Position numbers and translations under genes: made by a program. Positions 1 through 64,000 of a stretch of DNA of 64,000 nucleotides are shown here, piece by piece. A model generated the notes under the pieces. The model did not search any database and was not told the origin of the DNA. It was given only the letters and a program-made list of their open reading frames with translations. The stretch is from NCBI GenBank assembly GCA_964016885.1, contig OZ024742.1, forward strand, positions 85,312,001 through 85,376,000. The letters are read 5' to 3'. How positions within the stretch are numbered: the first letter of the stretch is position 1; every line of letters starts with the position of its first letter. The DNA is from Eledone cirrhosa (Eukaryota).

Positions 1-74
1 TTGTCCGACGAACGAATCAGGACGTTTCTTTCGTATTCGTCTTATTCGGGAAACCTCTGGTAATGAGGTAACTA
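1..74 (+). ncRNA. Type I hammerhead ribozyme motif (C4-variant core), likely the end of a Penelope-like element
   Basis: Core CCGACGA at 5-11. Stem II CGAATCAGGACG/CGTCTTATTCG. GAAA at 50-53. Stem III CCTC/GAGG. UA cleavage doublet at 69-70. Short stem I TTGT/ACTA, cut by the window edge. Followed by (TA)n. Confidence 0.6.
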
Positions 75-94
75 TATTGTATTGTTTATTATAC

Positions 95-96
<2 letters not shown>

Positions 97-148
<52 letters not shown>
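97..148. repeat. (TA)n microsatellite; further (TA)n runs separate every short element up to ~5.5 kb
   Basis: Seen directly. Other runs near 1085, 1353, 1998, 2392, 2826, 3185, 3998-4096, 5225 and 5469. Confidence 0.95.
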
Positions 149-152
<4 letters not shown>

Positions 153-639
153 TATTTAATACAATAACAGAGATAGCTTAAAGCTAAACTCCGACTGGTA
201 ACCACAAACATTAGGTTATATGTTAGTATAAACCCAATTTAAGTTTTTGGGGTGCTAACTATATGTATTTTGTGGAAAGCCAGTTGTATTATTTTATGAG
301 ATATAATTAAAGTTAAAATATATCTCTCTTTCCAAACAATTGTTTCATTATAAGTTTTCTACAAATTGGGAGAATGTTTCCAGTTTATGTAGAAGCCTAA
401 CATATATTCATGTAAGAATATATTTAGGTGGGTACTTATAAATCTTCAGTGGAAGTCCATTAAACTTTGATATAAGAAAAAATTCTCACCGCAGTTAAAA
501 GTCGTGTCTGCTAAGCTGCTCCTTCACGCATCAAATGACCGCCAAATTTGAAATTCCAGCAGTCATTTGACTGAGGAAGTATCATAGCGTCACTAAACGG
601 GAACGGGAGACAACCACGATTCACGAGAAAAGAAAATAA

Positions 640-1082
640 TATACACGTGGGTTAATTAGTTTTTTCAAAAACATTATCAATCCAACGTGTTAAGAACTCA
701 ATTGAAATTAAAAAAATAAATGTATGCGTGTATTAATTACACACGCATATAGATATTTTCTTAGGCTAAAAACAGAAGTGATACCCAAATAACAAGCCGC
801 ATCTCATAACTGTAGTAAATACGGAAAGTTACGCTTTAAAAGGCGATTGGGAATGTAAATCCATGGCCAAATTAGAGTAAAATATTTAATACACGCGGGT
901 TAATTAGTTATTTCAAAACGATTATCAATTCCACGTGTTAAGAACTCAATTACTTTTTAAAAATAAATGTATGCATGTAATTATTTACACACGCATATAT
1001 ATATTTTTTTAGGCTAAAAACAGAGAAGTGACAACCAAAAAACCTCCATATCTCATAACAGTAATAAATACGGAAAGTCAGT
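640..1082 (+). repeat. Diverged tandem direct repeat, ~250-bp period (640-832 and 889-1082), unclassified
   Basis: Shared blocks GGGTTAATTAGTT, ACGTGTTAAGAACTCAATT, TTAGGCTAAAAACAGA, ATCTCATAAC and TAAATACGGAAAGT occur in both units. Confidence 0.8.
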
Positions 1083-1097
1083 TTATATATATATATA

Positions 1098-1354
1098 TAG
1101 TTAAAAGAATAGAGGTGTAACACACAAGTTATTAAATATTGGTAAACGGAATAGAAAATGCTGCCCAGAGCAAACAACACGGACGCTCTATCTCAAAATT
1201 ATTTTTGAAAAGCATTTAGAAATGCGCAACCGGTAAAAACTTAAAACCAAAACTGAATACTTACCAATACAATCACTAATACTCTTTTATTCCTAATTAA
1301 ACTATTTTTCACCTGTGAACAATTTGTCAGCATTTTCTATTCCGTTTACCAATA
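1098..1354 (-). mobile_element. Internally deleted, inverted copy of the foldback element at 2409-2826
   Basis: 1098-1165 is the reverse complement of the tail and arm end at 2761-2826. 1172-1354 matches the arm at 2603-2787. Flanked by (TA)n. Confidence 0.8.
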
Positions 1355-1373
1355 TATATATATATATATATAT

Positions 1374-1997
1374 ATAGGAACGAGTAAGACACCGACGGCT
1401 GAGCTCAAGCCGTTTCGACGGCTAATTCTGGACTAAATGAAAATTTATCCCGGTATATAAATAGCCGAGCTTCTCAAGGGGTAATTCCATATATGGTCAA
1501 AGTGATTGTCACAAGGATTGGTCACAAGTTAGTAGTAATTCTGTGATGACAAATTAGTGGGGGAGAGAGTGGCTTAACCTGCCAGTAGGAGAAAAAGGAG
1601 GTGCTGGAGTAGACCCAATCATGCGTTGGTAGTGCCGGCTACAGCTGGGCATGAGGTCAAAGAAGATACTAGGGAGTGGGAGAGGGTGGTAGTCGAAACG
1701 GTAAGTACTGGCAGGGTTAGCCACCCTCTCCCCCACTAATTTGCCATCACAGAATTACTACTAACTTGTGACCAATCCTTGTGACAATCACTTTGACTAT
1801 ATATGGAATTACCCCTTGAGAAGCTCGGCTATTTATATACCGGGATAAATTTGCATTTAGTCCAGAATTAGCCGTCGAAACGGCTTGAGCTCAGCCGTCG
1901 GGGTCTTACTCGTTCCTATTACCCACTCTACTACCCTAAGTATTGAGTACTATGGTGCGTTTATGATCCACCTGGTTCCTTACCACATTTCCTTCGT
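1374..1997 (+). mobile_element. Penelope-like foldback element: ~214-bp inverted arms (1374-1587 / 1706-1919), a spacer and a ~78-bp one-sided tail
   Basis: Near-perfect inverted repeat. Each arm carries a hammerhead motif. (TA)n on both sides. Inverted partial pLTR plus tail is the known PLE insertion architecture. Confidence 0.75.
1811..1904 (+). ncRNA. Type I hammerhead ribozyme, U3-A8 variant (mirror copy on - strand at 1389-1482)
   Basis: Stem I ACCCC/GGGGT. Core TTGAGAA at 1816-1822. Stem II G..CGGCTA/TAGCCG.C. GAAA at 1877-1880. Stem III CGGCT/AGCCG. GUC cleavage triplet at 1897-1899. Confidence 0.75.
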
Positions 1998-2010
1998 TAT
2001 ATATATATAT

Positions 2011-2391
2011 AAAATAAAGTTAAATAAAAAGCCAAGTGATTAAAATTTAGCTTCGTTTATTACTGCTATATATATTTCAGTGACAGCCATCTTGGCTGTG
2101 ACCTCTTCAGGCAGTTTGAATTAGTATGGTATAGACAAGTACATAACGTCAACAACATATGCACTTGTCTATACCATACTAATTTAAACTGCCTGAAGAG
2201 GTCACAGTCAAAGATGGCTGTCACTGAAATATATATAGCAGTAATAAACGAAGCTAAATTTTAATCACTTGACTTTTTATTTAACTTTATTTTACACTAC
2301 TCCGGAGTAACCAAACCAACCTGCGCACCTCGTCTAGTGCTCCAGCCTGTATACTGAGGTGTTGGTATACAACCAACATAAACTCAAAATC
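2011..2391 (+). mobile_element. Penelope-like foldback element: ~135-bp inverted arms (2011-2145 / 2158-2293) and a ~98-bp tail
   Basis: Near-perfect inverted repeat with a canonical hammerhead in each arm. Flanked by (TA)n. Confidence 0.78.
2188..2242 (+). ncRNA. Canonical type I hammerhead ribozyme with palindromic minimal stem III (mirror copy on - strand at 2062-2115)
   Basis: Stem I ACTGC/GCAGT. CTGAAGA at 2193-2199. Stem II GGTCACAGTCA/TGGCTGTCACT. GAAA at 2226-2229. Palindromic ATATATAT followed by A2237, as in PLE minimal/dimeric hammerheads. Confidence 0.85.
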
Positions 2392-2408
2392 TATATATAT
2401 ATATATAT

Positions 2409-2826
2409 ATATTGGTAAACGGAATAGAAAATGCTGACAAATTGTTCACAGTGAAAAATAGTTTAATTATGAATAAATGAGAATTAGTAATTGTATTGGT
2501 TATTATTCAGTTTTGGTTTTAAGTTTTACCGGTTGCGCATTTCTAAATGCTTTTCAAACATAATTTTGAGATAGAGCGTCCGTGATATTTGCTCTGATCT
2601 GTAGCAAACATCACGGATGCTCTATCTCAAAATTATTTTTGAAAAGCATTTAGAAATGCGCAACCGGTAAAACTTAAAAACCAAAACTGAATACTAACCA
2701 ATACAATTACTAATTCTCATTTATTCCTAATTAAACTATTTTCCACTGTGAACAAATTGTCAGCATTTTCTATTCCGTTTACCAATAGATAATAACTTGT
2801 GTGTTACACCTCTATTCTTTTAACTA
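2409..2826 (+). mobile_element. Foldback element: ~185-bp inverted arms (2409-2593 / 2603-2787) and a ~40-bp tail; hammerhead-like motif in each arm
   Basis: Near-perfect palindrome from ATTGGTAAACGGAATAGAAAATGCTGAC to GTCAGCATTTTCTATTCCGTTTACCAAT. Second copy at 1098-1354. Flanked by (TA)n. Confidence 0.75.
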
Positions 2827-2839
2827 TATATATATATAT

Positions 2840-3179
2840 AATTCGTTTTTTAATCTGTTTTCCGAGATTTCTGATCTGAAAACGTGTGTTGCAACAGGTA
2901 TTGCAATATTTTGGGAGGTTCATGTTTCCAATAATAAACACATGCACCTGATGGTTTTCACTTCAATTTATTATAAATTTGTAGTTGACTGGTTGGTTAG
3001 TTCGAAAAGTATATAAAAGCCTGTTCACTGAGGAGATCATAGGATGTGTGACGAAAGAGCTTTCACAATATATAAAGAACCTTCCGGTTATCGAACCAAC
3101 CAACCGAAATTTATAATAAATTGAAGTGCAACCAATAGGTTCGCGTGTTTTTATTGCCAGCATGACCCTCCCAATGTAT

Positions 3180-3184
<5 letters not shown>
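2840..3184. mobile_element. Diverged foldback element (arms ~2909-3005 / 3091-3175) with a partial hammerhead motif in the spacer
   Basis: CACTTCAATTTATTATAAATTT pairs with AAATTTATAATAAATTGAAGTG, and TGGGAGGTTCATG with CATGACCCTCCCA. CTGAGGA...GAAAGAGCTTTC lies at ~3027-3064. Confidence 0.55.
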
Positions 3185-3217
<33 letters not shown>

Positions 3218-3219
3218 CT

Positions 3220-3782
3220 TATAAAATGAAGGAGAAAACAACCATCGGTAGTTTGCACTGTAGAATCCTGAGCTGTTTTGAAATGATTCCTATCAGAAGC
3301 TGATGTATATTTATCAGCACTTCAGAGCAGACGTCTTTAGAATTTATCTGAAGTTACACAACTTCTATTGCTGTATTTATTTTAAGTTGTGATAATATTA
3401 TATAGTCATGAATAGATCCTCAAAAAATATTATATCCTGTATTGGTTTAAACTCCATTTCCATAACATCCATACAACATAGTACAGTCAATTTCCGAGGT
3501 AAACGATGTATTTAAAACACCAAAAGATGGTGTTTCAAATAACATCTAATTAGAGAAATGTGTTAATTCAGCAGTTAAACAACATGTGGTTTGGAGATCA
3601 TGCGGATTCGGCGAATAACTCTCCCTTGACGACAGAACAAGTTGATCCAATATTGGTTTTTCCAATGATTTGAAATTATCAATATTGTTTCTTTGTTCCA
3701 GGGATCATTGTAGGGAGAGGATTATATGACTCAATTATTTTAGTCGATCTGAAATATGCCCCACCCCTAAACTGAGAGGATG

Positions 3783-3784
<2 letters not shown>
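3220..3784. repeat. Unclassified interspersed repeat; homologous fragments at 3912-3945 and 5484-5715
   Basis: ACTTCAGAGCAGACG..TTTAGAATT and ATGTATTTAAAACACCAAAA are shared with 5484-5715. TTATAAAA.GAAGG.GAAA is shared with ~3912. Confidence 0.55.
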
Positions 3785-3831
<47 letters not shown>

Positions 3832-3854
3832 CACACATACACACACACACACAC

Positions 3855-3890
<36 letters not shown>
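3785..3890. repeat. (CA)n microsatellite
   Basis: Seen directly. Confidence 0.95.
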
Positions 3891-3893
<3 letters not shown>

Positions 3894-3985
3894 CAGATAT
3901 GTATATATATAAATTATAAAAAGAAGGCGAAACTACCATTGGTGGAGTCCTAAGCTAGTTTGAACCGGTGGACATACGAAGCAAT

Positions 3986-4016
<31 letters not shown>

Positions 4017-4029
4017 CGTATATTGCTTC

Positions 4030-4081
<52 letters not shown>

Positions 4082-4096
4082 TGCTTCATATATATA

Positions 4097-5226
4097 TCTC
4101 CCCATAACGGCATTCCTGTCTTAACGACATCACAACTTTCTCCGCTTGGCCTGTCCCCCCCCCTTTTGGAACTTTCCCCCGTTGATGGGCGTGAGCCCGA
4201 AATATTGGGATTAAATCTCCACTACGGTAACCCTTCTACCTTTGTTTTGTTTTCATCTTTGTCTCTCTCAATTTTCATTTTCACCCGTTTTTCCTATCTA
4301 TCTTTCACTTCCTACCTCGAGATTTCCCTCTGCTTTGTTGTGGCTTTCTCAACTACGTATTTTACACATTTCACAATGCTTCAAGCAAACTTTAACACCC
4401 TCTTATCATTACACCTGAGCCAGGACTTGTTTGCACCCATAAGGGACCTATTCAGACTATCGGAGAATCGTGCCAAACTCGGTTGCCAAATTACCTTCTT
4501 AAAACGCTGCCTAAAGAACAACATCATTCCAACCACCATCAGGAATATACATCTACCCGAATGTTTACGATCACCATCCTTCGAAAACACCATCCGCCAC
4601 ATTCAACGCACGTTTATCAAGAAAATACTACGACACAACCACCACCAACTGCGACTCCATATACAAACGCTTTCCGAGCACATAAATCGTATAGCTCCAA
4701 CCCTCACCCCTGACCACCAGGTCCAGGAAATACAACATCCGCTCCCACAGACGGACCGACTACAACCACACCAGGGGCAACAGCTATACAACACCCTCCG
4801 CTACACCCCCCAACATCGATCTACCTACCAACGATGCTTCACACCTCGTTACCGACTTAACCGGTACCCTCACCAACGAACCCATTTGGTCAGTAGCTTT
4901 TGCCACAGCCTATCACGCGTACGCGCATTCTTTCCCTCGTTTAAATTTTAAATAATTTTCTCCCCATAACGGCATTCCTGTCTTAACGACATCACAACTT
5001 TCTCCGTTTGGCCTGTTCCCCCCCCTTTTGGAACTTTCCCCCGTTGATGGGTGTGAGCCCGAAATATTGGGATTAAATCTCCACTACGGTAACCCTTCTA
5101 CCTTTGTTTTGTTTTCATCTTTGTCTCTCTCAATTTTCACTTTCACCTGTTTTTCCTATCTATCTTTCACTTCCTACCTCGAGATTTCCCTCTGCATTGT
5201 TGTGGCTTTCTCAACTACGTATTTTA
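4097..5226 (+). mobile_element. Internally deleted Penelope-like element with two ~268-bp direct pseudo-LTRs (4097-4364, 4959-5226)
   Basis: Near-identical direct repeats flank an ORF whose start (ATG 4376) has the PLE N-terminal motif FLKRCLKNNIIP. No RT or GIY-YIG domain remains. Inserted in (TA)n. Confidence 0.75.
4376..4951 (+). pseudogene. N-terminal remnant of a Penelope-like ORF
   Basis: MLQANFN...ITFLKRCLKNNIIPTTI resembles the PLE N-terminal region. The frame loses similarity and ends just before the second pLTR. Confidence 0.6.
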
Positions 5227-6151
5227 TATATATATGAAAACAGGGAGAAAGAGACGATTATTAGGGAGACAAATATATTTTTTTCATTTTTTGTTTATCT
5301 CTCTTTTTTCTGGGTTAGAAAATGATTAAAACGAAAAGTTTTACTTTGCGTGAGATGTTAGGGTATTAGTTGATTTATTTATTATTTAACAATGGCATTT
5401 ATTTATATATTTATATATTTAATTATTGTCTATTACCGGTTTCAGCATTTTTATGCATTATCAAATGATATATATATATATATCAGGACTTCAGAGCAGA
5501 CGATTTTAGAATTCATCTTTTACACAACTTCAATAGTTATATTAAATTTAGTTGTGATAATAATATCATATTATGAATAGTTTCACGAAAATATTATATT
5601 CGGTATTGGTTTATATTCCATTCCTATAATATTCAGAAAGATAGTTACGTGAATCTCCGAAATTAACTATGTATTTAAAACACCAAAATATGGTCTTTCA
5701 AACAAAAATCTAATTAATCATCTCAAATGTTTTATAGTTTATTTTCTGCAGAAATCATTAAAATCTCTCATTAGGATAATTTCACCATTTCACATCCCAC
5801 TTTATCTTCCCCTCATTTTGTCACTAGCTTCTGATTGGCCTACAGTGAGCCGTTATGTTCATGTGATAATTGATTTATGGTCAATTTAGTTTCGATGAGA
5901 TTTCTTTTGTTTGTAGAGCTAAGGGGAAAACGTGGTGCTTGTCATATTTCGAATATTTTCTTTTTTTTAATTTCTTATAAATTAATGTCATAATTAATCT
6001 TTAGTTATTTGTGAAATTGATGGAGAAAACCATTTGCTTCCAATATTATGAAACACTACACGAAGAAAAATATAATCACTGATATAAATAATAATTATTA
6101 TTTTTATTTTCCCTGTTCTTTTGCCTTATGGTGTGTAATGTATTATCATTA

Positions 6152-6209
6152 TCAATAATAATAATTAATAATAATGATGATGATGATGATAATAATAATA
6201 ATAATGATG

Positions 6210-6260
<51 letters not shown>

Positions 6261-6279
6261 TAATAATATAATAATATAA
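6152..6279 (+). repeat. (AAT)n microsatellite with GAT variants; left end of the retroelement array
   Basis: Seen directly. Other spacers at 11146-11205, 14732-14761, 18700-18726, 21394-21444, 24168-24194, 43205-43241, 48281-48340, 54365-54388, 60398-60418 and 61415-61463. (ATT)n at 28972-28998, 33892-33978 and 36606-36620. Confidence 0.95.
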
Positions 6280-6444
6280 GGGAAGAAGACGCACGAGGTG
6301 ACGGAGGTCATGAAATCGCTCCCGTAAGTTTTGAATTTTTAACATATTTAAATCATTTGTGAAATAACAACTCTTAGTACAAATGCTACGTAAAGCACCC
6401 GGCTTGAGCCCCAAAAAATTCGGACCCAAAATATATTGTTATAA

Positions 6445-7107
6445 GGCTCAAATATTCAAATGTTCAACTTTGTATTGTACACTGTATATCCAAAAAAAAA
6501 ATGGCTATAAATGGAAGAAGAAGAACCCCCCCCCTCCTCTCCTCTGGCTACACTATATAGGACAGCTAAACTCACCAACACCAGAAACTAGATACACCGC
6601 CCACCCCATCATCTGTGTACACTAAACACAACAGCATTTTCACCTTCACCGCCACCGCTCACTACGGCCATCATTGCCACCGCTGTCCCATCACCGCCGC
6701 CACCACCCCCTGACTCCTTCACTGCTGCTGCCACCGCTACAGCACCATCACTACAGTAATACGGCTCAAATATTCAAATATTCAACTTTGTATTGTACAC
6801 TGTATATCCAAAAAAAAAAAAAAATAAATAAATAAAATAAAATGGCTATAAATGGAAGAAGAAGAACCCCCCCCCCCCCTCCTCTCCTCTGGCTACACTA
6901 TATAGGACAGCGAAACTCACCAACACCAGAAACTAGATACACCACCCACCCCATCATCTGTGTACACTGAACACAACAGCATTTTCACCTTCACCGCCAC
7001 CGCTCACTGCGGCCATCATTGCCACCGCTGTCCCATCACCGCCGCCACCACCCCCTGACTCCTTCACTGCTGCTGCCACCGCTACAGCACCATCACTACA
7101 GTAATAC
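6445..7107 (+). repeat. Tandem ~320-345-bp monomers in the R4 5' UTR (6445-6762, 6763-7107)
   Basis: Both units start GGCTCAAATATTCAAAT and end CAGTAATAC. The equivalent pair is at 33067-33388 / 33389-33712. Confidence 0.9.
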
Positions 7108-7678
7108 GGTCGCATCACCGCCACCGCTGCCTCGGTATCGACATCACCGCCACCACTGTCTCAGTATCGCCAACGCCGCTAGTCTCTGCTGGCTACCACT
7201 TCCACATTATAGAATTCCTACTACTAACAAAGAGGAAGGCATCAAAATATATAAATAGACTCAAAAGAAAAAAGAAAAAACAAACAACAAAAGCAGCACA
7301 GCAACAACAGTAAAAAACGAGAAAAACAGAGAAAGACAAAAACAAAAAAAGAAACCCCAAAAACGTAAAGAAAATAAGAATGAAGAGAGAAGCAGGCGGA
7401 CGGACAGAGAAGAGGGGGGGAAAAGTAAAACTTAAAAAACAAAAACTAAGTCGGACATTCGAATACTACATTACAATGAAACTTATGCTTATTCATTTTT
7501 GGGGCCCTTTCTGCCCGTGTGTTTGTTTGTTTATGTGTGTCCGTATACAGCGTGGTGATAATGCCACACAAGGGCCAAGTGGGATGGCGGATCCACAGAT
7601 GGCTATGTAAACATACATTCGCCAATCCTCGATAAGAGTGTTTAAATATCGAACATAAACAGTTCGAATAACGGTGAA

Positions 7679-10600
7679 ATGGAGACTAGAACGTCATGTG
7701 ACAGACTCTCACCCAACAGGTGCCCCCTGGCTCAGCAGCAGGAACCTGACTGTCAACGAAATACTGCTGATGTTGGAGGAAGAAGAAGAAGGAAAGGGGC
7801 CAGAACCAACTGGACGAAAGAATTGAATAGAACTGTTATGCAATGCTACCTGAAAAGTAACCCCAAGGAGAGGGGCTACAGGAGACGGATGCATAACATC
7901 TGGAACGAGATTGGTTTATTTAAATTAGATGAACAAAAATTGGCCGGGCAGGCTCGGGTAATAAGAACTAATGGGTGGATAAGCGAGCTGGAACTGGAGG
8001 AACTGAGCAGAGAGAATGGCTTGGAGATGGCGGGTGTAGTATGCCAGACAAGCGAGCCGGCGGGAAATGAAGGTGAGGAGGTCCTGAGAGCGAAGGAACC
8101 ACCCGAAGCAGACAATGATCTGAATACTGAGATAAATAATACCTGGAACAGAGATACGGCCACTGAGGAGATGAATGCTGACGGGCTAGGACAAGATTCG
8201 GTTGACATCCTAAATTTAGTGGTAGATGAGTTGAACAATGATAGTGGGAGACCTATGAACCTAAGATTTGTAGACAGGAAAAAGTTAAAAGAAACAACAG
8301 CTAAGGTAAACAAAGTCATCCCATACCTTGAGGCGAGGAGTCTTCACCAGTGCAACAATATCCTCAAAGCAACAGCAAATACGGTGAGGAAACTACTTGG
8401 TATAAAAGCGAGAGGAAACAACAGACAAGAAAGAGCAGAGCCGTGGTGGAAGAAGCGACTGAGTGGGCAAATCGGGGAAATGAGAAATGACATAGGAAAG
8501 CTTGAGTCACTACTGAATGGGACACTAAAAAACATAGGCACTAAAAATAGACTGGAAATAAAATACAAAACTAGGAGTAAAAAGCTAAATATTATCATAG
8601 AGGAATTGAAGCAACGCATTGTAGCAAAGAGTGCCAAAATCAGGCGATACGAGAACAGAGTCAGTCAGTATAAACAGAACCGCATGTTCGACAACAACCA
8701 GAAGATGCTGTTTGGACAGCTTGAGGGGAAAGAAAGAGGCACCGACTTGATCCCTGGGGCGGAACAAGCTAAAACATTCTGGAGAGGAATATGGGAGCAG
8801 GATGTTAGACACAATGCCCAGGCAGGGTGGATTGAGACAGTACAGAGGGAGATCGGTGAGCAGGCACAGCAACAGACTGATTTGAGTATCACAGTTGAAA
8901 CTCTTAAGGGGCAAGCCAAAAAACTAACCAACTGGAAATCACCAGGCCCAGATGGTGTGCAGGGGTATTGGATTAAACATTTAACATCCCTCCACCCGAA
9001 GCTGACGGCCATGTTCAATGACTGCTTGGTGTCGGGTGAGGTGCCAGAGTGGTTGACAAAAGGTACCACAGTTCTGATAATGAAAGACCAAATCAAGGGT
9101 AATGATGTCACCAACTATAGACCTATCACATGTCTGCCCGTAATGTGGAAACTGTTGACGAGCATTGTGTCTGAGGAAATCTACCATCACCTCCACACAA
9201 ACAACTTGTTGCCGGACGAACAGAAAGGATGCCGAAAGAAGTCACGTGGTACAAAGGACCAGTTGCTTATTGATAAGATGGTAATGGGGAATTGCAGGAG
9301 GAGACACACTGATCTTGCCATGGGATGGATAGACTACAGAAAGGCATTTGACATGGTGCCTCATTCCTGGATCACCAAAAGCCTGGAGATCTTCAGGGTG
9401 GCAGATAACATCAGACAGTTGCTGGGCAGGAGTATGGGGTCCTGGGAGACAGAGTTGACATCAACTGGAGTATCCTTGGGAAGCGTGAAGATCAAGAGAG
9501 GTATCTTCCAGGGAGATAGCCTGTCCCCTCTGTTGTTTGTCCTTGCCCTGATGCCCTTGACCATTATGCTGCGAAAAGTGAGAGCAGGATACAAGTTGGG
9601 AAGGGGAGAGCTTACCATCAATCACCTCCTCTTCATGGACGACCTTAAGCTCTTCGGGAAAAGTGAGAAGGAGTTGGATGTGCTTGTTGACACTGTCCGT
9701 ATTTTCAGCAGTGATATATGTATGCAGTTTGGTATTGGTAAATGTGGAGTCATTGTGATGAGGAGGGGTAGGTTGAGCAGAAGTAACGGGATCCAGATAC
9801 CAACAGGTGAGATGATAAAGGAAATTGACTCTGAGGAAGGATACAAGTATTTGGGCGTTCTGGAGGCTGATGGCATAAAGAACAAAAAAATGAAGGAATT
9901 GTTAAGAACTGAATACATTCGGAGAGTAAGGAGCGTATTGAAGTCACATCTGAACAGCAGAAATGCCATAAGCGCAGTAAATTCCCGAGCTGTGTCTATT
10001 ATTAGGTACAGTGCGGGAATTCTGAGATGGAATGTTGCTGAACAAAAAGAAATGGATAGGAAGACTAGGAAGCTATTGACTATCTACAACATGTTCCACA
10101 AGAGGAGTGATGTCGATAGACTCTACCTAAGGAGATCTGAGGGTGGAAGAGGTCTTATCAGCATAGAGGACTGTGTTCAGATGGAGAAAAACAACCTATA
10201 CAAATACGTGACCTATAGTAAGGAGCCAATGCTCAGAGCTGTACTGAAGGAGGGGACAGTAGGCCAGGGGATACCCAAGGAGGAAATAACATCAAGGAGG
10301 AAGAGCAGCCTTAAGGGAAAATCCCTTCATAGTACCTTCTTTGAGAAAACTGAATTTAGAGATCCACAGACATGGAACTGGTTGAGAAGAGGAGACCTCA
10401 AAAAGGCTACAGAAGGAATGCTAATGGCTGCGCAGGAGCAGGCCCTCAAAACGAAGTGGTTGAAGCACCATATCTACAAGGAGGAGGCTAGCCCACTGTG
10501 CAGGATCTGTGGAGAGAGAGAGGAGACTGTGGCTCACATTGTGTCCGAGTGTAAACACCTAGCCCAGACCCACTATAAGGGCTGGAGACACGATGTGATG

Positions 10601-11071
10601 GGCAGGGTGATCCACTGGCACCTGTGCAAAGTAAACAATCTACCACATTCTGAGAAATGGTATGAGCATAGGCCAGAGGCGGTGATGGAGAACAATCAGG
10701 TGAAGGTGCTGTGGGATTTTAGGATACAGACGGACAAAAAACTGGAACACAATAGACCTGACCTGGTGGTTGTGGACAAAGAAAAAAGATCGTGCCTGAT
10801 TGTGGATGTGGCCTGCCCGTTCGACACGAGAGTGCAAGAGAAGGAGAGGGAGAAAATTAACCGATACCAGGACCTAAAGTGGGAGGTGAAAAGGATTTGG
10901 AACTGCCATGAAGTCAAAGTGATCCCGATTGTCATAGGCGCACTGGGGACTATCTCCAAAGGTTTCCAGGGATGGTTAAAGAAAATCGGCCCCTTCACGC
11001 TTTTTGGAACGCTTCAAAAGGCATGCTTGCTTGGAACGGCAAGAACCCTCCGATACGTCCTGAATATCTGA
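7679..11071 (+). CDS. R4/Dong polyprotein: N-terminal helical domain, reverse transcriptase, CCHC zinc knuckle, restriction-like endonuclease
   Basis: KSPGPDG, NYRPITCL, DYRKAFD, QGDSLSPLLF, HLLFMDD, YKYLG, GGRGL; CRICGEREETVAHIVSEC; RHD; RPDLVVVD...DVACP...KINRY. Confidence 0.95.
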   Translation: METRTSCDRLSPNRCPLAQQQEPDCQRNTADVGGRRRRKGARTNWTKELNRTVMQCYLKSNPKERGYRRRMHNIWNEIGLFKLDEQKLAGQARVIRTNGWISELELEELSRENGLEMAGVVCQTSEPAGNEGEEVLRAKEPPEADNDLNTEINNTWNRDTATEEMNADGLGQDSVDILNLVVDELNNDSGRPMNLRFVDRKKLKETTAKVNKVIPYLEARSLHQCNNILKATANTVRKLLGIKARGNNRQERAEPWWKKRLSGQIGEMRNDIGKLESLLNGTLKNIGTKNRLEIKYKTRSKKLNIIIEELKQRIVAKSAKIRRYENRVSQYKQNRMFDNNQKMLFGQLEGKERGTDLIPGAEQAKTFWRGIWEQDVRHNAQAGWIETVQREIGEQAQQQTDLSITVETLKGQAKKLTNWKSPGPDGVQGYWIKHLTSLHPKLTAMFNDCLVSGEVPEWLTKGTTVLIMKDQIKGNDVTNYRPITCLPVMWKLLTSIVSEEIYHHLHTNNLLPDEQKGCRKKSRGTKDQLLIDKMVMGNCRRRHTDLAMGWIDYRKAFDMVPHSWITKSLEIFRVADNIRQLLGRSMGSWETELTSTGVSLGSVKIKRGIFQGDSLSPLLFVLALMPLTIMLRKVRAGYKLGRGELTINHLLFMDDLKLFGKSEKELDVLVDTVRIFSSDICMQFGIGKCGVIVMRRGRLSRSNGIQIPTGEMIKEIDSEEGYKYLGVLEADGIKNKKMKELLRTEYIRRVRSVLKSHLNSRNAISAVNSRAVSIIRYSAGILRWNVAEQKEMDRKTRKLLTIYNMFHKRSDVDRLYLRRSEGGRGLISIEDCVQMEKNNLYKYVTYSKEPMLRAVLKEGTVGQGIPKEEITSRRKSSLKGKSLHSTFFEKTEFRDPQTWNWLRRGDLKKATEGMLMAAQEQALKTKWLKHHIYKEEASPLCRICGEREETVAHIVSECKHLAQTHYKGWRHDVMGRVIHWHLCKVNNLPHSEKWYEHRPEAVMENNQVKVLWDFRIQTDKKLEHNRPDLVVVDKEKRSCLIVDVACPFDTRVQEKEREKINRYQDLKWEVKRIWNCHEVKVIPIVIGALGTISKGFQGWLKKIGPFTLFGTLQKACLLGTARTLRYVLNI

Positions 11072-11144
11072 GGCTGCAGGTAGTGGCTTGATATTCAATC
11101 CAACGGACTTTCCAGTTAACCAACATCAATGACTGAGATTCAAG

Positions 11145-11205
<61 letters not shown>

Positions 11206-14200
11206 TCGCCAATCCTCGATAAGAGTGTTTAAATATCGAACATAAACAGTTCGAATAACGGTGAAATGGAGACTAGAACGTCATGTGACAGACTCTCACC
11301 CAACAGGTGCCCCCTGGCTCAGCAGCAGGAACCTGACTGTCAACCAAATACTGCTGATGTTGGAGGAAGAAGAAGAAGGAAAGGGGCCAGAACCAACTGG
11401 ACGAAAGAATTGAATAGAACTGTTATGCAATGCTACCTGAAAAGTAACCCCAAGGAGAGGGGCTACAGGAGACGGATGCATAACATCTGGAACGAGATTG
11501 GTTTATTTAAATTAGATGAACAAAAATTGGCCGGGCAGGCTCGGGTAATAAGAACTAATGGGTGGATAAGCGAGCTGGAACTGGAGGAACTGAGCAGAGA
11601 GAATGGCTTGGAGATGGCGGGTGTAGTATGCCAGACAAGCGAGCCGGCGGGAAATGAAGGTGAGGAGGTCCTGAGAACGGAGGAACCACCCGAAGCAGAC
11701 AATGATCTGAATACTGAGATAAATAATACCTGGAACAGAGATACGGCCACTGAGGAGATGAATGCTGACGGGCTAGGACAAGATTCGGTTGACATCCTAA
11801 ATTTAGTGGTAGATGAATTGAACAATGATAGTGGGAGACCTATGAACCTAAGATTTGTAGACAGGAAAAAGTTAAAAGAAACAAGAGCTAAGGTAAACAA
11901 AGTCATCCCATACCTTGAGGCGAGGAGTCTTCACCAGTGCAACAATATCCTCAAAGCAACAGCAAATACGGTGAGGAAACTACTTGGTATAAAAGCGAGA
12001 GGAAACAACAGACAAGAAAGAGCAGAGCCGTGGTGGAAGAAGCGACTGAGTGGGCAAATCGGGGAAATGAGAAATGACATAGGAAAGCTTGAGTCACTAC
12101 TGAATGGGACACTAAAAAACATAGGCACTAAAAATAGACTGGAAATAAAATACAAAACTAGGAGTAAAAAGCTAAATATTATCATAGAGGAATTGAAGCA
12201 ACGCATTGTAGCAAAGAGTGCCAAAATCAGGCGATACGAGAACAGAGTCAGTCAGTATAAACAGAACCGCATGTTCGACAACAACCAGAAGATGCTGTTT
12301 GGACATCTTGAGGGGAAAGAAAGAGGCAACGACTTGATCCCTGGGGCGGAACAAGCTAAAACATTCTGGAGAGGAATATGGGAGCAGGATGTTAGACACA
12401 ATGCCCAGGCAGGGTGGATTGAGACAGTACAGAGGGAGATCGGTGAGCAGGCACAACAACAGACTGATTTGAGTATCACAGTTGAAACTCTTAAGGGGCA
12501 AGCCAAAAAACTAACCAACTGGAAATCACCAGGCCCAGATGGTGTGCAGGGTTATTGGATTAAACATTTAACATCCCTCCACCCGAAGCTGACGGCCATG
12601 TTCAATGACTGCTTGGTGTCGGGTGAGGTGCCAGAGTGGTTGACAAAAGGTACCACAGTTCTGATAATGAAAGACCGAATCAAGGGTAATGATGTTACCA
12701 ACTATAGACCTATCACATGTCTGCCCGTAATGTGGAAACTGTTGACGAGCATTGTGTCTGAGGAAATCTACCATCATCTCCACACAAACAACTTGTTACC
12801 GAACGAACTGAAAGGATGCCGAAAGAAGTCACGTGGTACAAAGGACCAGTTGCTTATTGATAAGATGGTAGTGGGGAATTGCAGGAGGAGACACACTGAT
12901 CTTGCCATGGGATGGATAGACTACAGAAAGGCATTTGACATGGTGCCTCATTCCTGGATCACCAAAAGCCTGGAGATCTTCAGGGTGGCAGATAATATCA
13001 GACAGTTGCTGGGCAGGAGTATGGGGTCCTGGGAGACAGAGTTGACATCAACTGGAGTATCCTTGGAAAGCGTGAAGATCAAGAGAGGTATCTTCCAGGG
13101 AGATAGCCTGTCCCCTCTTTTGTTTGTCCTTGCCCTGATGCCCTTGACCATTATGCTGCGAAAAGTGAGAGCAGGATACAAGTTGGGAAGGGGAGAGCTT
13201 ACCATCAATCACCTCCTCTTCATGGACGATCTTAAGCTTTTCGGGAATAGTGAGAAGGAGTTGGATGTGCTTGTTGACACTGTCCGTATTTTCAGCAGTG
13301 ATATATGTATGCAGTTTGGTATTGGTAAATGTGGAGTCATTGTGATGAAGAGGGGTAGGTTGAGCAGAGGTAACGGGATCCAGATACCAACAGGTGAGAT
13401 GATAAAGGAAATTGACTCTGAGGAAGGATACAAGTATTTGGGCGTTCTGGAGGCTGATGGCATAAAGAACAAAAAAATGAAGGAATTGTTAAGAACTGAA
13501 TACATTCGGAGAGTAAGGAGCGTATTGAAGTCACATCTGAACAGCAGAAATGCCATAAGGGCAGTAAATTCCCGAGCTGTGTCTATTATTAGGTACAGTG
13601 CGGGAATTCTGAGATGGAATGTTGCTGAACAAAAAGAAATGGATAGGAAGACTAGGAAGCTATTGACTATCTACAACATGTTCCACAAGAGGAGTGATGT
13701 CGATAGACTCTACCTAAGGAGATCTGAGGGTGGAAGAGGTCTTATCAGCATAGAGGACTGTGTTCAGATGGAGAAAAACAACCTATACAAATACGTGACC
13801 TATAGTAAGGAGCCAATGCTCAGAACTGTACTGAAGGAGGGGACAATAGGCCAGGGGATGTCCAAGGAGGAAATAACATCAAGGAGGAAGAGCAGCCTTA
13901 AGGGAAAATCCCTTCATAGTACCTTCTTTGAGAAAACTGAATTTAGAGATCCACAGACATGGAACTGGTTGAGAAGAGGAGACCTCAAAAAGGCTACAGA
14001 AGGAATGCTAATGGCTGCGCAGGAGCAGGCCCTCAAAACGAAGTGGTTGAAGCACCATATCTACAAGGAGGAGGCTAGCCCACTGTGCAGGATCTGTGGA
14101 GAGAGAGAGGAGACTGTGGCTCACATTGTGTCCGAGTGTAAACAGCTAGCCCAGACCCACTATAAGGGCTGGAGACACGATGTGATGGGCAGGGTGATCC

Positions 14201-14731
14201 ACTGGCACCTGTGCAAAGTAAACAATCTACCACATTCTGAGAAATGGTATGAGCATAGGCCAGAGGCGGTGATGGAGAACAGTCAGGTGAAGGTGCTGTG
14301 GGATTTTAGGATACAGACGGACAAAAAACTGGAACACAATAGACCTGACCTGGTGGTTGTGGACAAAGAAAAAAGATCGTGCCTGATTGTGGATGTGGCC
14401 TGCCCGTTCGACACGAGAGTGCAAGAGAAGGAGAGGGAGAAAATTAACCGATACCAGGACCTAAAGTGGGAGGTGAAAAGGATTTGGAACTGCCATGAAG
14501 TCAAAGTGATCCCGATTGTCATAGACGCACTGGGGACTATCTCCAAAGGTTTCCAGGGATGGTTAAAGAAAATCGGCCCCTTCACGCTTTTTGGAACGCT
14601 TCAAAAGGCATGCTTGCTTGGAACAGCAAGAACCTCCGATACGTCCTGAATATCTGAGGCTGCAGGTAGTGGCTTGATATTCAATCCAACGGACTTTCCA
14701 GTTAACCAACATCAATGACTGAGATTCAAGG
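11206..14731 (+). mobile_element. R4/Dong family A copy 2, 5'-truncated 60 bp upstream of the ATG
   Basis: Near-identical to copy 1 from 7619 onward. In direct tandem across (AAT)20. Confidence 0.93.
11266..14649 (+). CDS. R4/Dong polyprotein (1127 aa); a 1-bp deletion alters the last residues
   Basis: Same motifs as 7679-11071. AGAACCTCC versus AGAACCCTCC changes TLRYVLNI to TSDTS. Confidence 0.9.
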   Translation: METRTSCDRLSPNRCPLAQQQEPDCQPNTADVGGRRRRKGARTNWTKELNRTVMQCYLKSNPKERGYRRRMHNIWNEIGLFKLDEQKLAGQARVIRTNGWISELELEELSRENGLEMAGVVCQTSEPAGNEGEEVLRTEEPPEADNDLNTEINNTWNRDTATEEMNADGLGQDSVDILNLVVDELNNDSGRPMNLRFVDRKKLKETRAKVNKVIPYLEARSLHQCNNILKATANTVRKLLGIKARGNNRQERAEPWWKKRLSGQIGEMRNDIGKLESLLNGTLKNIGTKNRLEIKYKTRSKKLNIIIEELKQRIVAKSAKIRRYENRVSQYKQNRMFDNNQKMLFGHLEGKERGNDLIPGAEQAKTFWRGIWEQDVRHNAQAGWIETVQREIGEQAQQQTDLSITVETLKGQAKKLTNWKSPGPDGVQGYWIKHLTSLHPKLTAMFNDCLVSGEVPEWLTKGTTVLIMKDRIKGNDVTNYRPITCLPVMWKLLTSIVSEEIYHHLHTNNLLPNELKGCRKKSRGTKDQLLIDKMVVGNCRRRHTDLAMGWIDYRKAFDMVPHSWITKSLEIFRVADNIRQLLGRSMGSWETELTSTGVSLESVKIKRGIFQGDSLSPLLFVLALMPLTIMLRKVRAGYKLGRGELTINHLLFMDDLKLFGNSEKELDVLVDTVRIFSSDICMQFGIGKCGVIVMKRGRLSRGNGIQIPTGEMIKEIDSEEGYKYLGVLEADGIKNKKMKELLRTEYIRRVRSVLKSHLNSRNAIRAVNSRAVSIIRYSAGILRWNVAEQKEMDRKTRKLLTIYNMFHKRSDVDRLYLRRSEGGRGLISIEDCVQMEKNNLYKYVTYSKEPMLRTVLKEGTIGQGMSKEEITSRRKSSLKGKSLHSTFFEKTEFRDPQTWNWLRRGDLKKATEGMLMAAQEQALKTKWLKHHIYKEEASPLCRICGEREETVAHIVSECKQLAQTHYKGWRHDVMGRVIHWHLCKVNNLPHSEKWYEHRPEAVMENSQVKVLWDFRIQTDKKLEHNRPDLVVVDKEKRSCLIVDVACPFDTRVQEKEREKINRYQDLKWEVKRIWNCHEVKVIPIVIDALGTISKGFQGWLKKIGPFTLFGTLQKACLLGTARTSDTS

Positions 14732-14761
14732 AATAACAATAACAATAATAATAATAATAAT

Positions 14762-17700
14762 GATTTCTTTATTAACCACAAGGGTTTACATAAAGTAGAC
14801 ATTAAGGACAGTGCAGGACAATGCAGGACGGTACAAATGGGCATTTCTGCGTGTAAAAAACAAAAGCAGAGGATGTAACAAAAAATAACAATGAAAAATT
14901 CCCCAATAGGGGGCAGACTTCGGAGGGACATTTGTGGAGAAAGCCCAGTAAAAAGCCACAATGACCCTGACCACCAAGGCAAGTGCCCTCTCCCAGTTTT
15001 CCACCTTTAATTTACAGATTCATACTCAGAGTAGGCCCATTCACTCGGGCCATTCTTGCTTCTCTCACCCATCTTTCAACAAAATGCTGGGAAGAGAGCA
15101 CTTCCCTCTCTACTCTGATTTTCCTTTTCAAATGAAATTTGAAAAAGTCAATCAGAGCATCACCGAAGAGGTAAGTGCTCGTCTTCAGCCCTTTCAAACC
15201 TGTCCACCATACTATCTCTTTCACCATGGCCACCAGGCAGATAAAAACTGGCTGCCCTTCCCGGCTAAAGGAGGAGGGCGGGGCAATCCTCACGATGGAC
15301 TCAGATGATAGCCGGATCCGTCCTAAACGCGACAGCAGGTGTTCGACATAAACCCACAAATCAGCAATGCTCGGACACTGGACGAGTGCGTGCAGGACGG
15401 TTTCGTCGCCCTGTGCGCATCTCGGACATGCCTGGCTGACGGCACCTCCATGCCTGTAAAGTTTATCCCGAACTGGCAAAGCACCCCGGTAGCACTGCCA
15501 TGCCAGGGATTTCTGGAAGTTGTCCATAGGCCCCGGCCCGAAAGTCCTTCCGAAGAGATTGGTTAGTTGATTTTCTTCGACGCCTAGAGTTTCTCCAAGT
15601 ACGTCGTCGCTCTTCCCCTCCACTAATCCACTATAGAACGCCAAGGTGGAGTTTCCACCGATCATATTGCCCGATTGGTCGAGGGCTGTGAGCGCCTGAA
15701 GACATTCCAGTCTGCCAGCGCTCCCTCTCGGTCTTTGCTTGACCCACGACTGCAGCTCCGTCAAGGAGACGAGCTGGGGAAAAACGTGTCTAGCAAACGG
15801 CGACCACACCTGATCACCGTCGAGGAAGAGTGGAGATGTCGTAGCCTGAGCGCGTGTCTGCGCATCATCAGCCACGGCATGCCCAGCCCTCCACGTAGCG
15901 GGTGTTGACAGCAGATGGACCGCCTGACCATCGGAGCGCGTCCCTTCCACAAGAAGCGAAAGAGCAAACGCTCCAGCGCAGTCAGGCGGGGCTTAGGACA
16001 AGGTACGACGGTCAGGTGGTAGTAGATGACGGACGCGATGTACGCGTTCGCGACTTCCGCTCGACCATTCAGGGATAGCTTCCTCTCGGCCCATTTCTGG
16101 GTGAGAGAAGCCACCCTGCTCGTCACCTCGTCCCAGTTTTTGTCCGTCTGGAGGTCTGGACCGAACCAGACCCCTAGCAATTTAACCGGTCCGTCTGTCC
16201 AGCGCCCGACAACGCTGTTGGACGGCATGGACCTGCCTCTCCAGGTGCCGAGCTGCAGGCCCACTGACTTTTCCTGGTTGATCATTGCTCCTGTCACCGC
16301 TTCGTATTCTCTTAGTGTAGTGCCGATCGCCTCGATGTGTTTGGCGTTCTACACCACTACGGTGACATCGTCGGCATATGCTGACACGGATCTTCCGCAT
16401 CCTAGTTCGCGCGGGATCCCCCTCAACGTCTCCAGCTTGTGCAGTAATGGCTCGAGAGTCAATACGTACAATAGGGACGAGAGGGGACATCCTTGGCAGA
16501 CCGAGCGCATGATGTTGAACGGTTCCGAAAGGTGACCGTTCACTCTCACTACAGAGCAGATGTCGCTGTGCATGGCAGCGATCCAGCCTCTGAAGACGGG
16601 CCCAAAGTCAGCCGTCCTCAGGACTGCCGCTAGGTAACGATGGTCGACCCTATCGAAGGCTTTAGACTGATCTAAATTGATCAAAGTCCCACCCGTGCCA
16701 GGTTCCCTAGCTACCCTCTCTACGATGTATCGCATGAGGTGGAGGTTGTCGTGAATGGATCTGTCGGGAATGGTTGTTGTTCAAATTTAATGCTTTGTAG
16801 TGTGTATCGTTTTTGTTGTTTTGTTTTGTTTGCGTTTGTTGTGGGTTTGTTTCTGTTTCGCATTTTGGTGACTTTTGTGGTGTAGGTGATGGTGGTGTTG
16901 GGGTTAATGATGGTGATGGTGTTGGTGTTTGGGTTGATGAGGTTGGTGATGCTGGTGTGGATGGTGGCATATCTGTCCTAACTTTTTTGTTTCTTAATTT
17001 ATTTGTTTCCCTCTGTATTTTGTTTTTGGAGGGGGAAGGAAGAGAATTTTTTTTTTTTTTTTTTTCTTCCGGATATCGTTCCCCACTCCTCGTCGTCACA
17101 ATCTGTCTCCAGTTGTGATAGGCCGGGGAGTGGAAAATCTTCCACAGCCGTTAGTTTTGGTTGTGGCGTGGTGGATGGTGTAGGCGCTGGTGCTAGTTCT
17201 GAAGCGTTGGGTGGTGGTGGTGTTGGTTTTGCTGGTGGTGGTGGTGGTGTTGGTTTTGCTACTGTTGCTGGGGTTGTTGTTGTTATAGTTGCTTCTGTTG
17301 TTGCTGCTACAGTTGTTGCTGCCATCTCTGCTACTGGTGGTGTTGATGTTGTGTCACTGTGGTGGGTAGGAGAGGTGGCCTCAACCTTTTACCCTGAGGG
17401 CAGAAAGCCCTTAGTTGGTTTCCTTCACCACAAACGACACACCTAGTCTTCTGCCCTCGACAATTACCGTGAGGTGGCTGCCGTCAGTGAGGTCTATTAC
17501 CTCTGGGATTTCCTCAATGCTTTTTTGGTCCGCTTGGATCAGGAGCTCCATCCCAGATCCGGACCAGTTCTCCTGCTTTTCTTTTGCTATTGCTATTATT
17601 TTCGTGTTGGCTTCGATGCCGACGAGGACAGCCGCTATTAGCCAGGGAATTTCGATGGCCGGTGGAACGTGGGTCACCCTGATCTTTACGAGTCTCTGGC

Positions 17701-18699
17701 CACAATAGCTTGGGACGAGTGTGAAGTCGTCACTTCTTAATGGGGCCATGGATTGTTCTCTAGCCTCCTCTGGTGTTTCAAAGAACACGTCCACGGTTCC
17801 ATACTTTTGCCCACGTCTGATGTGGGTTTTTCTTGCCCGCACATGTCCCAAAGCTTTTTGGATTTGGGACTCGGGTGCCCGTTCCACTCGGTGCGATTTT
17901 ACATTTATTGTTCTATCTATACGACACGGTGCATAGGCGCCGATGCTCCATTTTATTAGGTGGGGGGGGGGCTGACCCTGTACCCATCTTTCTTTACCAT
18001 TTGTTTGGCATTTTCTAAATCCTCCTGATTTACCGTAAATGCTTCGAACTGTTTTGCTACTCTGGCGAAACTGAGGGGGGGGGGGTTATAATGTCATTGT
18101 TGTTGTTGTTGTTGCTATCGTTAATATTAATTTCAGTTTCAGTTGTGGTGGTGGTGACGTCAGTCGTCTTTGGTGGGGAAGAGTCCATTTTGCTTGATTT
18201 CATTTCGACATCACGAGTTAATTTATTTTTTTCTTCTTTTGTTTCTGTTGTCGCGGTGGTGGTGGTGGTGGTGGTTGTCGCGGTGGTGGTGTTGGTGGAG
18301 GCTTTAACACCTGCAGTCATTGGTAATGGCGGGAAATGAATGTCTGCCTGAGACAAATTTAAAATATTGCTAGTGCTTATATTTTTTTTTGTGTTGGCAA
18401 ACGTAGTAACATTTACAATGGTGGTGTCGGTGTGAGGTGTTAATTTGTGAGGACGGCTTTCAGCTGCTTCGTGCATAGGTGAATTAGCCATTTTTTTCAA
18501 AGAAACTTTTTTGATAATAATAAAAGTTTAAATTTTGGGCACAAGGCCCCAATCTTTTTGGGTGTCCTTTTCGGAAAACAATGTATGTGCGCTTATATAT
18601 GGTTAACAATAAAACATTTTCCATAAATGGCAATTTTTAACAAACGGAAATAACAAACCTTTGCGGAGCTCACGATGATACGATACTACGTAGGTCGCC
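14762..18699 (-). mobile_element. Chimeric Tx1-clade element: young family-X 3' part (14762-16772) joined to a divergent family-Y 5' UTR/ORF1 (16773-18699)
   Basis: The 3' part is near-identical to 48341-50364 (DQSKAFD, YADD; frameshifted). The ORF1 part is homologous but divergent (QIQKALG, VPSYCGQ, VEGRR). APE and the RT N-terminus are absent. Confidence 0.85.
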
Positions 18700-18726
18700 A
18701 ATAATAATAATAATAATAATAATAAT

Positions 18727-21393
18727 AGTCGCTTTGAAAAACGATCTAGATTCTATAAGGACAATAATATGTTCAAAAACAACCAAAGAAACGTCTACAG
18801 AAAAATTGGTAAGTCAACAATAGCTGCTAAATCAATACCACCCAAGGAGGAAATGCAAGAATTCTGGGAAAAGATCTGGGCCGAAGAAAAAGTTCATAAC
18901 ATATATGCCCCATGGATAGACAGACAAATGAAAGATACAGCTTACCTTGAGGAACAAATATGGGAAAATAAAACAGTTGAACAGTTGCGTTTGGCTCTTA
19001 GAAAAGCCAGCAAATGGAAATCCCCAGGAAAAAAAAAAATACCAAGTTTTTGGATAAATGCCTTCACAGAGTCTCATGAGCTGTTAGCCCAACTTTACAA
19101 TGAAATAGTTAAGGAGCCAGAAAAGATAAGATCATGGCTAGTTAACGGCATTACATTCCTGCATCCCAAGAATGATGACACAAACAATCCCAAAAATTAC
19201 AGACTGATAACTTGCTTGACCACAATGTATAAAATGTTAACATCAGTCCTAACTGAATATACATATCACCACCTGATAACAAATGACCTATTTCCCAATG
19301 AGCAGAAAGCATGTAAACGAGGCTCATATGGCTGTAGGGATCAGCTTCTGGTTAACAAAATGATACTGGTTGATTGTCACAATAGACAGAAAAAATCTAT
19401 CAACTGCTTGGATAAATATAAAAAAAGCATTCGATAGTTTGCCACACAGTTGGATTGAAAAATGTTTAGAGATTTTCAAAATATCTCCCCTTGTCAGGAG
19501 GTTCTTGTCATTCAGTATGAATACATGAAAACGACACTCCTTTTGAATAGTGAAAAAAATCACTGGAAGCTGGAGAAGTTATTATTAATTGTGGAATTGT
19601 TCAGGGTGACACTTATTCACCGCTTTTATTCTGCATCGCACTTATACCATTAAGTAAAATGCTCAATGTAACAAAACATGGAAATATAGTCTGTGACAAA
19701 ACCATTAATCACTTGTTCTACATGGATGACCTGAAACTATTTGCAAAAATTTATGAACAATTGTGGGGCAGTTCAGTGATGACATTAAAATGGAGTTTGG
19801 ACTAGATGAATGCGCCAAAGCAACGTTCACCAGAGCAAAACTGCTGAAAAGTCCAGACACTACTCTTGATCGGGGGAGGTGGTAAGAGAACTTGATCAAG
19901 AGGAAACTTACAAATATCTAGGTGTTTGTGAAGGAGACGGAATCAAGCACTCGAAAATAAGGGAAAGGATAAGGAAGGAATGTTACCGCAGAGTAAGAGT
20001 AATCTTAAGAACGCAATTGAATGCAAGGAATAGGATCGATTCCATAAACACGCTTGTCATACCAGTAGTAACCTACAGTTAGAATGGGATCAACTGGTCA
20101 AGCACAGAGATCCGTAGGCTCGATACAAATATTAGAAAATTCTTAACCATGCACAGAATGCATCACCCTAAGGCAGATACAGATAGAATATATCTCCCTA
20201 GGAAAGAAGGAGGACGTGGGTTAATCCAGTTAGACATTGCGTTGAAAACTGCAACAATTGGATTATCTACATATCTAAGGGAATCACATGATTGGATGAT
20301 CAAACTCGTTTTGAAACACGAAAGCATCAAAAGATCATACTCCATTACAAAAGATGCACAAAGATACAGTAATGGACTACAAATCAGAAGTCCCATTTAC
20401 TGCTGAAATGGAAAACACAGAAAAAGCAAAGCAGGTAAAAGTAACTGCAAAGAAAGAACTGCTACAGAAACTGGCTCAGAAATGGCAAGAAAAGCCTCTG
20501 TATGGAAAATACCCAGAACGAGCTAACAATCCTGATGTTGACAAAACTGTAACCCATCAGTGGTTGGCATCCTCTGGACTGAAATCGGAGACTGAAGGAC
20601 TGATTATATCAGCACAAGATCAGTGTCTGCCAACAACAAATTACCAGGCCAACATAACAAAAAATGGATGCAGCCCATTATGCCGTGTATCTAAATAACA
20701 ACCAAAGACCATTGATCATATAATTTCAATGTGCAGTCCTATAGCTCCAACCGAATACCTAAACAGGCATGACAGAGCTGCACAATACATACATTGGATA
20801 ATGTGTAAGCATTTTGACATGCCCCATCAAAAGAATTGGTTGGAGCATCAACCACCTCCCATACTTGAAAAAGATCACATCTCAATCTTGTGGAACTTTA
20901 GCATCCAAACAGACCGAACAATTGATGCAAATAGACCTGATAAAATACTGAATGACTTTAAAAAGTGGGTATGCCTGGTAATTGATATGTCCGTTCCAAT
21001 AGACAAGAATGTATCTATAAAAACATTTGAAAAATTGAGCAAGTATAAGGACCTGGAGATAGAAATTGGAAAAATTTAGAAGTTGAGAACTAAAACAATA
21101 CCAGTAGTTGTAAGCGCTCTAGGAATGATACCTAATGGGTCTAATTATTACTTATCGCAAATCCAAGGAAACACGCGTATAGGAGAAATACAAAAGACAT
21201 TACTAATCGGAAATGCCCATATACTAAGGAAGATTCTGTCAATATAAGTACATCATAAGTCTAAACACATAAAGATGCATGTGTGTGTATGTATGTTCTT
21301 TCTTGAACATGTCGGAACTTGTTGTCTCTTGAGGTCACTGGTTGTGACTTGGTGATAACTCGTATGAACTTAAAGCAAGATAAATGCAGCTGT
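18727..21393 (+). mobile_element. Degraded, 5'-truncated R4/Dong element of a second family (B)
   Basis: Fragments WKSPG, NYRLITCL, YKYLG, GGRGL, RHD and NRPD...KLSKYKDL, with many stops and frameshifts. (AAT)n on both sides. Confidence 0.88.
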
Positions 21394-21396
21394 AAC

Positions 21397-21446
<50 letters not shown>

Positions 21447-21447
<1 letters not shown>

Positions 21448-24167
21448 CAAGAAAGAGCAGAGCCGTGGTGGAAGAAGCGACTGAGTGGGCAAATCGGGGA
21501 AATGAGAAATGACATAGGAAAGCTTGAGTCACTACTGAATGGGACACTAAAAAACATAGGCACTAAAAATAGACTGGAAATAAAATACAAAACTAGGAGT
21601 AAAAAGCTAAATATTATCATAGAGGAATTGAAGCAACGCATTGTAGCAAAGAGTGCCAAAATCAGGCGATACGAGAACAGAGTCAGTCAGTATAAACAGA
21701 ACCGCATGTTCGACAACAACCAGAAGATGCTGTTTGGACAGCTTGAGGGGAAAGAAAGAGGCAACGACTTGATCCCTGGGGCGGAACAAGCTAAAACATT
21801 CTGGAGAGGAATATGGGAGCAGGATGTTAGACACAATGCCCAGGCAGGGTGGATTGAGACAGTACAGAGGGAGATCGGTGAGCAGGCACAACAACAGACT
21901 GATTTGAGTATCACAGTTGAAACTCTTAAGGGGCAAGCCAAAAAACTAACCAACTGGAAATCACCAGGCCCAGATGGTGTGCAGGGGTATTGGATTAAAC
22001 ATTTAACATCCCTCCACCCGAAGCTGACGGCCATGTTCAATGACTGCTTGGTGTCGGGTGAGGTGCCAGAGTGGTTGACAAAAGGTACCACAGTTCTGAT
22101 AATGAAAGACCGAATCAAGGGTAATGATGTTACCAACTATAGACCTATCACATGTCTGCCCGTAATGTGGAAACTGTTGACGAGCATTGTGTCTGAGGAA
22201 ATCTACCATCACCTCCACACAAACAACTTGTTGCCGGACGAACAGAAAGGATGCCGAAAGAAGTCACGTGGTACAAAGGACCAGTTGCTTATTGATAAGA
22301 TGGTAATGGGGAATTGCAGGAGGAGACACACTGATCTTGCCATGGGATGGATAGACTACAGAAAGGCATTTGACATGGTGCCTCATTCCTGGATCACCAA
22401 AAGCCTGGAGATCTTCAGGGTGGCAGATAACATCAGACAGTTGCTGGGCAGGAGTATGGGGTCCTGGGAGACAGAGTTGACATCAACTGGAGTATCCTTG
22501 GGAAGCGTGAAGATCAAGAGAGGTATCTTCCAGGGAGATAGCCTGTCCCCTCTGTTGTTTGTCCTTGCCCTGATGCCCTTGACCATTATGCTGCGAAAAG
22601 TGAGAGCAGGATACAAGTTGGGAAGGGGAGAGCTTACCATCAATCACCTCCTCTTCATGGACGATCTTAAGCTCTTCGGGAAAAGTGAGAAGGAGTTGGA
22701 TGTGCTTGTTGACACTGTCCGTATTTTCAGCAGTGATATATGTATGCAGTTTGGTATTGGTAAATGTGGAGTCATTGTGATGAGGAGGGGTAGGTTGAGC
22801 AGAAGTAACGGGATCCAGATACCAACAGGTGAGATGATAAAGGAAATTGACTCTGAGGAAGGATACAAGTATTTGGGCGTTCTGGAGGCTGATGGCATAA
22901 AGAACAAAAAAATGAAGGAATTGTTAAGAACTGAATACATTCGGAGAGTAAGGAGCGTATTGAAGTCACATCTGAACAGCAGAAATGCCATAAGCGCAGT
23001 AAATTCCCGAGCTGTGTCTATTATTAGGTACAGTGCGGGAATTCTGAGATGGAATGTTGCTGAACAAAAAGAAATGGATAGGAAGACTAGGAAGCTATTG
23101 ACTATCTACAACATGTTCCACAAGAAGAGTGATGTCGATAGACTCTACCTAAGGAGATCTGAAGGTGGAAGAGGTCTTATCAGCATAGAGGACTGTGTTC
23201 AGATGGAGAAAAACAGCCTATACAAATACGTGACCTATAGTAAGGAGCCAATGCTCAGAGCTGTACTGAAGGAGGGGACAGTAGGCCAGGGGATATCCAA
23301 GGAGGAAATAACATCAAGGAGGAAGAGCAGCCTTAAGGGAAAATCCCTTCATACTACCTTCTTTGAGAAAACTGAATTTAGAGATCCACAGACATGGAAC
23401 TGGTTGAGAAGAGGAGACCTCAAAAAGGCTACAGAAGGAATGCTAATGGCTGCGCAGGAGCAGGCCCTCAAAACGAAGTGGTTGAAGCACCATATCTACA
23501 AGGAGGAGGCTAGCCCACTGTGCAGGATCTGTGGAGAGAGAGAGGAGACTGTGGCTCACATTGTGTCCGAGTGTAAACACCTAGCCCAGACCCACTATAA
23601 GGGCTGGAGACACGATGTGATGGGCAGGGTGATCCACTGGCACCTGTGCAAAGTAAACAATCTACCACATTCTGAGAAATGGTATGAGCATAGGCCAGAG
23701 GCGGTGATGGAGAACAGTCAGGTGAAGGTGCTGTGGGATTTTAGGATACAGACGGACAAAAAACTGGAACACAATAGACCTGACCTGGTGGTTGTGGACA
23801 AAGAAAAAAGATCGTGCCTGATTGTGGATGTGGCCTGCCCGTTCGACACGAGAGTGCAAGAGAAGGAGAGGGAGAAAATTAACCGATACCAGGACCTAAA
23901 GTGGGAGGTGAAAAGGATTTGGAACTGCCATGAAGTCAAAGTGATCCCGATTGTCATAGGCGCACTGGGGACTATCTCCAAAGGTTTCCAGGGATGGTTA
24001 AAGAAAATCGGCCCCTTCACGCTTTTTGGAACGCTTCAAAAGGCATGCTTGCTTGGAACGGCAAGAACCCTCCGATACGTCCTGAATATCTGAAGCTGCA
24101 GGTAGTGGCTTGATATTCAATCCAACGGACTTTCCAGTTAACCAACATCAATGACTGAGATTCAAGG
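21447..24167 (+). mobile_element. R4/Dong family A copy 3, 5'-truncated (starts at QERAEPWW; frame open to 24093)
   Basis: Near-identical to copy 1 from about residue 250. Flanked by (AAT)n. Confidence 0.92.
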
Positions 24168-24194
24168 AATAACAATAATAATAATAATAATAAT

Positions 24195-27100
24195 GATTTT
24201 TTATTAACCACAAGTGTTTACATAAAGTAGACATTAAGGACAGTAGATGACAATACAGGACGGTACAAATGGGCATTTCTGCATGTAAAAAAGAAGAAAC
24301 AGAGGATGTAACAAAAAAAATGTAACCAAAAAAAAACTTCCGAGTGACATTTGTGGAGAAAGCACATTACAAACCACAGTGACCCTGACCAGCAGGGCAA
24401 GTGCCCCCTCCCAGTTTTCCACGTTTAATTTACAGACATACTCCGAGCAGGCCCATTCATTCGGGCCATTGTTGCTTCTCTCACCCATCTTTCAACAAAA
24501 AGCTGGGAATAGATAACTTCCCTCTCTACCCTGATTTTCCTTTTCAAAGGAAATTTGAAAATGTTAATCAGGGCATCACCGAAGAGGTAAGTGATCGTCT
24601 TCAACCCTTTCAAGCGTGTCCAACATACTATCTCTTTCGCCATGGCCACCAGACAGATAAAAACTGCCTGCCCTTCCCGGATAAAGCAAGAGGGTGGGGC
24701 AATCCTCACGAGGGACTCAGCTGATAGCCGGATCCGTCCTACACGCGACAGCAGGTGTTCGACAAAAACCCACAAGTCAGCAATGCTTGGACATTTGACG
24801 AGTACGTGCAGGACGGTTTCGTCGCCCTGAGCGCATCTCGGAAATTCCCGGCTGACGGCACCTCCATGCCTGTAGAGTTTATCCCAAACTGGCAAAGCTC
24901 CTCGAAAGCACTGCCAGGCCAGGGATTTCTGGAAGTTGTCCATAGGCCCCGGCCCGAAAGTTCTTCAGAAGAGATTGGCTAGTTGATTTTCGTCGACGCC
25001 TAGTGTCTCCCCAAGTACGTCGTCGCTCTTCCCCTCCACTAATCCTCTATAGAACGCCGAGGTGGAGTTTCCACCGATCACATTGCCCGATTGGTCGAGG
25101 GCTGTGAGCGCCTGTAGACATTCCAGTCTCAAAGCGCTCCCTCTCGGTCTTCGCTTGACCCAGGACTGAAGCTCCGTCAAGGAGACGAGCTGGGAAAAGA
25201 CGCGTCTAGCAAACGGACACCACACCTGATCACCGTCGAGGAAGAAGTGGAGATGTCGTAGCCTGCTCATCATCAGCCACGGCTACCCAGCCCTCTACGT
25301 AGCGGGTGTTGACAGCAGATGAACCACCTTACCATCGGAGCGCGTCCCTTCCACAAACTCTCCAGCAGTCAGTCGGGGCGTAGGACAAGGTACAACGGTC
25401 ACGCGGTCGTAGATGACGGATGGCATGTACGCGGTAGCCATCTCCGCTCGACCTTTCAGGGATAGCTTCCTCTCTGCTCATTTCTCGGTGAGAGAAGCGA
25501 CACTGCTCGTCACATCGTCCCAGATTTCGTCCGTCTGGAGGTCAGGACCAAGACCGGACCCCTAGCAATTTATCGGTCCATCCGTCCAGCGCCCGACGAC
25601 GCTGTTGGACGGCATGGACCTGCATCTCCAGGTGCCGAGCTGCAAGCCCACTGACTTTTCGTGGTTGATCATTGCTCTTGTCACCGCTTCGAATTCTCTT
25701 AGTGTAGTGCCGTTCGCCTCGATGTGTTTGGCGTTCGACACCACTACGGTGACATCGTCCGCATATGCTGACACGGATTTGCCGCATCCTAGTTCGCGCG
25801 GGATCCCCGTCAACGTCTCCAGTTTATGCAGTAATGGCTCGAGAATCAATACATACAAGAGGGACGAGAGGGGACATCCTTGGCGGACCGAGCGCATGAT
25901 GTTGAACGGTTCCGAAAGGTGACCATTCAGTCTCACAACAGAGCAGATGTCGCTGTACATGGCAGCGATCCAGCCTCTGAAGACGGGCCCAAAACCAGCC
26001 GCCTTCAGGACTGCCTCTAGGTAACGATGGTCGACCCTATCGAAAGCTTTCAACTGATCTAAATTGATCAAGGAGCCACCCGTGCGAGGTTCTCTAGCAA
26101 CCCTCTCTACGATGTATCGCATGAGGTGGAGGATGTCGTGGATGGATCTGTCGGGGATTGGGGCATTCCTGCGCCTTTCCCACCAGGCCACCAACCACAA
26201 GCTTCAACGTCTTTGCTAGCACCTTGGCCTACACCTTGAACTCTGTGTTTAGCAGAGTTAAGGGCCTCAAATTATCTATGTTATCCCCCTTGTCGGATCC
26301 TTTCTCAGCAGCGCCACCGCTCCTCGGCTCACAGAGCTGGGCATTCTCCCATTCTGTTGCCAGTTGCAGTAGACGTCCGACAAGCGGCCTCCGAACAAGT
26401 CTGGCATATGTACGTAAAATTCATAGAGGAGACCATCCAAACCAGGGGATTTACCCCTTGTGCTGCCAGTCATTGCCTCCCGTACTTCAGCGGCTGTTAT
26501 TGGCTTTTCGCAACACTCCGCATCAGTGGCCGAGCGACGCGGCGGTCCGTCGAGGCAGACACTAAAGTCCATCCCTCGATTCGGCCCGCCACTGCCCCCG
26601 AACAGCTGATCGAAGTGTCGCTGAAAAGCTTCACATATTTGACTGGGATCGAGTAGCATGCCCCCTTCGTGGTCCACCAAAGACCGGATCGTGGTTTTGT
26701 TGCCACGACGCGCCTCCGCCACTCGGGCCTATTGAACAGCTTTCGTCCCCTGGTGTCTGAAAGCACGCACCCTAGCTCTGACAACGCATCATTTGTTCTT
26801 TGCATTGAAGAATTGGTAAAGGGCTAATTTTGCCGCAAGTACGTCGGTCGCGATGCCTTTGTTAGCGCTTCGTCTAATTTTCTAACCATTCTCCCTCTGC
26901 TCTATTTTTCTCTATAGGTAAAGCCTTACTAAACATTACGGCTACTATTCTAATCGCTCTTTTCAGAGCAAACCTCCACTTGTTGTTGACGATGGGCCCC
27001 GTCAACGCTCGCTTAACTAGTTCGCTAATCTGGTCTCTGTAATCCTTGCGCGCTGGTAAGGGCGCGTTTAGCTTCCAGTAGCCGGGTCCTCGTTATGAAG

Positions 27101-28971
27101 CCCATCTAAGTCAATCACACACTTCACGAATTTGTGGTCCGTGTAGCTGACTGTCTTGAATTCTGGACAGCCTATGCTAGACCTATCTATTTCCCTACAA
27201 AATACTCTATGTATATATTATCTGGATGACCCAACGCGGTTTGTGCAAGTCCACAGTGGCACATTCGGGAAATCCAATCGGTAGCTGTTAGACAGTTCAA
27301 AACGCCTGAGCAGGTTGGTGAGGCTCTTGTACCCTCCTTCCCTATCCGTTAATACTACACAGTCCCAGCGTGAATCTCAGATCCCGTTCCAGTCGCCCAC
27401 TAACACTAAAGAGCGGGACGTTCCTAGAAAGGTCTCCAGACACCGGAAGAAATCAGGCTGCCCTGCTCCTGTCGGGGCATAGACGGCCACTAGCCTGAAA
27501 GCTTGCCCGTCTCCGCTGGTCACTCCAACACCACCAACTTACCTTCTGGGTCCTGATAGATGGCCCGTGTGGCGATATCCAAACCTCTCCGAAAAGTTCC
27601 AGCAAATCCCCCCCCCCCGATCCAGGACGGCTGGGAGATGCGTACACATCGTAGTCGCCGAAGATCGGTGCGAAGGCACGTGGTTCGGTGATTCTAGTCT
27701 CGCTGATGGTCATTACATCTATGTTTAGTAACCTTAGGTGGTTGAGCAGGTGGCCCTACTTCGATGATGACCCCAAGCCACGTGCATTTATGCTGCCTAT
27801 TCTGAGTGAAGTCATGTTGAAATGGAGTGGAAAAGATGGGAAAGACCATTTACCTTACTTCTCGTAGAGGAATGATGGTTTCTCCATCCCTTTTCACTTG
27901 ATGCTCTTGTGAAATGACCATTGAATCGTCCCTTCGGCTGGTCGTCGGCTCTTCTGTCAGTATATCCGAATATACTCTCCGGTGGCGTGTCCCTCCTAGG
28001 TCTCTGAAATCACCAACAACGTTGGGGAATTCCTTTTTAATGTTTGTGTATTGTTTCTGTGATATTCTTACCATCTTATGTTCGTTGGTGTTTTGATTAG
28101 TGCTGGTATTATGTAGTCGTGCTGTGAAATGTCTGTGTGTTCAATTATGTTGTGTGTATTTATTGCAGTGCATTTTTTTTCTGGGGATGGAGTGGGGTTC
28201 TGCCATTTTCTTGTCGTTGTTGCTGGGTGTGTGTGTTTTGTTGTTATGTTTGCGATGTTGGTGCTTGTGGTGGTGGTGGTGGTGTTGAAGGTGTTGTTGT
28301 TGTTGGTGGTGGGGTTGCCTCCGGTGGTCATGGTGGTGCTATTGTGGGTGGTGGTGTTGGTGTGGTTGCTGCTGTAAATCTCTTTGCAGTAGCCTTTAAC
28401 CTTTTTTCATTTCTTCCCTCCCTTTTCGAAGGCGACGATGCGCTGCTTCTGCGTTTGTGCCTTCTTGCAACCTTTTGCCATCCCTCTCCCACATCATACT
28501 CTATGTCCGATTCTGTGAGGTCGAGGAGGAGTACCAGTTCCAGTCATTCACTTGTTCTTGTTGGTGATGGATGCAATGGAGTCTCTGTTGCAGCTGCAGT
28601 TGGTATTACTGTTGTTGCTAATACTTCCACTGCTGCTGCTGTTCTTTATTTCCGTGAGGTGGGTATGGGTGCCACGGACCTATCCTTCCTGCTTGCTGCC
28701 TGTCCTGTTGCTGGTAGCAGTGGAGCCGGTTTCGGAAGGAGGGGGGTTTTCTCATTTCTCAGGGTTTTCTCATTGCAGAAGACTCTGAGGTGAGTCTTCG
28801 ACCCACAGCGAAAGCATTTCGGGCGTCTGCCCTCAACACCTATGGGCGGTTGTGTGGCGTTATCGAAGTCTATCACATCCGGGATAGCTTCGATGCACTC
28901 CTGGTTGATTTGAATTAACATCTCAATGGGGTGCCGACCCAAACTTCTCGTACTTTTACACTCGGATGCAC
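24195..28971 (-). mobile_element. Degraded Tx1-clade element (X-like), truncated within ORF1
   Basis: Frameshifted APE-RT ORF2 (~24430-27815) and ORF1 C-terminal half with CFRCGSKTHLRVFC. The 3' end abuts (AAT)n. Confidence 0.88.
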
Positions 28972-28998
28972 ATTATTATTATTATTGTTATTGTTATT

Positions 28999-31900
28999 CC
29001 TTGAATCTCAGTCATTGATGTTGGTTAACTGGAAAGTCCGTTGGATTGAATATCAAGCCACTACCTGCAGCCTCAGATATTCAGGACGTATCGGAGGGTT
29101 CTTGCCGTTCCAAGCAAGCATGCCTTTTGAAGCGTTCCAAAAAGCGTGAAGGGGCCGATTTTCTTTAACCATCCCTGGAAACCTTTGGAGATAGTCCCCA
29201 GTGCGTCTATGACAATCGGGATCACTTTGACTTCATGGCAGTTCCAAATCCTTTTCACCTCCCACTTTAGGTCCTGGTATCGGTTAATTTTCTCCCTCTC
29301 CTTCTCTTGCACTCTCGTGTCGAACGGGCAGGCCACATCCACAATCAGGCACGATCTTTTTTCTTTGTCCACAACCACCAGGTCAGGTCTATTGTGTTCC
29401 AGTTTTTTGTCCGTCTGTATCCTAAAATCCCACAGCACCTTCACCTGACTGTTCTCCATCACCGCCTCTGGCCTATGCTCATACCATTTCTCAGAATGTG
29501 GTAGATTGTTTACTTTGCACAGGTGCCAGTGGATCACCCTGCCCATCACATCGTGTCTCCAGCCCTTATAGTGGGTCTGGGCTAGGTGTTTACACTCGGA
29601 CACAATGTGGGCCACAGTCTCCTCTCTCTCTCCACAGATCCTGCACAGTGGGCTAGCCTCCTCCTTGTAGATATGGTGCTTCAACCACTTCGTTTTGAGG
29701 GCCTGCTCCTGCGCAGCCATTAGCATTCCTTCTGTAGCCTTTTTGAGGTCTCCTCTTCTTAACCAGTTCCATGTCTGTGGATCTCTAAATTCAGTTTTCT
29801 CAAAGAAGGTACTATGAAGGGATTTTCCCTTAAGGCTGCTCTTCCTCCTTGATGTTATTTCCTCCTTGGATATCCCCTGGCCTACTGTCCACTCCTTCAG
29901 TACAGCTCTGAGCATTGGCTCCTTACTATAGGTCACGTATTTGTATAGGTTGTTTTTCTCCATCTGAACACAGTCCTCTATGCTGATAAGACCTCTTCCA
30001 CCCTCAGATCTCCTTAGGTAGAGTCTATCGACATCACTCCTCTTGTGGAACATGTTGTAGATAGTCAATAGCTTCCTAGTCTTCCTATCCATTTCTTTTT
30101 GTTCAGCAACATTCCATCTCAGAATTCCCGCACTGTACCTAATAATAGACACAGCTCGGGAATTTACTGCGCTTATGGCATTTCTGCTGTTCAGATGTGA
30201 CTTCAATACGCTCCTTACTCTCCGAATGTATTCAGTTCTTAACAATTCCTTCATTTTTTTGTTCTTTATGCCATCAGCCTCCAGAACGCCCAAATACTTG
30301 TATCCTTCCTCAGAGTCAATTTCCTTTATCATCTCACCTGTTGGTATCTGGATCCCGTTACTTCTGCTCAACCTACCCCTCCTCATCACAATGACTCCAC
30401 ATTTACCAATACCAAACTGCATACATATATCACTGCTGAAAATACGGACAGTGTCAACAAGCACATCCAACTCCTTCTCACTTTTCCCGAAGAGCTTAAG
30501 ATCGTCCATGAAGAGGAGGTGATTGATGGTAAGCTCTCCCCTTCCCAACTTGTATCCTGCTCTCACTTTTCGCAGCATAATGGTCAAGGGCATCAGGGCA
30601 AGGACAAACAACAGAGGGGACAGGCTATCTCCCTGGAAGATACCTCTCTTGATCTTCACGCTTCCCAAGGATACTCCAGTTGATGTCAACTCTGTCTCCC
30701 AGGACCCCATACTCCTGCCCAGCAACTGTCTGATGTTATCTGCCACCCTGAAGATCTCCAGGCTTTTGGTGATCCAGGAATGAGGCACCATGTCAAAAGC
30801 CTTTCTGTAGTCTATCCATCCCATGGCAAGATCAGTGTGTCTCCTCCTGCAATTCCCCATTACCATCTTATCAATAAGCAACTGGTCCTTTGTACCACGT
30901 GACTTCTTTCGGCATCCTTTCTGTTCGTCCGGTAACAAGTTGTTTGTGTGGAGGTGATGGTAGATTTCCTCAGACACAATGCTCGTCAACAGTTTCCACA
31001 TTACGGGCAGACATGTGATAGGTCTATAGTTGGTAACATCATTACCCTTGCTTCGGTCTTTCATTATCAGAACTGTGGTACCTTTTGTCAACCACTCTGG
31101 CACCTCACCCGACACCAAGCAGTCATTGAACATGGCCGTCAGCTTCGGGTGGAGGGATGTTAAATGTTTAATCCAATAACCCTGCACACCATCTGGGCCT
31201 GGTGATTTCCAGTTGGTTAGTTTTTTGGCTTGCCCCTTAAGAGTTTCAACTGTGATACTCAAATCAGTCTGTTGCTGTGCCTGCTCACCGATCTCCCTCT
31301 GTACTGTCTCAATCCACCCTGCCTGGGCATTGTGTCTGACATCCTGCTCCCATATTCCTCTCCAGAATGTTTTAGCTTGTTCCGCCCCAGGGATCAAGTC
31401 GTTGCCTCTTTCTTTCCCCTCAAGCTGTCCAAACAGCATCTTCTGGTTGTTGTCGAACATGCGGTTCTGTTTATACTGACTGACTCTGTTCTCGTATCGC
31501 CTGATTTTGGCACTCTTTGCTACAATGCGTTGCTTCAATTCCTCTATGATAATATTTAGCTTTTTACTCCTAGTTTTGTATTTTATTTCCAGTCTATTTT
31601 TAGTGCCTATGTTTTTTAGTGTCCCATTCAGTAGTGACTCAAGCTTTCCTATGTCATTTCTCATTTCCCCGATTTGCCCACTCAGTCGCTTCTTCCACCA
31701 CGGCTCTGCTCTTTCTTGTCTGTTGTTTCCTCTCGCTTTTATACCAAGTAGTTTCCTCACCGTATTTGCTGTTGCTTTGAGGATATTGTTGCACTGGTGA
31801 AGACTCCTCGCCTCAAGGTATGGGATGACTTTGTTTACCTTAGCTGTTGTTTCTTTTAACTTTTTCCTGTCTACAAATCTTAGGTTCATAGGTCTCCCAC

Positions 31901-33877
31901 TATCATTGTTCAACTCATCTACCACTAAATTTAGGATGTCAACCGAATCTTGTCCTAGCCCGTCAGCATTCATCTCCTCAGTGGCCGTATCTCTGTTCCA
32001 GGTATTATTTATCTCAGTATTCAGATCATTGTCTGCTTCGGGTGGTTCCTCCGTTCTCAGGACCTCCTCACCTTCATTTCCCGCCGGCTCGCTTGTCTGG
32101 CATACTACACCCGCCATCTCCAAGCCATTCTCTCTGCTCAGTTCCTCCAGTTCCAGCTCGCTTATCCACCCATTAGTTCTTATTACCCGAGCCTGCCCGG
32201 CCAATTTTTGTTCATCTAATTTAAATAAACCAATCTCGTTCCAGATGTTATGCATCCGTCTCCTGTAGCCCCTCTCCTTGGGGTTACTTTTCAGGTAGCA
32301 TTGCATAACAGTTCTATTCAATTCTTTCGTCCAGTTGGTTCTGGCCCCTTTCCTTCTTCTTCTTCCTCCAACATCAGCAGTATTTGGTTGAGAGTCAGGT
32401 TCCTGCTGCTGAGCTAGGGGGCACCTGTTGGGTGAGAGTCTGTCACATGACGTTCTAGTCTCCATTTCACCGTTATTCGAACTGTTTATGTTCGATATTT
32501 AAACACTCTTATCGAGGATTGGCGAACGTATGTTTACATAGCCATCTGTGGATCCGCCATCCCACTTGGCCCTTGTGTGGCATTATCACCACGCTGTATA
32601 CGGACACACATAAACAAACAAACACACGGGCAGAAAGGGCCCCGAAAATGAATAAGCATAAGTTTCATTGTAATGTAGTATTCGAATGTCTGACTTAGTT
32701 TTTGTTTTTTAAGTTTTACTTTTTCCCCCCTCTTCTCTGTCCGTCCGCCTGCTTCTCTCTTCATTCTTATTTTCTTTACGTTTTGGGGGTTTCTTTTTTT
32801 GTTTTTGTTTTTCTCTGTTTGTTTTTCTCGTTTTTTTTTTTTTTTTTTTTTTTTGTTGCTGTTGTTGCTGTGCTGCTTTGCTTTTGTTGTTTGTTTTTTC
32901 TTTTTTCTTTTGAGTCTATCTATATATTTTGATGCCTTCCTCTTTGTTAGTAGTAGGAATTCTATAATGTGGAAGTGGCAGCCAGCAGAGGCTGGCGGCG
33001 TTGGCGATACTGAGACAGTGGTGGCGGTGATGTCGACACCGAGGCAGTGGTGGCGGTGATGCGACCGTATTACTGCAGTGATGGTGCTGTAGCGGTGGCA
33101 GCAGCAGTGAAAGAGTCAAGGGGTGGTGGCGGCGGTGATGGGATAGTGGTGGTAATGATGGCCGTAGTGAGCGGTGGCGGTGAAGGTGAAAATGCTGTTG
33201 TGTTTAGTGTACACAGATGATGGGGTGGGTGGTGTATCTAGTTTCTGGTGTTGGTGAGTTTAGCTGTCCTATATAGTGTAGCCAGAGGAGAGGAGGGGGG
33301 GGGCTTCTTCTTCTTCCATTTATAGCCATTTTATTTTTTTTGGATATACAGTGTACAATACAAAGTTGAATATTTGAATATTTGAGCCGTATTACTGTAG
33401 TGATGGTGCTGTAGCGGTGGCAGCAGCAGTGAAGGAGTCAAGGGGTGGTGGCGGCGGTGATGGGATAGTGGTGGTAATGATGGCCGTAGTGAGCGGTGGC
33501 GGTGAAGGTGAAAATGCTGTTGTGTTTAGTGTACACAGATGATGGGGTGGGTGGTGTATCTAGTTTCTGGTGTTGGTGAGTTTAGCTGTCCTATATAGTG
33601 TAGCCAGAGGAGAGGAGGGGGGGGGGGGTTCTTCTTCTTCCATTTATAGCCATTTTTTTTTTTTTGGATATACAGTGTACAATACAAAGTTGAATATTTG
33701 AATATTTGAGCCTTATAACAATATATTTTGGGTCCGAATTTTTTGGGGCTCAAGCCGGGTGCTTTACGTAGCATTTGTACTAAGAGTTCTTATTTCACAA
33801 ATGATTTAAATATGTTAAAAATTCAAAACTTACGGGAGCGATTTCATGACCTCCGTCACCTCGTGCGTCTTCTTCCC
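28999..33877 (-). mobile_element. Full-length R4/Dong family A copy 4 on the minus strand
   Basis: Reverse complement of 6280-11145, including the UTR monomers. Flanked by (ATT)n on +. Confidence 0.93.
29073..32465 (-). CDS. R4/Dong polyprotein, intact 1130 aa
   Basis: Same RT, CCHC and RLE motifs as 7679-11071. Confidence 0.95.
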   Translation of the reverse strand: METRTSCDRLSPNRCPLAQQQEPDSQPNTADVGGRRRRKGARTNWTKELNRTVMQCYLKSNPKERGYRRRMHNIWNEIGLFKLDEQKLAGQARVIRTNGWISELELEELSRENGLEMAGVVCQTSEPAGNEGEEVLRTEEPPEADNDLNTEINNTWNRDTATEEMNADGLGQDSVDILNLVVDELNNDSGRPMNLRFVDRKKLKETTAKVNKVIPYLEARSLHQCNNILKATANTVRKLLGIKARGNNRQERAEPWWKKRLSGQIGEMRNDIGKLESLLNGTLKNIGTKNRLEIKYKTRSKKLNIIIEELKQRIVAKSAKIRRYENRVSQYKQNRMFDNNQKMLFGQLEGKERGNDLIPGAEQAKTFWRGIWEQDVRHNAQAGWIETVQREIGEQAQQQTDLSITVETLKGQAKKLTNWKSPGPDGVQGYWIKHLTSLHPKLTAMFNDCLVSGEVPEWLTKGTTVLIMKDRSKGNDVTNYRPITCLPVMWKLLTSIVSEEIYHHLHTNNLLPDEQKGCRKKSRGTKDQLLIDKMVMGNCRRRHTDLAMGWIDYRKAFDMVPHSWITKSLEIFRVADNIRQLLGRSMGSWETELTSTGVSLGSVKIKRGIFQGDSLSPLLFVLALMPLTIMLRKVRAGYKLGRGELTINHLLFMDDLKLFGKSEKELDVLVDTVRIFSSDICMQFGIGKCGVIVMRRGRLSRSNGIQIPTGEMIKEIDSEEGYKYLGVLEADGIKNKKMKELLRTEYIRRVRSVLKSHLNSRNAISAVNSRAVSIIRYSAGILRWNVAEQKEMDRKTRKLLTIYNMFHKRSDVDRLYLRRSEGGRGLISIEDCVQMEKNNLYKYVTYSKEPMLRAVLKEWTVGQGISKEEITSRRKSSLKGKSLHSTFFEKTEFRDPQTWNWLRRGDLKKATEGMLMAAQEQALKTKWLKHHIYKEEASPLCRICGEREETVAHIVSECKHLAQTHYKGWRHDVMGRVIHWHLCKVNNLPHSEKWYEHRPEAVMENSQVKVLWDFRIQTDKKLEHNRPDLVVVDKEKRSCLIVDVACPFDTRVQEKEREKINRYQDLKWEVKRIWNCHEVKVIPIVIDALGTISKGFQGWLKKIGPFTLFGTLQKACLLGTARTLRYVLNI

Positions 33878-33892
33878 TTTTTTTCCCCTTTA

Positions 33893-33958
<66 letters not shown>

Positions 33959-33978
33959 CATTATTGTTGTTGTTGTTA

Positions 33979-36605
33979 CTCTTTGAGTCTCAGTCATTGA
34001 TGTTAGTTAACTGGAAAGTTTGTTGAAATGAATATCAAGCCACTACCTGCAGATATTTAAGACGTATCGGAGGGTTCTTGCTGTTCCAAGCAAGCATGCC
34101 TTTTGAAGCGTTCCAAAAAGCGTGAAGGGGCCAATTTTCTTTAACCATCCCTGGAAACTTTTTGAGATAGTCCCTAGTGCGCTTATGACAATCGGGATCA
34201 CTTTGACTTCATGGCAGTTCCAAATCCTTTTTACCTCTCCCTTTAAGTCCTGGTATCGGTTAATTTTCTCCCTCTCCTTCTATTGCACTCTCGTGTCGAA
34301 TGGGCACGATCTTTTTTCTTTGTCCACAACCACCAGGTCAGGTCTATTGTGTTCCAATTTCTTGTCCGTCTGTATCCTAAAATTCCACAGTACCTTCACC
34401 TGATCGTTTTCTATCACCGACTCTGCCTTATGCTCATACCACTTCTCAGAATGTGGTAAATTGTTTACTTTGCATAGGTGCCAGTGGATCACCCTACCCA
34501 TCACATCATGTCTCCAGCCCTTATAGTGAGTCTGGGCTAAGTGTTTACACTCGGATACAATGTGAGCCATAGTCTCCTCTCTCTCTCCACAGATCCTGCA
34601 CAGTGGGCTAGCCTCCTCCTTGTAGATATGGTGTTTCAACCACTTCGTTTTGAGGATCTGCTCCTGCGCAGCCATTAACATTCCTTCTGTAGCCTTTTTA
34701 ACGTCTCCTCTTTTCAACCAGTTCCATGTCTGTGGATCTCTAAATTCAGTTTTTTCAAAGAAGGTAATATGAAGGGATTTTTCCTGAAGGCTGCTCTTTC
34801 TCCTTGATGTTATTTCCTCCTTGGACATCCCCTGGCCTATTGTCCCCTCCTTCAGTACAGTTCTGAGCATTGGCTCCTTACTATCAGTCACGTAATTGTG
34901 TAGGTTGTTTTCTCCATCTGAACACAGTCCTCTATGCTGATAAGACCTCTTCCACCTTCAGATCTCCTTAAGTAGAGTCTATCGACATCACTCCTCTTGT
35001 GGAACATGTTGTAGATAGTCAATAGCTTGCTATTCTTCCTATCCATTTCTTTCTGTTCAGCAACATTCCATCTCAGAATTCCCGCACTGTACCTAATAAT
35101 AGACACAGCTCGGGAATTTACTGCACTTATGGCATTCCTACTGTTCAGATGTGACTTTAATATGCTCCTTACTCTCCGAATGTATTAAGTTCTTATGAAT
35201 TCCTTCATTTGTTTGTTCTTGATGTCATCAGCCTCGAGAACGCCCAAATACTTGTATCCTACTTCAGAGTCAATTTCCTTTATCATTTCACCTGTTGGTA
35301 CCTGGATTCCGTTACTTCTGCTCAACTTACCCCTCTTCATCACAATGACTCCACACTTACTAATACCAAATTGCATACATATATCATTGCTGAAAATACG
35401 GACAGTGTCAACAAGCACATCCAACTTCATCTCACTCTTCCCGAAGAGCTTAAGATCGTCCATGAAAAGGAGGTGATTGATGGTAAGCCCTCCCTTTCCC
35501 AACCTGTATCCTGCTCTCAGTACACTGGTCAGGGGCATCAGGGCAAGGACAAACAACAGAGGGGACAGACTCTCTCCCTGGAAGATACCTCTCTTGATCT
35601 TCACGCTTCCCAAGGATTCTCCAGTTGATGTTAACTCTGTTTCCCAGGACTTCATACTTTTGCCCAACAACTGTCTGATGTTATCCGACACCTTGAAGAT
35701 CTCCAGGATTTGGCGATCCAAGAATGAGGCACCATGTCAAATGCCTTTTTGTAGTCTATCCATCCCATGGCAAGACCAGTGTGTCTCCTCTTGCAATTCC
35801 TCATTACCATCTTATAAATAAGTAAATGGTCCTTTGTACCACGTGACTTCTTTCGGCATCCTTTCTGTTCGTCCGGTAACAAGTTGTTTGTGTAGAGGTG
35901 ATGGTAGATTTCCTCAGACATAATGCTTGTCAACAGTTTCCAGTTTACGGACAGACGTGTGATAGGTCTATAGTCGGTAACATCATTACCCTTGATTCGG
36001 TCTTTCATTATCAGAACTGTGGTACCTTTTGTCAACCACTCTGGTACCTCACCTGACATCAAGCATTCATTGAACATGGTTGTCAGTTTCGGGTGGAGGG
36101 ATGTTATATTTTTAATCCAATACCCCTGCACACCATCTGGGCCTGGTGATTTCCAGTTGGTTAGTTTTTTGGCCTGCCCCTTAACAGTTTCAACTGTGAT
36201 ACTCAAATCAGTTTGTTGTTGTGCCTGTTCACTGATCTCCTTCTGTACTGTCTCAATCTACACTGCCTGGTCATTATGTTTAACATCCTGCTCCCATATT
36301 CCTCTCCAGAATGTTTTAGTTTGTTCCGCATCAGGGATCAAGTCGTTGCCTCTTTCTTTCCCTTCAAGCTGTCCAAACAGCATCATCTGGTTGTTGTCGA
36401 ACATGCGGTTCTGTCTATACTGACTGACTCTGTTCTCGTATTGCCTGATTTTTGCACTCTTTGCTACAATGCGTTGTTCAGTTCCTCTCTGATCATATTT
36501 AGCTTTTTCCTCCTAGTTTTGTACTTTATTTCCAGTCTATTTTTAGTGTCTATGTTTTTTAGTGTCTATGTCTTTTAGTGTCCCATTCAGTAGGGACTCA
36601 AGCTT
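33979..36605 (-). mobile_element. Older family-A R4/Dong copy, 5'-truncated and degraded
   Basis: ORF fragments 35652-36206, 35185-35721, 34888-35106 and 34280-34891 are collinear with the A protein. (ATT)n flanks. Confidence 0.9.
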
Positions 36606-36620
36606 ATTATTATTATTATT

Positions 36621-39600
36621 AGGGTAGATACGTACATGGTGGATAGAATGTTATGGAATTGCTCCCGTACGTTTTTGATTTTTTACATAATTAAAACAAT
36701 TGTGATAGAATAATTCTTATTACAAATGGGACATAAGATACCAGTCTTTACTCTCAGGGAGTGACACACATAAAATTATGGCATAGAGCTCCAATATTTC
36801 ATACTTAATTTTGTATCAGAAATGTTATAGTAAAACAAAAATGTTTACAAATGGAAGAAAACAACACCCAAATAAATTCACCACCGCCGCCGCCGCCACC
36901 ACCACCACTACCACAAGAGAATTAGCTAGATACAACTAGAACAACAGTATCACAACACCATCACTACAGTATTACTATCGCATCACCAGCGTCACCATTG
37001 CATCATCGCTACCATCACTATTCCCCCACTACCTCCTGTTAAGAGAGGGATGGTAATAGTGTCACGACACATGACTAGAAGCGAGGAAATCACCAAAAGA
37101 TATAAAAATATATAAATAGACAGATTTAGTGATCTAGTGAAACAGCTAACAACAACAACAACCCCAAAATGATTATTGTTGTTGTATCTCTAAACTCTCT
37201 CAAAATGTTTAGTTTAAACGATGTCAAATGTAAACTATAATATAATAATAATTATTGTTTCTACTAATAATAATGATTTCTTTATTGGCCACAAGGGCTG
37301 ACATCAAGAAAAACATTACAGACGCAGAGGACGGCACAGGACGGTACGATGTGAGTTTTGTGCGCGTAAATATTTTTATTATTTATATAAGAAAAGAAAA
37401 AAAAGGACATAGAAACATATATATATATATATAAACAATAAAAATGAAAATGGAAACAATGAAAATTCACCAATAGTGGGGAAACCTCCGAGGTTTACTC
37501 CTGGGGAAAACCACATAAAAGACCACGGCCACCCTGACCACCAGGGCAAGCGCCCTCTCTCAATTTTTCTATTTCTCAAACTACAGACGTATATTCAGAG
37601 TGGTCCCGTTCACTCGGTCCATTCTCGCTACATTCACCCACCTTTTAACAAACTTGCTAGAAAGCACCACTTGCCTCTCCACCCTGATTTTCCTCTTCAA
37701 GTGAAACTTGAAAAAGTTAATTAGGGATTCGCCGAAGAGGAAAGTGTCTGTCTTTAACCCTTTTAACCTTGTCCACCACACAATCTGTTTCGCCATGGCC
37801 ACCAGGCAGATGATAACCGCCTGTCCTTCCTCCTCGAAGTAAGACGGCGAGACCATCTGCCCAATGGACTCAGTCGACAACCGGATCAGTCCTACACTCG
37901 ACAGCAACTGTTCGACATAGCTCCACAAGTTAGCAATGCGCGGGCACTGAACGAGTGCGTGCATGACGGTTTCGTCGCACTGCGCGCATCTAGGATAGGC
38001 TCGTCTGATGGCACCTCCCTGCCTGTAGAGCTTATCTCGAACCGGCAGCGCTCCCCGGTAGCACTGCCAGGCCAGGGATTTTTGGAAGTTATCCATAGGC
38101 CCTTGGCTGAAAGTTCTCCGGAAGAGAGCAAACAACTGATCTTCTTCGACGCCCAGGATCTCTCCGAGAATGTCGTCGCTCTTCCCCTCCACTAGTCCTC
38201 TATAGAACGCCAAGGTGGATGTTCCACCGATACTGGTGCCCAGCTGGCAGGGGGCAGTGAGCGACTGGAGACATTCCAGTTTCCAAGCGCTATTCCAGGA
38301 CTGCAGCTCCGTCAAGGAGACGAGCTGTGGGAAAATGTGCCTGGCGTAGGGCGACCACACCTGTTCACCGTCAAGGAAGCACCAGAGATGTCGCAGCCTC
38401 AGCGCATGTTTGTCCATCATCAGCCATGACATGCACAGTCCTCCAGGCAACGGGTGTTGACAACAGATGGATCGTCTAATATGGGAGCGCGTCCCTTCCA
38501 CAAAAAGTGGAAGAGGAGCCGCTCCATTTTGGTGAGAGTTGTGCTGGAGCAAGGGACGACGGTGAGGCGGTAGCAGATGACGGATGCGGTGTACGCATTC
38601 GCCACCTCCGCCCGGCCTTTCAGGGACAGCTTTCTCTCGGCCCGTTTCTGGGTGAGGGAGGCCACCCTGCTTGTCACCTCGTTCCAGTTTTTCTCCATCT
38701 GGAGGTCCGGTCTAAACCAGTCCTGAGCAATTTAACCAGCCCGTCCGTCCAACGTCCCACGACGCTGTCGGACGGCATGTACTTGCCTCTCGAGGTGCCG
38801 AGCTGCAAGCCCACCGACTTTTCCTGGTTTATCATTGCTCCTGTCACCGCTTGGTATTCCTTGAGAGCGGTGCCGAGCATCTGGAAGTGCCTGGTGCTCG
38901 AAATCACCACGGTGACGTGTCGGCGTAAGCCGACTCATACTTCCCGCATCCTACTTCGCGTGGGACACCCCTCATTGGCCCCAGTTTGTGCAGTAACGGC
39001 TCGAGAGCCAATACGTACAAGAGGGACGAGAGCGGACAACCTTGGCCGACTGAGCGCATGATGATGAACGGCTGCGACAGATGACCATTCACCTTCACAG
39101 CTGAGCAGATGTCGCTGTACATTGCTGCGATCCAACCCCTGAAAACGGTGTCGAAACCGGCTGCCTCGAGGACCGCCGCCATGTACCGATGGTCGACCCT
39201 ATCGAATGCTTTGGATTGATCCAAGTTGATCAGTGCCCCACCCGTGCCAGGTTCCTTAACCACCCTCTCTATGAGGTATCGCATGAGGTGGAGCTTGTCG
39301 TGTATGGATCTGTCCGGAATGGCGCATGTCTGCGCCTCTCCCACCAGACCCTTGACGACAAGCGCCAACCTCGTTGCTAACACCTTGACCAAAATCTTGA
39401 ACTCTGCGTTTAGCAGGGTTATGGGCCTGAAATTATCGATAAGATCCCCCTTGTTCGGGTCTTTTCTTAGCAGCGCCACTGCTTCCCGACTCACAAAACT
39501 GGGAATGCTCCCGTTCTGTTGCCAGTTGCAGTAGACGTCTGCCAACAGGTCACCGAACATGTCTGGCATAAATGCAAAAAGCTCGTAGGGCAGACCATCC

Positions 39601-42600
39601 AAACCTGGCGATTTACCTCTTGAGCAGTTAGCCATCGCTTCCCGTATTTTACCGGCTGTTATTGGCTTTTCGCACTACTGTGCTGCGGTCGTCGAGAACC
39701 GAGGCAGTCCGTCGAGGTATGTACTGAAGTCCATACCCCGATCCCGGCCGCCGCTGCTCCCGAACAGTTCAGCAAAGTGCTGCTGAAAAGCTTCACACAT
39801 CCGCTCGGGTTCGAGCATCACGCACCTGTTTTGGTCAGACAAAGACCGAATTGTGGCTGTGTTCCCACGTCGCGCCTCTGCCACCCGGCTTTTGGACGGC
39901 TTTTGTCTCCTCGTGTTTCAGAGCACGCGCTCTAGCTCTGACAACGCAGCCTCCGTGTTTTGCGTTGAAGAATTGGTCGAGTGCCAATCTCGCCGCAAGT
40001 ACGATGCCTGTCCTAAACGCCTCTTCTAGCTATCTGACTAGCTCTCCCTCTACTCTATTTTCCTCCATCACTACTCTGTTAAACCTAATCGACTCTACTT
40101 TAATTGCCCTTTTCAGGGCGAACCACCACCTGTTGTTGACGACAGCTACCGTCAACGCCCGCTAAACTAATACGCTAATCCGGTCTCTGTAGGCTTTGCG
40201 CGCCAGGAAAGACGCGTTCAGCTTCCAGTAACCAGGCTCTTGTCTATGAAGTCTGTCTATGTCGATCTCACAGATCACACATTTGTGGTCTGTGTAGTCG
40301 ACTATTTTAAATTGTGGACAACTTATACTAGCCTTATCTAGTTCTCTGCAGAATACCCTATCTAGATAGGATCTGGATGACCCAATACGGTTTGTCCATG
40401 TCCACATTGGCACATACTGGTTATCCAGTCGATACCTGTCAGACAGTTCAAAACGTCTGAGCATGTTGGTGAGACTCTTGCACATACCTCGCCTATCCAC
40501 TAGCCCCATACAATCCCAGCATGCATCCAAGATACCGTTCCAGTCTCCCACTAACACTAAAGAGCGGGACGTTCCAATAAAGGTCTCTAGACGTCTGAAG
40601 AAATCTGGCCGTCCTGTCCCTGCTGGGGCGTAGACGGCTACTAGCCTGAAAACATTGCCTTCGCTGCCGGTCACGTCCAGCACCACCGACCAACCTTCTG
40701 GGTCTAGGAAGATGGCCCGTATGGCGAGATCCAAGCCTTTCCGAAAAAGAACGGCAACCCCTCCCCCGATCCTGGATGGCTGGAAGATGCGTATACATCG
40801 TAGGAGCCGAAGATCGGTGCGAAGGCTTGTGCTTCGGAGATTCTGGTCTCACTGATGGCCACCACATCTATGTTTAGTGACCTGAGGTCGTTGAGCAGGT
40901 GACCCTGCTTTCAAGATGACTCCAGGCCACGTGCATTTATACTGCCTATCCTGAGTACGGCCATGTTGGATGAGAAACGGGGCAAGTGAGAAAGGGTCAC
41001 TTACCTTGATCGTGTGGTGAACCGTCCCTTTCTCTAGTCATGGGTGTTTCCAAGAGGATGTCAGTGTATATCGCCTTGGTAACCGACCCTCTGGAGTCTC
41101 CAACTGCGTTGGGGAATTTTTGTTTTAAAGGTTTGTATTGTTCTATTGAGATTTCAATGATGCTTATGTTTGTCGGGAGAGTTCTTGGTGTTGGTGGGGT
41201 GTAGTAGTTTTTTTTTGTGATATCTGTGTGCTGCTTTATATAATGTATGAGTTCTTTTTTTGCCATGTTTATGGCTGTGTACTTTTTTGGCGGAAAGGTG
41301 ATTTTGTTGGGGTTTTCTTACCGTTGCTATTTGGTGTGTGTGTCTTGTGTTTGCCTTGTTGTTTTTGGTGATGGTGGTAGTGGAGTAGTTGTTGTTGTCA
41401 GTGGTGCTTGTGGTGGTGATGGTGGTGGTGTTGCTGCAAGTTTCCTTGCTGCCTTTACCCCTCTTTGTATGCCTTCGCTTTTGGAGGGTGAATCTAAGGG
41501 TTTTTTTGTTTTTTGTTTTTTTGTGGCAGACCGTTTGCCACTTCACTTCCACCTCAAACTCCATGTCGGATTCTGTGGTTTCTGGAAGGGGTATGTGCTC
41601 CACGGCTGTTGGTCGTGGTAGGGAGCCCTCTTCGGCAATTTTGTTGCTGGTGTAGCTACTTCAAATGTAGCTATTGGTGTTGCCGCCACGGATGATACTG
41701 CTTTAGTTGTCCGTGGTCTTGGTACGAGTCCTACAGACGTTGCCCTCCTACTCACCGTGGAAGGGGCTTCTGCGTTTGTTGCCTGCCCTGCTGTTGGTAG
41801 CAGCGGACCAGGTATTGGAAGGAGATGGGCCTTCTTCTTCGCTGTCTTCTGCAGGCAAAAGGCCCTGAGGTGACCCTTCGACCCACAGAGATAACATTTT
41901 GGCCGTCTTTCTTCTACACTTATAGGGAGTTGGAGTCCTTCCTCGATGTCTATGATATCGGGGATAGCGTTGATACATTCAGGGTCACTTTGTATAAGCA
42001 TTTGCATGCCTATACCTGACCAGTTCTCCCTCCCTATGTTTTCTACTTGCAGCATGGTCGTCCTGTTCTCGATTCCCGCAAGGACAGATGCGGCCAGCCA
42101 AGGTATGGGCACGTCGGGTGGGACCTGGGTCACTTTGACCCTCACAATTTTCTGCCCGCAGTAGGAGGGCACCAAGACTATCTCCTCGCTCTTTAGGGTT
42201 TCCAAAGTGTGAGCCTTTGCTTCCTGGCGGGTGGCGATAAGTACCTCTACTGTGGCGTAATTTCTGCCTCGGGTGATGTGGGTTTTGCGTGCCTAGACGC
42301 ACCCCAAGGTCTTTTGGATTTGAGCCTCCATGGGTCTCTCCACCCGATGTGACATTTTGCTTACGGTGCGGTAAGTCAACGTCCGTAGTTGCAGGTCCTT
42401 GAAAAAATCGGGTGGAGGTTTCAGGGAGACTCTATTGGCGCTTCTTGTCACCATGGCCCTTGCGACTGCCATCTACTCCTCTGTGACTAACACTCTCTCG
42501 ATATTTCGGGCGACACCTGCAAAAGAAGTGGTCCCTTTTTCAGCAGCACCACCATTGTTGCCGCTATTGGTCTTACTGGTGGTGCTGAGATCGCTATTAT

Positions 42601-45376
42601 AGGTATCGGTGTCATTGTTGTTCTTGTTGTTTTCGTTGATACTGTTGCTGTTGTTCCGGTTATTGTGGCTGTTGTTATTATTGTTGTTTTTGTTGATACT
42701 GTTCCTACTATTATTGTTGTTGTGGCTGTTGTTATTGTTATTGTTATTGTCGTTCTCGACCTTACCGCTGTTATTTTTGTTATTGTCGTTCTCGGCTTTA
42801 CCGCTGTTATTTTTGGTGCTATTTTTGGTGTTGTTTGTGTTAGAAATATTTGTTAATTTTAAATCTGTAACAATCTTTTTCTATGTAATATCTTCGTTTA
42901 TATTTACCTCCGCTGGAACGCTGTCTTGTTGACATGATGATAAATTCTCCCTCTCTCTGTGTTAATGACAGCGCTCTCTCTCTTTCTTGTGTTATCCATG
43001 TTGAAATAAAAAAAAACATATTTCACACAAATACGACACCCCGTAAAGGGGTGCCGTATTATTTACGAGTGAACCGTTGTATTAGGTGGGTCACTTCTTC
43101 TAAACTTTTATCAAATTTAAAACTTGAATAAAAGGTTTAGGATGGTTGAAAACGAGGTAAAACGTTGAAAAAAAACTGGATGCGATAAGAAGCGTGGTTT
43201 CACCAACAATAATAATAATAATAATATAATAATAATAATGATAAGCAACAAGTCGAAGAATTACAGAACTAAACACAGACAAAAACAATTGCAACAACAG
43301 AAGAAAAACAAATTTCACAAGTTTTGAACGCAATAACCCCTACTTCTCTCGTAGCTAAAACCAAAAATAGCAGCAGCAGCAACAACAACAGTAGTAACCA
43401 ATGTTACTGGCCTTGAAAAACAAAAAGGTAAAAAGAAAAAGAATCAAAGTCAGACATTCAAATATTACATTGAAACTTATGTTTATTTTTTAAAGTGTTT
43501 ATCTATTTGATTGTTTATTTATGTTCGTCTACAGCGCGATGGTGCCACGCTAAAATCACTGGGGGTGATGAAATCACCGGTGGTTATGTCACCTTTCATT
43601 CACCAATCCTCGATATGAGTGTTTAAATGTCGAACCTAAACAATTCGAATAACGGTGAAGAGGAGACTGGAACGCCATGTAAAAGACTCTCACCCAGCAA
43701 GTGCTCGCTGGCCCAGCAGCAGGGACCTGGCTGTCATCCAAATAAAGCTGGTGTTGGAGGAAGGAGAAGGAAAGGGACAAGAACCAACTAGACGAAAGAA
43801 TTGAATAGAACTGTCATTGAATGTTACCTGAAGAGTAACTACATGGGAAAAGGCTTTAGGAAACGGATGCATAACATCTGGAAGGAAATTGGTCTATTTA
43901 AATTAGCTGAACAAAAATTGGCCGGGCAGGCTCGGGGAATAAGAACTCATGGATGGATAAGCGAGTTTGGAATTGGAGGAACTGAACAGAGAGACTAAGT
44001 TGGAAATGGAGAGTGGAGTATGTCAGGCAAACGAGCCAGTGGGAAATGAAGGTGAAGAGGTTAAGATACCTGAAAAAGCATCCGAAGCAGACAGTGATCT
44101 GAATGTTGGAATAAATAACATCTGGAACAAAGATACAGCCATTGAGGAAATGAATGCTGATGTGGTAGGACAAGATTTGGTTGATATCCTGAACTTAGTG
44201 GTAGATGAAATGAACAATGATAGGGGAAAACTTATCAACCTAAGATTTGTAGACAGGAAAACATTAAAATAATCAACAGCTAAAATAATTAAAGTCATCC
44301 CATACCTTGAGGCAACAATATCCTCAAAGCAACAGCAAATGCGGTGAGGAAATTACTTCGCATAAAAACGAGAGGAAACAACAAATAAGAAAGACCAGGA
44401 CCTTGGTGGAAGAAACGACTGAATGGTCAATTCAAGGAAATAAGTAGACATTGGAAAGCTTGAGTCGCTACTTAATGGGACATTACAAAACATAGACAGT
44501 AAAAATAGATTGGAAATAAAGTACAAAACTAGGAGGAAAAAGCTAAATATTATCATAGAGGAACTGAAGCAACGCGTTGTAGCAAAAAGTGCAAAGATTA
44601 GGCAGTATGAGAGCAGAGTCAGTCAGTATAGACAGAACCGACCGTTTGACAACAGCCAGAAGATGTTTGGACAGCTTGAAGGGAAAGAATGAGGCAACGA
44701 CATGATCCCTGAGGCGGAACAGAATAAAACATTCTGGAGAGGAATATGGGAACAGGATGTTGAACATAATCATCAGGCAGTGTGGATTGAGACAGTACAA
44801 AAGTAGATTCGAGAACAAGCACACCAACAAAATGATTTGAGTATCACAGTTGAAACTCTTAAAGGGCAGGCCAAAAAACTAACCAACTGGAAATCACCAG
44901 GCCCAGATGGTGTGCAGGGTATTGGATTAAATATATAACACCCCTTCACCCGAAACTGACAACCATGTTCAATGACTGCTTGATATCGGGTGAGGCACCA
45001 GAGTTGTTGACAAAAGGTACCATAGTTCTGGTAATGAATGAGCGAATCACGGGTAATGATGTTACCAACTATAGACCTATCACATGTCTGTCCGTAATGT
45101 GGAAACTGTTAACAAGCATTGTGTCTGAGGAAATCTACCATCACCTCCACATAAACAACTTGTTACCGGATGAACAGAAAGGATGCCGAAAGAAGTCCCG
45201 TGGTACAAAAGACCAGTTACTTATTGATAAGATGGTCATGAGGAATTGAAAGAGGAGACACACTGGTCTTGCCATGGGATGGATAGATTACAAAAAGGCA
45301 TTCGACATAGTACCTCATTCTTACATAAACAAAAGCCTAGTGATCTTCAAGGTGCAGATAACATCAGACAGTTGTT
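36621..45376 (+). mobile_element. Older family-A R4/Dong copy, 3'-truncated, interrupted in its 5' UTR by the Tx1 element at 37275-43204
   Basis: 36621-37170 is homologous to the 5' UTR start (GCTCCCGTA.GTTTT, CTAGATACA, CACTACAGT). 43242-43659 is the UTR end. 43660-45376 is a decayed ORF up to ADNIRQL. Confidence 0.82.
37275..43204 (-). mobile_element. Full-length but degraded Tx1-clade element, family Z
   Basis: Broken ORF1 (CYLCGSKGHLRAFC) and ORF2 (GDWN, SYLDR, DHK, DQSKAFD, YAD). 3' end AATAAAGAAATC. AAT runs on both sides. Confidence 0.9.
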
Positions 45377-45384
45377 ATATATAT

Positions 45385-45800
45385 GAAGGCTAGGACCTTG
45401 GATACTTATACCCTACAAGTTGTGTTATATGCTCGTGAATGTATTAACTTGATGCTTCGGAAACTCTCAAAATTCCAGAACCACACCATAAGACTTATGA
45501 TTGGAAGCTGCTTAGTGACTGAGCGACTGTATCTGTATCAGTTGGCTGATGAACATCACCAGGCTTAGACCAATCATATCGGTTGTCAGGACAGTGTGCT
45601 TAAACTGTATGATCATATCAAAAGATCAACTTGGGGCGTAAGAAGGAAAGTTGGTTATGAAGAGAATCAGGGATCGGCAGCCAAAACGACGGCTTAGTAA
45701 TTCTAACTTATTCACTGGACATGAACTTTGGTCTTTAAACTCTACTGTTGCTGATTGAAATTAGTGGAGTAAAACGTCATGTTTCTGCGCAATCTGCAAA
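45385..45800 (+). mobile_element. Highly decayed 3' fragment of an RTE-like LINE
   Basis: TYTLQVVLYAREC...KLSKFQNHTIRLM and LKLYDHIKR resemble the RTE C-terminal motifs (LPVLLYGCE.W; LRW.GH..R). Confidence 0.45.
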
Positions 45801-48093
45801 CGGCGGTGTGTGAGTACACGCATACATTTATTCAAAGACTTAGATAAGTGCGCAGATTCAGATATGCTTATCTAGATATATTGCAAAATAAACAAAAATA
45901 TATTAATAAATGTAGTTTCTCTCCATATTTCATGTGTTTTTTTTTTATTATAGTAGGAATAGCAGTGATTATAGCCTTTCCAGGATCTCCAAGTTAGAGT
46001 ATTTACAGACCCGGGTGCTTTATCAAAAGCTATGATGTGTCTAAAGTAGCGTATGCCAGAAAGTTATTATGACTATAAAGTAATACTGATAAGCTGTTAG
46101 ATATCATAAACATGACAACTTGAGATTATGTTGCCCATGTTAAGCATATTCTCCTTAAATATTCATATATAGCTGGTTAAAATTTCAATTTTACACCGGC
46201 AATATATTTATCACAGGTATATGAACACTGTGTCGCCAAATGTTTATGAATTTTAATGATAACTATTTTAGTGATCTGCTAGAAACAACACGCCTATATC
46301 CTTGCAAACAAAATCGTGTTTACAAAGAATATGTATGTTGAAGTATTCTTAAATGAATCAGACATGAAACATAAATAGGTACGTAATAAGTTACCAGGTT
46401 ATATTTTATAAGTCAAGATTGTTTTAGTAAAATAACGTTGATGAATTAATCGTGTGATGAATTAATCGCTTTTAATATTTTTACTTTCCAATTTTTGGTT
46501 GGAGTTTTTGTGTCTGGTTTTGGATAATGTTTGATAAATAGGTTTGCTTCCTATAGGAGATTAGCAATTTTACTGGAAGATTTTATAGTGACATGTGATA
46601 GAATGTGACAGTAAAGATGAAATATTACATAAGGTTCCATTATTAATGTGATGTATTGATATTTATTTTATATGCGATTATATATTTCTTTACACGTTAG
46701 CTTTGGTGATTTTTGACTCCTCCTTATTATTTGAATGCTTAAATTCATCTCTGTTGTGTGTTGCGTTATACTTCATTGGGTCTTGCATTTTATTCGGTAG
46801 TTACTTGACGTAATACTGTTTATTAATCGAGATTATATTTTTACGTTATTATATAAGTTGTTTTTGTAAACATTTGTATATATATTCCACTTAGGTACTC
46901 CGTTTTATATATTTGAGATTGTAGAATTGTTTAATTCTACGAGATTCAGTTCTGTCTTATTAAATCGATAACCAGATAAAGGAATGAATTTTGAAACACT
47001 TAATGTCATTTGTTTCTTGTAGCTAATTGTGTACAGGAAGAGGTCATACATAAAGTGGTGTGCGATCATCATTGATACGTTGCTAATATGTGGGGACGGT
47101 ACACATTTCGATTATGTTAATTGTACTATATTTTAAAGCCTAACTGCATATGAAACGTAGTATTTCTCGGTATGTTTGTTCTTTCTCTATTTAGAAAATA
47201 CTCAGCTTTTGTAAACATATGTCAATTGACAAAAAATTCAAAAACATACGGAAGACATATAGAAACAACAAGGACCATTTAACATAAACTTCGCCTACGA
47301 AAATATGCCTTAATACGTTCACTTTCACATACCCTTAAATCTATTATATTCCGAATGCATTTCTTGTACCCTTTGTAATTCTTTTCGGACCTCCAATTAT
47401 GGGTTCCGGGTGTAGTTGTATAAACACATATATCAAATCAAATATATAGTGAGTTGACTGTATCACTTTTTAAATACATATTTTAAATTATAAATGCGAA
47501 TTAGAAATAAATAGCAATCCAGATTTCCATTCTCTGCAAACTTTTTTTAAACATGTATTATTTAACGTTAGGTAAACTATTAATAAATAACTTTCGTTGA
47601 ATTAACAACAGAGTTCTAAACCATTTTATGGAAGATTAATATATTATTGCCAAACATCAGTGGGCAACAAACGCTATTAAATTTTAATAGTTCTTAATAT
47701 GTTCTCTTTATTTAAAACACATTAAGAAATAAATATATTTCTTTTTAATTTAATAATAACATATTCAGTTGCAGTCATTTTTCATTAAGTTTCACCGAAC
47801 ATATAAATGAAATTGTATACACACACATATAAATACATTGCTTCGGTTTATTTTCTTGCCACATGTACAAAATTTTCTCATAAACTCCATAATAAATGTG
47901 TCGGCTAATTCTATATTAATTTCTACGTCAATTATCAAGTGAAACATTACATTTTATTCCCGTGATCAAAATATAATCACTCTCAAATATGTGAGAGAAA
48001 TATAAATTAAATACCATTACTACTAATAATAAAATTAATGCTGCTGCTCTTCACGTCCTCTTCCCCCTGTTACTACTACTAATAACAATAATT

Positions 48094-48280
48094 ATTTCAA
48101 TTTTGTGGCGTAATGCCAGTCATTTGAAGGGGATGAGAAAGTTGATTAAATCGACCCCAGTGCATTATTGGTGCTTTATTTTATCGACCCCGTAGGTATG
48201 AAAAACAAAGCTCAACTAGGCGGGAATTGAATTCAGAACGAAAAGGGATGATGCTGCCAATGCACCAACTTCTGACAGCC
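48094..48280 (-). mobile_element. Degraded tRNA-derived SINE, same family as 63478-63608
   Basis: Shares CCAGTGCATTA.TGGT.CTTTATTTTATCGACCCCGTA.G.ATGAAA and GGCGGGA.TTGAA.TCAGA with the 63.5-kb copy. Lies between AAT runs. Confidence 0.72.
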
Positions 48281-48288
48281 AATAAGAA

Positions 48289-48342
<54 letters not shown>

Positions 48343-48602
48343 TTTCTTTATTAACCACAAGGGTTTACATAAAGTAGACATTAAGGACAGTGCAGGACAA
48401 TGCAGGACGGTACAAATGGGCATTTCTGCGTGTAAAAAAACAAAAACAGAGGATGTAACAAAAATAACAATGAAAATAACAATGAAAAATTCCCCAATAG
48501 GGGGGAGACTTCGGAGGGACATTTGTGGAGAAAGCCCAGTAAAAAGCCACAATGACCCTGACCACCAAGGCAAGTGCCCTCTCCCAGTTTTCCACCTTTA
48601 GT

Positions 48603-51600
48603 TTACAGATATATACTCAGAGTCGGCCCATTCACTCGGGCCATTCTTGCTTCTCTCACCCATCTTTCAACAAAATGCTGGGAAGAGAGCACTTCCTTCT
48701 CTACTCTGATTTTCCTTTTCAAATGAAATTTGAAAAAGTCAATCAGAGCATCACCGAAGAGGTAAGTGCTCGTCTTCAGCCCTTTCAAACGTGTCCACCA
48801 TACTATCTCTTTCGCCATGGCCACCAGACAGATAAAAACTGCCTGCCCTTCCCGGCTAAAGGAGGAGGGCGGGGCAATCCTCACGATAGACTCAGATGAT
48901 AGCTGGATCCGTCCTAAACGCGACAGCAGGTGTTCGACATAAACCCACAAGTCAGCAATTTTCGGACACTGGACGAGTGCGTGCAGGACGGTTTCGTCGC
49001 CCTGCGCGCATCTCGGACATGCCCGGCTGACGGCACCTCCATGCCTGTAGAGTTTATCCCGAACTGGCAAGGCTCCTCGGTAGCACTGCCAGGCCAGAGA
49101 TTTCTGGAAGTTGTCCATAGGCCCTGGCCCGAAAGTTCTTCCGAAGAGATTGGCTAGTTGATTTTCGTCGACGCCTAGAGTTTCCCCAAGTACGTCGTCG
49201 CTCTTCCCCTCCACTAATCCTCTATAGAACGCCGAGGTGGAGTTTCCACCGATCACATTGCCCGATTGGTCGAGGGCTGTGAGCGCCTGAAGACATTCCA
49301 GTCTCCAGGCGCTCCCTCTCGGTCTTCGCTTGACCCAGGACTGCAGCTCCGTCAAGGAAACGAGCTGGGGAAAAACGCGTCTAGCAAACGGCGACCACAC
49401 CTGATCACCGTCGAGGAAGAGGTGGAGATGTCGTAGCCTGAGCGCGTGCCTGCGCATCATCAGCCACGGCATGCCCAGCCCTCCACGTAGCGGGTGTTGA
49501 CAACAGATGGACCGCCTGACCATCGGAGCACGTCCCTTCCACAAAAAGCGAAAGAGCAAACGCTCCAGCGCAGTCAGGCGAGGCTTAGGACAAGGTACGA
49601 CGGTTAGGCGGTAGCAGATGACAGACGCGATGTACGCGTTAGCCACCTCCGCTCGACCTTTCAGGGATAGCTTCCTCTCCGCCCATTTCTGGGTGAGAGA
49701 AGCCACCCTGCTCGTCACCTCGTCCCAGTTTTTGTCCGTCTGGAGGTCCGGACCGAACCAGACCCCTAGCAATTTAACCGGTCCGTCCGTCCAGCGCCCG
49801 ACGACGCTGTTGGACGGCATGGACCTGCCTCTCCAGGTGCCGAGCTGCAGGCCCACTGACTTTTCCTGGTTGATCATTGCTCCTGTCACCGCTTCGTATT
49901 CTCTTAGTGTAGTGCCGATCGCCTCGATGTGTTTGGCGTTCGACACCACTACGGTGACATCGTCCGCATATGCTGACACGGATCTTCCGCATCCTAGTTC
50001 GCGCGGGACCCCCCTCAACGTCTCCAGTTTGTGCAGTAATGGCTCGAGAGTCAATACGTACAAGAGGGACGAGAGGGGACATCCTTGGCGGACCGAGCGC
50101 ATGATGTTGAACGGTTCCGACAGGTGACCGTTCACTCTCACCACAGAGCAGATGTCGCTGTGCATGGCAGCGATCCAGCCTCTGAAGACGGGCCCAAAGC
50201 CAGCCGCCCTCAGGACTGCCGCTAGGTAACGATGGTCGACCCTATCGAAAGCTTTCGACAGATCTAAATTGATCAAGGACCCACCCGTGCCAGGTTCCCT
50301 AGCTACCCTCTCTACGATGTATCGCATGAGGTGGAGGTTGTCGTGGATGGATCTGTCGGGAATGGCGCATGTCTGCGCCTCTCCCACCAGACCACCAACG
50401 ACAAGCGCCAACCTCTTTGCTAGCACCTTGGCCAAAATCTTAAACTCTGTGTTTAGCAGAGTTATGGGCCGGAAATTTTCTATGTTATCCCCCTTGTTCG
50501 GATCCTTTCTCAGCAGTGCCACCGCTCCTCGGCTCACAGAACTGGGAATTCTCCCGTTCTGTTGCCAGTTGCAGTAGACGTCCGCCAAGAGGCCTCCGAA
50601 CAAGTCTGGCATCTGTACGTAAAGTTCATAGGGCAGACCATCCAAACCAGGCGATTTACCCCTTGTGCAGCCAGTCATTGCCTCCCGTACTTCAGCGGCT
50701 GTTATCGGCTTTTCGCAACACTTCGCCTCAGTGGCCGAGAGCCGCGGCAGTCCGTCGAGGTAGACACTAAAGTCCATCCCTCTACCCGGCCCCCCGCTGC
50801 CCCCGAACAGCTAAGCGAAGTGTCGCTGAAAAGCTTCACACATTTGCCCGGGATCGAGTAGCATGCGCCCGTCGTGGTCCACCAAAGACCGGATCGTGGC
50901 TTTGTTGCCACGACGCGCCTCCGCCACTCGGGCCCATTGAACGGCTTTCGTCCCCTCGTGTCTGAGAGCACGCACCCTAGCTCTGACAACGCAGCCTTCG
51001 TGCTTTGCATTGAAGAATTGGTCAAGGGCCAATTTCGCCGCAAGCACGTCGGTCGCAATGCCTTTGCTAAGCGCCTCGTCTAATTTTCTAACTAGTTCTC
51101 CCTCTGCTCTATTTTTCTCTATTGCTAAAGCCTTACTAAACCTAATCGATTCTATTCTAATCGCTCTTTTCAGAGCAAACCACCACTTGTTGTTGACGAT
51201 GGCCCCCGTCAACGCCCGCTTAACTAGTTCGCTAATCCGGTCTCTGTAGGCCTTGCGCGCTGGTAAGGACGCGTTTAGCTTCCAGTAGCCGGGTCCTCGT
51301 CTATGAAGCCTATCTAAGTCAAGCACACAGGTCACGAATTTGTGGTCCGTGTAGCTGACTATCTTGAATTGTGGACAGCCTATGCTAGACCTATCTATTT
51401 CCCTACAAAATACTCTATCTAGATATGATCTGGATGACCCTATGCGGTTTGTCCAAGTCCACATTGGCACATTCGGGAAATCCAATCGGTACCTGTCAGA
51501 CAGTTCAAAACGCCTGAGCAGGTTGGTGAGGCTCTTGCACCCTCCACCCCTATCCGCTAATCCCACACAGTCCCAGCGTGCATCTAAGATCCCGTTCCAG

Positions 51601-52022
51601 TCGCCCACTAACACTAAAGAGCGCGACGTTCCAAGAAAGGTCTCCAGACGCCGGAAGAAATCAGGCCGCCCTGCTCCTGTCGGGGCATAGACGGCCACTA
51701 GCCTGAAAGCTTGCCCGTCTCCGCTGGTCACGTCCAGCACCACCAGCTTACCCTCTGGGTCCAGGAAGATGGCCCGTATGGCGAGATCCAAACCTCTCCG
51801 AAAAAGCACAGCAACTCCTCCACCCGATCCAGGACGGCTGGGAGATGCGTACACATCGTAGCCGCCGAAGATCGGTGCGAAGGCCCGTGCTTCGGAGATT
51901 CTGGTCTCGCTGATGGCCACTACATCTATGTTTAGTGACCTGAGGTCGTTGAGCAGGTGACCCTGCTTCCATGACGACCCCAAGCCACGCGCATTTATGC
52001 TGCCTATTCTGAGTGAGGTCAT
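48603..52022 (-). pseudogene. Tx1 ORF2 (APE + RT + C-terminal Cys/His motif) with Q404-stop
   Basis: TAG at 50813-50811 where the sister copy has CAG. Also DLSKAFD versus DQSKAFD. Confidence 0.9.
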
Positions 52023-52057
52023 GTTTAAAATAGAGTGGAAAAGATGGGAAAGACCAC

Positions 52058-54151
52058 TTACCGTACTTTTGGTAGAGGAGGGATGGTTTTTACATCCCTT
52101 TTCACTTGATCGTCTGGTGAAGGGACCGTTGAATCGTCCCTTCGGCTGGTCGTCGGCTCTTCTAAGAGAATGTCTGAATATACTCTTCGATTGATGGTTC
52201 CTCCTAGGTCCCTGAAATCACCAACTGCGTTGGGGAATTTCGTTTTAATGTTTGTGTATTGTTTCTGTGCTATTTTTAGCAGTCTTATGTTAGTTGGCGT
52301 TTTGATTGGTGCTGGTATTATGTAGTCCTGTTGTGAAATGTCTGTGTGTTCAATTATGTAAGTCATTAGTTTCTTGTTGTGTGTGTTTATTGCCGTGCAT
52401 TTGTTTTTCTGGGGGTGGGGTGTGGTTCTGCTATTTTCTTGTCGTTGTTGCTGGGTGTGTGTGTTTTGTTGTTGTGTTTGCGATGTTGGTGCTTGTGGTG
52501 GTGGTGTTGAAGGTGTTGTTGGCGGTGGGGTTGTCGCCGGTGGCGATGGTGGTGCTGGTGTGGGTGGTGATGGTGTTGGTGGTGTTGCTGCTGTGGGTCT
52601 CTTTGCAGTAGACCTTACCCTTTTCTCATTTCTTTCCTCCCTTTTCAAAGGCGACGATTCGCTGCTTCTGCGTTTGTGCCTTCTTGCGACCTTTTGCCAT
52701 CCCTCTCCCACCTCACACTCCATGTCTGATTCTGTAAGGTCGGGGAGGGGTACCAGCTCCACTCTTTCACTTGTTGTTGTTGGTGATGTTTGCACTGGAG
52801 TCTCTGTTGCAGCTGCATTTGGTATTGCTGTTGTTGTTGTTAATATTTCCACTGCTGCTGCTGTCTTTGATTTCCGTGGAGTGGGTATGGGTGCCACGGA
52901 CCTATCGTTCCTGGTTGCCGCTTGTCCTGTTGCTGGTAGCCGTGGAGCCGGATTCGGAAGGAGGGGGGTTTTCTCCTTTCTCAGGGTCTTCTCGTTGCAG
53001 AAGGCCCTGAGGTGAGTCTTCGATCCACAGCGAAAGCATTTCGGGCGTTTGCCCTCAACACTTATGGGCAGTTGAGTGCCGTTATCGAAGTCTATCACAT
53101 CCGGGATAGCTTCGATGCACTCCTGGTTGGTTTGGATTAGCATCTCAATGGAGGAGCCGACCCAATCTTCTCTTACTTTTTTCTGTACTTGCAGTACAGT
53201 TGTTTTGTCCTCGATTCCGACGAGGACAGACGCGGCCAGCCAAGAAGGGGTCATTCCGGGGGGGACGTGGGTCAGTTTGACCCTCACAATTTTTTGCCCG
53301 CAGTAGGAGGGCACCAACACCATTTCCTCGCTCCTTAGGGTCACTACTGATTGGGCCTTTGCCTCCTGGGGTGTGGCAAAAAGTACGTCTACGGTGGCGT
53401 ATTTTTTGCCTCGGGTGATGTGCGTTTTCCTCTGCCACACAGACCCCAAGGCTTTTTGTATTTGGGCCTCTGTGGCTCTTTCCACCCTACGGGATTTTGT
53501 ACTTACTGTACGGTACGTGACCGTACAGTGCTCTTGGGTCTCGAAAAACTTTTCCGCTGCCTTGCAGATTGCTCGGTGTCCGTTCTTTGTCACCATCTTC
53601 TTCGCTTCCTCTAATTCCTCATTTGTTATGAGGATTGTTTCCAAGTTTTTCGCAATACCTGCAAATGAGATTGGTTTTTCTCTGCTGTTGTTGTTGTCGT
53701 CAGAGCTGCTGGTACTTTTGTTGCTGCAGGTACTACGACTACTGCCTCCGCCGCTGTTGCTGTGGTTGTTGTTGGTGTTGCTGCTGCTAATGCTGTTGTT
53801 GTTTATGCTGCTGGTGATGCTGTTGCGGCTGCTACTGTTGTTTTCATTGTCACTGTTGCTGTTGTTATTACGGCTGCTACTGCTATTATTCCTGACGTCA
53901 GACGAATGAACTGGGTTTTCGTATTTCCCGCACACCTGTTTCGTCGCTGTCGTCGTCGTCGTGGAGAAACCTTGCACGCTTTGCACGAGACTTTTCTTTT
54001 CTTTCGTCGCTTGCGAAAGAGAAGGGAGGGAGAGAGACACATTTAAAGAAGGGAGGGAGAGAGACAATCTTCTCTCTGCTGTAGTGATGATTGAGGAAGA
54101 AGAAGACGGAATGAGTGGGAGTGACGTATGAAATTTCTTTTTGGTAGCCAT
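52058..54151 (-). CDS. Tx1 ORF1 (RRM-like region, CX2CX4HX4C knuckle, S/N- and P/T/Q-rich tracts)
   Basis: Open frame; first ATG at 54151 (MATKKK); CFRCGSKTHLRAFC. Confidence 0.88.
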   Translation of the reverse strand: MATKKKFHTSLPLIPSSSSSIITTAERRLSLSLPSLNVSLSLPSLSQATKEKKSLVQSVQGFSTTTTTATKQVCGKYENPVHSSDVRNNSSSSRNNNSNSDNENNSSSRNSITSSINNNSISSSNTNNNHSNSGGGSSRSTCSNKSTSSSDDNNNSREKPISFAGIAKNLETILITNEELEEAKKMVTKNGHRAICKAAEKFFETQEHCTVTYRTVSTKSRRVERATEAQIQKALGSVWQRKTHITRGKKYATVDVLFATPQEAKAQSVVTLRSEEMVLVPSYCGQKIVRVKLTHVPPGMTPSWLAASVLVGIEDKTTVLQVQKKVREDWVGSSIEMLIQTNQECIEAIPDVIDFDNGTQLPISVEGKRPKCFRCGSKTHLRAFCNEKTLRKEKTPLLPNPAPRLPATGQAATRNDRSVAPIPTPRKSKTAAAVEILTTTTAIPNAAATETPVQTSPTTTSERVELVPLPDLTESDMECEVGEGWQKVARRHKRRSSESSPLKREERNEKRVRSTAKRPTAATPPTPSPPTPAPPSPPATTPPPTTPSTPPPQAPTSQTQQQNTHTQQQRQENSRTTPHPQKNKCTAINTHNKKLMTYIIEHTDISQQDYIIPAPIKTPTNIRLLKIAQKQYTNIKTKFPNAVGDFRDLGGTINRRVYSDILLEEPTTSRRDDSTVPSPDDQVKRDVKTIPPLPKVR

Positions 54152-54650
54152 GTTTTTTTGTTTAAAATGAAATTTTGAGTACAAAACCCCAATAACTGGT
54201 TATTTAACCCCGAAGGGCCAAATAACGGACAGAAAGACCCCTCTCACGAGGAGGAGGGTGTCTTTATCAACAATTTGGTTCAAGTTTTAAACAATTTACA
54301 ATTGTTTTAACGGTTAAAAATTACTATACCTTACAGAGCCGAGCCTCCGTCAACCATGGCATTCAATAATAATAATAATAATAATAATGATTTCTTTATT
54401 AACCACAAGGGTTTACATAAAGTAGACATTAAGGACAGTGCAGGACAATGCAGGACGGTACAAATGGGCATTTCAGCGTGTAAAAAAACAAAAACAGAGG
54501 ATGTAACAAAAATAACAATGAAAATAACAATGAAAAATTCCCCAATAGGGGGGAGACTTCGGAGGGACATTTGTGGAGAAAGCCCAGTAAAAAGCCACAA
54601 TGACCCTGACCACCAAGGCAAGTGCCCTCTCCCAGTTTTCCACCTTTAGT

Positions 54651-57600
54651 TTACAGATATATACTCAGAGTCGGCCCATTCACTCGGGCCATTCTTGCTT
54701 CTCTCACCCATCTTTCAACAAAATGCTGGGAAGAGAGCACTTCCTTCTCTACTCTGATTTTCCTTTTCAAATGAAATTTGAAAAAGTCAATCAGAGCATC
54801 ACCGAAGAGGTAAGTGCTCGTCTTCAGCCCTTTCAAACGTGTCCACCATACTATCTCTTTCGCCATGGCCACCAGACAGATAAAAACTGCCTGCCCTTCC
54901 CGGCTAAAGGAGGAGGGCGGGGCAATCCTCACGATAGACTCAGATGATAGCTGGATCCGTCCTAAACGCGACAGCAGGTGTTCGACATAAACCCACAAGT
55001 CAGCAATTTTCGGACACTGGACGAGTGCGTGCAGGACGGTTTCGTCGCCCTGCGCGCATCTCGGACATGCCCGGCTGACGGCACCTCCATGCCTGTAGAG
55101 TTTATCCCGAACTGGCAAGGCTCCTCGGTAGCACTGCCAGGCCAGAGATTTCTGGAAGTTGTCCATAGGCCCCGGCCCGAAAGTTCTTCCGAAGAGATTG
55201 GCTAGTTGATTTTCGTCGACGCCTAGAGTTTCCCCAAGTACGTCGTCGCTCTTCCCCTCCACTAATCCTCTATAGAACGCCGAGGTGGAGTTTCCACCGA
55301 TCACATTGCCCGATTGGTCGAGGGCTGTGAGCGCCTGAAGACATTCCAGTCTCCAGGCGCTCCCTCTCGGTCTTCGCTTGACCCAGGACTGCAGCTCCGT
55401 CAAGGAAACGAGCTGGGGAAAAACGCGTCTAGCAAACGGCGACCACCCCTGATCACCGTCGAGGAAGAGGTGGAGATGTCGTAGCCTGAGCGCGTGCCTG
55501 CGCATCATCAGCCACGGCATGCCCAGCCCTCCACGTAGCGGGTGTTGACAACAGATGGACCGCCTGACCATCGGAGCACGTCCCTTCCACAAAAAGCGAA
55601 AGAGCAAACGCTCCAGCGCAGTCAGGCGAGGCTTAGGACAAGGTACGACGGTTAGGCGGTAGCAGATGACAGACGCGATGTACGCGTTAGCCACCTCCGC
55701 TCGACCTTTCAGGGATAGCTTCCTCTCCGCCCATTTCTGGGTGAGAGAAGCCACCCTGCTCGTCACCTCGTCCCAGTTTTTGTCCGTCTGGAGGTCCGGA
55801 CCGAACCAGACCCCTAGCAATTTAACCGGTCCGTCCGTCCAGCGCCCGACGACGCTGTTGGACGGCATGGACCTGCCTCTCCAGGTGCCGAGCTGCAGGC
55901 CCACTGACTTTTCCTGGTTGATCATTGCTCCTGTCACCGCTTCGTATTCTCTTAGTGTAGTGCCGATCGCCTCGATGTGTTTGGCGTTCGACACCACTAC
56001 GGTGACATCGTCCGCATATGCTGACACGGATCTTCCGCATCCTAGTTCGCGCGGGACTCCCCTCAACGTCTCCAGTTTGTGCAGTAATGGCTCGAGAGTC
56101 AATACGTACAAGAGGGACGAGAGGGGACATCCTTGGCGGACCGAGCGCATGATGTTGAACGGTTCCGACAGGTGACCGTTCACTCTCACCACAGAGCAGA
56201 TGTCGCTGTGCATGGCAGCGATCCAGCCTCTGAAGACGGGCCCAAAGCCAGCCGCCCTCAGGACTGCCGCTAGGTAACGATGGTCGACCCTATCGAAAGC
56301 TTTCGACTGATCTAAATTGATCAAGGACCCACCCGTGCCAGGTTCCCTAGCTACCCTCTCTACGATGTATCGCATGAGGTGGAGGTTGTCGTGGATGGAT
56401 CTGTCGGGAATGGCGCATGTCTGCGCCTCTCCCACCAGACCACCAACGACAAGCGCCAACCTCTTTGCTAGCACCTTGGCCAAAATCTTAAACTCTGTGT
56501 TTAGCAGAGTTATGGGCCGGAAATTGTCTATGTTATCCCCCTTGTTCGGATCCTTTCTCAGCAGTGCCACCGCTCCTCGGCTCACAGAACTGGGAATTCT
56601 CCCGTTCTGTTGCCAGTTGCAGTAGACATCCGCCAAGAGGCCTCCGAACAAGTCTGGCATCTGTACGTAAAGTTCATAGGGCAGACCATCCAAACCAGGC
56701 GATTTACCCCTTGTGCAGCCAGTCATTGCCTCCCGTACTTCAGCGGCTGTTATCGGCTTTTCGCAACACCTCGCCTCAGTGGCCGAGAGCCGCGGCAGTC
56801 CGTCGAGGTAGACACTAAAGTCCATCCCTCTACCCGGCCCCCCGCTGCCCCCGAACAGCTGAGCGAAGTGTCGCTGAAAAGCTTCACACATTTGCCCGGG
56901 ATCGAGTAGCATGCGCCCGTCGTGGTCCACCAAAGACCGGATCGTGGCTTTGTTGCCACGACGCGCCTCCGCCACTCGGGCCCATTGAACGGCTTTCGTC
57001 CCCTCGTGTCTGAGAGCACGCACCCTAGCTCTGACAACGCAGCCTTCGTGCTTTGCATTGAAGAATTGGTCAAGGGCCAATTTCGCCGCAAGCACGTCGG
57101 TCGCAATGCCTTTGCTAAGCGCCTCGTCTAATTTTCTAACTAGTTCTCCCTCTGCTCTATTTTTCTCTATTGCTAAAGCCTTACTAAACCTAATCGATTC
57201 TATTCTAATCGCTCTTTTCAGAGCAAACCACCACTTGTTGTTGACGATGGCCCCCGTCAACGCCCGCTTAACTAGTTCGCTAATCCGGTCTCTGTAGGCC
57301 TTGCGCGCTGGTAAGGACGCGTTTAGCTTCCAGTAGCCGGGTCCTCGTCTATGAAGCCTATCTAAGTCAAGCACACAGATCACGAATTTGTGGTCCGTGT
57401 AGCTGACTATCTTGAATTGTGGACAGCCTATGCTAGACCTATCTATTTCCCTACAAAATACTCTATCTAGATATGATCTGGATGACCCTATGCGGTTTGT
57501 CCAAGTCCACATTGGCACATTCGGGAAATCCAATCGGTACCTGTCAGACAGTTCAAAACGCCTGAGCAGGTTGGTGAGGCTCTTGCACCCTCCACCCCTA

Positions 57601-58070
57601 TCCGCTAATCCCACACAGTCCCAGCGTGCATCTAAGATCCCGTTCCAGTCGCCCACTAACACTAAAGAGCGGGACGTTCCAAGAAAGGTCTCCAGACGCC
57701 GGAAGAAATCAGGCCGCCCTGCTCCTGTCGGGGCATAGACGGCCACTAGCCTGAAAGCTTGCCCGTCTCCGCTGGTCACGTCCAGCACCACCAGCTTACC
57801 CTCTGGGTCCAGGAAGATGGCCCGTATGGCGAGATCCAAACCTCTCCGAAAAAGCACAGCAACTCCTCCACCCGATCCAGGACGGCTGGGAGATGCGTAC
57901 ACATCGTAGCCGCCGAAGATCGGTGCGAAGGCCCGTGCTTCGGAGATTCTGGTCTCGCTGATGGCCACTACATCTATGTTTAGTGACCTGAGGTCGTTGA
58001 GCAGGTGACCCTGCTTCCATGACGACCCCAAGCCACGCGCATTTATGCTGCCTATTCTGAGTGAGGTCAT
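54651..58070 (-). CDS. Tx1 ORF2, 1139 aa: apurinic-like endonuclease + reverse transcriptase + C-terminal Cys/His motif
   Basis: SINARGL, ISET, VYAP, GDWN, SYLDR, TDHK, YWKLN; KSPGLDGL, FRPITLLN, DQSKAFDRV, RQGCPLS, YADD, GGLG; CPRC...ETVLHALVQC. Confidence 0.95.
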   Translation of the reverse strand: MTSLRIGSINARGLGSSWKQGHLLNDLRSLNIDVVAISETRISEARAFAPIFGGYDVYASPSRPGSGGGVAVLFRRGLDLAIRAIFLDPEGKLVVLDVTSGDGQAFRLVAVYAPTGAGRPDFFRRLETFLGTSRSLVLVGDWNGILDARWDCVGLADRGGGCKSLTNLLRRFELSDRYRLDFPNVPMWTWTNRIGSSRSYLDRVFCREIDRSSIGCPQFKIVSYTDHKFVICVLDLDRLHRRGPGYWKLNASLPARKAYRDRISELVKRALTGAIVNNKWWFALKRAIRIESIRFSKALAIEKNRAEGELVRKLDEALSKGIATDVLAAKLALDQFFNAKHEGCVVRARVRALRHEGTKAVQWARVAEARRGNKATIRSLVDHDGRMLLDPGQMCEAFQRHFAQLFGGSGGPGRGMDFSVYLDGLPRLSATEARCCEKPITAAEVREAMTGCTRGKSPGLDGLPYELYVQMPDLFGGLLADVYCNWQQNGRIPSSVSRGAVALLRKDPNKGDNIDNFRPITLLNTEFKILAKVLAKRLALVVGGLVGEAQTCAIPDRSIHDNLHLMRYIVERVAREPGTGGSLINLDQSKAFDRVDHRYLAAVLRAAGFGPVFRGWIAAMHSDICSVVRVNGHLSEPFNIMRSVRQGCPLSSLLYVLTLEPLLHKLETLRGVPRELGCGRSVSAYADDVTVVVSNAKHIEAIGTTLREYEAVTGAMINQEKSVGLQLGTWRGRSMPSNSVVGRWTDGPVKLLGVWFGPDLQTDKNWDEVTSRVASLTQKWAERKLSLKGRAEVANAYIASVICYRLTVVPCPKPRLTALERLLFRFLWKGRAPMVRRSICCQHPLRGGLGMPWLMMRRHALRLRHLHLFLDGDQGWSPFARRVFPQLVSLTELQSWVKRRPRGSAWRLECLQALTALDQSGNVIGGNSTSAFYRGLVEGKSDDVLGETLGVDENQLANLFGRTFGPGPMDNFQKSLAWQCYRGALPVRDKLYRHGGAVSRACPRCAQGDETVLHALVQCPKIADLWVYVEHLLSRLGRIQLSSESIVRIAPPSSFSREGQAVFICLVAMAKEIVWWTRLKGLKTSTYLFGDALIDFFKFHLKRKIRVEKEVLSSQHFVERWVREARMARVNGPTLSIYL

Positions 58071-58105
58071 GTTTAAAATAGAGTGGAAAAGATGGGAAAG
58101 ACCAC

Positions 58106-60184
58106 TTACCGTACTTTTGGTAGAGGAGGGATGGTTTTTACATCCCTTTTCACTTGATCGTCTGGTGAAGGGTCCGTTGAATCGTCCCTTCGGCTGGTCG
58201 TCGTCTCTTCTAAGAGAATGTCTGAGTATACTCTTCGATTGATGGTTCCTCCTAGGTCCCTGAAATCACCAACTGCGTTGGGGAATTTCGTTTTAATGTT
58301 TGTGTATTGTTTCTGTGCTATTTTTAGCAGTCTTATGTTAGTTGGCGTTTTGATTGGTGCTGGTATTATGTAGTCCTGTTGTGAAATGTCTGTGTGTTCA
58401 ATTATGTAAGTCATTAGTTTCTTGTTGTGTGTATTTATTGCCGTGCATTTGTTTTTCTGGGGGTGGGGTGTGGTTCTACTATTTTCTTGTCGTTGTTGCT
58501 GGGTGTGTGTGTTTTGTTGTTGTGTTTGCGATGTTGGTGCTTGTGGTGGTGGTGTTAAATGTGTTGTTGGCGGTGGTGATGGTGGTGCTAGTGTGGGTGG
58601 TGATGGTGTTGGTGTTGTTGCTGCTGTGGGTCTCTTTGCAGTAGACTTTACCCTTTTCTCATTTCTTTCCTCCCTTTTCAAAGGCGACGATGCGCTGCTT
58701 CTGCGTTTGTGCCTTCTTACGACCTTTTGCCATCTCTCTCCCACCTCACACTCCATGTCTGATTCTGTGAGGTCGGGGAGGGGTACCAACTCCAATCTTT
58801 CACTTGTTGTTGTTGGTGATGTTTGCACTGGAGTCTCTGTTGCAGCTGCATTTGGTATTGCTGTTGTTGTTGTTAGTATTTCCACTGCTGCTGCTGTTTT
58901 TGATTTCCGTGGAGTGGGTATGGGTGCCACGGGCCTATCGTTCCTGGTTGCCGCTTGTCCTGTTGCTGGTAGCCGTGGAGCCGGATTCGGAAGGAGGGGG
59001 GTTTTCTCCTTTCTCAGGGTCTTCTCGTTGCAGAAGGCCCTGAGGTGAGTCTTCGATCCACAGCGAAAGCATTTCGGGCGTTTGCCCTCAACACTTATGG
59101 GCAGTTGAGTGCCGTTATCGAAGTCTATCACATCCGGGATAGCTTCGATGCACTCCTGGTTGGTTTGGATTAGCATCTCAATGGAGGAGCCGACCCAATC
59201 TTCTCTTACTTTTTTCTGTACTTGCAGTACAGTTGTTTTGTCCTCGATTCCGACGAGGACAGACGCGGCCAGCCAAGAAGGGGTTATTCCGGGGGGGACG
59301 TGGGTCAGTTTGACCCTCACAATTTTTTGCCCACAGTAGGAGGGCACCAACACCATTTCCTCGCTCCTTAGGGTCACTACTGATTGGGCCTTTGCCTCCT
59401 GGGGTGTGGCAAAAAGTACGTCTACGGTGGCATATTTTTTGCCTCGGGTGATGTGCGTTTTCCGCTGCCACACAGACCCCAAGGCTTTTTGTATTTGGGC
59501 CTCTGTGGCTCTTTCCACCCTACGGGATTTTGTACTTACTGTACGGTACGTGACCGTACAGTGCTCTTGGGTTTCGAAAAAATTTTTCGCTGCCTTGCAG
59601 ATTGCTCGGTGTCCGTTCTTTGTCACCATCTTCTTCGCTTCCTCTAATTCCTCATTTGTTATGAGGATTGTTTCCAAGTTTTTCGCAATACCTGCAAATG
59701 AGATTGGTTTTTCTCTGCTGTTGTTGTTGTCGTCAGAGCTGCTGGTACTTTTGTTGCTGCAGGTACTACGACTACTGCCTCCGCCGCTGTTGCTGTGGTT
59801 GTTGTTGGTGTTGCTGCTGCTAATGATGTTGTTGTTTATGCTGCTGGTGATGCTGTTGCGGCTGCTACTGTTGTTTTCATTGTCACTGTTGCTGTTGTTA
59901 TTACGGCTGCTACTGCTATTATTCCTGACGTCAGACGAATGAACTGGGTTTTCGTATTTCCCGCACACCTGTTTCGTCGCTGTCGTCGTCGTCGTGGAGA
60001 AACCTTGCACGCTTTGCACGAGACTTTTCTTTTCTTTCGTCGCTTGCGAAAGAGAAGGGAGGGAGAGAGACACATTTAAAGAAGGGAGGGAGAGAGACAA
60101 TCTTCTCTCTGCTGTAGTGATGATTGAGGAAGAAGAAGACGGAATGAGTGGGAGTGACGTATGAAATTTCTTTTTGGTAGCCAT
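58106..60184 (-). CDS. Tx1 ORF1
   Basis: Open frame; first ATG at 60184; CCHC knuckle; differs from the sister copy by a short in-frame indel in the Pro-rich tract. Confidence 0.88.
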   Translation of the reverse strand: MATKKKFHTSLPLIPSSSSSIITTAERRLSLSLPSLNVSLSLPSLSQATKEKKSLVQSVQGFSTTTTTATKQVCGKYENPVHSSDVRNNSSSSRNNNSNSDNENNSSSRNSITSSINNNIISSSNTNNNHSNSGGGSSRSTCSNKSTSSSDDNNNSREKPISFAGIAKNLETILITNEELEEAKKMVTKNGHRAICKAAKNFFETQEHCTVTYRTVSTKSRRVERATEAQIQKALGSVWQRKTHITRGKKYATVDVLFATPQEAKAQSVVTLRSEEMVLVPSYCGQKIVRVKLTHVPPGITPSWLAASVLVGIEDKTTVLQVQKKVREDWVGSSIEMLIQTNQECIEAIPDVIDFDNGTQLPISVEGKRPKCFRCGSKTHLRAFCNEKTLRKEKTPLLPNPAPRLPATGQAATRNDRPVAPIPTPRKSKTAAAVEILTTTTAIPNAAATETPVQTSPTTTSERLELVPLPDLTESDMECEVGERWQKVVRRHKRRSSASSPLKREERNEKRVKSTAKRPTAATTPTPSPPTLAPPSPPPTTHLTPPPQAPTSQTQQQNTHTQQQRQENSRTTPHPQKNKCTAINTHNKKLMTYIIEHTDISQQDYIIPAPIKTPTNIRLLKIAQKQYTNIKTKFPNAVGDFRDLGGTINRRVYSDILLEETTTSRRDDSTDPSPDDQVKRDVKTIPPLPKVR

Positions 60185-60418
60185 GTTTTTTTGTTTAAAA
60201 TGAAATTTTGGGTACAAAACCCCAATAACTGGTTATTTAACCCCGAAGGGCCAAATAACGGACAGAAAGACCCCTCTCACGAGGAGGAGGGTGTCTTTAT
60301 CAACAATTTGGTTCAAGTTTTAAACAATTTACAATTGTTTTAACGGTTAAAAATTACTATACCTTACAGAGCCGAGCCTCCGTCAACCATGGCATTCAAT
60401 AATAATAATAATAATAAT

Positions 60419-61413
60419 AGGTCTTATCAGCATAGAGGACTGTGTTCAGATGGAGAAAAACAACCTATACAAATACGTGATTGATAGTAAGGAGCCAATG
60501 CTCAGAACTGTACTGAAGGAGGGGACAGTAGGCCAGGGGATGTCCAAGGAGGAAATAACATGAAGGAGAAAGAGCAGCCTTCAGGGAAAATCCATTCATA
60601 GTACCTTCTTTGAGAAAACTGAATTTAGAGATCCACAGACATGGAACTGGTTGAGAAGAGGAGACCTCAAAAAGGCTACAGAATGAATGTTAATGGCTGC
60701 GCAGGAGCAGGCCCTCAAAACGAAGTGGTTGAAACACCATATTTACAAGGAGGAGGCTAGCCCACTGTGCAGGATCTGTGGAGAGAGAGAGGAGACTGTG
60801 GCTCACATTGTATCCGACTGTAAACACCTAGCCCAGACCCACTATAAGGGCTGGGGACATGATGTGATGGGCAGAGGGATCCACTGGCACATGTGCAAAG
60901 TAAACAATTTACCACCTTCTGAGAAATGGTATGAGCATAGGCCAGAGGCGGTGATGGAGAACGATCAGGTGAAGGTGCTGTGGGATTTTAGGATACAGAC
61001 GGACAAGAAACTGGAACACAATAGACCTGACCTGGTGGTTGTGGACAAAGAAAAAAGAGCGTGTCTGATTGTGGATGTGGCCTGCCCATTCCACAAGAGA
61101 GTGCAAGAGAAGAAGAGGGAGAAAATTAACCGATACCAAGACTTAAAGTGGGAGGTAAAAAGGATTTGGAACTGCCATGAAGTCAAAGTGATCCCGATTG
61201 TCATAGGCGCACTGGGGACTATCTCCAAAAGTTTCCAGGGATGGTTAAAGAAAATCGGCCCCTTCACGCTTTTTGGAACGCTTCAAAAGGCATGCTTGCT
61301 TGGAACAGCAAGAACCCTCCGATACGTCCTGAATATCTGAGGTTGCAGGTAGTGGCTTGATATTCATTACAACGGACTTTCCAGTTAACCAACATCAATG
61401 ACTGAGATTCAAG

Positions 61414-61414
<1 letters not shown>
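60419..61414 (+). mobile_element. ~1-kb 3' fragment of R4/Dong family A, with stops
   Basis: Starts at RGLISIEDC, contains the CCHC and RLE motifs and the 3' UTR, and has (AAT)n on both sides. Confidence 0.92.
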
Positions 61415-61449
<35 letters not shown>

Positions 61450-61539
61450 TAATAATAATAATAAATGTCTTCTAATCGATGTATCGTTGCACACATTCAG
61501 AATATATCTATCAATCGCATGGTGAAACTAAATATAGAT

Positions 61540-61810
61540 AACTAATCCTAACCCGAATTTGGATGATGGAAACCGAATCACTACCTATACTAGCAGGTGC
61601 TCTGGGAATAATAAACGACACCCAGACAGATATATAACCAAACGCCAAGGACGTAAAATAACATACCGTATACAGCAATAGAAATACTAGACTAGAATGT
61701 TACTCTTAATACAATAGAAACAAAACCACACAAGTACACACTGCACATATCAATGGCATAAAAAGCTGCGCTCAGTAGTGCAGGGACGATGCGCCATAAA
61801 TGTATGACTA
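61540..61810 (+). mobile_element. Very old 3' remnant of another R4/Dong-like family
   Basis: CTACCTATACTAGCAGGTGCTCTGGGAATAATA translates to LPILAGALGII (compare IPIVIGALGTI). Ends in TAATAATAAT. Confidence 0.5.
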
Positions 61811-63477
61811 ATAATAATTATCATCAGCGATAATAATTGATTTTCTAATATTTTTGAAGAGCTACTTTTTATCCAGCGCTTTGCATCGCTTCGAAAATTA
61901 AGTACTTTACATTCAATGTTGTTACATTCATAACTGAAAGTCTTAATCTTCTAATTTGGATTGGAATTTGGTTCTAGGTCTTTCTTCAAGATCCAGAGTT
62001 AGATTCTTCATAGCAACAACTGGACAATTGCTTCTGTACATAGGGTATATTACCAGATTCTTTCTATGCTATTATTTATAGCAATAGACTTTATTTGTAA
62101 TTATTTCTGCTTTGGAGTTTCTTAAATTTTCTGTGCTAAATCATACAATTGCTGATGTTAATGATGATTTATTTTATTGGCGAGAAAAACAAAATATGGC
62201 GCCAATACAAGCCGTAAACATCACTGTTTATGAACCTCACCGAATAAACGAAAGGGAAGAACGTTGGTATGATAATATGAATTGTAGTAAATATTCATAA
62301 TCGCAATTGCACATGATAACAAATACCAAGTTCGCTTTTTTCCTTCTGATTACTTCGTGAGAGTAGATTGATTCTGCACCTTCAATTTCATCTTTTATAA
62401 AACATAATGGAATGCAGCAACTCCCACTTAAAACTACGTACTATCTCAAATATGACATGAAAAAGTTGTTGAGGGTTTGGCCAACGAGAAGGTTTCTCCT
62501 CCTCAAAACATTTAGAAGTGTCCAGCAAAAATCTTCCTTAGGCGTAACTACCAGGAAGATATATTAGCTTCCCTGCCATCTAAATGGTAGAAGCTCATTA
62601 TTTTACAAATCAGGTGTACTGAACTATAGCATACAGCACATTTCTGTTGCATTGTGTGCCACTTGAATATGTCCGGCTTTTGTTACTTCGTTTCCTGTAG
62701 ACTTTGAATAGAACTCGTTGTGCCCTCTATAGGAATGCCATTCCGAGTAATTTTTCTCCATAATCTTCGGCCTCAAATTATTCTAGAATAGGCGGTTCAG
62801 ATTTTCCTCGCCAAATCACAGATGAAAAATATATCTAAAATAATCAATATTCAAAGGAGGAAAGAGAGCATTTGTTGTCGGCTAGGGGAAAAAAAATCAT
62901 AGGAAGTCAGATATAGAGATAAAAAATAAAACAAAATGTTTAAGGTGGATAAATAAATATATATAAAAAAAAACAATTAATCAAATGAATTACTGGATGG
63001 GGTTACTTGACTTTGACTGCGTCAGTATTTTGTCACACATATTAGTCGTCTCTTAAGCTATTTATTTAATTATATTTTATGCTTGATTTTACTTAATTTC
63101 CGAGAATTGATTTGGTTCGATATCAATAAATATAATTATGTCTGTGACCCTGTATATAACCTTATGCGCACTACTCTATTCCAAACCTCGTAAATAAGAT
63201 GGATGCATACAGGATATTTTCCCAGTTATAGACTGGTAAGGCCCACTGATCCGAAGGAGTAAACGAGAAGATTTCACCGTAACGGCATATATACGAATCT
63301 GAGAGAGACGGTATCCAAAACAATAATATAACAGTAAGGGAATATCAAAGCATACCTACACAACAAACATAACATTCCCTGACAATGATGCATTCATTTC
63401 TAATGTTTGGAGTAACAGCGTTGGAATTTGTTGTCAAATAGTTTTCTGTCTTTATATAATATATATCTCCTAATAAT

Positions 63478-63608
63478 TGTTTCTACTTTAGGCACAAGGC
63501 CAGCAATTAACCAGTGCATTACTGGTACTTTATTTTATCGACCCCGTAAGGATGAAAGGCAAAGTCAACCTCGGCGGGATTTGAACTCAGATCGTAAAGG
63601 GACGTAAC
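63478..63608 (-). mobile_element. 5'-truncated tRNA-derived SINE with an 18-bp target-site duplication
   Basis: Pol III B-box GTTCAAATCC (minus, 63586-63577). TSD TATATATCTCCTAATAAT at 63460-63477 and 63609-63626. Resembles an abundant Octopus SINE (from recollection, not a database match). Confidence 0.82.
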
Positions 63609-64000
63609 TATATATCTCCTAATAATGGGCATCCATTGCGGGGTCGATGTAACTTTACCAAAATAATTTGATTTAATAGATACATATATGAGAACCACAT
63701 ACTTCAAGTCAACGTTTCTGTAAGAATTCTCTTGCTGTCAGTTGATAACTTCTCTCACTGATATGTTTTCGTTCCAGCAATTTACAGCAGCGCAGCATAC
63801 AATTAACATATGGGCAACCATTCAAATGTAGTTTGAACATGAATATGTCATCGCCATATGTATTTTCAAATTCTTCATATATTTATATCTAGCAAATATA
63901 AATCTTGTAATTGCCCCTGCATTTATTTCCTCTGAATATGATGTGTAAAATTGAATATGTAGTTTCAAATGATTTGAAAACCGGTTTTCCTACTTGGAAT

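Follow-up and report, generated by a model that had tools for sequence, protein, structure and literature searches.

Background

Elements of the Dong type, described from Bombyx, Anopheles, Biomphalaria, ostracods and cnidarians, contain a single ORF coding for a reverse transcriptase (RT) and a restriction-like nuclease (RLE), and are found in (TAA)n repeats (PMC3812793, PMC7998251). Dong-R4 elements are listed among those recently active in Octopus vulgaris, with 1,129 insertions; the same report describes octopod TE hotspots, and active Dong-R4 and L1-Tx1 elements, without an analysis of their targets (PMC13282606). Specificity for microsatellites is also known for two-ORF elements with an APE nuclease: Kibi, Koshi and crocodilian families of the Tx1 clade are reported to insert in (TC)n, (TTC)n and (TTCC)n/(TTTC)n (PMC4494074). 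Finally, TRAS and SART, from Bombyx telomeres, are two families which occupy one simple repeat in opposite orientations, where they form arrays (PMC7265360, PMC10088271).

The locus analyzed here is from Eledone cirrhosa. Its R4 elements have the same basic features as known Dong, but the arrays occupied by two or more Dong families also contain an APE family in antiparallel orientation. This APE family is set apart from Kibi and Koshi by its target, which is (ATT)n, with TTC in a few copies, and by its host, a mollusc. TRAS and SART are both R1-clade APE elements at telomeres, whereas here the partners are an RLE and an APE element, and the microsatellites, about 26,000, are dispersed. The locus is internal in a 379-Mb contig, the target is AAT and the proteins are of RLE and Tx1 type; the likeness to TRAS/SART is one of orientation only. 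In 28S rDNA, the APE element R1 and the RLE element R2 have a multicopy target in common, which they enter at distinct fixed sites and in the same orientation. This target is located in a gene and is not regenerated by insertion, unlike what is proposed below for the nests; the R1Bm target is described in PMC1919474.

That a SINE and a LINE may be paired through a shared 3' end is established in principle (PMC3747384); a search by terms in that source found no octopus or mollusc pair. The SINE described below resembles a LINE in its last ~30 nt and in its target signature, and its partner would be Tx1; octopus SINEs already described are OK, OR1 and OR2. An ATT-specific Tx1, antiparallel Dong/Tx1 nests and a Tx1 partner for an octopus SINE were not found in the literature searched, which comprised few subscription papers and not Repbase (Reports); a family of this sort may be recorded in the latter, and the supplements of PMC4494074 may contain additional Tx1 targets. 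The ATT target of Tx1 and the antiparallel pairing of RLE and APE elements appear to be new; the component parts are of known kinds.

Composition of the window

The window, that is the whole stretch of 64,000 nt analyzed (contig OZ024742.1, positions 85,312,001 to 85,376,000), had been described by a sequence-only reading as containing a 55-kb array of R4 and Tx1 copies with strict opposite polarity. The nested array is real, but it is formed by two nests, 6152-45374 (39 kb) and 48281-61817 (13.5 kb), separated by 2.7 kb of AT-rich DNA (45375-48099, 30% GC) without element match. Element intervals, as drawn, cover 52,283 of the 55,666 bases of the span.

Self-comparison and protein searches confirmed both the eight clear R4/Dong copies (starting at 6277, 11204, 18727, 21439, 28999, 33975, 43240 and 60416) and the five Tx1 copies (starting at 14762, 24195, 37274, 48341 and 54389). 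As anticipated, all seven R4 3' ends present continue into AAT/AAC on the sense strand (the copy at 43240 has lost this end), all five Tx1 3' ends continue into ATT, and the four full-length Tx1 5' ends read ATT|G. Opposite polarity is not strict, given the gap between the nests, a flipped block at 28958-36621 and the presence of fusions without arrays. The copies are mostly joined by AAT runs. The expected R4/Tx1 pairs are found, tail-to-tail at ~14750 and ~24180, and head-to-head at ~18710 and ~60410; another head-to-head pair is located at ~43210.

The first nest starts with a degenerate (AAT)n array (6154..6276, + strand), which forms its left boundary. A full-length Dong/R4-type element follows on the + strand (6277..11145), with an open frame of 1141 aa (7646-11071) including RT, a CCHC finger and a PD..D nuclease motif; the next R4 copy (11204..14731, +) is 99% identical, lacks most of the 5' UTR and has an AATAAC-type tail. 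A Tx1 copy of a second subfamily, with a different 5' end and ORF1 (57% aa) and an internal deletion, lies on the minus strand (14762..18699); this one copy is tail-to-tail with R4 at ~14750 and head-to-head at ~18710. On the + strand there are then two 5'-truncated copies, one from a second, distant Dong/R4 family (18727..21396; 31-39% aa to the first family), the other an R4 (21439..24167; 99.5% identical). A decayed Tx1 (24195..28957, minus; 89%), whose 5' part is lost at a fusion junction, borders the flipped block (28958..36621, minus), composed of an R4 remnant, (ATT)n, a full-length R4 with an open 1141-aa frame (28999-33890, minus), (ATT)n, a truncated R4 (33975-36603, minus) and (TTA)6. 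The nest ends with an old R4 5' UTR fragment (36622..37240, +; 36650-36869 alone aligns, 69%), a full-length decayed Tx1 of a third subfamily (37274..43207, minus; 76% to the young subfamily, 5' end ATT|G) and an older R4 with its 3' part missing (43240..45374, +; 84%).

Beyond the gap, which is free of elements (45375..48099), a decayed SINE piece with Tx1-type polarity (48100..48286, minus) is found beside an AAT array. SINEs, in the plural, had been announced in the span: this piece is the only one, and a second (63478-63608) falls outside. Two young full-length Tx1 copies follow, both on the minus strand: the former (48341..54364) features one in-frame stop in ORF2 at ~50811, while in the latter (54389..60397) both ORF1 (58106-60232, CCHC knuckle) and ORF2 (54651-58265; APE, RT and zf-RVT) are open. 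A 5'-truncated R4 (60416..61414, +; 96%) is head-to-head with this last Tx1. Between AAT runs, a piece of 344 nt (61465..61808, +) is tentatively indicated as a Dong-like 3' fragment, because of a motif resembling the RLE C-terminus, recognized by eye; it had no blastx match and no match among the loci. The SINE outside the nest is 5'-truncated and occupies, including duplications, positions 63460..63626 on the minus strand; an exact 18-nt target duplication is present at 63460-63477 and 63609-63626.

No match to Rfam families was found within the window. The 100 kb on each side of it contain old fragments only (65-74%) and no young copy. The window thus exemplifies, on a large scale, what is found throughout the genome, and its nest is the largest among those examined.

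Identity of the elements

In a protein domain search, the single 1141-aa ORF of the R4 element contains RVT_1 (E 5.5e-23), and no Exo_endo_phos (APE) domain was found. A C-terminal CCHC finger and PD-(D/E)xK nuclease motifs are conserved in an alignment of 12 sequences, and a second stretch of the protein aligns to the R2 nuclease; matches to REase Pfam families are weak (E 0.09-0.12). At the N-terminus, where the R4/Dong clade features a Myb/SANT-like domain with no zinc fingers, a conserved W-containing block (residues ~55-120) has no Pfam match. Close homologs of the protein carry no family names. A single RT ORF, the CCHC finger and an RLE without APE, along with (TAA)n at both ends, are features of the R4/Dong clade which the element shares. 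A HDV-like ribozyme, shown at the 5' end of Bombyx Dong (PMC3774820), was looked for at the R4 5' end: no Rfam match was found, and neither folding nor a crude descriptor gave any.

For Tx1, the domain search identified an ORF1 with a zinc knuckle and an ORF2 with APE, RT and a C-terminal finger, an architecture which, as judged from the domains, corresponds to that of the Tx1 clade. The protein scores 311 bits against a coral protein automatically named 'Transposon TX1 149 kDa', 181 against human L1 ORF2 and 79 against R2. Among relatives with a name, Argonauta hians provides those nearest to ORF2 (60-67%, over partial proteins), which points to an octopod host.

Genomic localization of element ends

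Element ends were searched in the 3.0-Gb assembly by exact motifs, and the counts refer to copies matching the motif exactly: 4,099 R4 3' ends, 439 R4 5' ends, 3,457 Tx1 3' ends and 1,577 Tx1 5' ends. The first 30 R4 3' ends on contig C1 all enter AAT/AAC, and 9 of them continue directly into an antisense Tx1 3' end; among further Tx1 copies, 37 out of 40 reach an ATT tail. Since tails alone could be element-borne, the 5' junctions are the test. For R4, 29 of the first 30 5' ends are preceded by (AAT)n, 3 of them via a short (AAG)n stretch. For Tx1, exact (ATT)3 is found upstream of 1,539 of the 1,577 5' ends, and (AAT)2 of none; (ATT)3 precedes 116 out of 799,280 background positions. Presence in more than 20% of flanks is the criterion given for sequence-specific insertion in PMC4494074, a value largely exceeded here. 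The upstream flank ends in ATT in all 79 full-length Tx1 copies with two ends, and ATT|G is common to three Tx1 subfamilies with different 5' ends; a few copies are located at ATT/CTT borders (L052, L066).

The genome-wide check of flank composition and orientation, suggested along with the original description, supports it: the two families are found in the same repeat, in opposite directions, at both 5' junctions and 3' tails. Had most copies been outside AAT repeats, or randomly oriented, the description would have to be abandoned; the observed figures (1,539 out of 1,577 for Tx1, 29 out of 30 for R4 5' ends) go the other way.

The analysis was extended to 5'-truncated copies, excluding those with internal deletions (28 Tx1, 2 R4, 1 R4b). 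The upstream flank of truncated R4 (n=67) is AAT in 53 cases, ATT in 1 and without array in 13; for R4b (n=22) it is AAT in 19 and without array in 3. Truncated Tx1 (n=31) are preceded by ATT in 17 cases, two of them doubtful (L151, L168), by AAT in one, at the flipped edge in the window, and by neither in 13; in the background, two ATT units within 27 nt are present at 1,204 of 29,600 positions (4.1%). The targeting of arrays by Tx1 is real, and truncated Tx1 junctions are looser than truncated R4 ones. Two scans of metagenome contigs confirmed no related loci.

Distribution of the arrays

A census was taken of 310 arrays, from the window and 220 loci, most of which had been picked by element ends. 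On the 620 flanks, R4-group elements are in sense orientation in 230 cases and antisense in 3, while those of the Tx1 group are antisense in 217 and sense in 5; 11 flanks feature a SINE, and 154 were not assigned to any element. An element-blind sample was drawn from the 26,354 matches to the pattern V(AAT)8 in the genome: 90 of the first 100 listed were fetched, and 100 arrays of at least 8 units were scored. These 100 arrays all belong to a single contig, within its initial 25 Mb, and the pattern requires a base other than T ahead of the repeat, a condition possibly biased towards element ends. Of them, 78 adjoin R4 or Tx1 (83 when SINEs are counted). R4 is sense in 66 out of 66 cases, Tx1 antisense in 48 out of 50, and SINE antisense in 12 out of 13. 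Both Tx1 exceptions are low-complexity AAC matches.

The arrays tend to cluster: 35 of the 99 gaps between listed V(AAT)8 arrays are 7 kb or shorter, with 2.7 expected, and the largest clusters in the region contain five arrays over 15-23 kb. Nests are common in the genome.

The SINE and the candidate cut site

The SINE is 187 nt long, is present in at least 134,138 copies and features Tx1-type polarity. Its head may be tRNA-like, with motifs resembling the consensus A and B boxes, located by eye; neither ARAGORN nor Rfam found a tRNA match in it. The 3' end matches an old Tx1 subfamily at 22 of 31 nt, a result equalled by 1 out of 1,000 shuffles, compared to 966 out of 1,000 for R4. As the likeness is short, another LINE is also a possible partner.

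Unlike Tx1, which prefers long arrays, near-full SINE copies are mostly located outside arrays (32 out of 39). These 32 copies show target duplications of at least 9 nt in 25 cases (6.1 with shuffled pairing) and of at least 12 nt in 19 (0.6 with shuffled pairing, maximum 3), lengths which could include some nt of the SINE head and thus be overestimated; 19 of the 25 start with ATTA. Read on the strand of the SINE, the exact 18-nt duplication at 63478 also begins with ATTA. In impure repeats, three truncated Tx1 copies (L041, L213, L317) feature 11-18-nt duplications starting with ATT. As the duplications of the SINE and of truncated Tx1 start with ATTA/ATT, the first nick is likely to fall just after TAAT. 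In full-length Tx1, target duplication is not visible: when the downstream array is impure (n=13), the impurity is repeated upstream in none of the 13. The absence of duplication in full-length copies, and the preference for long arrays of Tx1 but not of the SINE, might both be accounted for by a putative (AUU)n leader at the 5' end of the LINE RNA.

Proposed nest growth and alternative explanations

In target-primed reverse transcription, the priming nick is made on the strand opposite to the element's sense. Under this model, priming would take place on the ATT strand for R4 and on the AAT strand for Tx1. Two unrelated, recently multiplied non-LTR lineages are found in the same (AAT)n in opposite directions, and priming nicks on opposite strands are the likely cause. 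The Dong/R4 restriction-like nuclease would nick the ATT-reading strand, and the Tx1 APE nuclease the AAT-reading one, at a site predicted just after TAAT. The R4 tail, with its AAT/AAC variant, may be a copy of R4 RNA: AAC is found within 15 nt in 42 of 52 R4 3' tails and in 1 of 31 upstream arrays, and its being common in the former and rare in the latter points to a tail copied from RNA. Tx1 insertion would produce 10-20 nt of duplicated target, as suggested by three informative truncated copies and by the SINE, which the Tx1 machinery may also mobilize in its 134,000 copies.

By each insertion, one target may become two, and nests might grow by repeated insertion of either family. The idea that every insertion supplies fresh target for both is in agreement with the AAC variant in R4 tails and with the persistence of arrays on both sides of Tx1 copies (medians of 9 and 11 pure units around full-length Tx1, n=41 copies); that a nest promotes its own growth is what we infer from them. 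Several age classes, also proposed, are indeed found: comparison of window copies with sampled loci shows nearest-relative identities from 99.9% to about 92%, with one fragment at 78%, a spread that fits insertions scattered over a long period. The window may be described as a large nest in two parts, probably modified by one later inversion and some deletions.

An alternative, which we consider rather unlikely, is that only Dong targets arrays, while Tx1 cuts short ATT(A) sites and brings (ATT)n at both ends, as 3' tail and read-through 5' leader; Dong would colonise these arrays, and opposite polarity would be fixed passively. The SINE, whose 3' end resembles that of Tx1, is inserted at short ATTA sites away from arrays; this fits the explanation, as do the 13 of 31 truncated Tx1 without upstream ATT, the lack of duplicated downstream impurities in 13 full-length copies and the perfect phase of the ATT|G junction, as would be given by annealing of a leader to the target. 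A truncated Tx1, however, cannot carry the leader, yet 17 out of 31 are preceded by ATT, well above the 4.1% background; upstream arrays range from 1 to 27 units, and often correspond to the array at an R4 head, or to a tail belonging to a different Tx1 or SINE copy. Moreover, no outer duplications around array-Tx1-array units were seen by eye in 41 copies, and a leader is itself compatible with array targeting.

Assembly artefacts, or local segmental duplication in place of serial insertion, might be invoked for near-identical neighbours (two Tx1 at 99.1%, R4 copies at 99%) and for the flipped block, which could be a mis-join; read contigs, in pieces below 1 kb with repeats cut, are too short to bridge the nest, and RAD reads were no more informative. 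Such an origin is very improbable: copies vary in truncation point, subfamily and divergence, the two tandem Tx1 are distinguished by a stop and indels, and identical junction types are found at hundreds of other loci. It is even harder to believe that the insertion of both families is loose, that copies simply persist where DNA is AT-rich and recombination low, and that the arrays later grew from tails. R4 tails are, in fact, partly element-borne, and tails seeding microsatellites are known for other LINEs (PMC3812793); but arrays with the expected polarity directly adjoin the 5' junctions, those of truncated copies among them, and for Tx1 the phase is exact. Moreover, young copies are absent from the 100 kb flanking the window on each side.

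Insertion of both families, in opposite directions, into the same repeat would make (ATT)n a likely new target for the Tx1 clade; over 1,500 copies retain the 5' end, and both frames are open in at least one. It would also provide a natural pair of unrelated nucleases acting on one triplet duplex from its opposite strands, a simple substrate for studying strand choice by APE and RLE, and a concrete candidate cause for TE clustering in octopods. Tx1 becomes a candidate driver of a very abundant SINE. A warning concerns microsatellites: most long AAT repeats in this genome (78 of 100 sampled) are retrotransposon junctions.

Flipped block and head-to-head fusions

Within the block at 28958-36621, arrays read ATT on the + strand and R4 copies lie on the minus strand: R4 copies thus maintain the usual polarity with respect to the arrays around them, while both edges violate the rule. 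On the left, there is a fusion between a truncated Tx1 and an R4 remnant of about 18 nt; at the right edge, an array of wrong polarity is followed by the old R4 5' fragment. The block is likely a later inversion, accompanied by some deletions; it could also be an assembly mis-join.

Over all loci, fusions of R4 and Tx1 without an array are head-to-head in 10 cases, most with 0-6 nt of overlap, and tail-to-tail in 1; intact R4/Tx1 pairs, in the element-blind sample, are 12 head-to-head and 10 tail-to-tail. A mechanistic coupling might be envisaged, in which the second-strand cut of one element is the primer end of the other, with Dong and Tx1 priming on opposite strands within a single array, resulting in head-to-head fusion, and in which the Tx1 enzyme also spreads the SINE, whose ATTA duplications and tails seed arrays. 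If true, this would amount to a self-feeding target ecosystem across clades, shaping most long AAT repeats and many octopod TE hotspots; we regard it, however, as improbable. Target deletion during 5' joining, described for R2 (PMC3774820), is the plain reading and explains the fusions as well. Coupled priming is weakened by the unequal ages found in several fusion pairs.

Simultaneous twin priming was considered as the usual cause of the fusions, but it appears less plausible, because in several of them nearest-relative identity is unequal between the two halves (97.2 vs 93.3 in L157; 98.2 vs 95.2 in L168). A contrast apparently in favour of twin priming (7/60 vs 0/40, p 0.04) is confounded by copy age. 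Finally, a stretch of 20 nt at the left edge of the block (28952-28971), initially taken as the possible 3' end of a new family, turned out to be an internal R4 remnant.

Tx1 subfamilies

The Tx1-type (APE) elements fall into three subfamilies, differing in their 5' ends and in ORF1, and represented in the window by the copies at 14762-18699, 37274-43207 and 54389-60397, and elsewhere in the genome by loci L146, L153 and L188. Two of the three are 95% identical in the ORF2/3' half: the combination of this shared half with a different 5' end and ORF1 suggests that the ORF1/5' UTR portion has been swapped. Inside the 5' UTR of the second subfamily (window 18514-18550, minus strand), a motif resembling the Tx1/SINE 3' end precedes a brief stretch of ATT units; the loci contain 10 matches of this kind.

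On contig C1 of the assembly, Tx1 copies spaced by about 6 kb are arranged head-to-tail in runs of four to five (G000:C1:55423669-55455624 and C1:114792131-114810533). A single contig of the limpet Patella caerulea carries eleven nearly consecutive gene models (SNE40_003393-003415, the P0211 cluster) that encode a Tx1-type ORF2, 30% identical; they probably form a tandem array of a target-specific family.

Repeats carrying (AAT)n arrays and R4 junctions

(AAT)n arrays are also carried by two other types of repeat. In a short recurrent element, AC/AT repeats surround a central (AAT)n (L269, L271, L281, L288, L296, L299, L306), which is itself used by both R4 and Tx1 (L009, L040). The second type, where the array lies between fixed flanks (L160:5054, L160:8379, L274:1501, L289:1001), is found in tandem in L160, and its array has received R4 insertions (L017, L094, L165).

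Of 30 R4 5' ends, only that of L097 lies outside an array: it is preceded by a single TAAT and lies within the coding region of R4. In truncated R4 copies of L030 and L099, the first 20-30 nt are duplicated in tandem at the 5' junction. The R4 5' UTR, about 1.4 kb long, contains a tandem duplication of 322-350 nt (window 6438-7109 and 33065-33719). To the left of the nest, several MITE-like inverted repeats of 80-215 nt, with 93-97% identity, are found at 1083-2841.

Follow-up and report, generated by a model that had tools for sequence, protein, structure and literature searches.

The window analyzed here is a 64,000-nucleotide stretch of the 3.0-Gb genome of the animal Eledone cirrhosa (GenBank assembly GCA_964016885.1, contig OZ024742.1, forward-strand positions 85,312,001 to 85,376,000) and consists of a nest of LINEs inserted into each other's (AAT)n arrays (Table 1). 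Elements of one class contain a single open reading frame (ORF), which encodes RT and a C-terminal restriction-like endonuclease (RLE), and read the AAT strand. Those of the other class are Tx1-like, contain ORF1 and an APE-RT ORF2, and read the ATT strand.

Table 1. Elements, 5' heads and target arrays in the window
Feature	Position	Strand	Comment
Tx1-X young copy, 5' UTR (head)	60185..60397	-	ORF1 ATG at 60184
Part of the Tx1-X head matching the joint R4+U+V+W+Y model (no X in the model)	60289..60375	-	nhmmer E 0.039 in the window
(AAT)n target array, Tx1-X 5' junction	60398..60418	.	Tx1 reads the ATT strand
Tx1-X ORF1	58106..60184	-	N-terminus of low complexity, CCHC knuckle
Tx1-X ORF2	54651..58265	-	APE endonuclease + RT
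Head of second, tandem Tx1-X copy	54152..54364	-	
Young R4-A copy, head	6280..6500	+	homologous to Tx1 heads (very probable); relic ATG at 6501, frame of ~18 codons
R4-A leader remainder	6501..7678	+	ACC/AAC-rich repeats including a ~320-nt duplication; no long frame; swap breakpoints fall here
R4-A ORF	7679..11071 (frame 7646-11071)	+	RT + restriction-like endonuclease
(AAT)n target array, R4-A 5' junction	6154..6276	.	R4 reads the AAT strand
Second full-length R4-A copy, head	33654..33877	-	
Old R4 copy, head	36622..36850	+	Tx1-U-only model E 1.3e-5; Tx1-Y-only model E 0.0075
Tx1-Y copy, head	18492..18699	-	clearest Tx1 homologue of the R4 head in the window; z 7.0 vs old R4; R4-only model E 0.026
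Tx1-Z copy, head	43000..43207	-	distantly related at most; z 2.9 with old R4

The nested elements and their targets

The product of the R4-A ORF matches the Pfam RT domain and no APE, its translation displays a C-terminal CCHC motif followed by a PD..D motif, and its closest solved structure is R2. The R4 copies are flanked by AAT arrays at both ends, as expected of elements with the (TAA)n target described for Dong (PMC7998251). By layout and target, the single-ORF elements belong to the R4/Dong clade, like R4 of Ascaris and Dong of Bombyx, which share the domain layout and the (TAA)n target (PMC7998251). Tx1-X combines an ORF1 with a CCHC knuckle and an ORF2 with APE and RT domains that is L1-like, its closest structure being human L1 ORF2p (E 3e-52). 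Assignment of the two-ORF elements to the Tx1 clade of the APE-encoding L1 group fits these features, and their microsatellite targeting is in line with that described for Tx1 (PMC4494074). No homologues of the Tx1 ORF1 core were found in the protein database. The initial annotation, made from the letters of the window, had labeled R4 as RLE and Tx1 as APE elements, and both labels are borne out by domains, motifs and closest structures (R2 versus L1 ORF2p). Active Dong-R4 and L1-Tx1 families are also reported in a repeat survey of Octopus vulgaris (PMC13282606).

In the old R4 copy (36622-45374), a full Tx1-Z element interrupts the leader at an AAT stretch within it, so that the leaders themselves are targets of insertion. 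Elsewhere in the window, several long, MITE-like inverted repeats (633-3552) are the source of weak matches to microRNA models.

Related 5' heads in R4/Dong and Tx1 elements

Elements of both classes begin with a module, hereinafter the head, whose first base directly follows the array and which runs up to an A-rich ATG, a span of 209-231 nt in the window copies. The initial annotation had described a module of about 110 nt common to the 5' ends of Tx1-X and R4-A. All six collinear blocks it listed are found at the given positions, right behind the microsatellite, and the exact 13-mer (36691-36703 and 60343-60331) is indeed common to the old R4 copy and Tx1-X. However, the homologous module really measures about 220 nt, and Tx1-X is not its best partner: the relationship is far clearer with Tx1-Y and with families outside the window. 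As judged from the comparisons below, the first ~220 nt of the R4/Dong elements of this genome are very probably homologous to Tx1 5' UTRs.

Blind HMM searches yielded three further Tx1 families with related heads, namely W, V and the old family U. Copies were counted by pattern searches of the genome, the numbers of matches being 1121 (younger R4 head), 288 (old R4 head), 2422 (Tx1-Y), 325 (Tx1-W) and 6 (Tx1-U). From the sets of heads compared below, those that lacked a flanking array or had no ATG between 170 and 275 nt were removed before counting, as were near-duplicates (>93-97% identity). The heads of U, V, W and Y run into Tx1 ORF1, which is recognizable in 2 of the 6 copies of U. At one locus (G000 C1:423.37-423.42 Mb), ten Tx1-W heads form a head-to-tail array with a spacing of about 5.8 kb.

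Profile searches in both directions connect the two classes. In the 1.66 Mb searched, an HMM built from Tx1-U only matches 36 R4 heads (best E 3.9e-6, median 4.7e-4), and an R4-only HMM matches U at 1.2e-5 and V at 0.007. Neither model produced an unlabelled match at E<=0.1 or a match to a non-LINE sequence in these 1.66 Mb, which correspond to about 0.06% of the genome and consist of partly overlapping loci enriched for these elements. Profile-profile scores, compared with those of 200 block shuffles with the ATG excluded, gave z values for old R4 of 19.9 with U, 14.9 with W, 14.2 with V and 13.4 with Y (0/200 shuffles each), 4.0 with X (1/200) and 2.9 with Z (3/200). For young R4, the values are 11.4 (U), 8.3 (V), 4.9 (W), 3.2 (Y), 2.8 (X) and 1.4 (Z); reverse complements score near null. 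One old R4 head and one U head are identical in 145 of 206 aligned columns, and Tx1 and R4 heads have diverged by about 30% or more. The initial annotation had raised the possibility that such motifs are generic in host promoters or unrelated elements. The median scores of old R4 versus W and versus Y, which none of 1845 real AT-rich windows reaches, argue against this, as does the lack of unlabelled matches in the 1.66 Mb. By these comparisons, the homology of heads between RLE and APE elements can be considered established by U, V, W and Y.

Two observations concern Y-like sequences. Near position 85232500 of G000 C3, a decayed Y-like head (joint model E 3e-9) is followed by ORF1-like sequence of low complexity. 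Weak HMM matches, among them many SINE-like tails in the loci, liken the pre-ATG hairpin motif of the Tx1-Y copy (18529-18553, minus strand) both to the 3' tail of an abundant SINE-like repeat and to the 3' end of Tx1.

For the pair singled out initially, Tx1-X and R4-A, local alignment compared with 1000 dinucleotide shuffles gave z 4.6 (0/1000), so that the predicted excess over shuffles is there, at a significance that is modest. By the same measure, old R4 and Tx1-Y score z 7.0 (0/1000), Tx1-X and old R4 z 4.0 (3/1000), R4-A and Tx1-Y z 3.1 (7/1000), and Tx1-X and Tx1-Y z 1.8 (56/1000). The first R4-only HMM did not match Tx1-X at E<=10 in the 0.64 Mb searched. Among the 1845 AT-rich windows, 17 reach the median X score with young R4, and 182 and 192 reach it with the two old R4 copies; the best X copy reaches a score of 91 with young R4, above the background maximum of 78. 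The joint R4+U+V+W+Y model, from which X was left out, matches the Tx1-X head (60375-60289) in the window and gives it only E 0.44 over the 1.66 Mb. When the first 120 nt are taken alone, the profiles of old R4 and X score z 5.0 (0/500). Thus, the sequence similarity of the Tx1-X/R4-A pair, taken by itself, is suggestive, not decisive, and Tx1-X is probably a more distant member of the related heads.

A pattern on the first block has 2570 matches in the genome, at least 100 of them of X type. In the second half of its UTR (60200-60300, minus strand), where its alignment to the other heads stops, Tx1-X has a pair of strong hairpins, and the loop of one of these is UUCG. The R4-like state ATGGTGG is found in an old X subfamily, which was considered as ancestral and set aside, its 7 genome matches being too few. 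Drift of young X toward R4 states was likewise dropped: the same states occur in some older X copies, and we claim no polarity.

Head exchange between R4-A and R4-B

The R4 elements of this genome fall into two lineages, R4-A and R4-B, with proteins that are only about 37% identical; R4-A has relatives at about 60% in other organisms. Of 30 R4-B ORF starts, 24 are preceded by the same head as in R4-A and the remaining 6 are 5'-truncated; five full-length examples were confirmed. In a tree of 63 heads, each with an ORF marker and no long array ahead of that marker, R4-A and R4-B interleave such that 5 label changes are needed, 3 of them forced by strong branches, and monophyly of the R4-B heads is rejected (p-AU 2.6e-79). 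The RT tree separates R4-A from R4-B, but does not reject their monophyly (p-AU 0.147). A comparison of module and RT phylogenies had been suggested in the initial annotation; within R4, it reveals a head tree incongruent with ORF identity.

Between young heads of the two lineages, 218 of 224 columns are the same; the common sequence extends to about nt 547, within ACC-rich repeats present in both leaders. The heads intermediate toward that of young R4-A, its precursors, sit on R4-B bodies in all 12 cases sampled. Together, these comparisons show that heads have been repeatedly exchanged between R4-A and R4-B. Tx1 families evidently swap 5' parts as the R4 lineages do: Tx1-X and Tx1-Y share 93% of ORF2, about 55% of the ORF1 core and only weakly related heads, and one V head precedes an ORF1 nearer to that of X than to that of W.

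Two features of R4 leaders deserve mention. A tandem duplication of ~320 nt (6438-7109 and 33065-33719), present in some of the young R4-A leaders, includes a second copy of the relic ATG together with the end of the head. At three loci (L032, L047, L022), the R4-B leader contains the 3' tail of an abundant SINE-like repeat some 300 nt ahead of the ORF, which may be what is left of an earlier head.

The recent history of the head can be followed at the 9-mer common to young R4-A and Tx1-X. The block TGACGGAGG, which had been taken for a conserved one, is a recent derived state in R4, and older R4 heads differ there. The state preceding it is present in 300 genome copies, a first intermediate in 37 and a second one in 21, and young R4-A differs from its predecessor at four places in the first 118 nt, all of them within six bases. 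Because amplified intermediates exist, the match with Tx1-X is convergent and was built stepwise in young R4 heads after capture; they also rule out conversion from Tx1-X in one step. Convergence toward pairing of the 9-mer with a conserved block in a hairpin was considered and rejected, since no fold is better than shuffles and no energy trend appears along the series. Selection for a putative factor-binding site at the 9-mer is possible. With the rest of the first 118 nt fixed, this graded series of heads offers a ready allelic series for the study of host-factor selection in a LINE promoter.

Origin and role of the shared head

The best-kept stretches of the head across families, in the numbering of the old R4 copy, are +41..+51, which is the best-kept upstream block, +113..+116 and +151..+180. 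The latter corresponds to a hairpin before the ATG in U, V, W, Y and X, with energies mostly from -6 to -17 kcal/mol (four copies are weaker); in 15 R4 heads, most of the pairing is lost (0 to -5.5 kcal/mol). The ATG itself opens long ORF1 frames in Tx1 and frames of 2-75 codons in 81 R4 heads, the R4 ORF starting 500-1200 nt beyond it. For the heads as such, no stable fold better than shuffles was found, and an Rfam scan detected no ribozyme at E<=5 and no other RNA family. A loose descriptor of our own for HDV-like ribozymes, which has no positive control, fits 1 of 87 R4, none of 28 W and 1 of 38 Y heads; it fits 18 of 48 X heads, only from position ~121, away from the 5' end.

The R4 copies begin at one fixed base behind the array, and the head lies between the fixed 5' end and the ORF1 ATG, the position of an L1-type internal promoter. 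Given this position and what is known of L1-class 5' UTRs, the head is probably an internal Pol II promoter. Contigs of four runs cover the Tx1-X head; such contigs cannot show transcription starts. Shared regulation of R4-A and R4-B, whose young heads are about 97% identical, is plausible, and co-regulation of Tx1 with R4, with heads diverged by about 30% or more, is doubtful.

Our preferred explanation, which we hold with rather better than even confidence, is that an ancestral R4 element captured the 5' UTR and ORF1 start of a Tx1 element, likely with an internal promoter, and that R4 lineages have exchanged this head since. The direction from Tx1 to R4 is likely, as suggested by the decay of the ATG frame to a short uORF and the loss of the hairpin in R4, both of which are intact in Tx1. 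It is further suggested by the absence of the head from R4 relatives elsewhere: of 25 R4-type 5' regions taken from metagenome loci, none has the head (best sense E 0.63), and R4 and Dong, as described, have an HDV-like ribozyme at their start (PMC3774820). At least five Tx1 families carry the head, with ORF1 cores that are 38-55% identical to X or W. The deep nodes of the head tree are unsettled (R4+U is not rejected, p 0.16; R4+X has support 38/0; a Tx1-only clade is not rejected, p 0.54), so that the direction rests on evidence other than phylogeny.

The donor would have been an old U/V/W/Y-like Tx1 family, not present-day Tx1-X. A 5'-truncated R4 might have landed in sense in the AAT/AAC-rich (Asn/Thr-coding) 5' part of Tx1 ORF1, or the RT could have jumped templates at that place; the Tx1 start site would then drive an RNA that the R4 protein copies from the R4 3' end. 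Later swaps may reflect template switches, guided by homology, within the ACC-rich repeats that the leaders have in common. The sequence behind the ATG in R4 leaders matches Tx1 ORF1 in low-complexity tracts only, and no protein-level relic of ORF1 was found in the R4 leader. Among 121 Tx1 heads, none leads into a sense R4 ORF as a fresh chimera would, and of 29 R4 3' ends, one abuts Tx1 in sense and 13 do so in antisense; therefore, the proposed route of capture would be rare.

The homology of the heads is also compatible with movement from R4 to Tx1, or with a third source, for instance a host promoter or a now extinct element, that supplied both, a possibility that we consider unlikely. The unsettled deep nodes leave room for it, the old R4 head is about equally similar to U, V, W, Y and the first half of X, as an ancestor would be, and the profiles covered only the small part of the genome given above, which bears on a third source. 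Conversely, the decayed frame and hairpin of R4, the breadth of Tx1 families that carry the head, the 25 R4-type regions elsewhere that do not have it and the lack of non-LINE matches in 1.66 Mb all speak against this possibility. We assign a similarly low probability to capture of the head from Tx1 without its being the working promoter of R4, which would instead be expressed by read-through or from an inner promoter, with the head as a relic or with a role in translation or RNA packaging. R4 elements do occur in tandem arrays, where read-through is possible, and R4/Dong elements as described depend on co-transcription and self-cleavage (PMC3774820). Yet the copies start at a fixed base, neither the HDV descriptor (1 of 87 heads) nor the Rfam scan points to a ribozyme that could make that end, and conservation of the +41..+51 block, together with the repeated sweeps of the head between lineages, would be odd for a relic.

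That there is no common descent at all, and that the AT-rich leaders acquired the same core-promoter motifs of the host by convergence, seems to us quite improbable. Convergence has evidently occurred at the 9-mer, divergent L1 families within one host are described as having 5' motifs in common (PMC5381506), and shuffle nulls ignore positional composition; still, the heads are collinear and about 70% identical over 200 nt, above every real AT-rich window tested, the sequences preceding the endonuclease at 30 loci of other LINE clades gave no match (loci which may stop short of the 5' ends), and Tx1-Z, in the same niche, fails to approach the scores of U, V, W and Y. The least credible reading, to which we give hardly any weight, is the literal case of the initial annotation, in which Tx1-X and R4-A would be co-regulated through a recent transfer from one to the other. 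The score of the young R4-A/young X pair above background and the profile similarity over the first 120 nt are in its favor. Against it, X is the most distant related head at full length, the amplified intermediates indicate that the 9-mer was not copied in one step, and the young R4-A head apparently derives from R4-B. Thus, homology across the RLE/APE divide is well supported, with lateral transfer as its simplest reading, but transfer from Tx1-X to R4-A is rejected, given that X is the farthest head and the quoted exact matches are in part young, independent states. Capture from an old Tx1 family followed by exchange among R4 lineages remains the explanation that we prefer.

LINEs are known, from L1, to change their promoters over time, and the source of the new 5' UTRs is mostly unknown. 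Here, the donor can be assigned to a class, one that the deepest split of non-LTR elements separates from the recipient. What appears to be new is the exchange of a LINE 5' module across the RLE/APE divide together with ongoing exchange between two ancient R4 lineages, a phenomenon that we consider real and broader than initially reported. No RLE element with an APE-derived 5' UTR was found in the literature, although a record is possible in subscription journals, Repbase/Dfam notes or supplements. More tentatively, and with appreciably less than even confidence, we envisage that LINEs of the (AAT)n niche pool their 5' heads across the two classes, such that R4 dropped ribozyme processing for a Tx1 promoter, lineages sweep improved versions, and one host factor selects the 9-mer in R4 and the active Tx1-X. 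Repeat libraries will cross-annotate the 5' ends of Dong-R4 and Tx1 elements, which calls for caution.

Several known systems are comparable in part. Among mammalian L1 families, 5' UTRs with their promoters are replaced, with 11 replacements counted in mouse (PMC3600994, PMC5381506), and there, as here, heads depart from the ORF tree and the 5' end is repeatedly recruited from another family. In the L1 cases described, however, donor and recipient belong to one clade, whereas here the exchange crosses the RLE and APE classes; and co-existing L1 lineages have different promoters, whereas R4-A and R4-B have one head. This sharing and exchange cuts against the mammalian L1 rule that long co-existing lineages need different promoters. 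ORF1 has been transferred between CR1, L2 and Jockey lineages, the proposed route being insertion of a 5'-truncated element into one of another type (PMC4120745). In that case, too, a 5' module crosses clade borders, by the route that we propose, but the account concerns APE elements and a working ORF1 as the unit, whereas here a single-ORF RLE recipient keeps the UTR and the ORF1 start decays. Shared 5' heads among partners in one niche or machinery are also described for Tx1-Mar and SINEU of crocodilians (PMC4494074) and for Pr77, common to the L1Tc/ingi elements of trypanosomes (PMC4035085); those are a LINE with its dependent SINE and elements of one clade, respectively, in contrast to two autonomous elements with different classes of endonuclease. 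Unlike R4 of Ascaris and Dong of Bombyx, with their 5' HDV-like ribozyme (PMC3774820), the R4 elements of this genome have a Tx1-type UTR and no such ribozyme was found in their heads.

The 5' ends of R4 elements display further variation. The invariant R4 block at 6317-6322 opens with the same six letters as the 5' end of Bombyx Dong, as given by a primer (PMC3774820); this likeness is probably due to chance, no P1 partner being conserved here. Behind the AAT array of five metagenome R4 elements (L342, L345-L348), we observed a conserved 5' motif of about 60 nt with apparent pairing, possibly an undescribed ribozyme variant; in the four elements scanned, it has no Rfam match at the gathering score. 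At four other metagenome loci (L340, L343, L349, L359), some of which fall near R4-B in the RT tree, the first 260 nt of R4-type elements of other organisms contain, by eye, tRNA-like or SINE-like heads, and R4 5' ends look generally replaceable.

Follow-up and report, generated by a model that had tools for sequence, protein, structure and literature searches.

The window analysed here, a 64,000-nucleotide stretch of Eledone cirrhosa DNA, is animal repeat DNA in which two young LINE families are nested in (AAT)n tracts. The first is a Tx1-type family with two ORFs and a sense-strand ATT tail, present in five copies:

14762..18699, minus strand: Tx1-B1, chimeric.
24195..28971, minus strand: Tx1-B2, 5'-truncated.
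37275..43207, minus strand: Tx1-Z, an older subfamily, 76% identical to B5.
48341..54364, minus strand: Tx1-B4, 99% identical to B5 and arranged in tandem with that copy, with a stop interrupting ORF2.
54389..60397, minus strand: Tx1-B5, intact, with a CCHC knuckle in ORF1, ORF2 at 54651-58070, and (AAT)8 and (AAT)7 flanks.

ORF2 of this family contains APE, RT and zf-RVT domains (Pfam), and its top match in a PDB search is L1 ORF2 (E 3e-52), with R2 at E 1e-21; the best named relative is an Argonauta hians protein (69%). Pfam gave no relevant match for ORF1, where a C-X2-C-X4-H-X4-C knuckle was read directly in the sequence. A CCHC zinc knuckle in ORF1 is a feature of the Tx1 clade. AAT tracts adjoin all five 3' ends and four of the five 5' ends, the fifth 5' end adjoining an inversion. 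The putative Tx1 label fits both the architecture and the targeting of the family.

The second family has a single ORF (7646-11071) with R2 as its closest PDB match, a restriction-like endonuclease (RLE) motif read directly in the sequence, and a sense-strand AAT tail. Its copies are 98-99% identical, and no LINE in the window is younger or more numerous. We call it Dong-like because Dong elements are described as targeting TAA repeats (PMC3812793). Several of the Tx1 (AAT)n flanks were hit later by a Dong-like element.

Between and beside these LINEs lie two copies of a SINE, 86% identical over 93 nt, and a short remnant:

48093..48280, minus strand: SINE copy 2 (SINE2), the older and longer copy, 188 nt, upstream C-rich block kept.
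63478..63608, minus strand: SINE copy 1 (SINE1), 131 nt, 5'-truncated, lacking about 30 nt that copy 2 has between core and tail.
63578..63586, minus strand: B-box-like motif of SINE1, read by eye.
37256..37265, minus strand: SINE1-like remnant, identical to the final 10 nt of SINE1, within the ATT tract behind Tx1-Z.

The family has several features expected of a SINE: a length below 700 nt, no coding capacity, dispersed copies, a target-site duplication and a simple-repeat tail. The motif at 63578..63586 resembles the B box of the Pol III consensus. ARAGORN called no tRNA gene at the SINE and Rfam gave no tRNA match, copy 1 being truncated; no Rfam match for a U1/U2 head was found around either copy. 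MetaSINEs carry a 66-bp Meta domain after the head; an identity of the SINE core with this domain gained no backing, since the core motifs did not occur in the bivalve alignments searched. A protein search with a chance reading frame of the SINE gave six matches, three of which are read-throughs of further SINE copies; the other three (P0125, P0127 and P0128) are repeat-rich and were discounted as chance matches. A DNA pattern of the SINE core had no match in the genome contig collection, the SINE translation had none among longer proteins, and a profile of SINE-derived ORFs returned, among 80 candidates, only its three input proteins. The family probably is already among the catalogued octopus SINEs.

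The small remnant abutting the Tx1-Z tail, reported in an earlier reading made from the sequence only at about 37255-37265, is present, and its 10-mer matches the end of SINE1. Within the window this 10-mer occurs at 37256-37265 and in SINE1 only; a shuffled window would be expected to hold about 0.2 occurrences in all, and the expectation beside an ATT-like tract, calculated post hoc, is about 4e-4. The remnant is probably a minimal SINE insertion, 5'-truncated to an extreme degree, and may alternatively be a decayed ATT tract.

Both full SINE copies are flanked by direct repeats:

63460..63477, unstranded: SINE1 duplication, copy at the 3' junction; the last 7 nt may be RNA tail or target.
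63609..63626, unstranded: SINE1 duplication, copy at the 5' junction; contains 2.3 ATT units of the original target.
48081..48092, unstranded: SINE2 duplication, copy at the 3' junction; 11/12 identical to 48281-48292.
48281..48292, unstranded: SINE2 duplication, copy at the 5' junction; runs on into the AAT tract that is the Tx1-B4 tail.

The 18-nt duplication claimed for SINE1 is exact, allows no extension on either side, and is unique, its 18-mer occurring in the whole window at these two sites only. On the target side, in the 5' copy, it contains ATTATTA in the strand orientation of the Tx1 tails, a match with a probability of about 4e-4 by local composition. The earlier proposal that insertion needs only about two AAT units in the target has this single site as its basis.

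The further proposal that the duplication discloses the geometry of the cut was not borne out. Because the 7 nt at the 3' junction of SINE1 may be either RNA tail or target, the stagger can be placed anywhere from 11 to 18 nt. A stagger of 18 nt puts the nick at a T/G bond outside the AAT units, and one of 12 or 15 nt puts it at T/A, with AAT on both sides of the nick in the 15-nt case; the L1 endonuclease is described as cleaving TpA (PMC6007223). The SINE2 duplication of about 12 nt (11/12) allows a stagger of 6-12 nt. Among the Tx1 copies, the counts of (AAT)8 and (AAT)7 that the sequence-only reading gave for the flanks of the intact element are correct for B5, but other Tx1 flanks span 3-14 units, and since the flanks are pure repeat all such counts are just upper bounds on a duplication. 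The gap between the remnant at 37256..37265 and Tx1-Z is 9 nt, less than 18, if the remnant is real; old tracts can shrink. The present data do not define the cleavage stagger. The net gain per insertion (tail plus duplication) is a firmer quantity: it is 18 nt for SINE1, and robustly so because tail and duplication sum to 18 nt wherever the nick falls. The gain of about six AAT units per event that had been proposed thus holds as a total for the SINE1 event, but the gain at SINE2 is about 12 nt.

The tail of SINE1 resembles the Tx1 3' end. We recounted the match between 63475-63499 (SINE1) and 37272-37296 (Tx1-Z) as 18/25 without gaps, as originally given; three of the 18 matching positions are the AAT junction, leaving an informative identity of 15/22. 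The last 22 nt of SINE1 also match the young B1, B4 and B5 ends at 15/22, and the B2 end, which has a 1-nt deletion, at 9/22. Anchored at the junction, 15/22 is above chance (reached in 16 of 200,000 and 9 of 200,000 shuffles, about 1e-4), and among the 2,715 22-mers that precede ATT, at least 14 matches are found only in the SINE itself and in four Tx1 ends. Without the anchor the same identity is at chance level: 9 of 127,956 window 22-mers reach at least 15 matches, the SINE itself counted, and one unrelated 22-mer reaches 16/22. Local alignment of the whole SINE with the local Tx1 3' UTRs was not significant (768/1000 and 645/1000 shuffles) and would not pass a partner test based on BLAST, and the last 22 nt of SINE2 match the local Tx1 ends at 9-10/22, again at chance level. 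Tail-sharing with a LINE of the same genome has been found to extend over 35-61 nt at 72-95% identity (PMC11481361); no alignable tail of this kind was found against the window's Tx1 copies. A separate candidate, in which the whole Tx1 5' UTR would be a captured SINE, was rejected (139-702/1000 shuffles, not significant).

Both SINEs, like all five Tx1 3' ends, terminate in ATT on the sense strand, which confirms that the SINE copies are oriented like the Tx1 copies, on the minus strand. This agreement is partly circular because the tail itself is ATT; the part that is not circular is the ATTATTA on the target side. The strand also bears on the possibility that the Dong-like RLE element (ORF 7646-11071) mobilises the SINE. 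Its youth and abundance in the window and the TAA targets of Dong (PMC3812793) would suit such a role, and SINE2 aligns with its 74-nt 3' UTR at a score reached by 16/1000 shuffles, in one of 16 tests. Against this, its sense-strand AAT tail is opposite to that of the SINE, its end matches either SINE at only 6-7/22 when anchored, and it is without the CUUGU hairpin described below, so that we regard mobilisation by this element as extremely improbable.

The shared feature that carries most information is a small terminal hairpin, found at the following positions:

14774-14786, minus strand: Tx1-B1 3' hairpin.
37288-37298, minus strand: Tx1-Z 3' hairpin, with a compensatory change.
48353-48365, minus strand: Tx1-B4 3' hairpin.
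54401..54413, minus strand: Tx1-B5 3' hairpin, 4-bp stem and CUUGU loop, AATAAA directly after.
63491..63501, minus strand: SINE1 tail hairpin, 3-bp G-C stem and CUUGU loop.
48107-48117, minus strand: SINE2 stem, kept, with a changed loop.
18535..18562, minus strand: copy of the ancestral tail motif in the Tx1-B1 5' UTR, with a C/A-rich block, an identical 11-nt hairpin and a short ATT run.
60210..60222, minus strand: homologous hairpin in the Tx1-B5 5' UTR, with a compensatory change; B4 has one too.

The 3' end of Tx1-B2 has the same loop with a broken closing pair and folds differently. From the end of the loop to the ATT tail the distance is exactly 16 nt in SINE1 and in four of the five Tx1 3' ends. 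CTTGT occurs 154 times in the window, and a Watson-Crick stem of at least 3 bp encloses it at seven sites: four Tx1 3' ends, the SINE1 3' end, the B1 5' UTR and one internal site. When the motif was defined from the Tx1-B5 end alone, SINE1 fitted it, as did 9 of 500,000 shuffles of the SINE tail (47 of 500,000 with a tolerance of +/-3 nt). RNAalifold predicts the same stem unprompted. All four stem pairs change on both sides, with a covariation score reached by none of 500 shuffles and far lower scores in slid registers, although the rows are related to each other and the structure had been chosen from them. Folding of the hairpin is weak (-2 to -5 kcal/mol, with z near 0 except for SINE2 at -1.9). 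The features of a stringent SINE/LINE pair that were found here are of two kinds, homologous 3' ends and a stem-loop with a conserved loop and a compensatory stem.

The best ungapped match in the window to the last 22 nt of SINE1 is in the B1 5' UTR, at 17/22, which would suit an origin of the SINE tail from the 5' UTR copy of the motif, by internal deletion or a bipartite origin, instead of from the Tx1 3' end. A short ATT run comes after the B1 copy, as a captured tail would show, and more distant families carry the motif at the 3' end only, which makes a 5' UTR origin very unlikely.

These distant families came from a scan of the genome contig collection with an ORF2 alignment, which gave 44 loci, 38 of them eukaryote-type tandem Tx1 arrays from one assembly (CAXXMW01 contigs); the arrays are presumably host DNA within a bacterial bin. 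We examined 39 3' UTRs, excluding L040-L043, where the match stops before the ORF2 C-terminus, and L005, which is without 3' sequence. The 11-mer of the SINE1 hairpin, with 0-1 mismatch and every mismatch in the loop, is present in 37 of the 39, at 21-25 nt before AATAAA; the 37 represent one assembly and two families. The two 3' UTRs without it belong to the most distant elements (28-31%), and the 11-mer was found in none of L038-L043. Over 412 kb of distant loci there are 50 matches to the 11-mer, all 50 on the element strand and 49 at that same distance from AATAAA. The identity of eight subfamily representatives to each other is 0.81 ahead of the hairpin and 0.30 beyond AATAAA, a drop that marks the 3' end of the element. 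An Rfam scan of four of the 44 loci gave no match.

The two distant families are 48% identical to each other and 40-41% identical to the window ORF2. In a quick tree they fall with the octopod elements in one clade, as sisters (SH-aLRT 100); this 21-row clade is resolved, and its place among fish elements is not. As the hairpin is common to three deep branches, the effective sample is three and not 37. All three branches retain it at their 3' ends; the loop is conserved, and the changes in the stem come in compensated pairs. No ATT tracts accompany the distant elements, which form tandem arrays; the hairpin is therefore a mark of the lineage and not of ATT targeting, being either older than such targeting or independent of it.

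Over the 36 nt that end at the hairpin, SINE2 matches the distant loci L003/L010 at 21/36, SINE1 at 18/36 and the local Tx1 ends at 13-15/36; the lower score of SINE1 reflects its loss of the upstream block, and the shuffle counts for this comparison are optimistic because the sequences were anchored on the hairpin. A covariance model of the distant tails gave 32 hits in which the B1 5' UTR ranked first (E 0.026) and SINE1 fourth (E 0.33). It missed SINE2 and all five local Tx1 3' ends, and a weight matrix did no better; this weak recovery indicates a signal that is short and position-dependent.

Given these results, chance or convergence between short A/T-rich ends is largely refuted as the source of the SINE/Tx1 likeness, and we give it little credence. 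It would account for the chance-level identity without an anchor, the weakness of the hairpins and the unlikeness of SINE2 to the local Tx1, but not for compensated stems or for an 11-mer that recurs exactly in the 3' ends of independent Tx1 families. A third SINE copy is also at odds with it: P0126, a SINE-derived ORF that runs into the tail, shares 10 of 13 residues with the translated L003 tail in an ungapped comparison, where 30 shuffles gave at most 8. From the two to three SINE insertions open to examination, we consider it likely that the SINE, as a non-autonomous retroposon, captured its 3' tail from this Tx1 lineage.

A Tx1-derived tail could also be a matter of ancestry, with the SINE now moved by another ATT-tailed LINE (RTE, CR1 or L2) and the ATT of the target reflecting annealing between tail and target. 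Such overlap of tail and target is described for CR1, L2 and RTE (PMC6007223), and in Octopus vulgaris 13 families each of RTE and CR1 have been active recently (PMC13282606). A duplication of 11-12 nt would agree with the mode of 10-12 nt given for RTE, whereas the reading of 15-18 nt is closer to the L1-type range in the same source (PMC6007223). SINE1 nevertheless retains the exact loop of the local Tx1 and its 16-nt spacing to ATT, and no RTE, CR1 or L2 lies within the window. The LINE tails compared with the SINE were those of the window's Tx1 and Dong-like elements and of distant Tx1. On this evidence we judge current mobilisation by another LINE to be improbable.

An ATT-targeting Tx1 thus appears the best candidate for the mobiliser of the SINE, to judge from the shared hairpin, spacing, strand and tail repeat. 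As to the earlier suggestion that Tx1 ORF2 mobilises the SINE, what stands is that the SINE tail is a Tx1-lineage 3' end in these four respects, while ORF2 54651-58070 is not established as the direct partner. The element that encodes this ORF has a drifted stem and is without the upstream C-rich/A-rich block common to the SINE family and the distant Tx1 tails; the SINE keeps both this block and the ancestral G-C stem, which the window's young Tx1 has lost. Since the SINE is closer to the distant tail than the local Tx1 is, its direct partner may be a sister family. Octopus vulgaris is reported to have 80 L1-Tx1 families, 13 of them recently active (PMC13282606), and a sister with the ancestral stem is therefore at least as likely a partner as B4/B5. 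We tentatively favour a sister Tx1 family elsewhere in the genome; the window's own Tx1 family, reading only loop and spacing, is a possibility that we hold with slightly less conviction.

A mechanism can be proposed by analogy with L2 elements, where the ORF2 of ZfL2-1 and ZfL2-2 is described as reading the loop and tolerating stem swaps if the stem is intact (PMC4176376). The ORF2 of an ATT-targeting octopod Tx1 would bind the SINE tail hairpin, its APE would nick an (AAT)n strand, and the (AUU)n end of the RNA would anneal to the freed 3' end and prime reverse transcription. The insertion would be finished by another nick at a distance of 11-18 nt (12 or 15 nt if the bond is T/A) and would add 12-18 nt of tail plus duplication. 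A wider scenario would have an old animal Tx1 lineage recognise the CU(U/C/A)GU-loop hairpin stringently, and a major octopod SINE capture this hairpin and inherit microsatellite targeting with it. Tx1 would in turn land directly behind SINE tails, because these make new ATT tracts on the strand that Tx1 targets, and its 5' UTR would have acquired a SINE-type tail, in a two-way exchange feeding (AAT)n growth. We regard this scenario as a whole as doubtful.

SINEs make up 11.6% of the Octopus vulgaris assembly, and the recently active families are mostly unclassified (PMC13282606); no partner LINE for octopus SINEs is named in the literature examined, as far as those texts extend. Table 1 of PMC3747384 lists no Tx1 partner among its SINE/LINE pairs, and its L1-clade pairs are plant and algal. 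If correct, a pairing of SINE and Tx1 through a shared tail would extend that list by a further partner clade, and it would bear on the question raised there of whether the L1 clade was ancestrally stringent, for which the cases given so far are from plants and algae only (PMC3747384). In the open texts searched, with Repbase and figures outside their scope, we found neither a tail-sharing SINE-Tx1 pair nor an ATT-specific Tx1, and the sole match to the motif in published text was irrelevant. Tail-sharing through a stem-loop is the classic link between SINE and LINE; what would be new here is the Tx1 partner clade.

Octopus tRNA-derived SINEs were reportedly described by Ohshima and Okada in 1994. 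These SINEs, among which tRNA-Deu and tRNA-CORE classes are named, are comparable to the present family in probable host group and in size. In bivalves, the partners given for SINEs are CR1, CR1-Zenon, L2 and Nimb (PMC11481361). The closest parallels in structure are UnaSINE/UnaL2 and ZfL2-1/ZfL2-2, which likewise have a 3' stem-loop shared with the SINE, a loop that serves as the identity signal, an exchangeable stem and a short-repeat tail (PMC4176376, PMC3747384). Unlike in those systems, the partner here would be of L1/Tx1 type and not L2, the stem has only 3-5 bp, and the function of the hairpin is a putative one. ZmSINE2 with LINE1-1_ZM (maize/sorghum) and SINEX-3 with L1-1_CR (Chlamydomonas) are also alike, being L1-clade pairs with tail-sharing SINEs and a 3' hairpin with compensatory changes; they differ in belonging to plants and algae, in having no target specificity and in their loop (PMC3747384).

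On the side of targeting, Kibi and Koshi (Tx1; TC and TTC repeats) and the crocodilian TTCC/TTTC Tx1 elements are similar in being APE-type, with two ORFs and one orientation within a microsatellite (PMC4494074, PMC3812793). We found no SINE partner reported for any of them. Unlike Kibi and Koshi, the family in the window targets ATT/AAT, a target that PMC3812793, in the part consulted, gives only for Dong. A related pairing is SINEU with Tx1-Mar in crocodilians, where a SINE has been assigned to a target-specific Tx1, the target is shared, and the Tx1 5' ends have SINE-like sequence (PMC4494074). That pairing is described as resting on target preference and heads, the 3' half of SINEU-1 having matched no LINE (PMC4494074). 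Unlike SINEU, the SINE described here has a head that is not U1/U2 and a microsatellite target, and its link to Tx1 is a shared 3' hairpin.

The Dong-like elements, which are RLE LINEs with a sense-strand AAT tail, share (AAT)n tracts with the Tx1-type LINEs but use the opposite strand, and this use of the same tracts in opposite senses leads to the tail-to-tail junctions at 14732-14761 and 24168-24194. The RLE-type LINEs of the window include the following.

6277-11145, +, Dong-like RLE element
11206-14731, +, Dong-like RLE element
21447-24167, +, Dong-like RLE element
60420-61414, +, Dong-like RLE element
28990-33892, -, Dong-like RLE element
33980-36603, -, Dong-like RLE element
18728-21393, +, third RLE-type LINE, decayed, with a TAA tail, 31-37% to the Dong-like ORF
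about 61465-61810, +, probable decayed 3' end of another RLE-type LINE

Within an inverted block (28972-36621), Dong-like copies and their tracts lie in reverse orientation, and the left edge of this block truncates the Tx1 copy B2. Tx1-Z interrupts the 5' region of an old Dong-like copy, whose identity to the young copies is 70-84%, and leaves parts of it at 36622-37236 and 43245-45376. Both AAT tracts flanking Tx1-Z contain an AT irregularity, which may mark the duplication made by that insertion.

Tx1-B1 (14762-18699, -) is a chimera with a junction near 16775 and with most of ORF2 absent; compared with the intact copy B5, its identity is 96% across the 3' 2.0 kb and only about 65% across the 5' 1.9 kb. 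Tx1-B4 and SINE2 have the same orientation, with Tx1-B4 immediately upstream, and the tail tract of Tx1-B4 (48281-48340) is the 5' flank of the SINE.

The hairpin of the Tx1 and SINE tails is duplicated in Tx1 5' UTRs, approximately 40 nucleotides upstream of ORF1 (18535-18562, -, and 60210-60222, -); no such copy is recognisable in Tx1-Z. In Tx1-B1 this copy is preceded by a C/A-rich block and comes with a short run of ATT, and so resembles a captured SINE or Tx1 tail. The 5' UTR of Tx1-B5 has two more strong hairpins (60230-60300, -), one with a UUCG loop. Just beyond the 5' duplication of SINE1, a reversed 19-23 nucleotide fragment of the SINE core (63630-63652, +; E about 0.6-0.9 window-wide) is possibly an older SINE copy.

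Many contigs of the bacterial bin CAXXMW01 (L001-L037 and L044, loci matched by Tx1 ORF2) hold head-to-tail Tx1-type arrays with a period of about 6.4 kb and no microsatellite spacer, in which a second, covarying hairpin is positioned between the shared hairpin and AATAAA. These contigs are likely to be eukaryotic DNA.

Near the window start, the regions 1084-2840 and 4097-5226 hold nested inverted repeats flanked by (TA)n tracts, and a 982-bp unit. This unit, which is probably Penelope-like, has a 268-bp direct repeat at each end, and its 330-amino-acid open frame had no match in a Pfam search.
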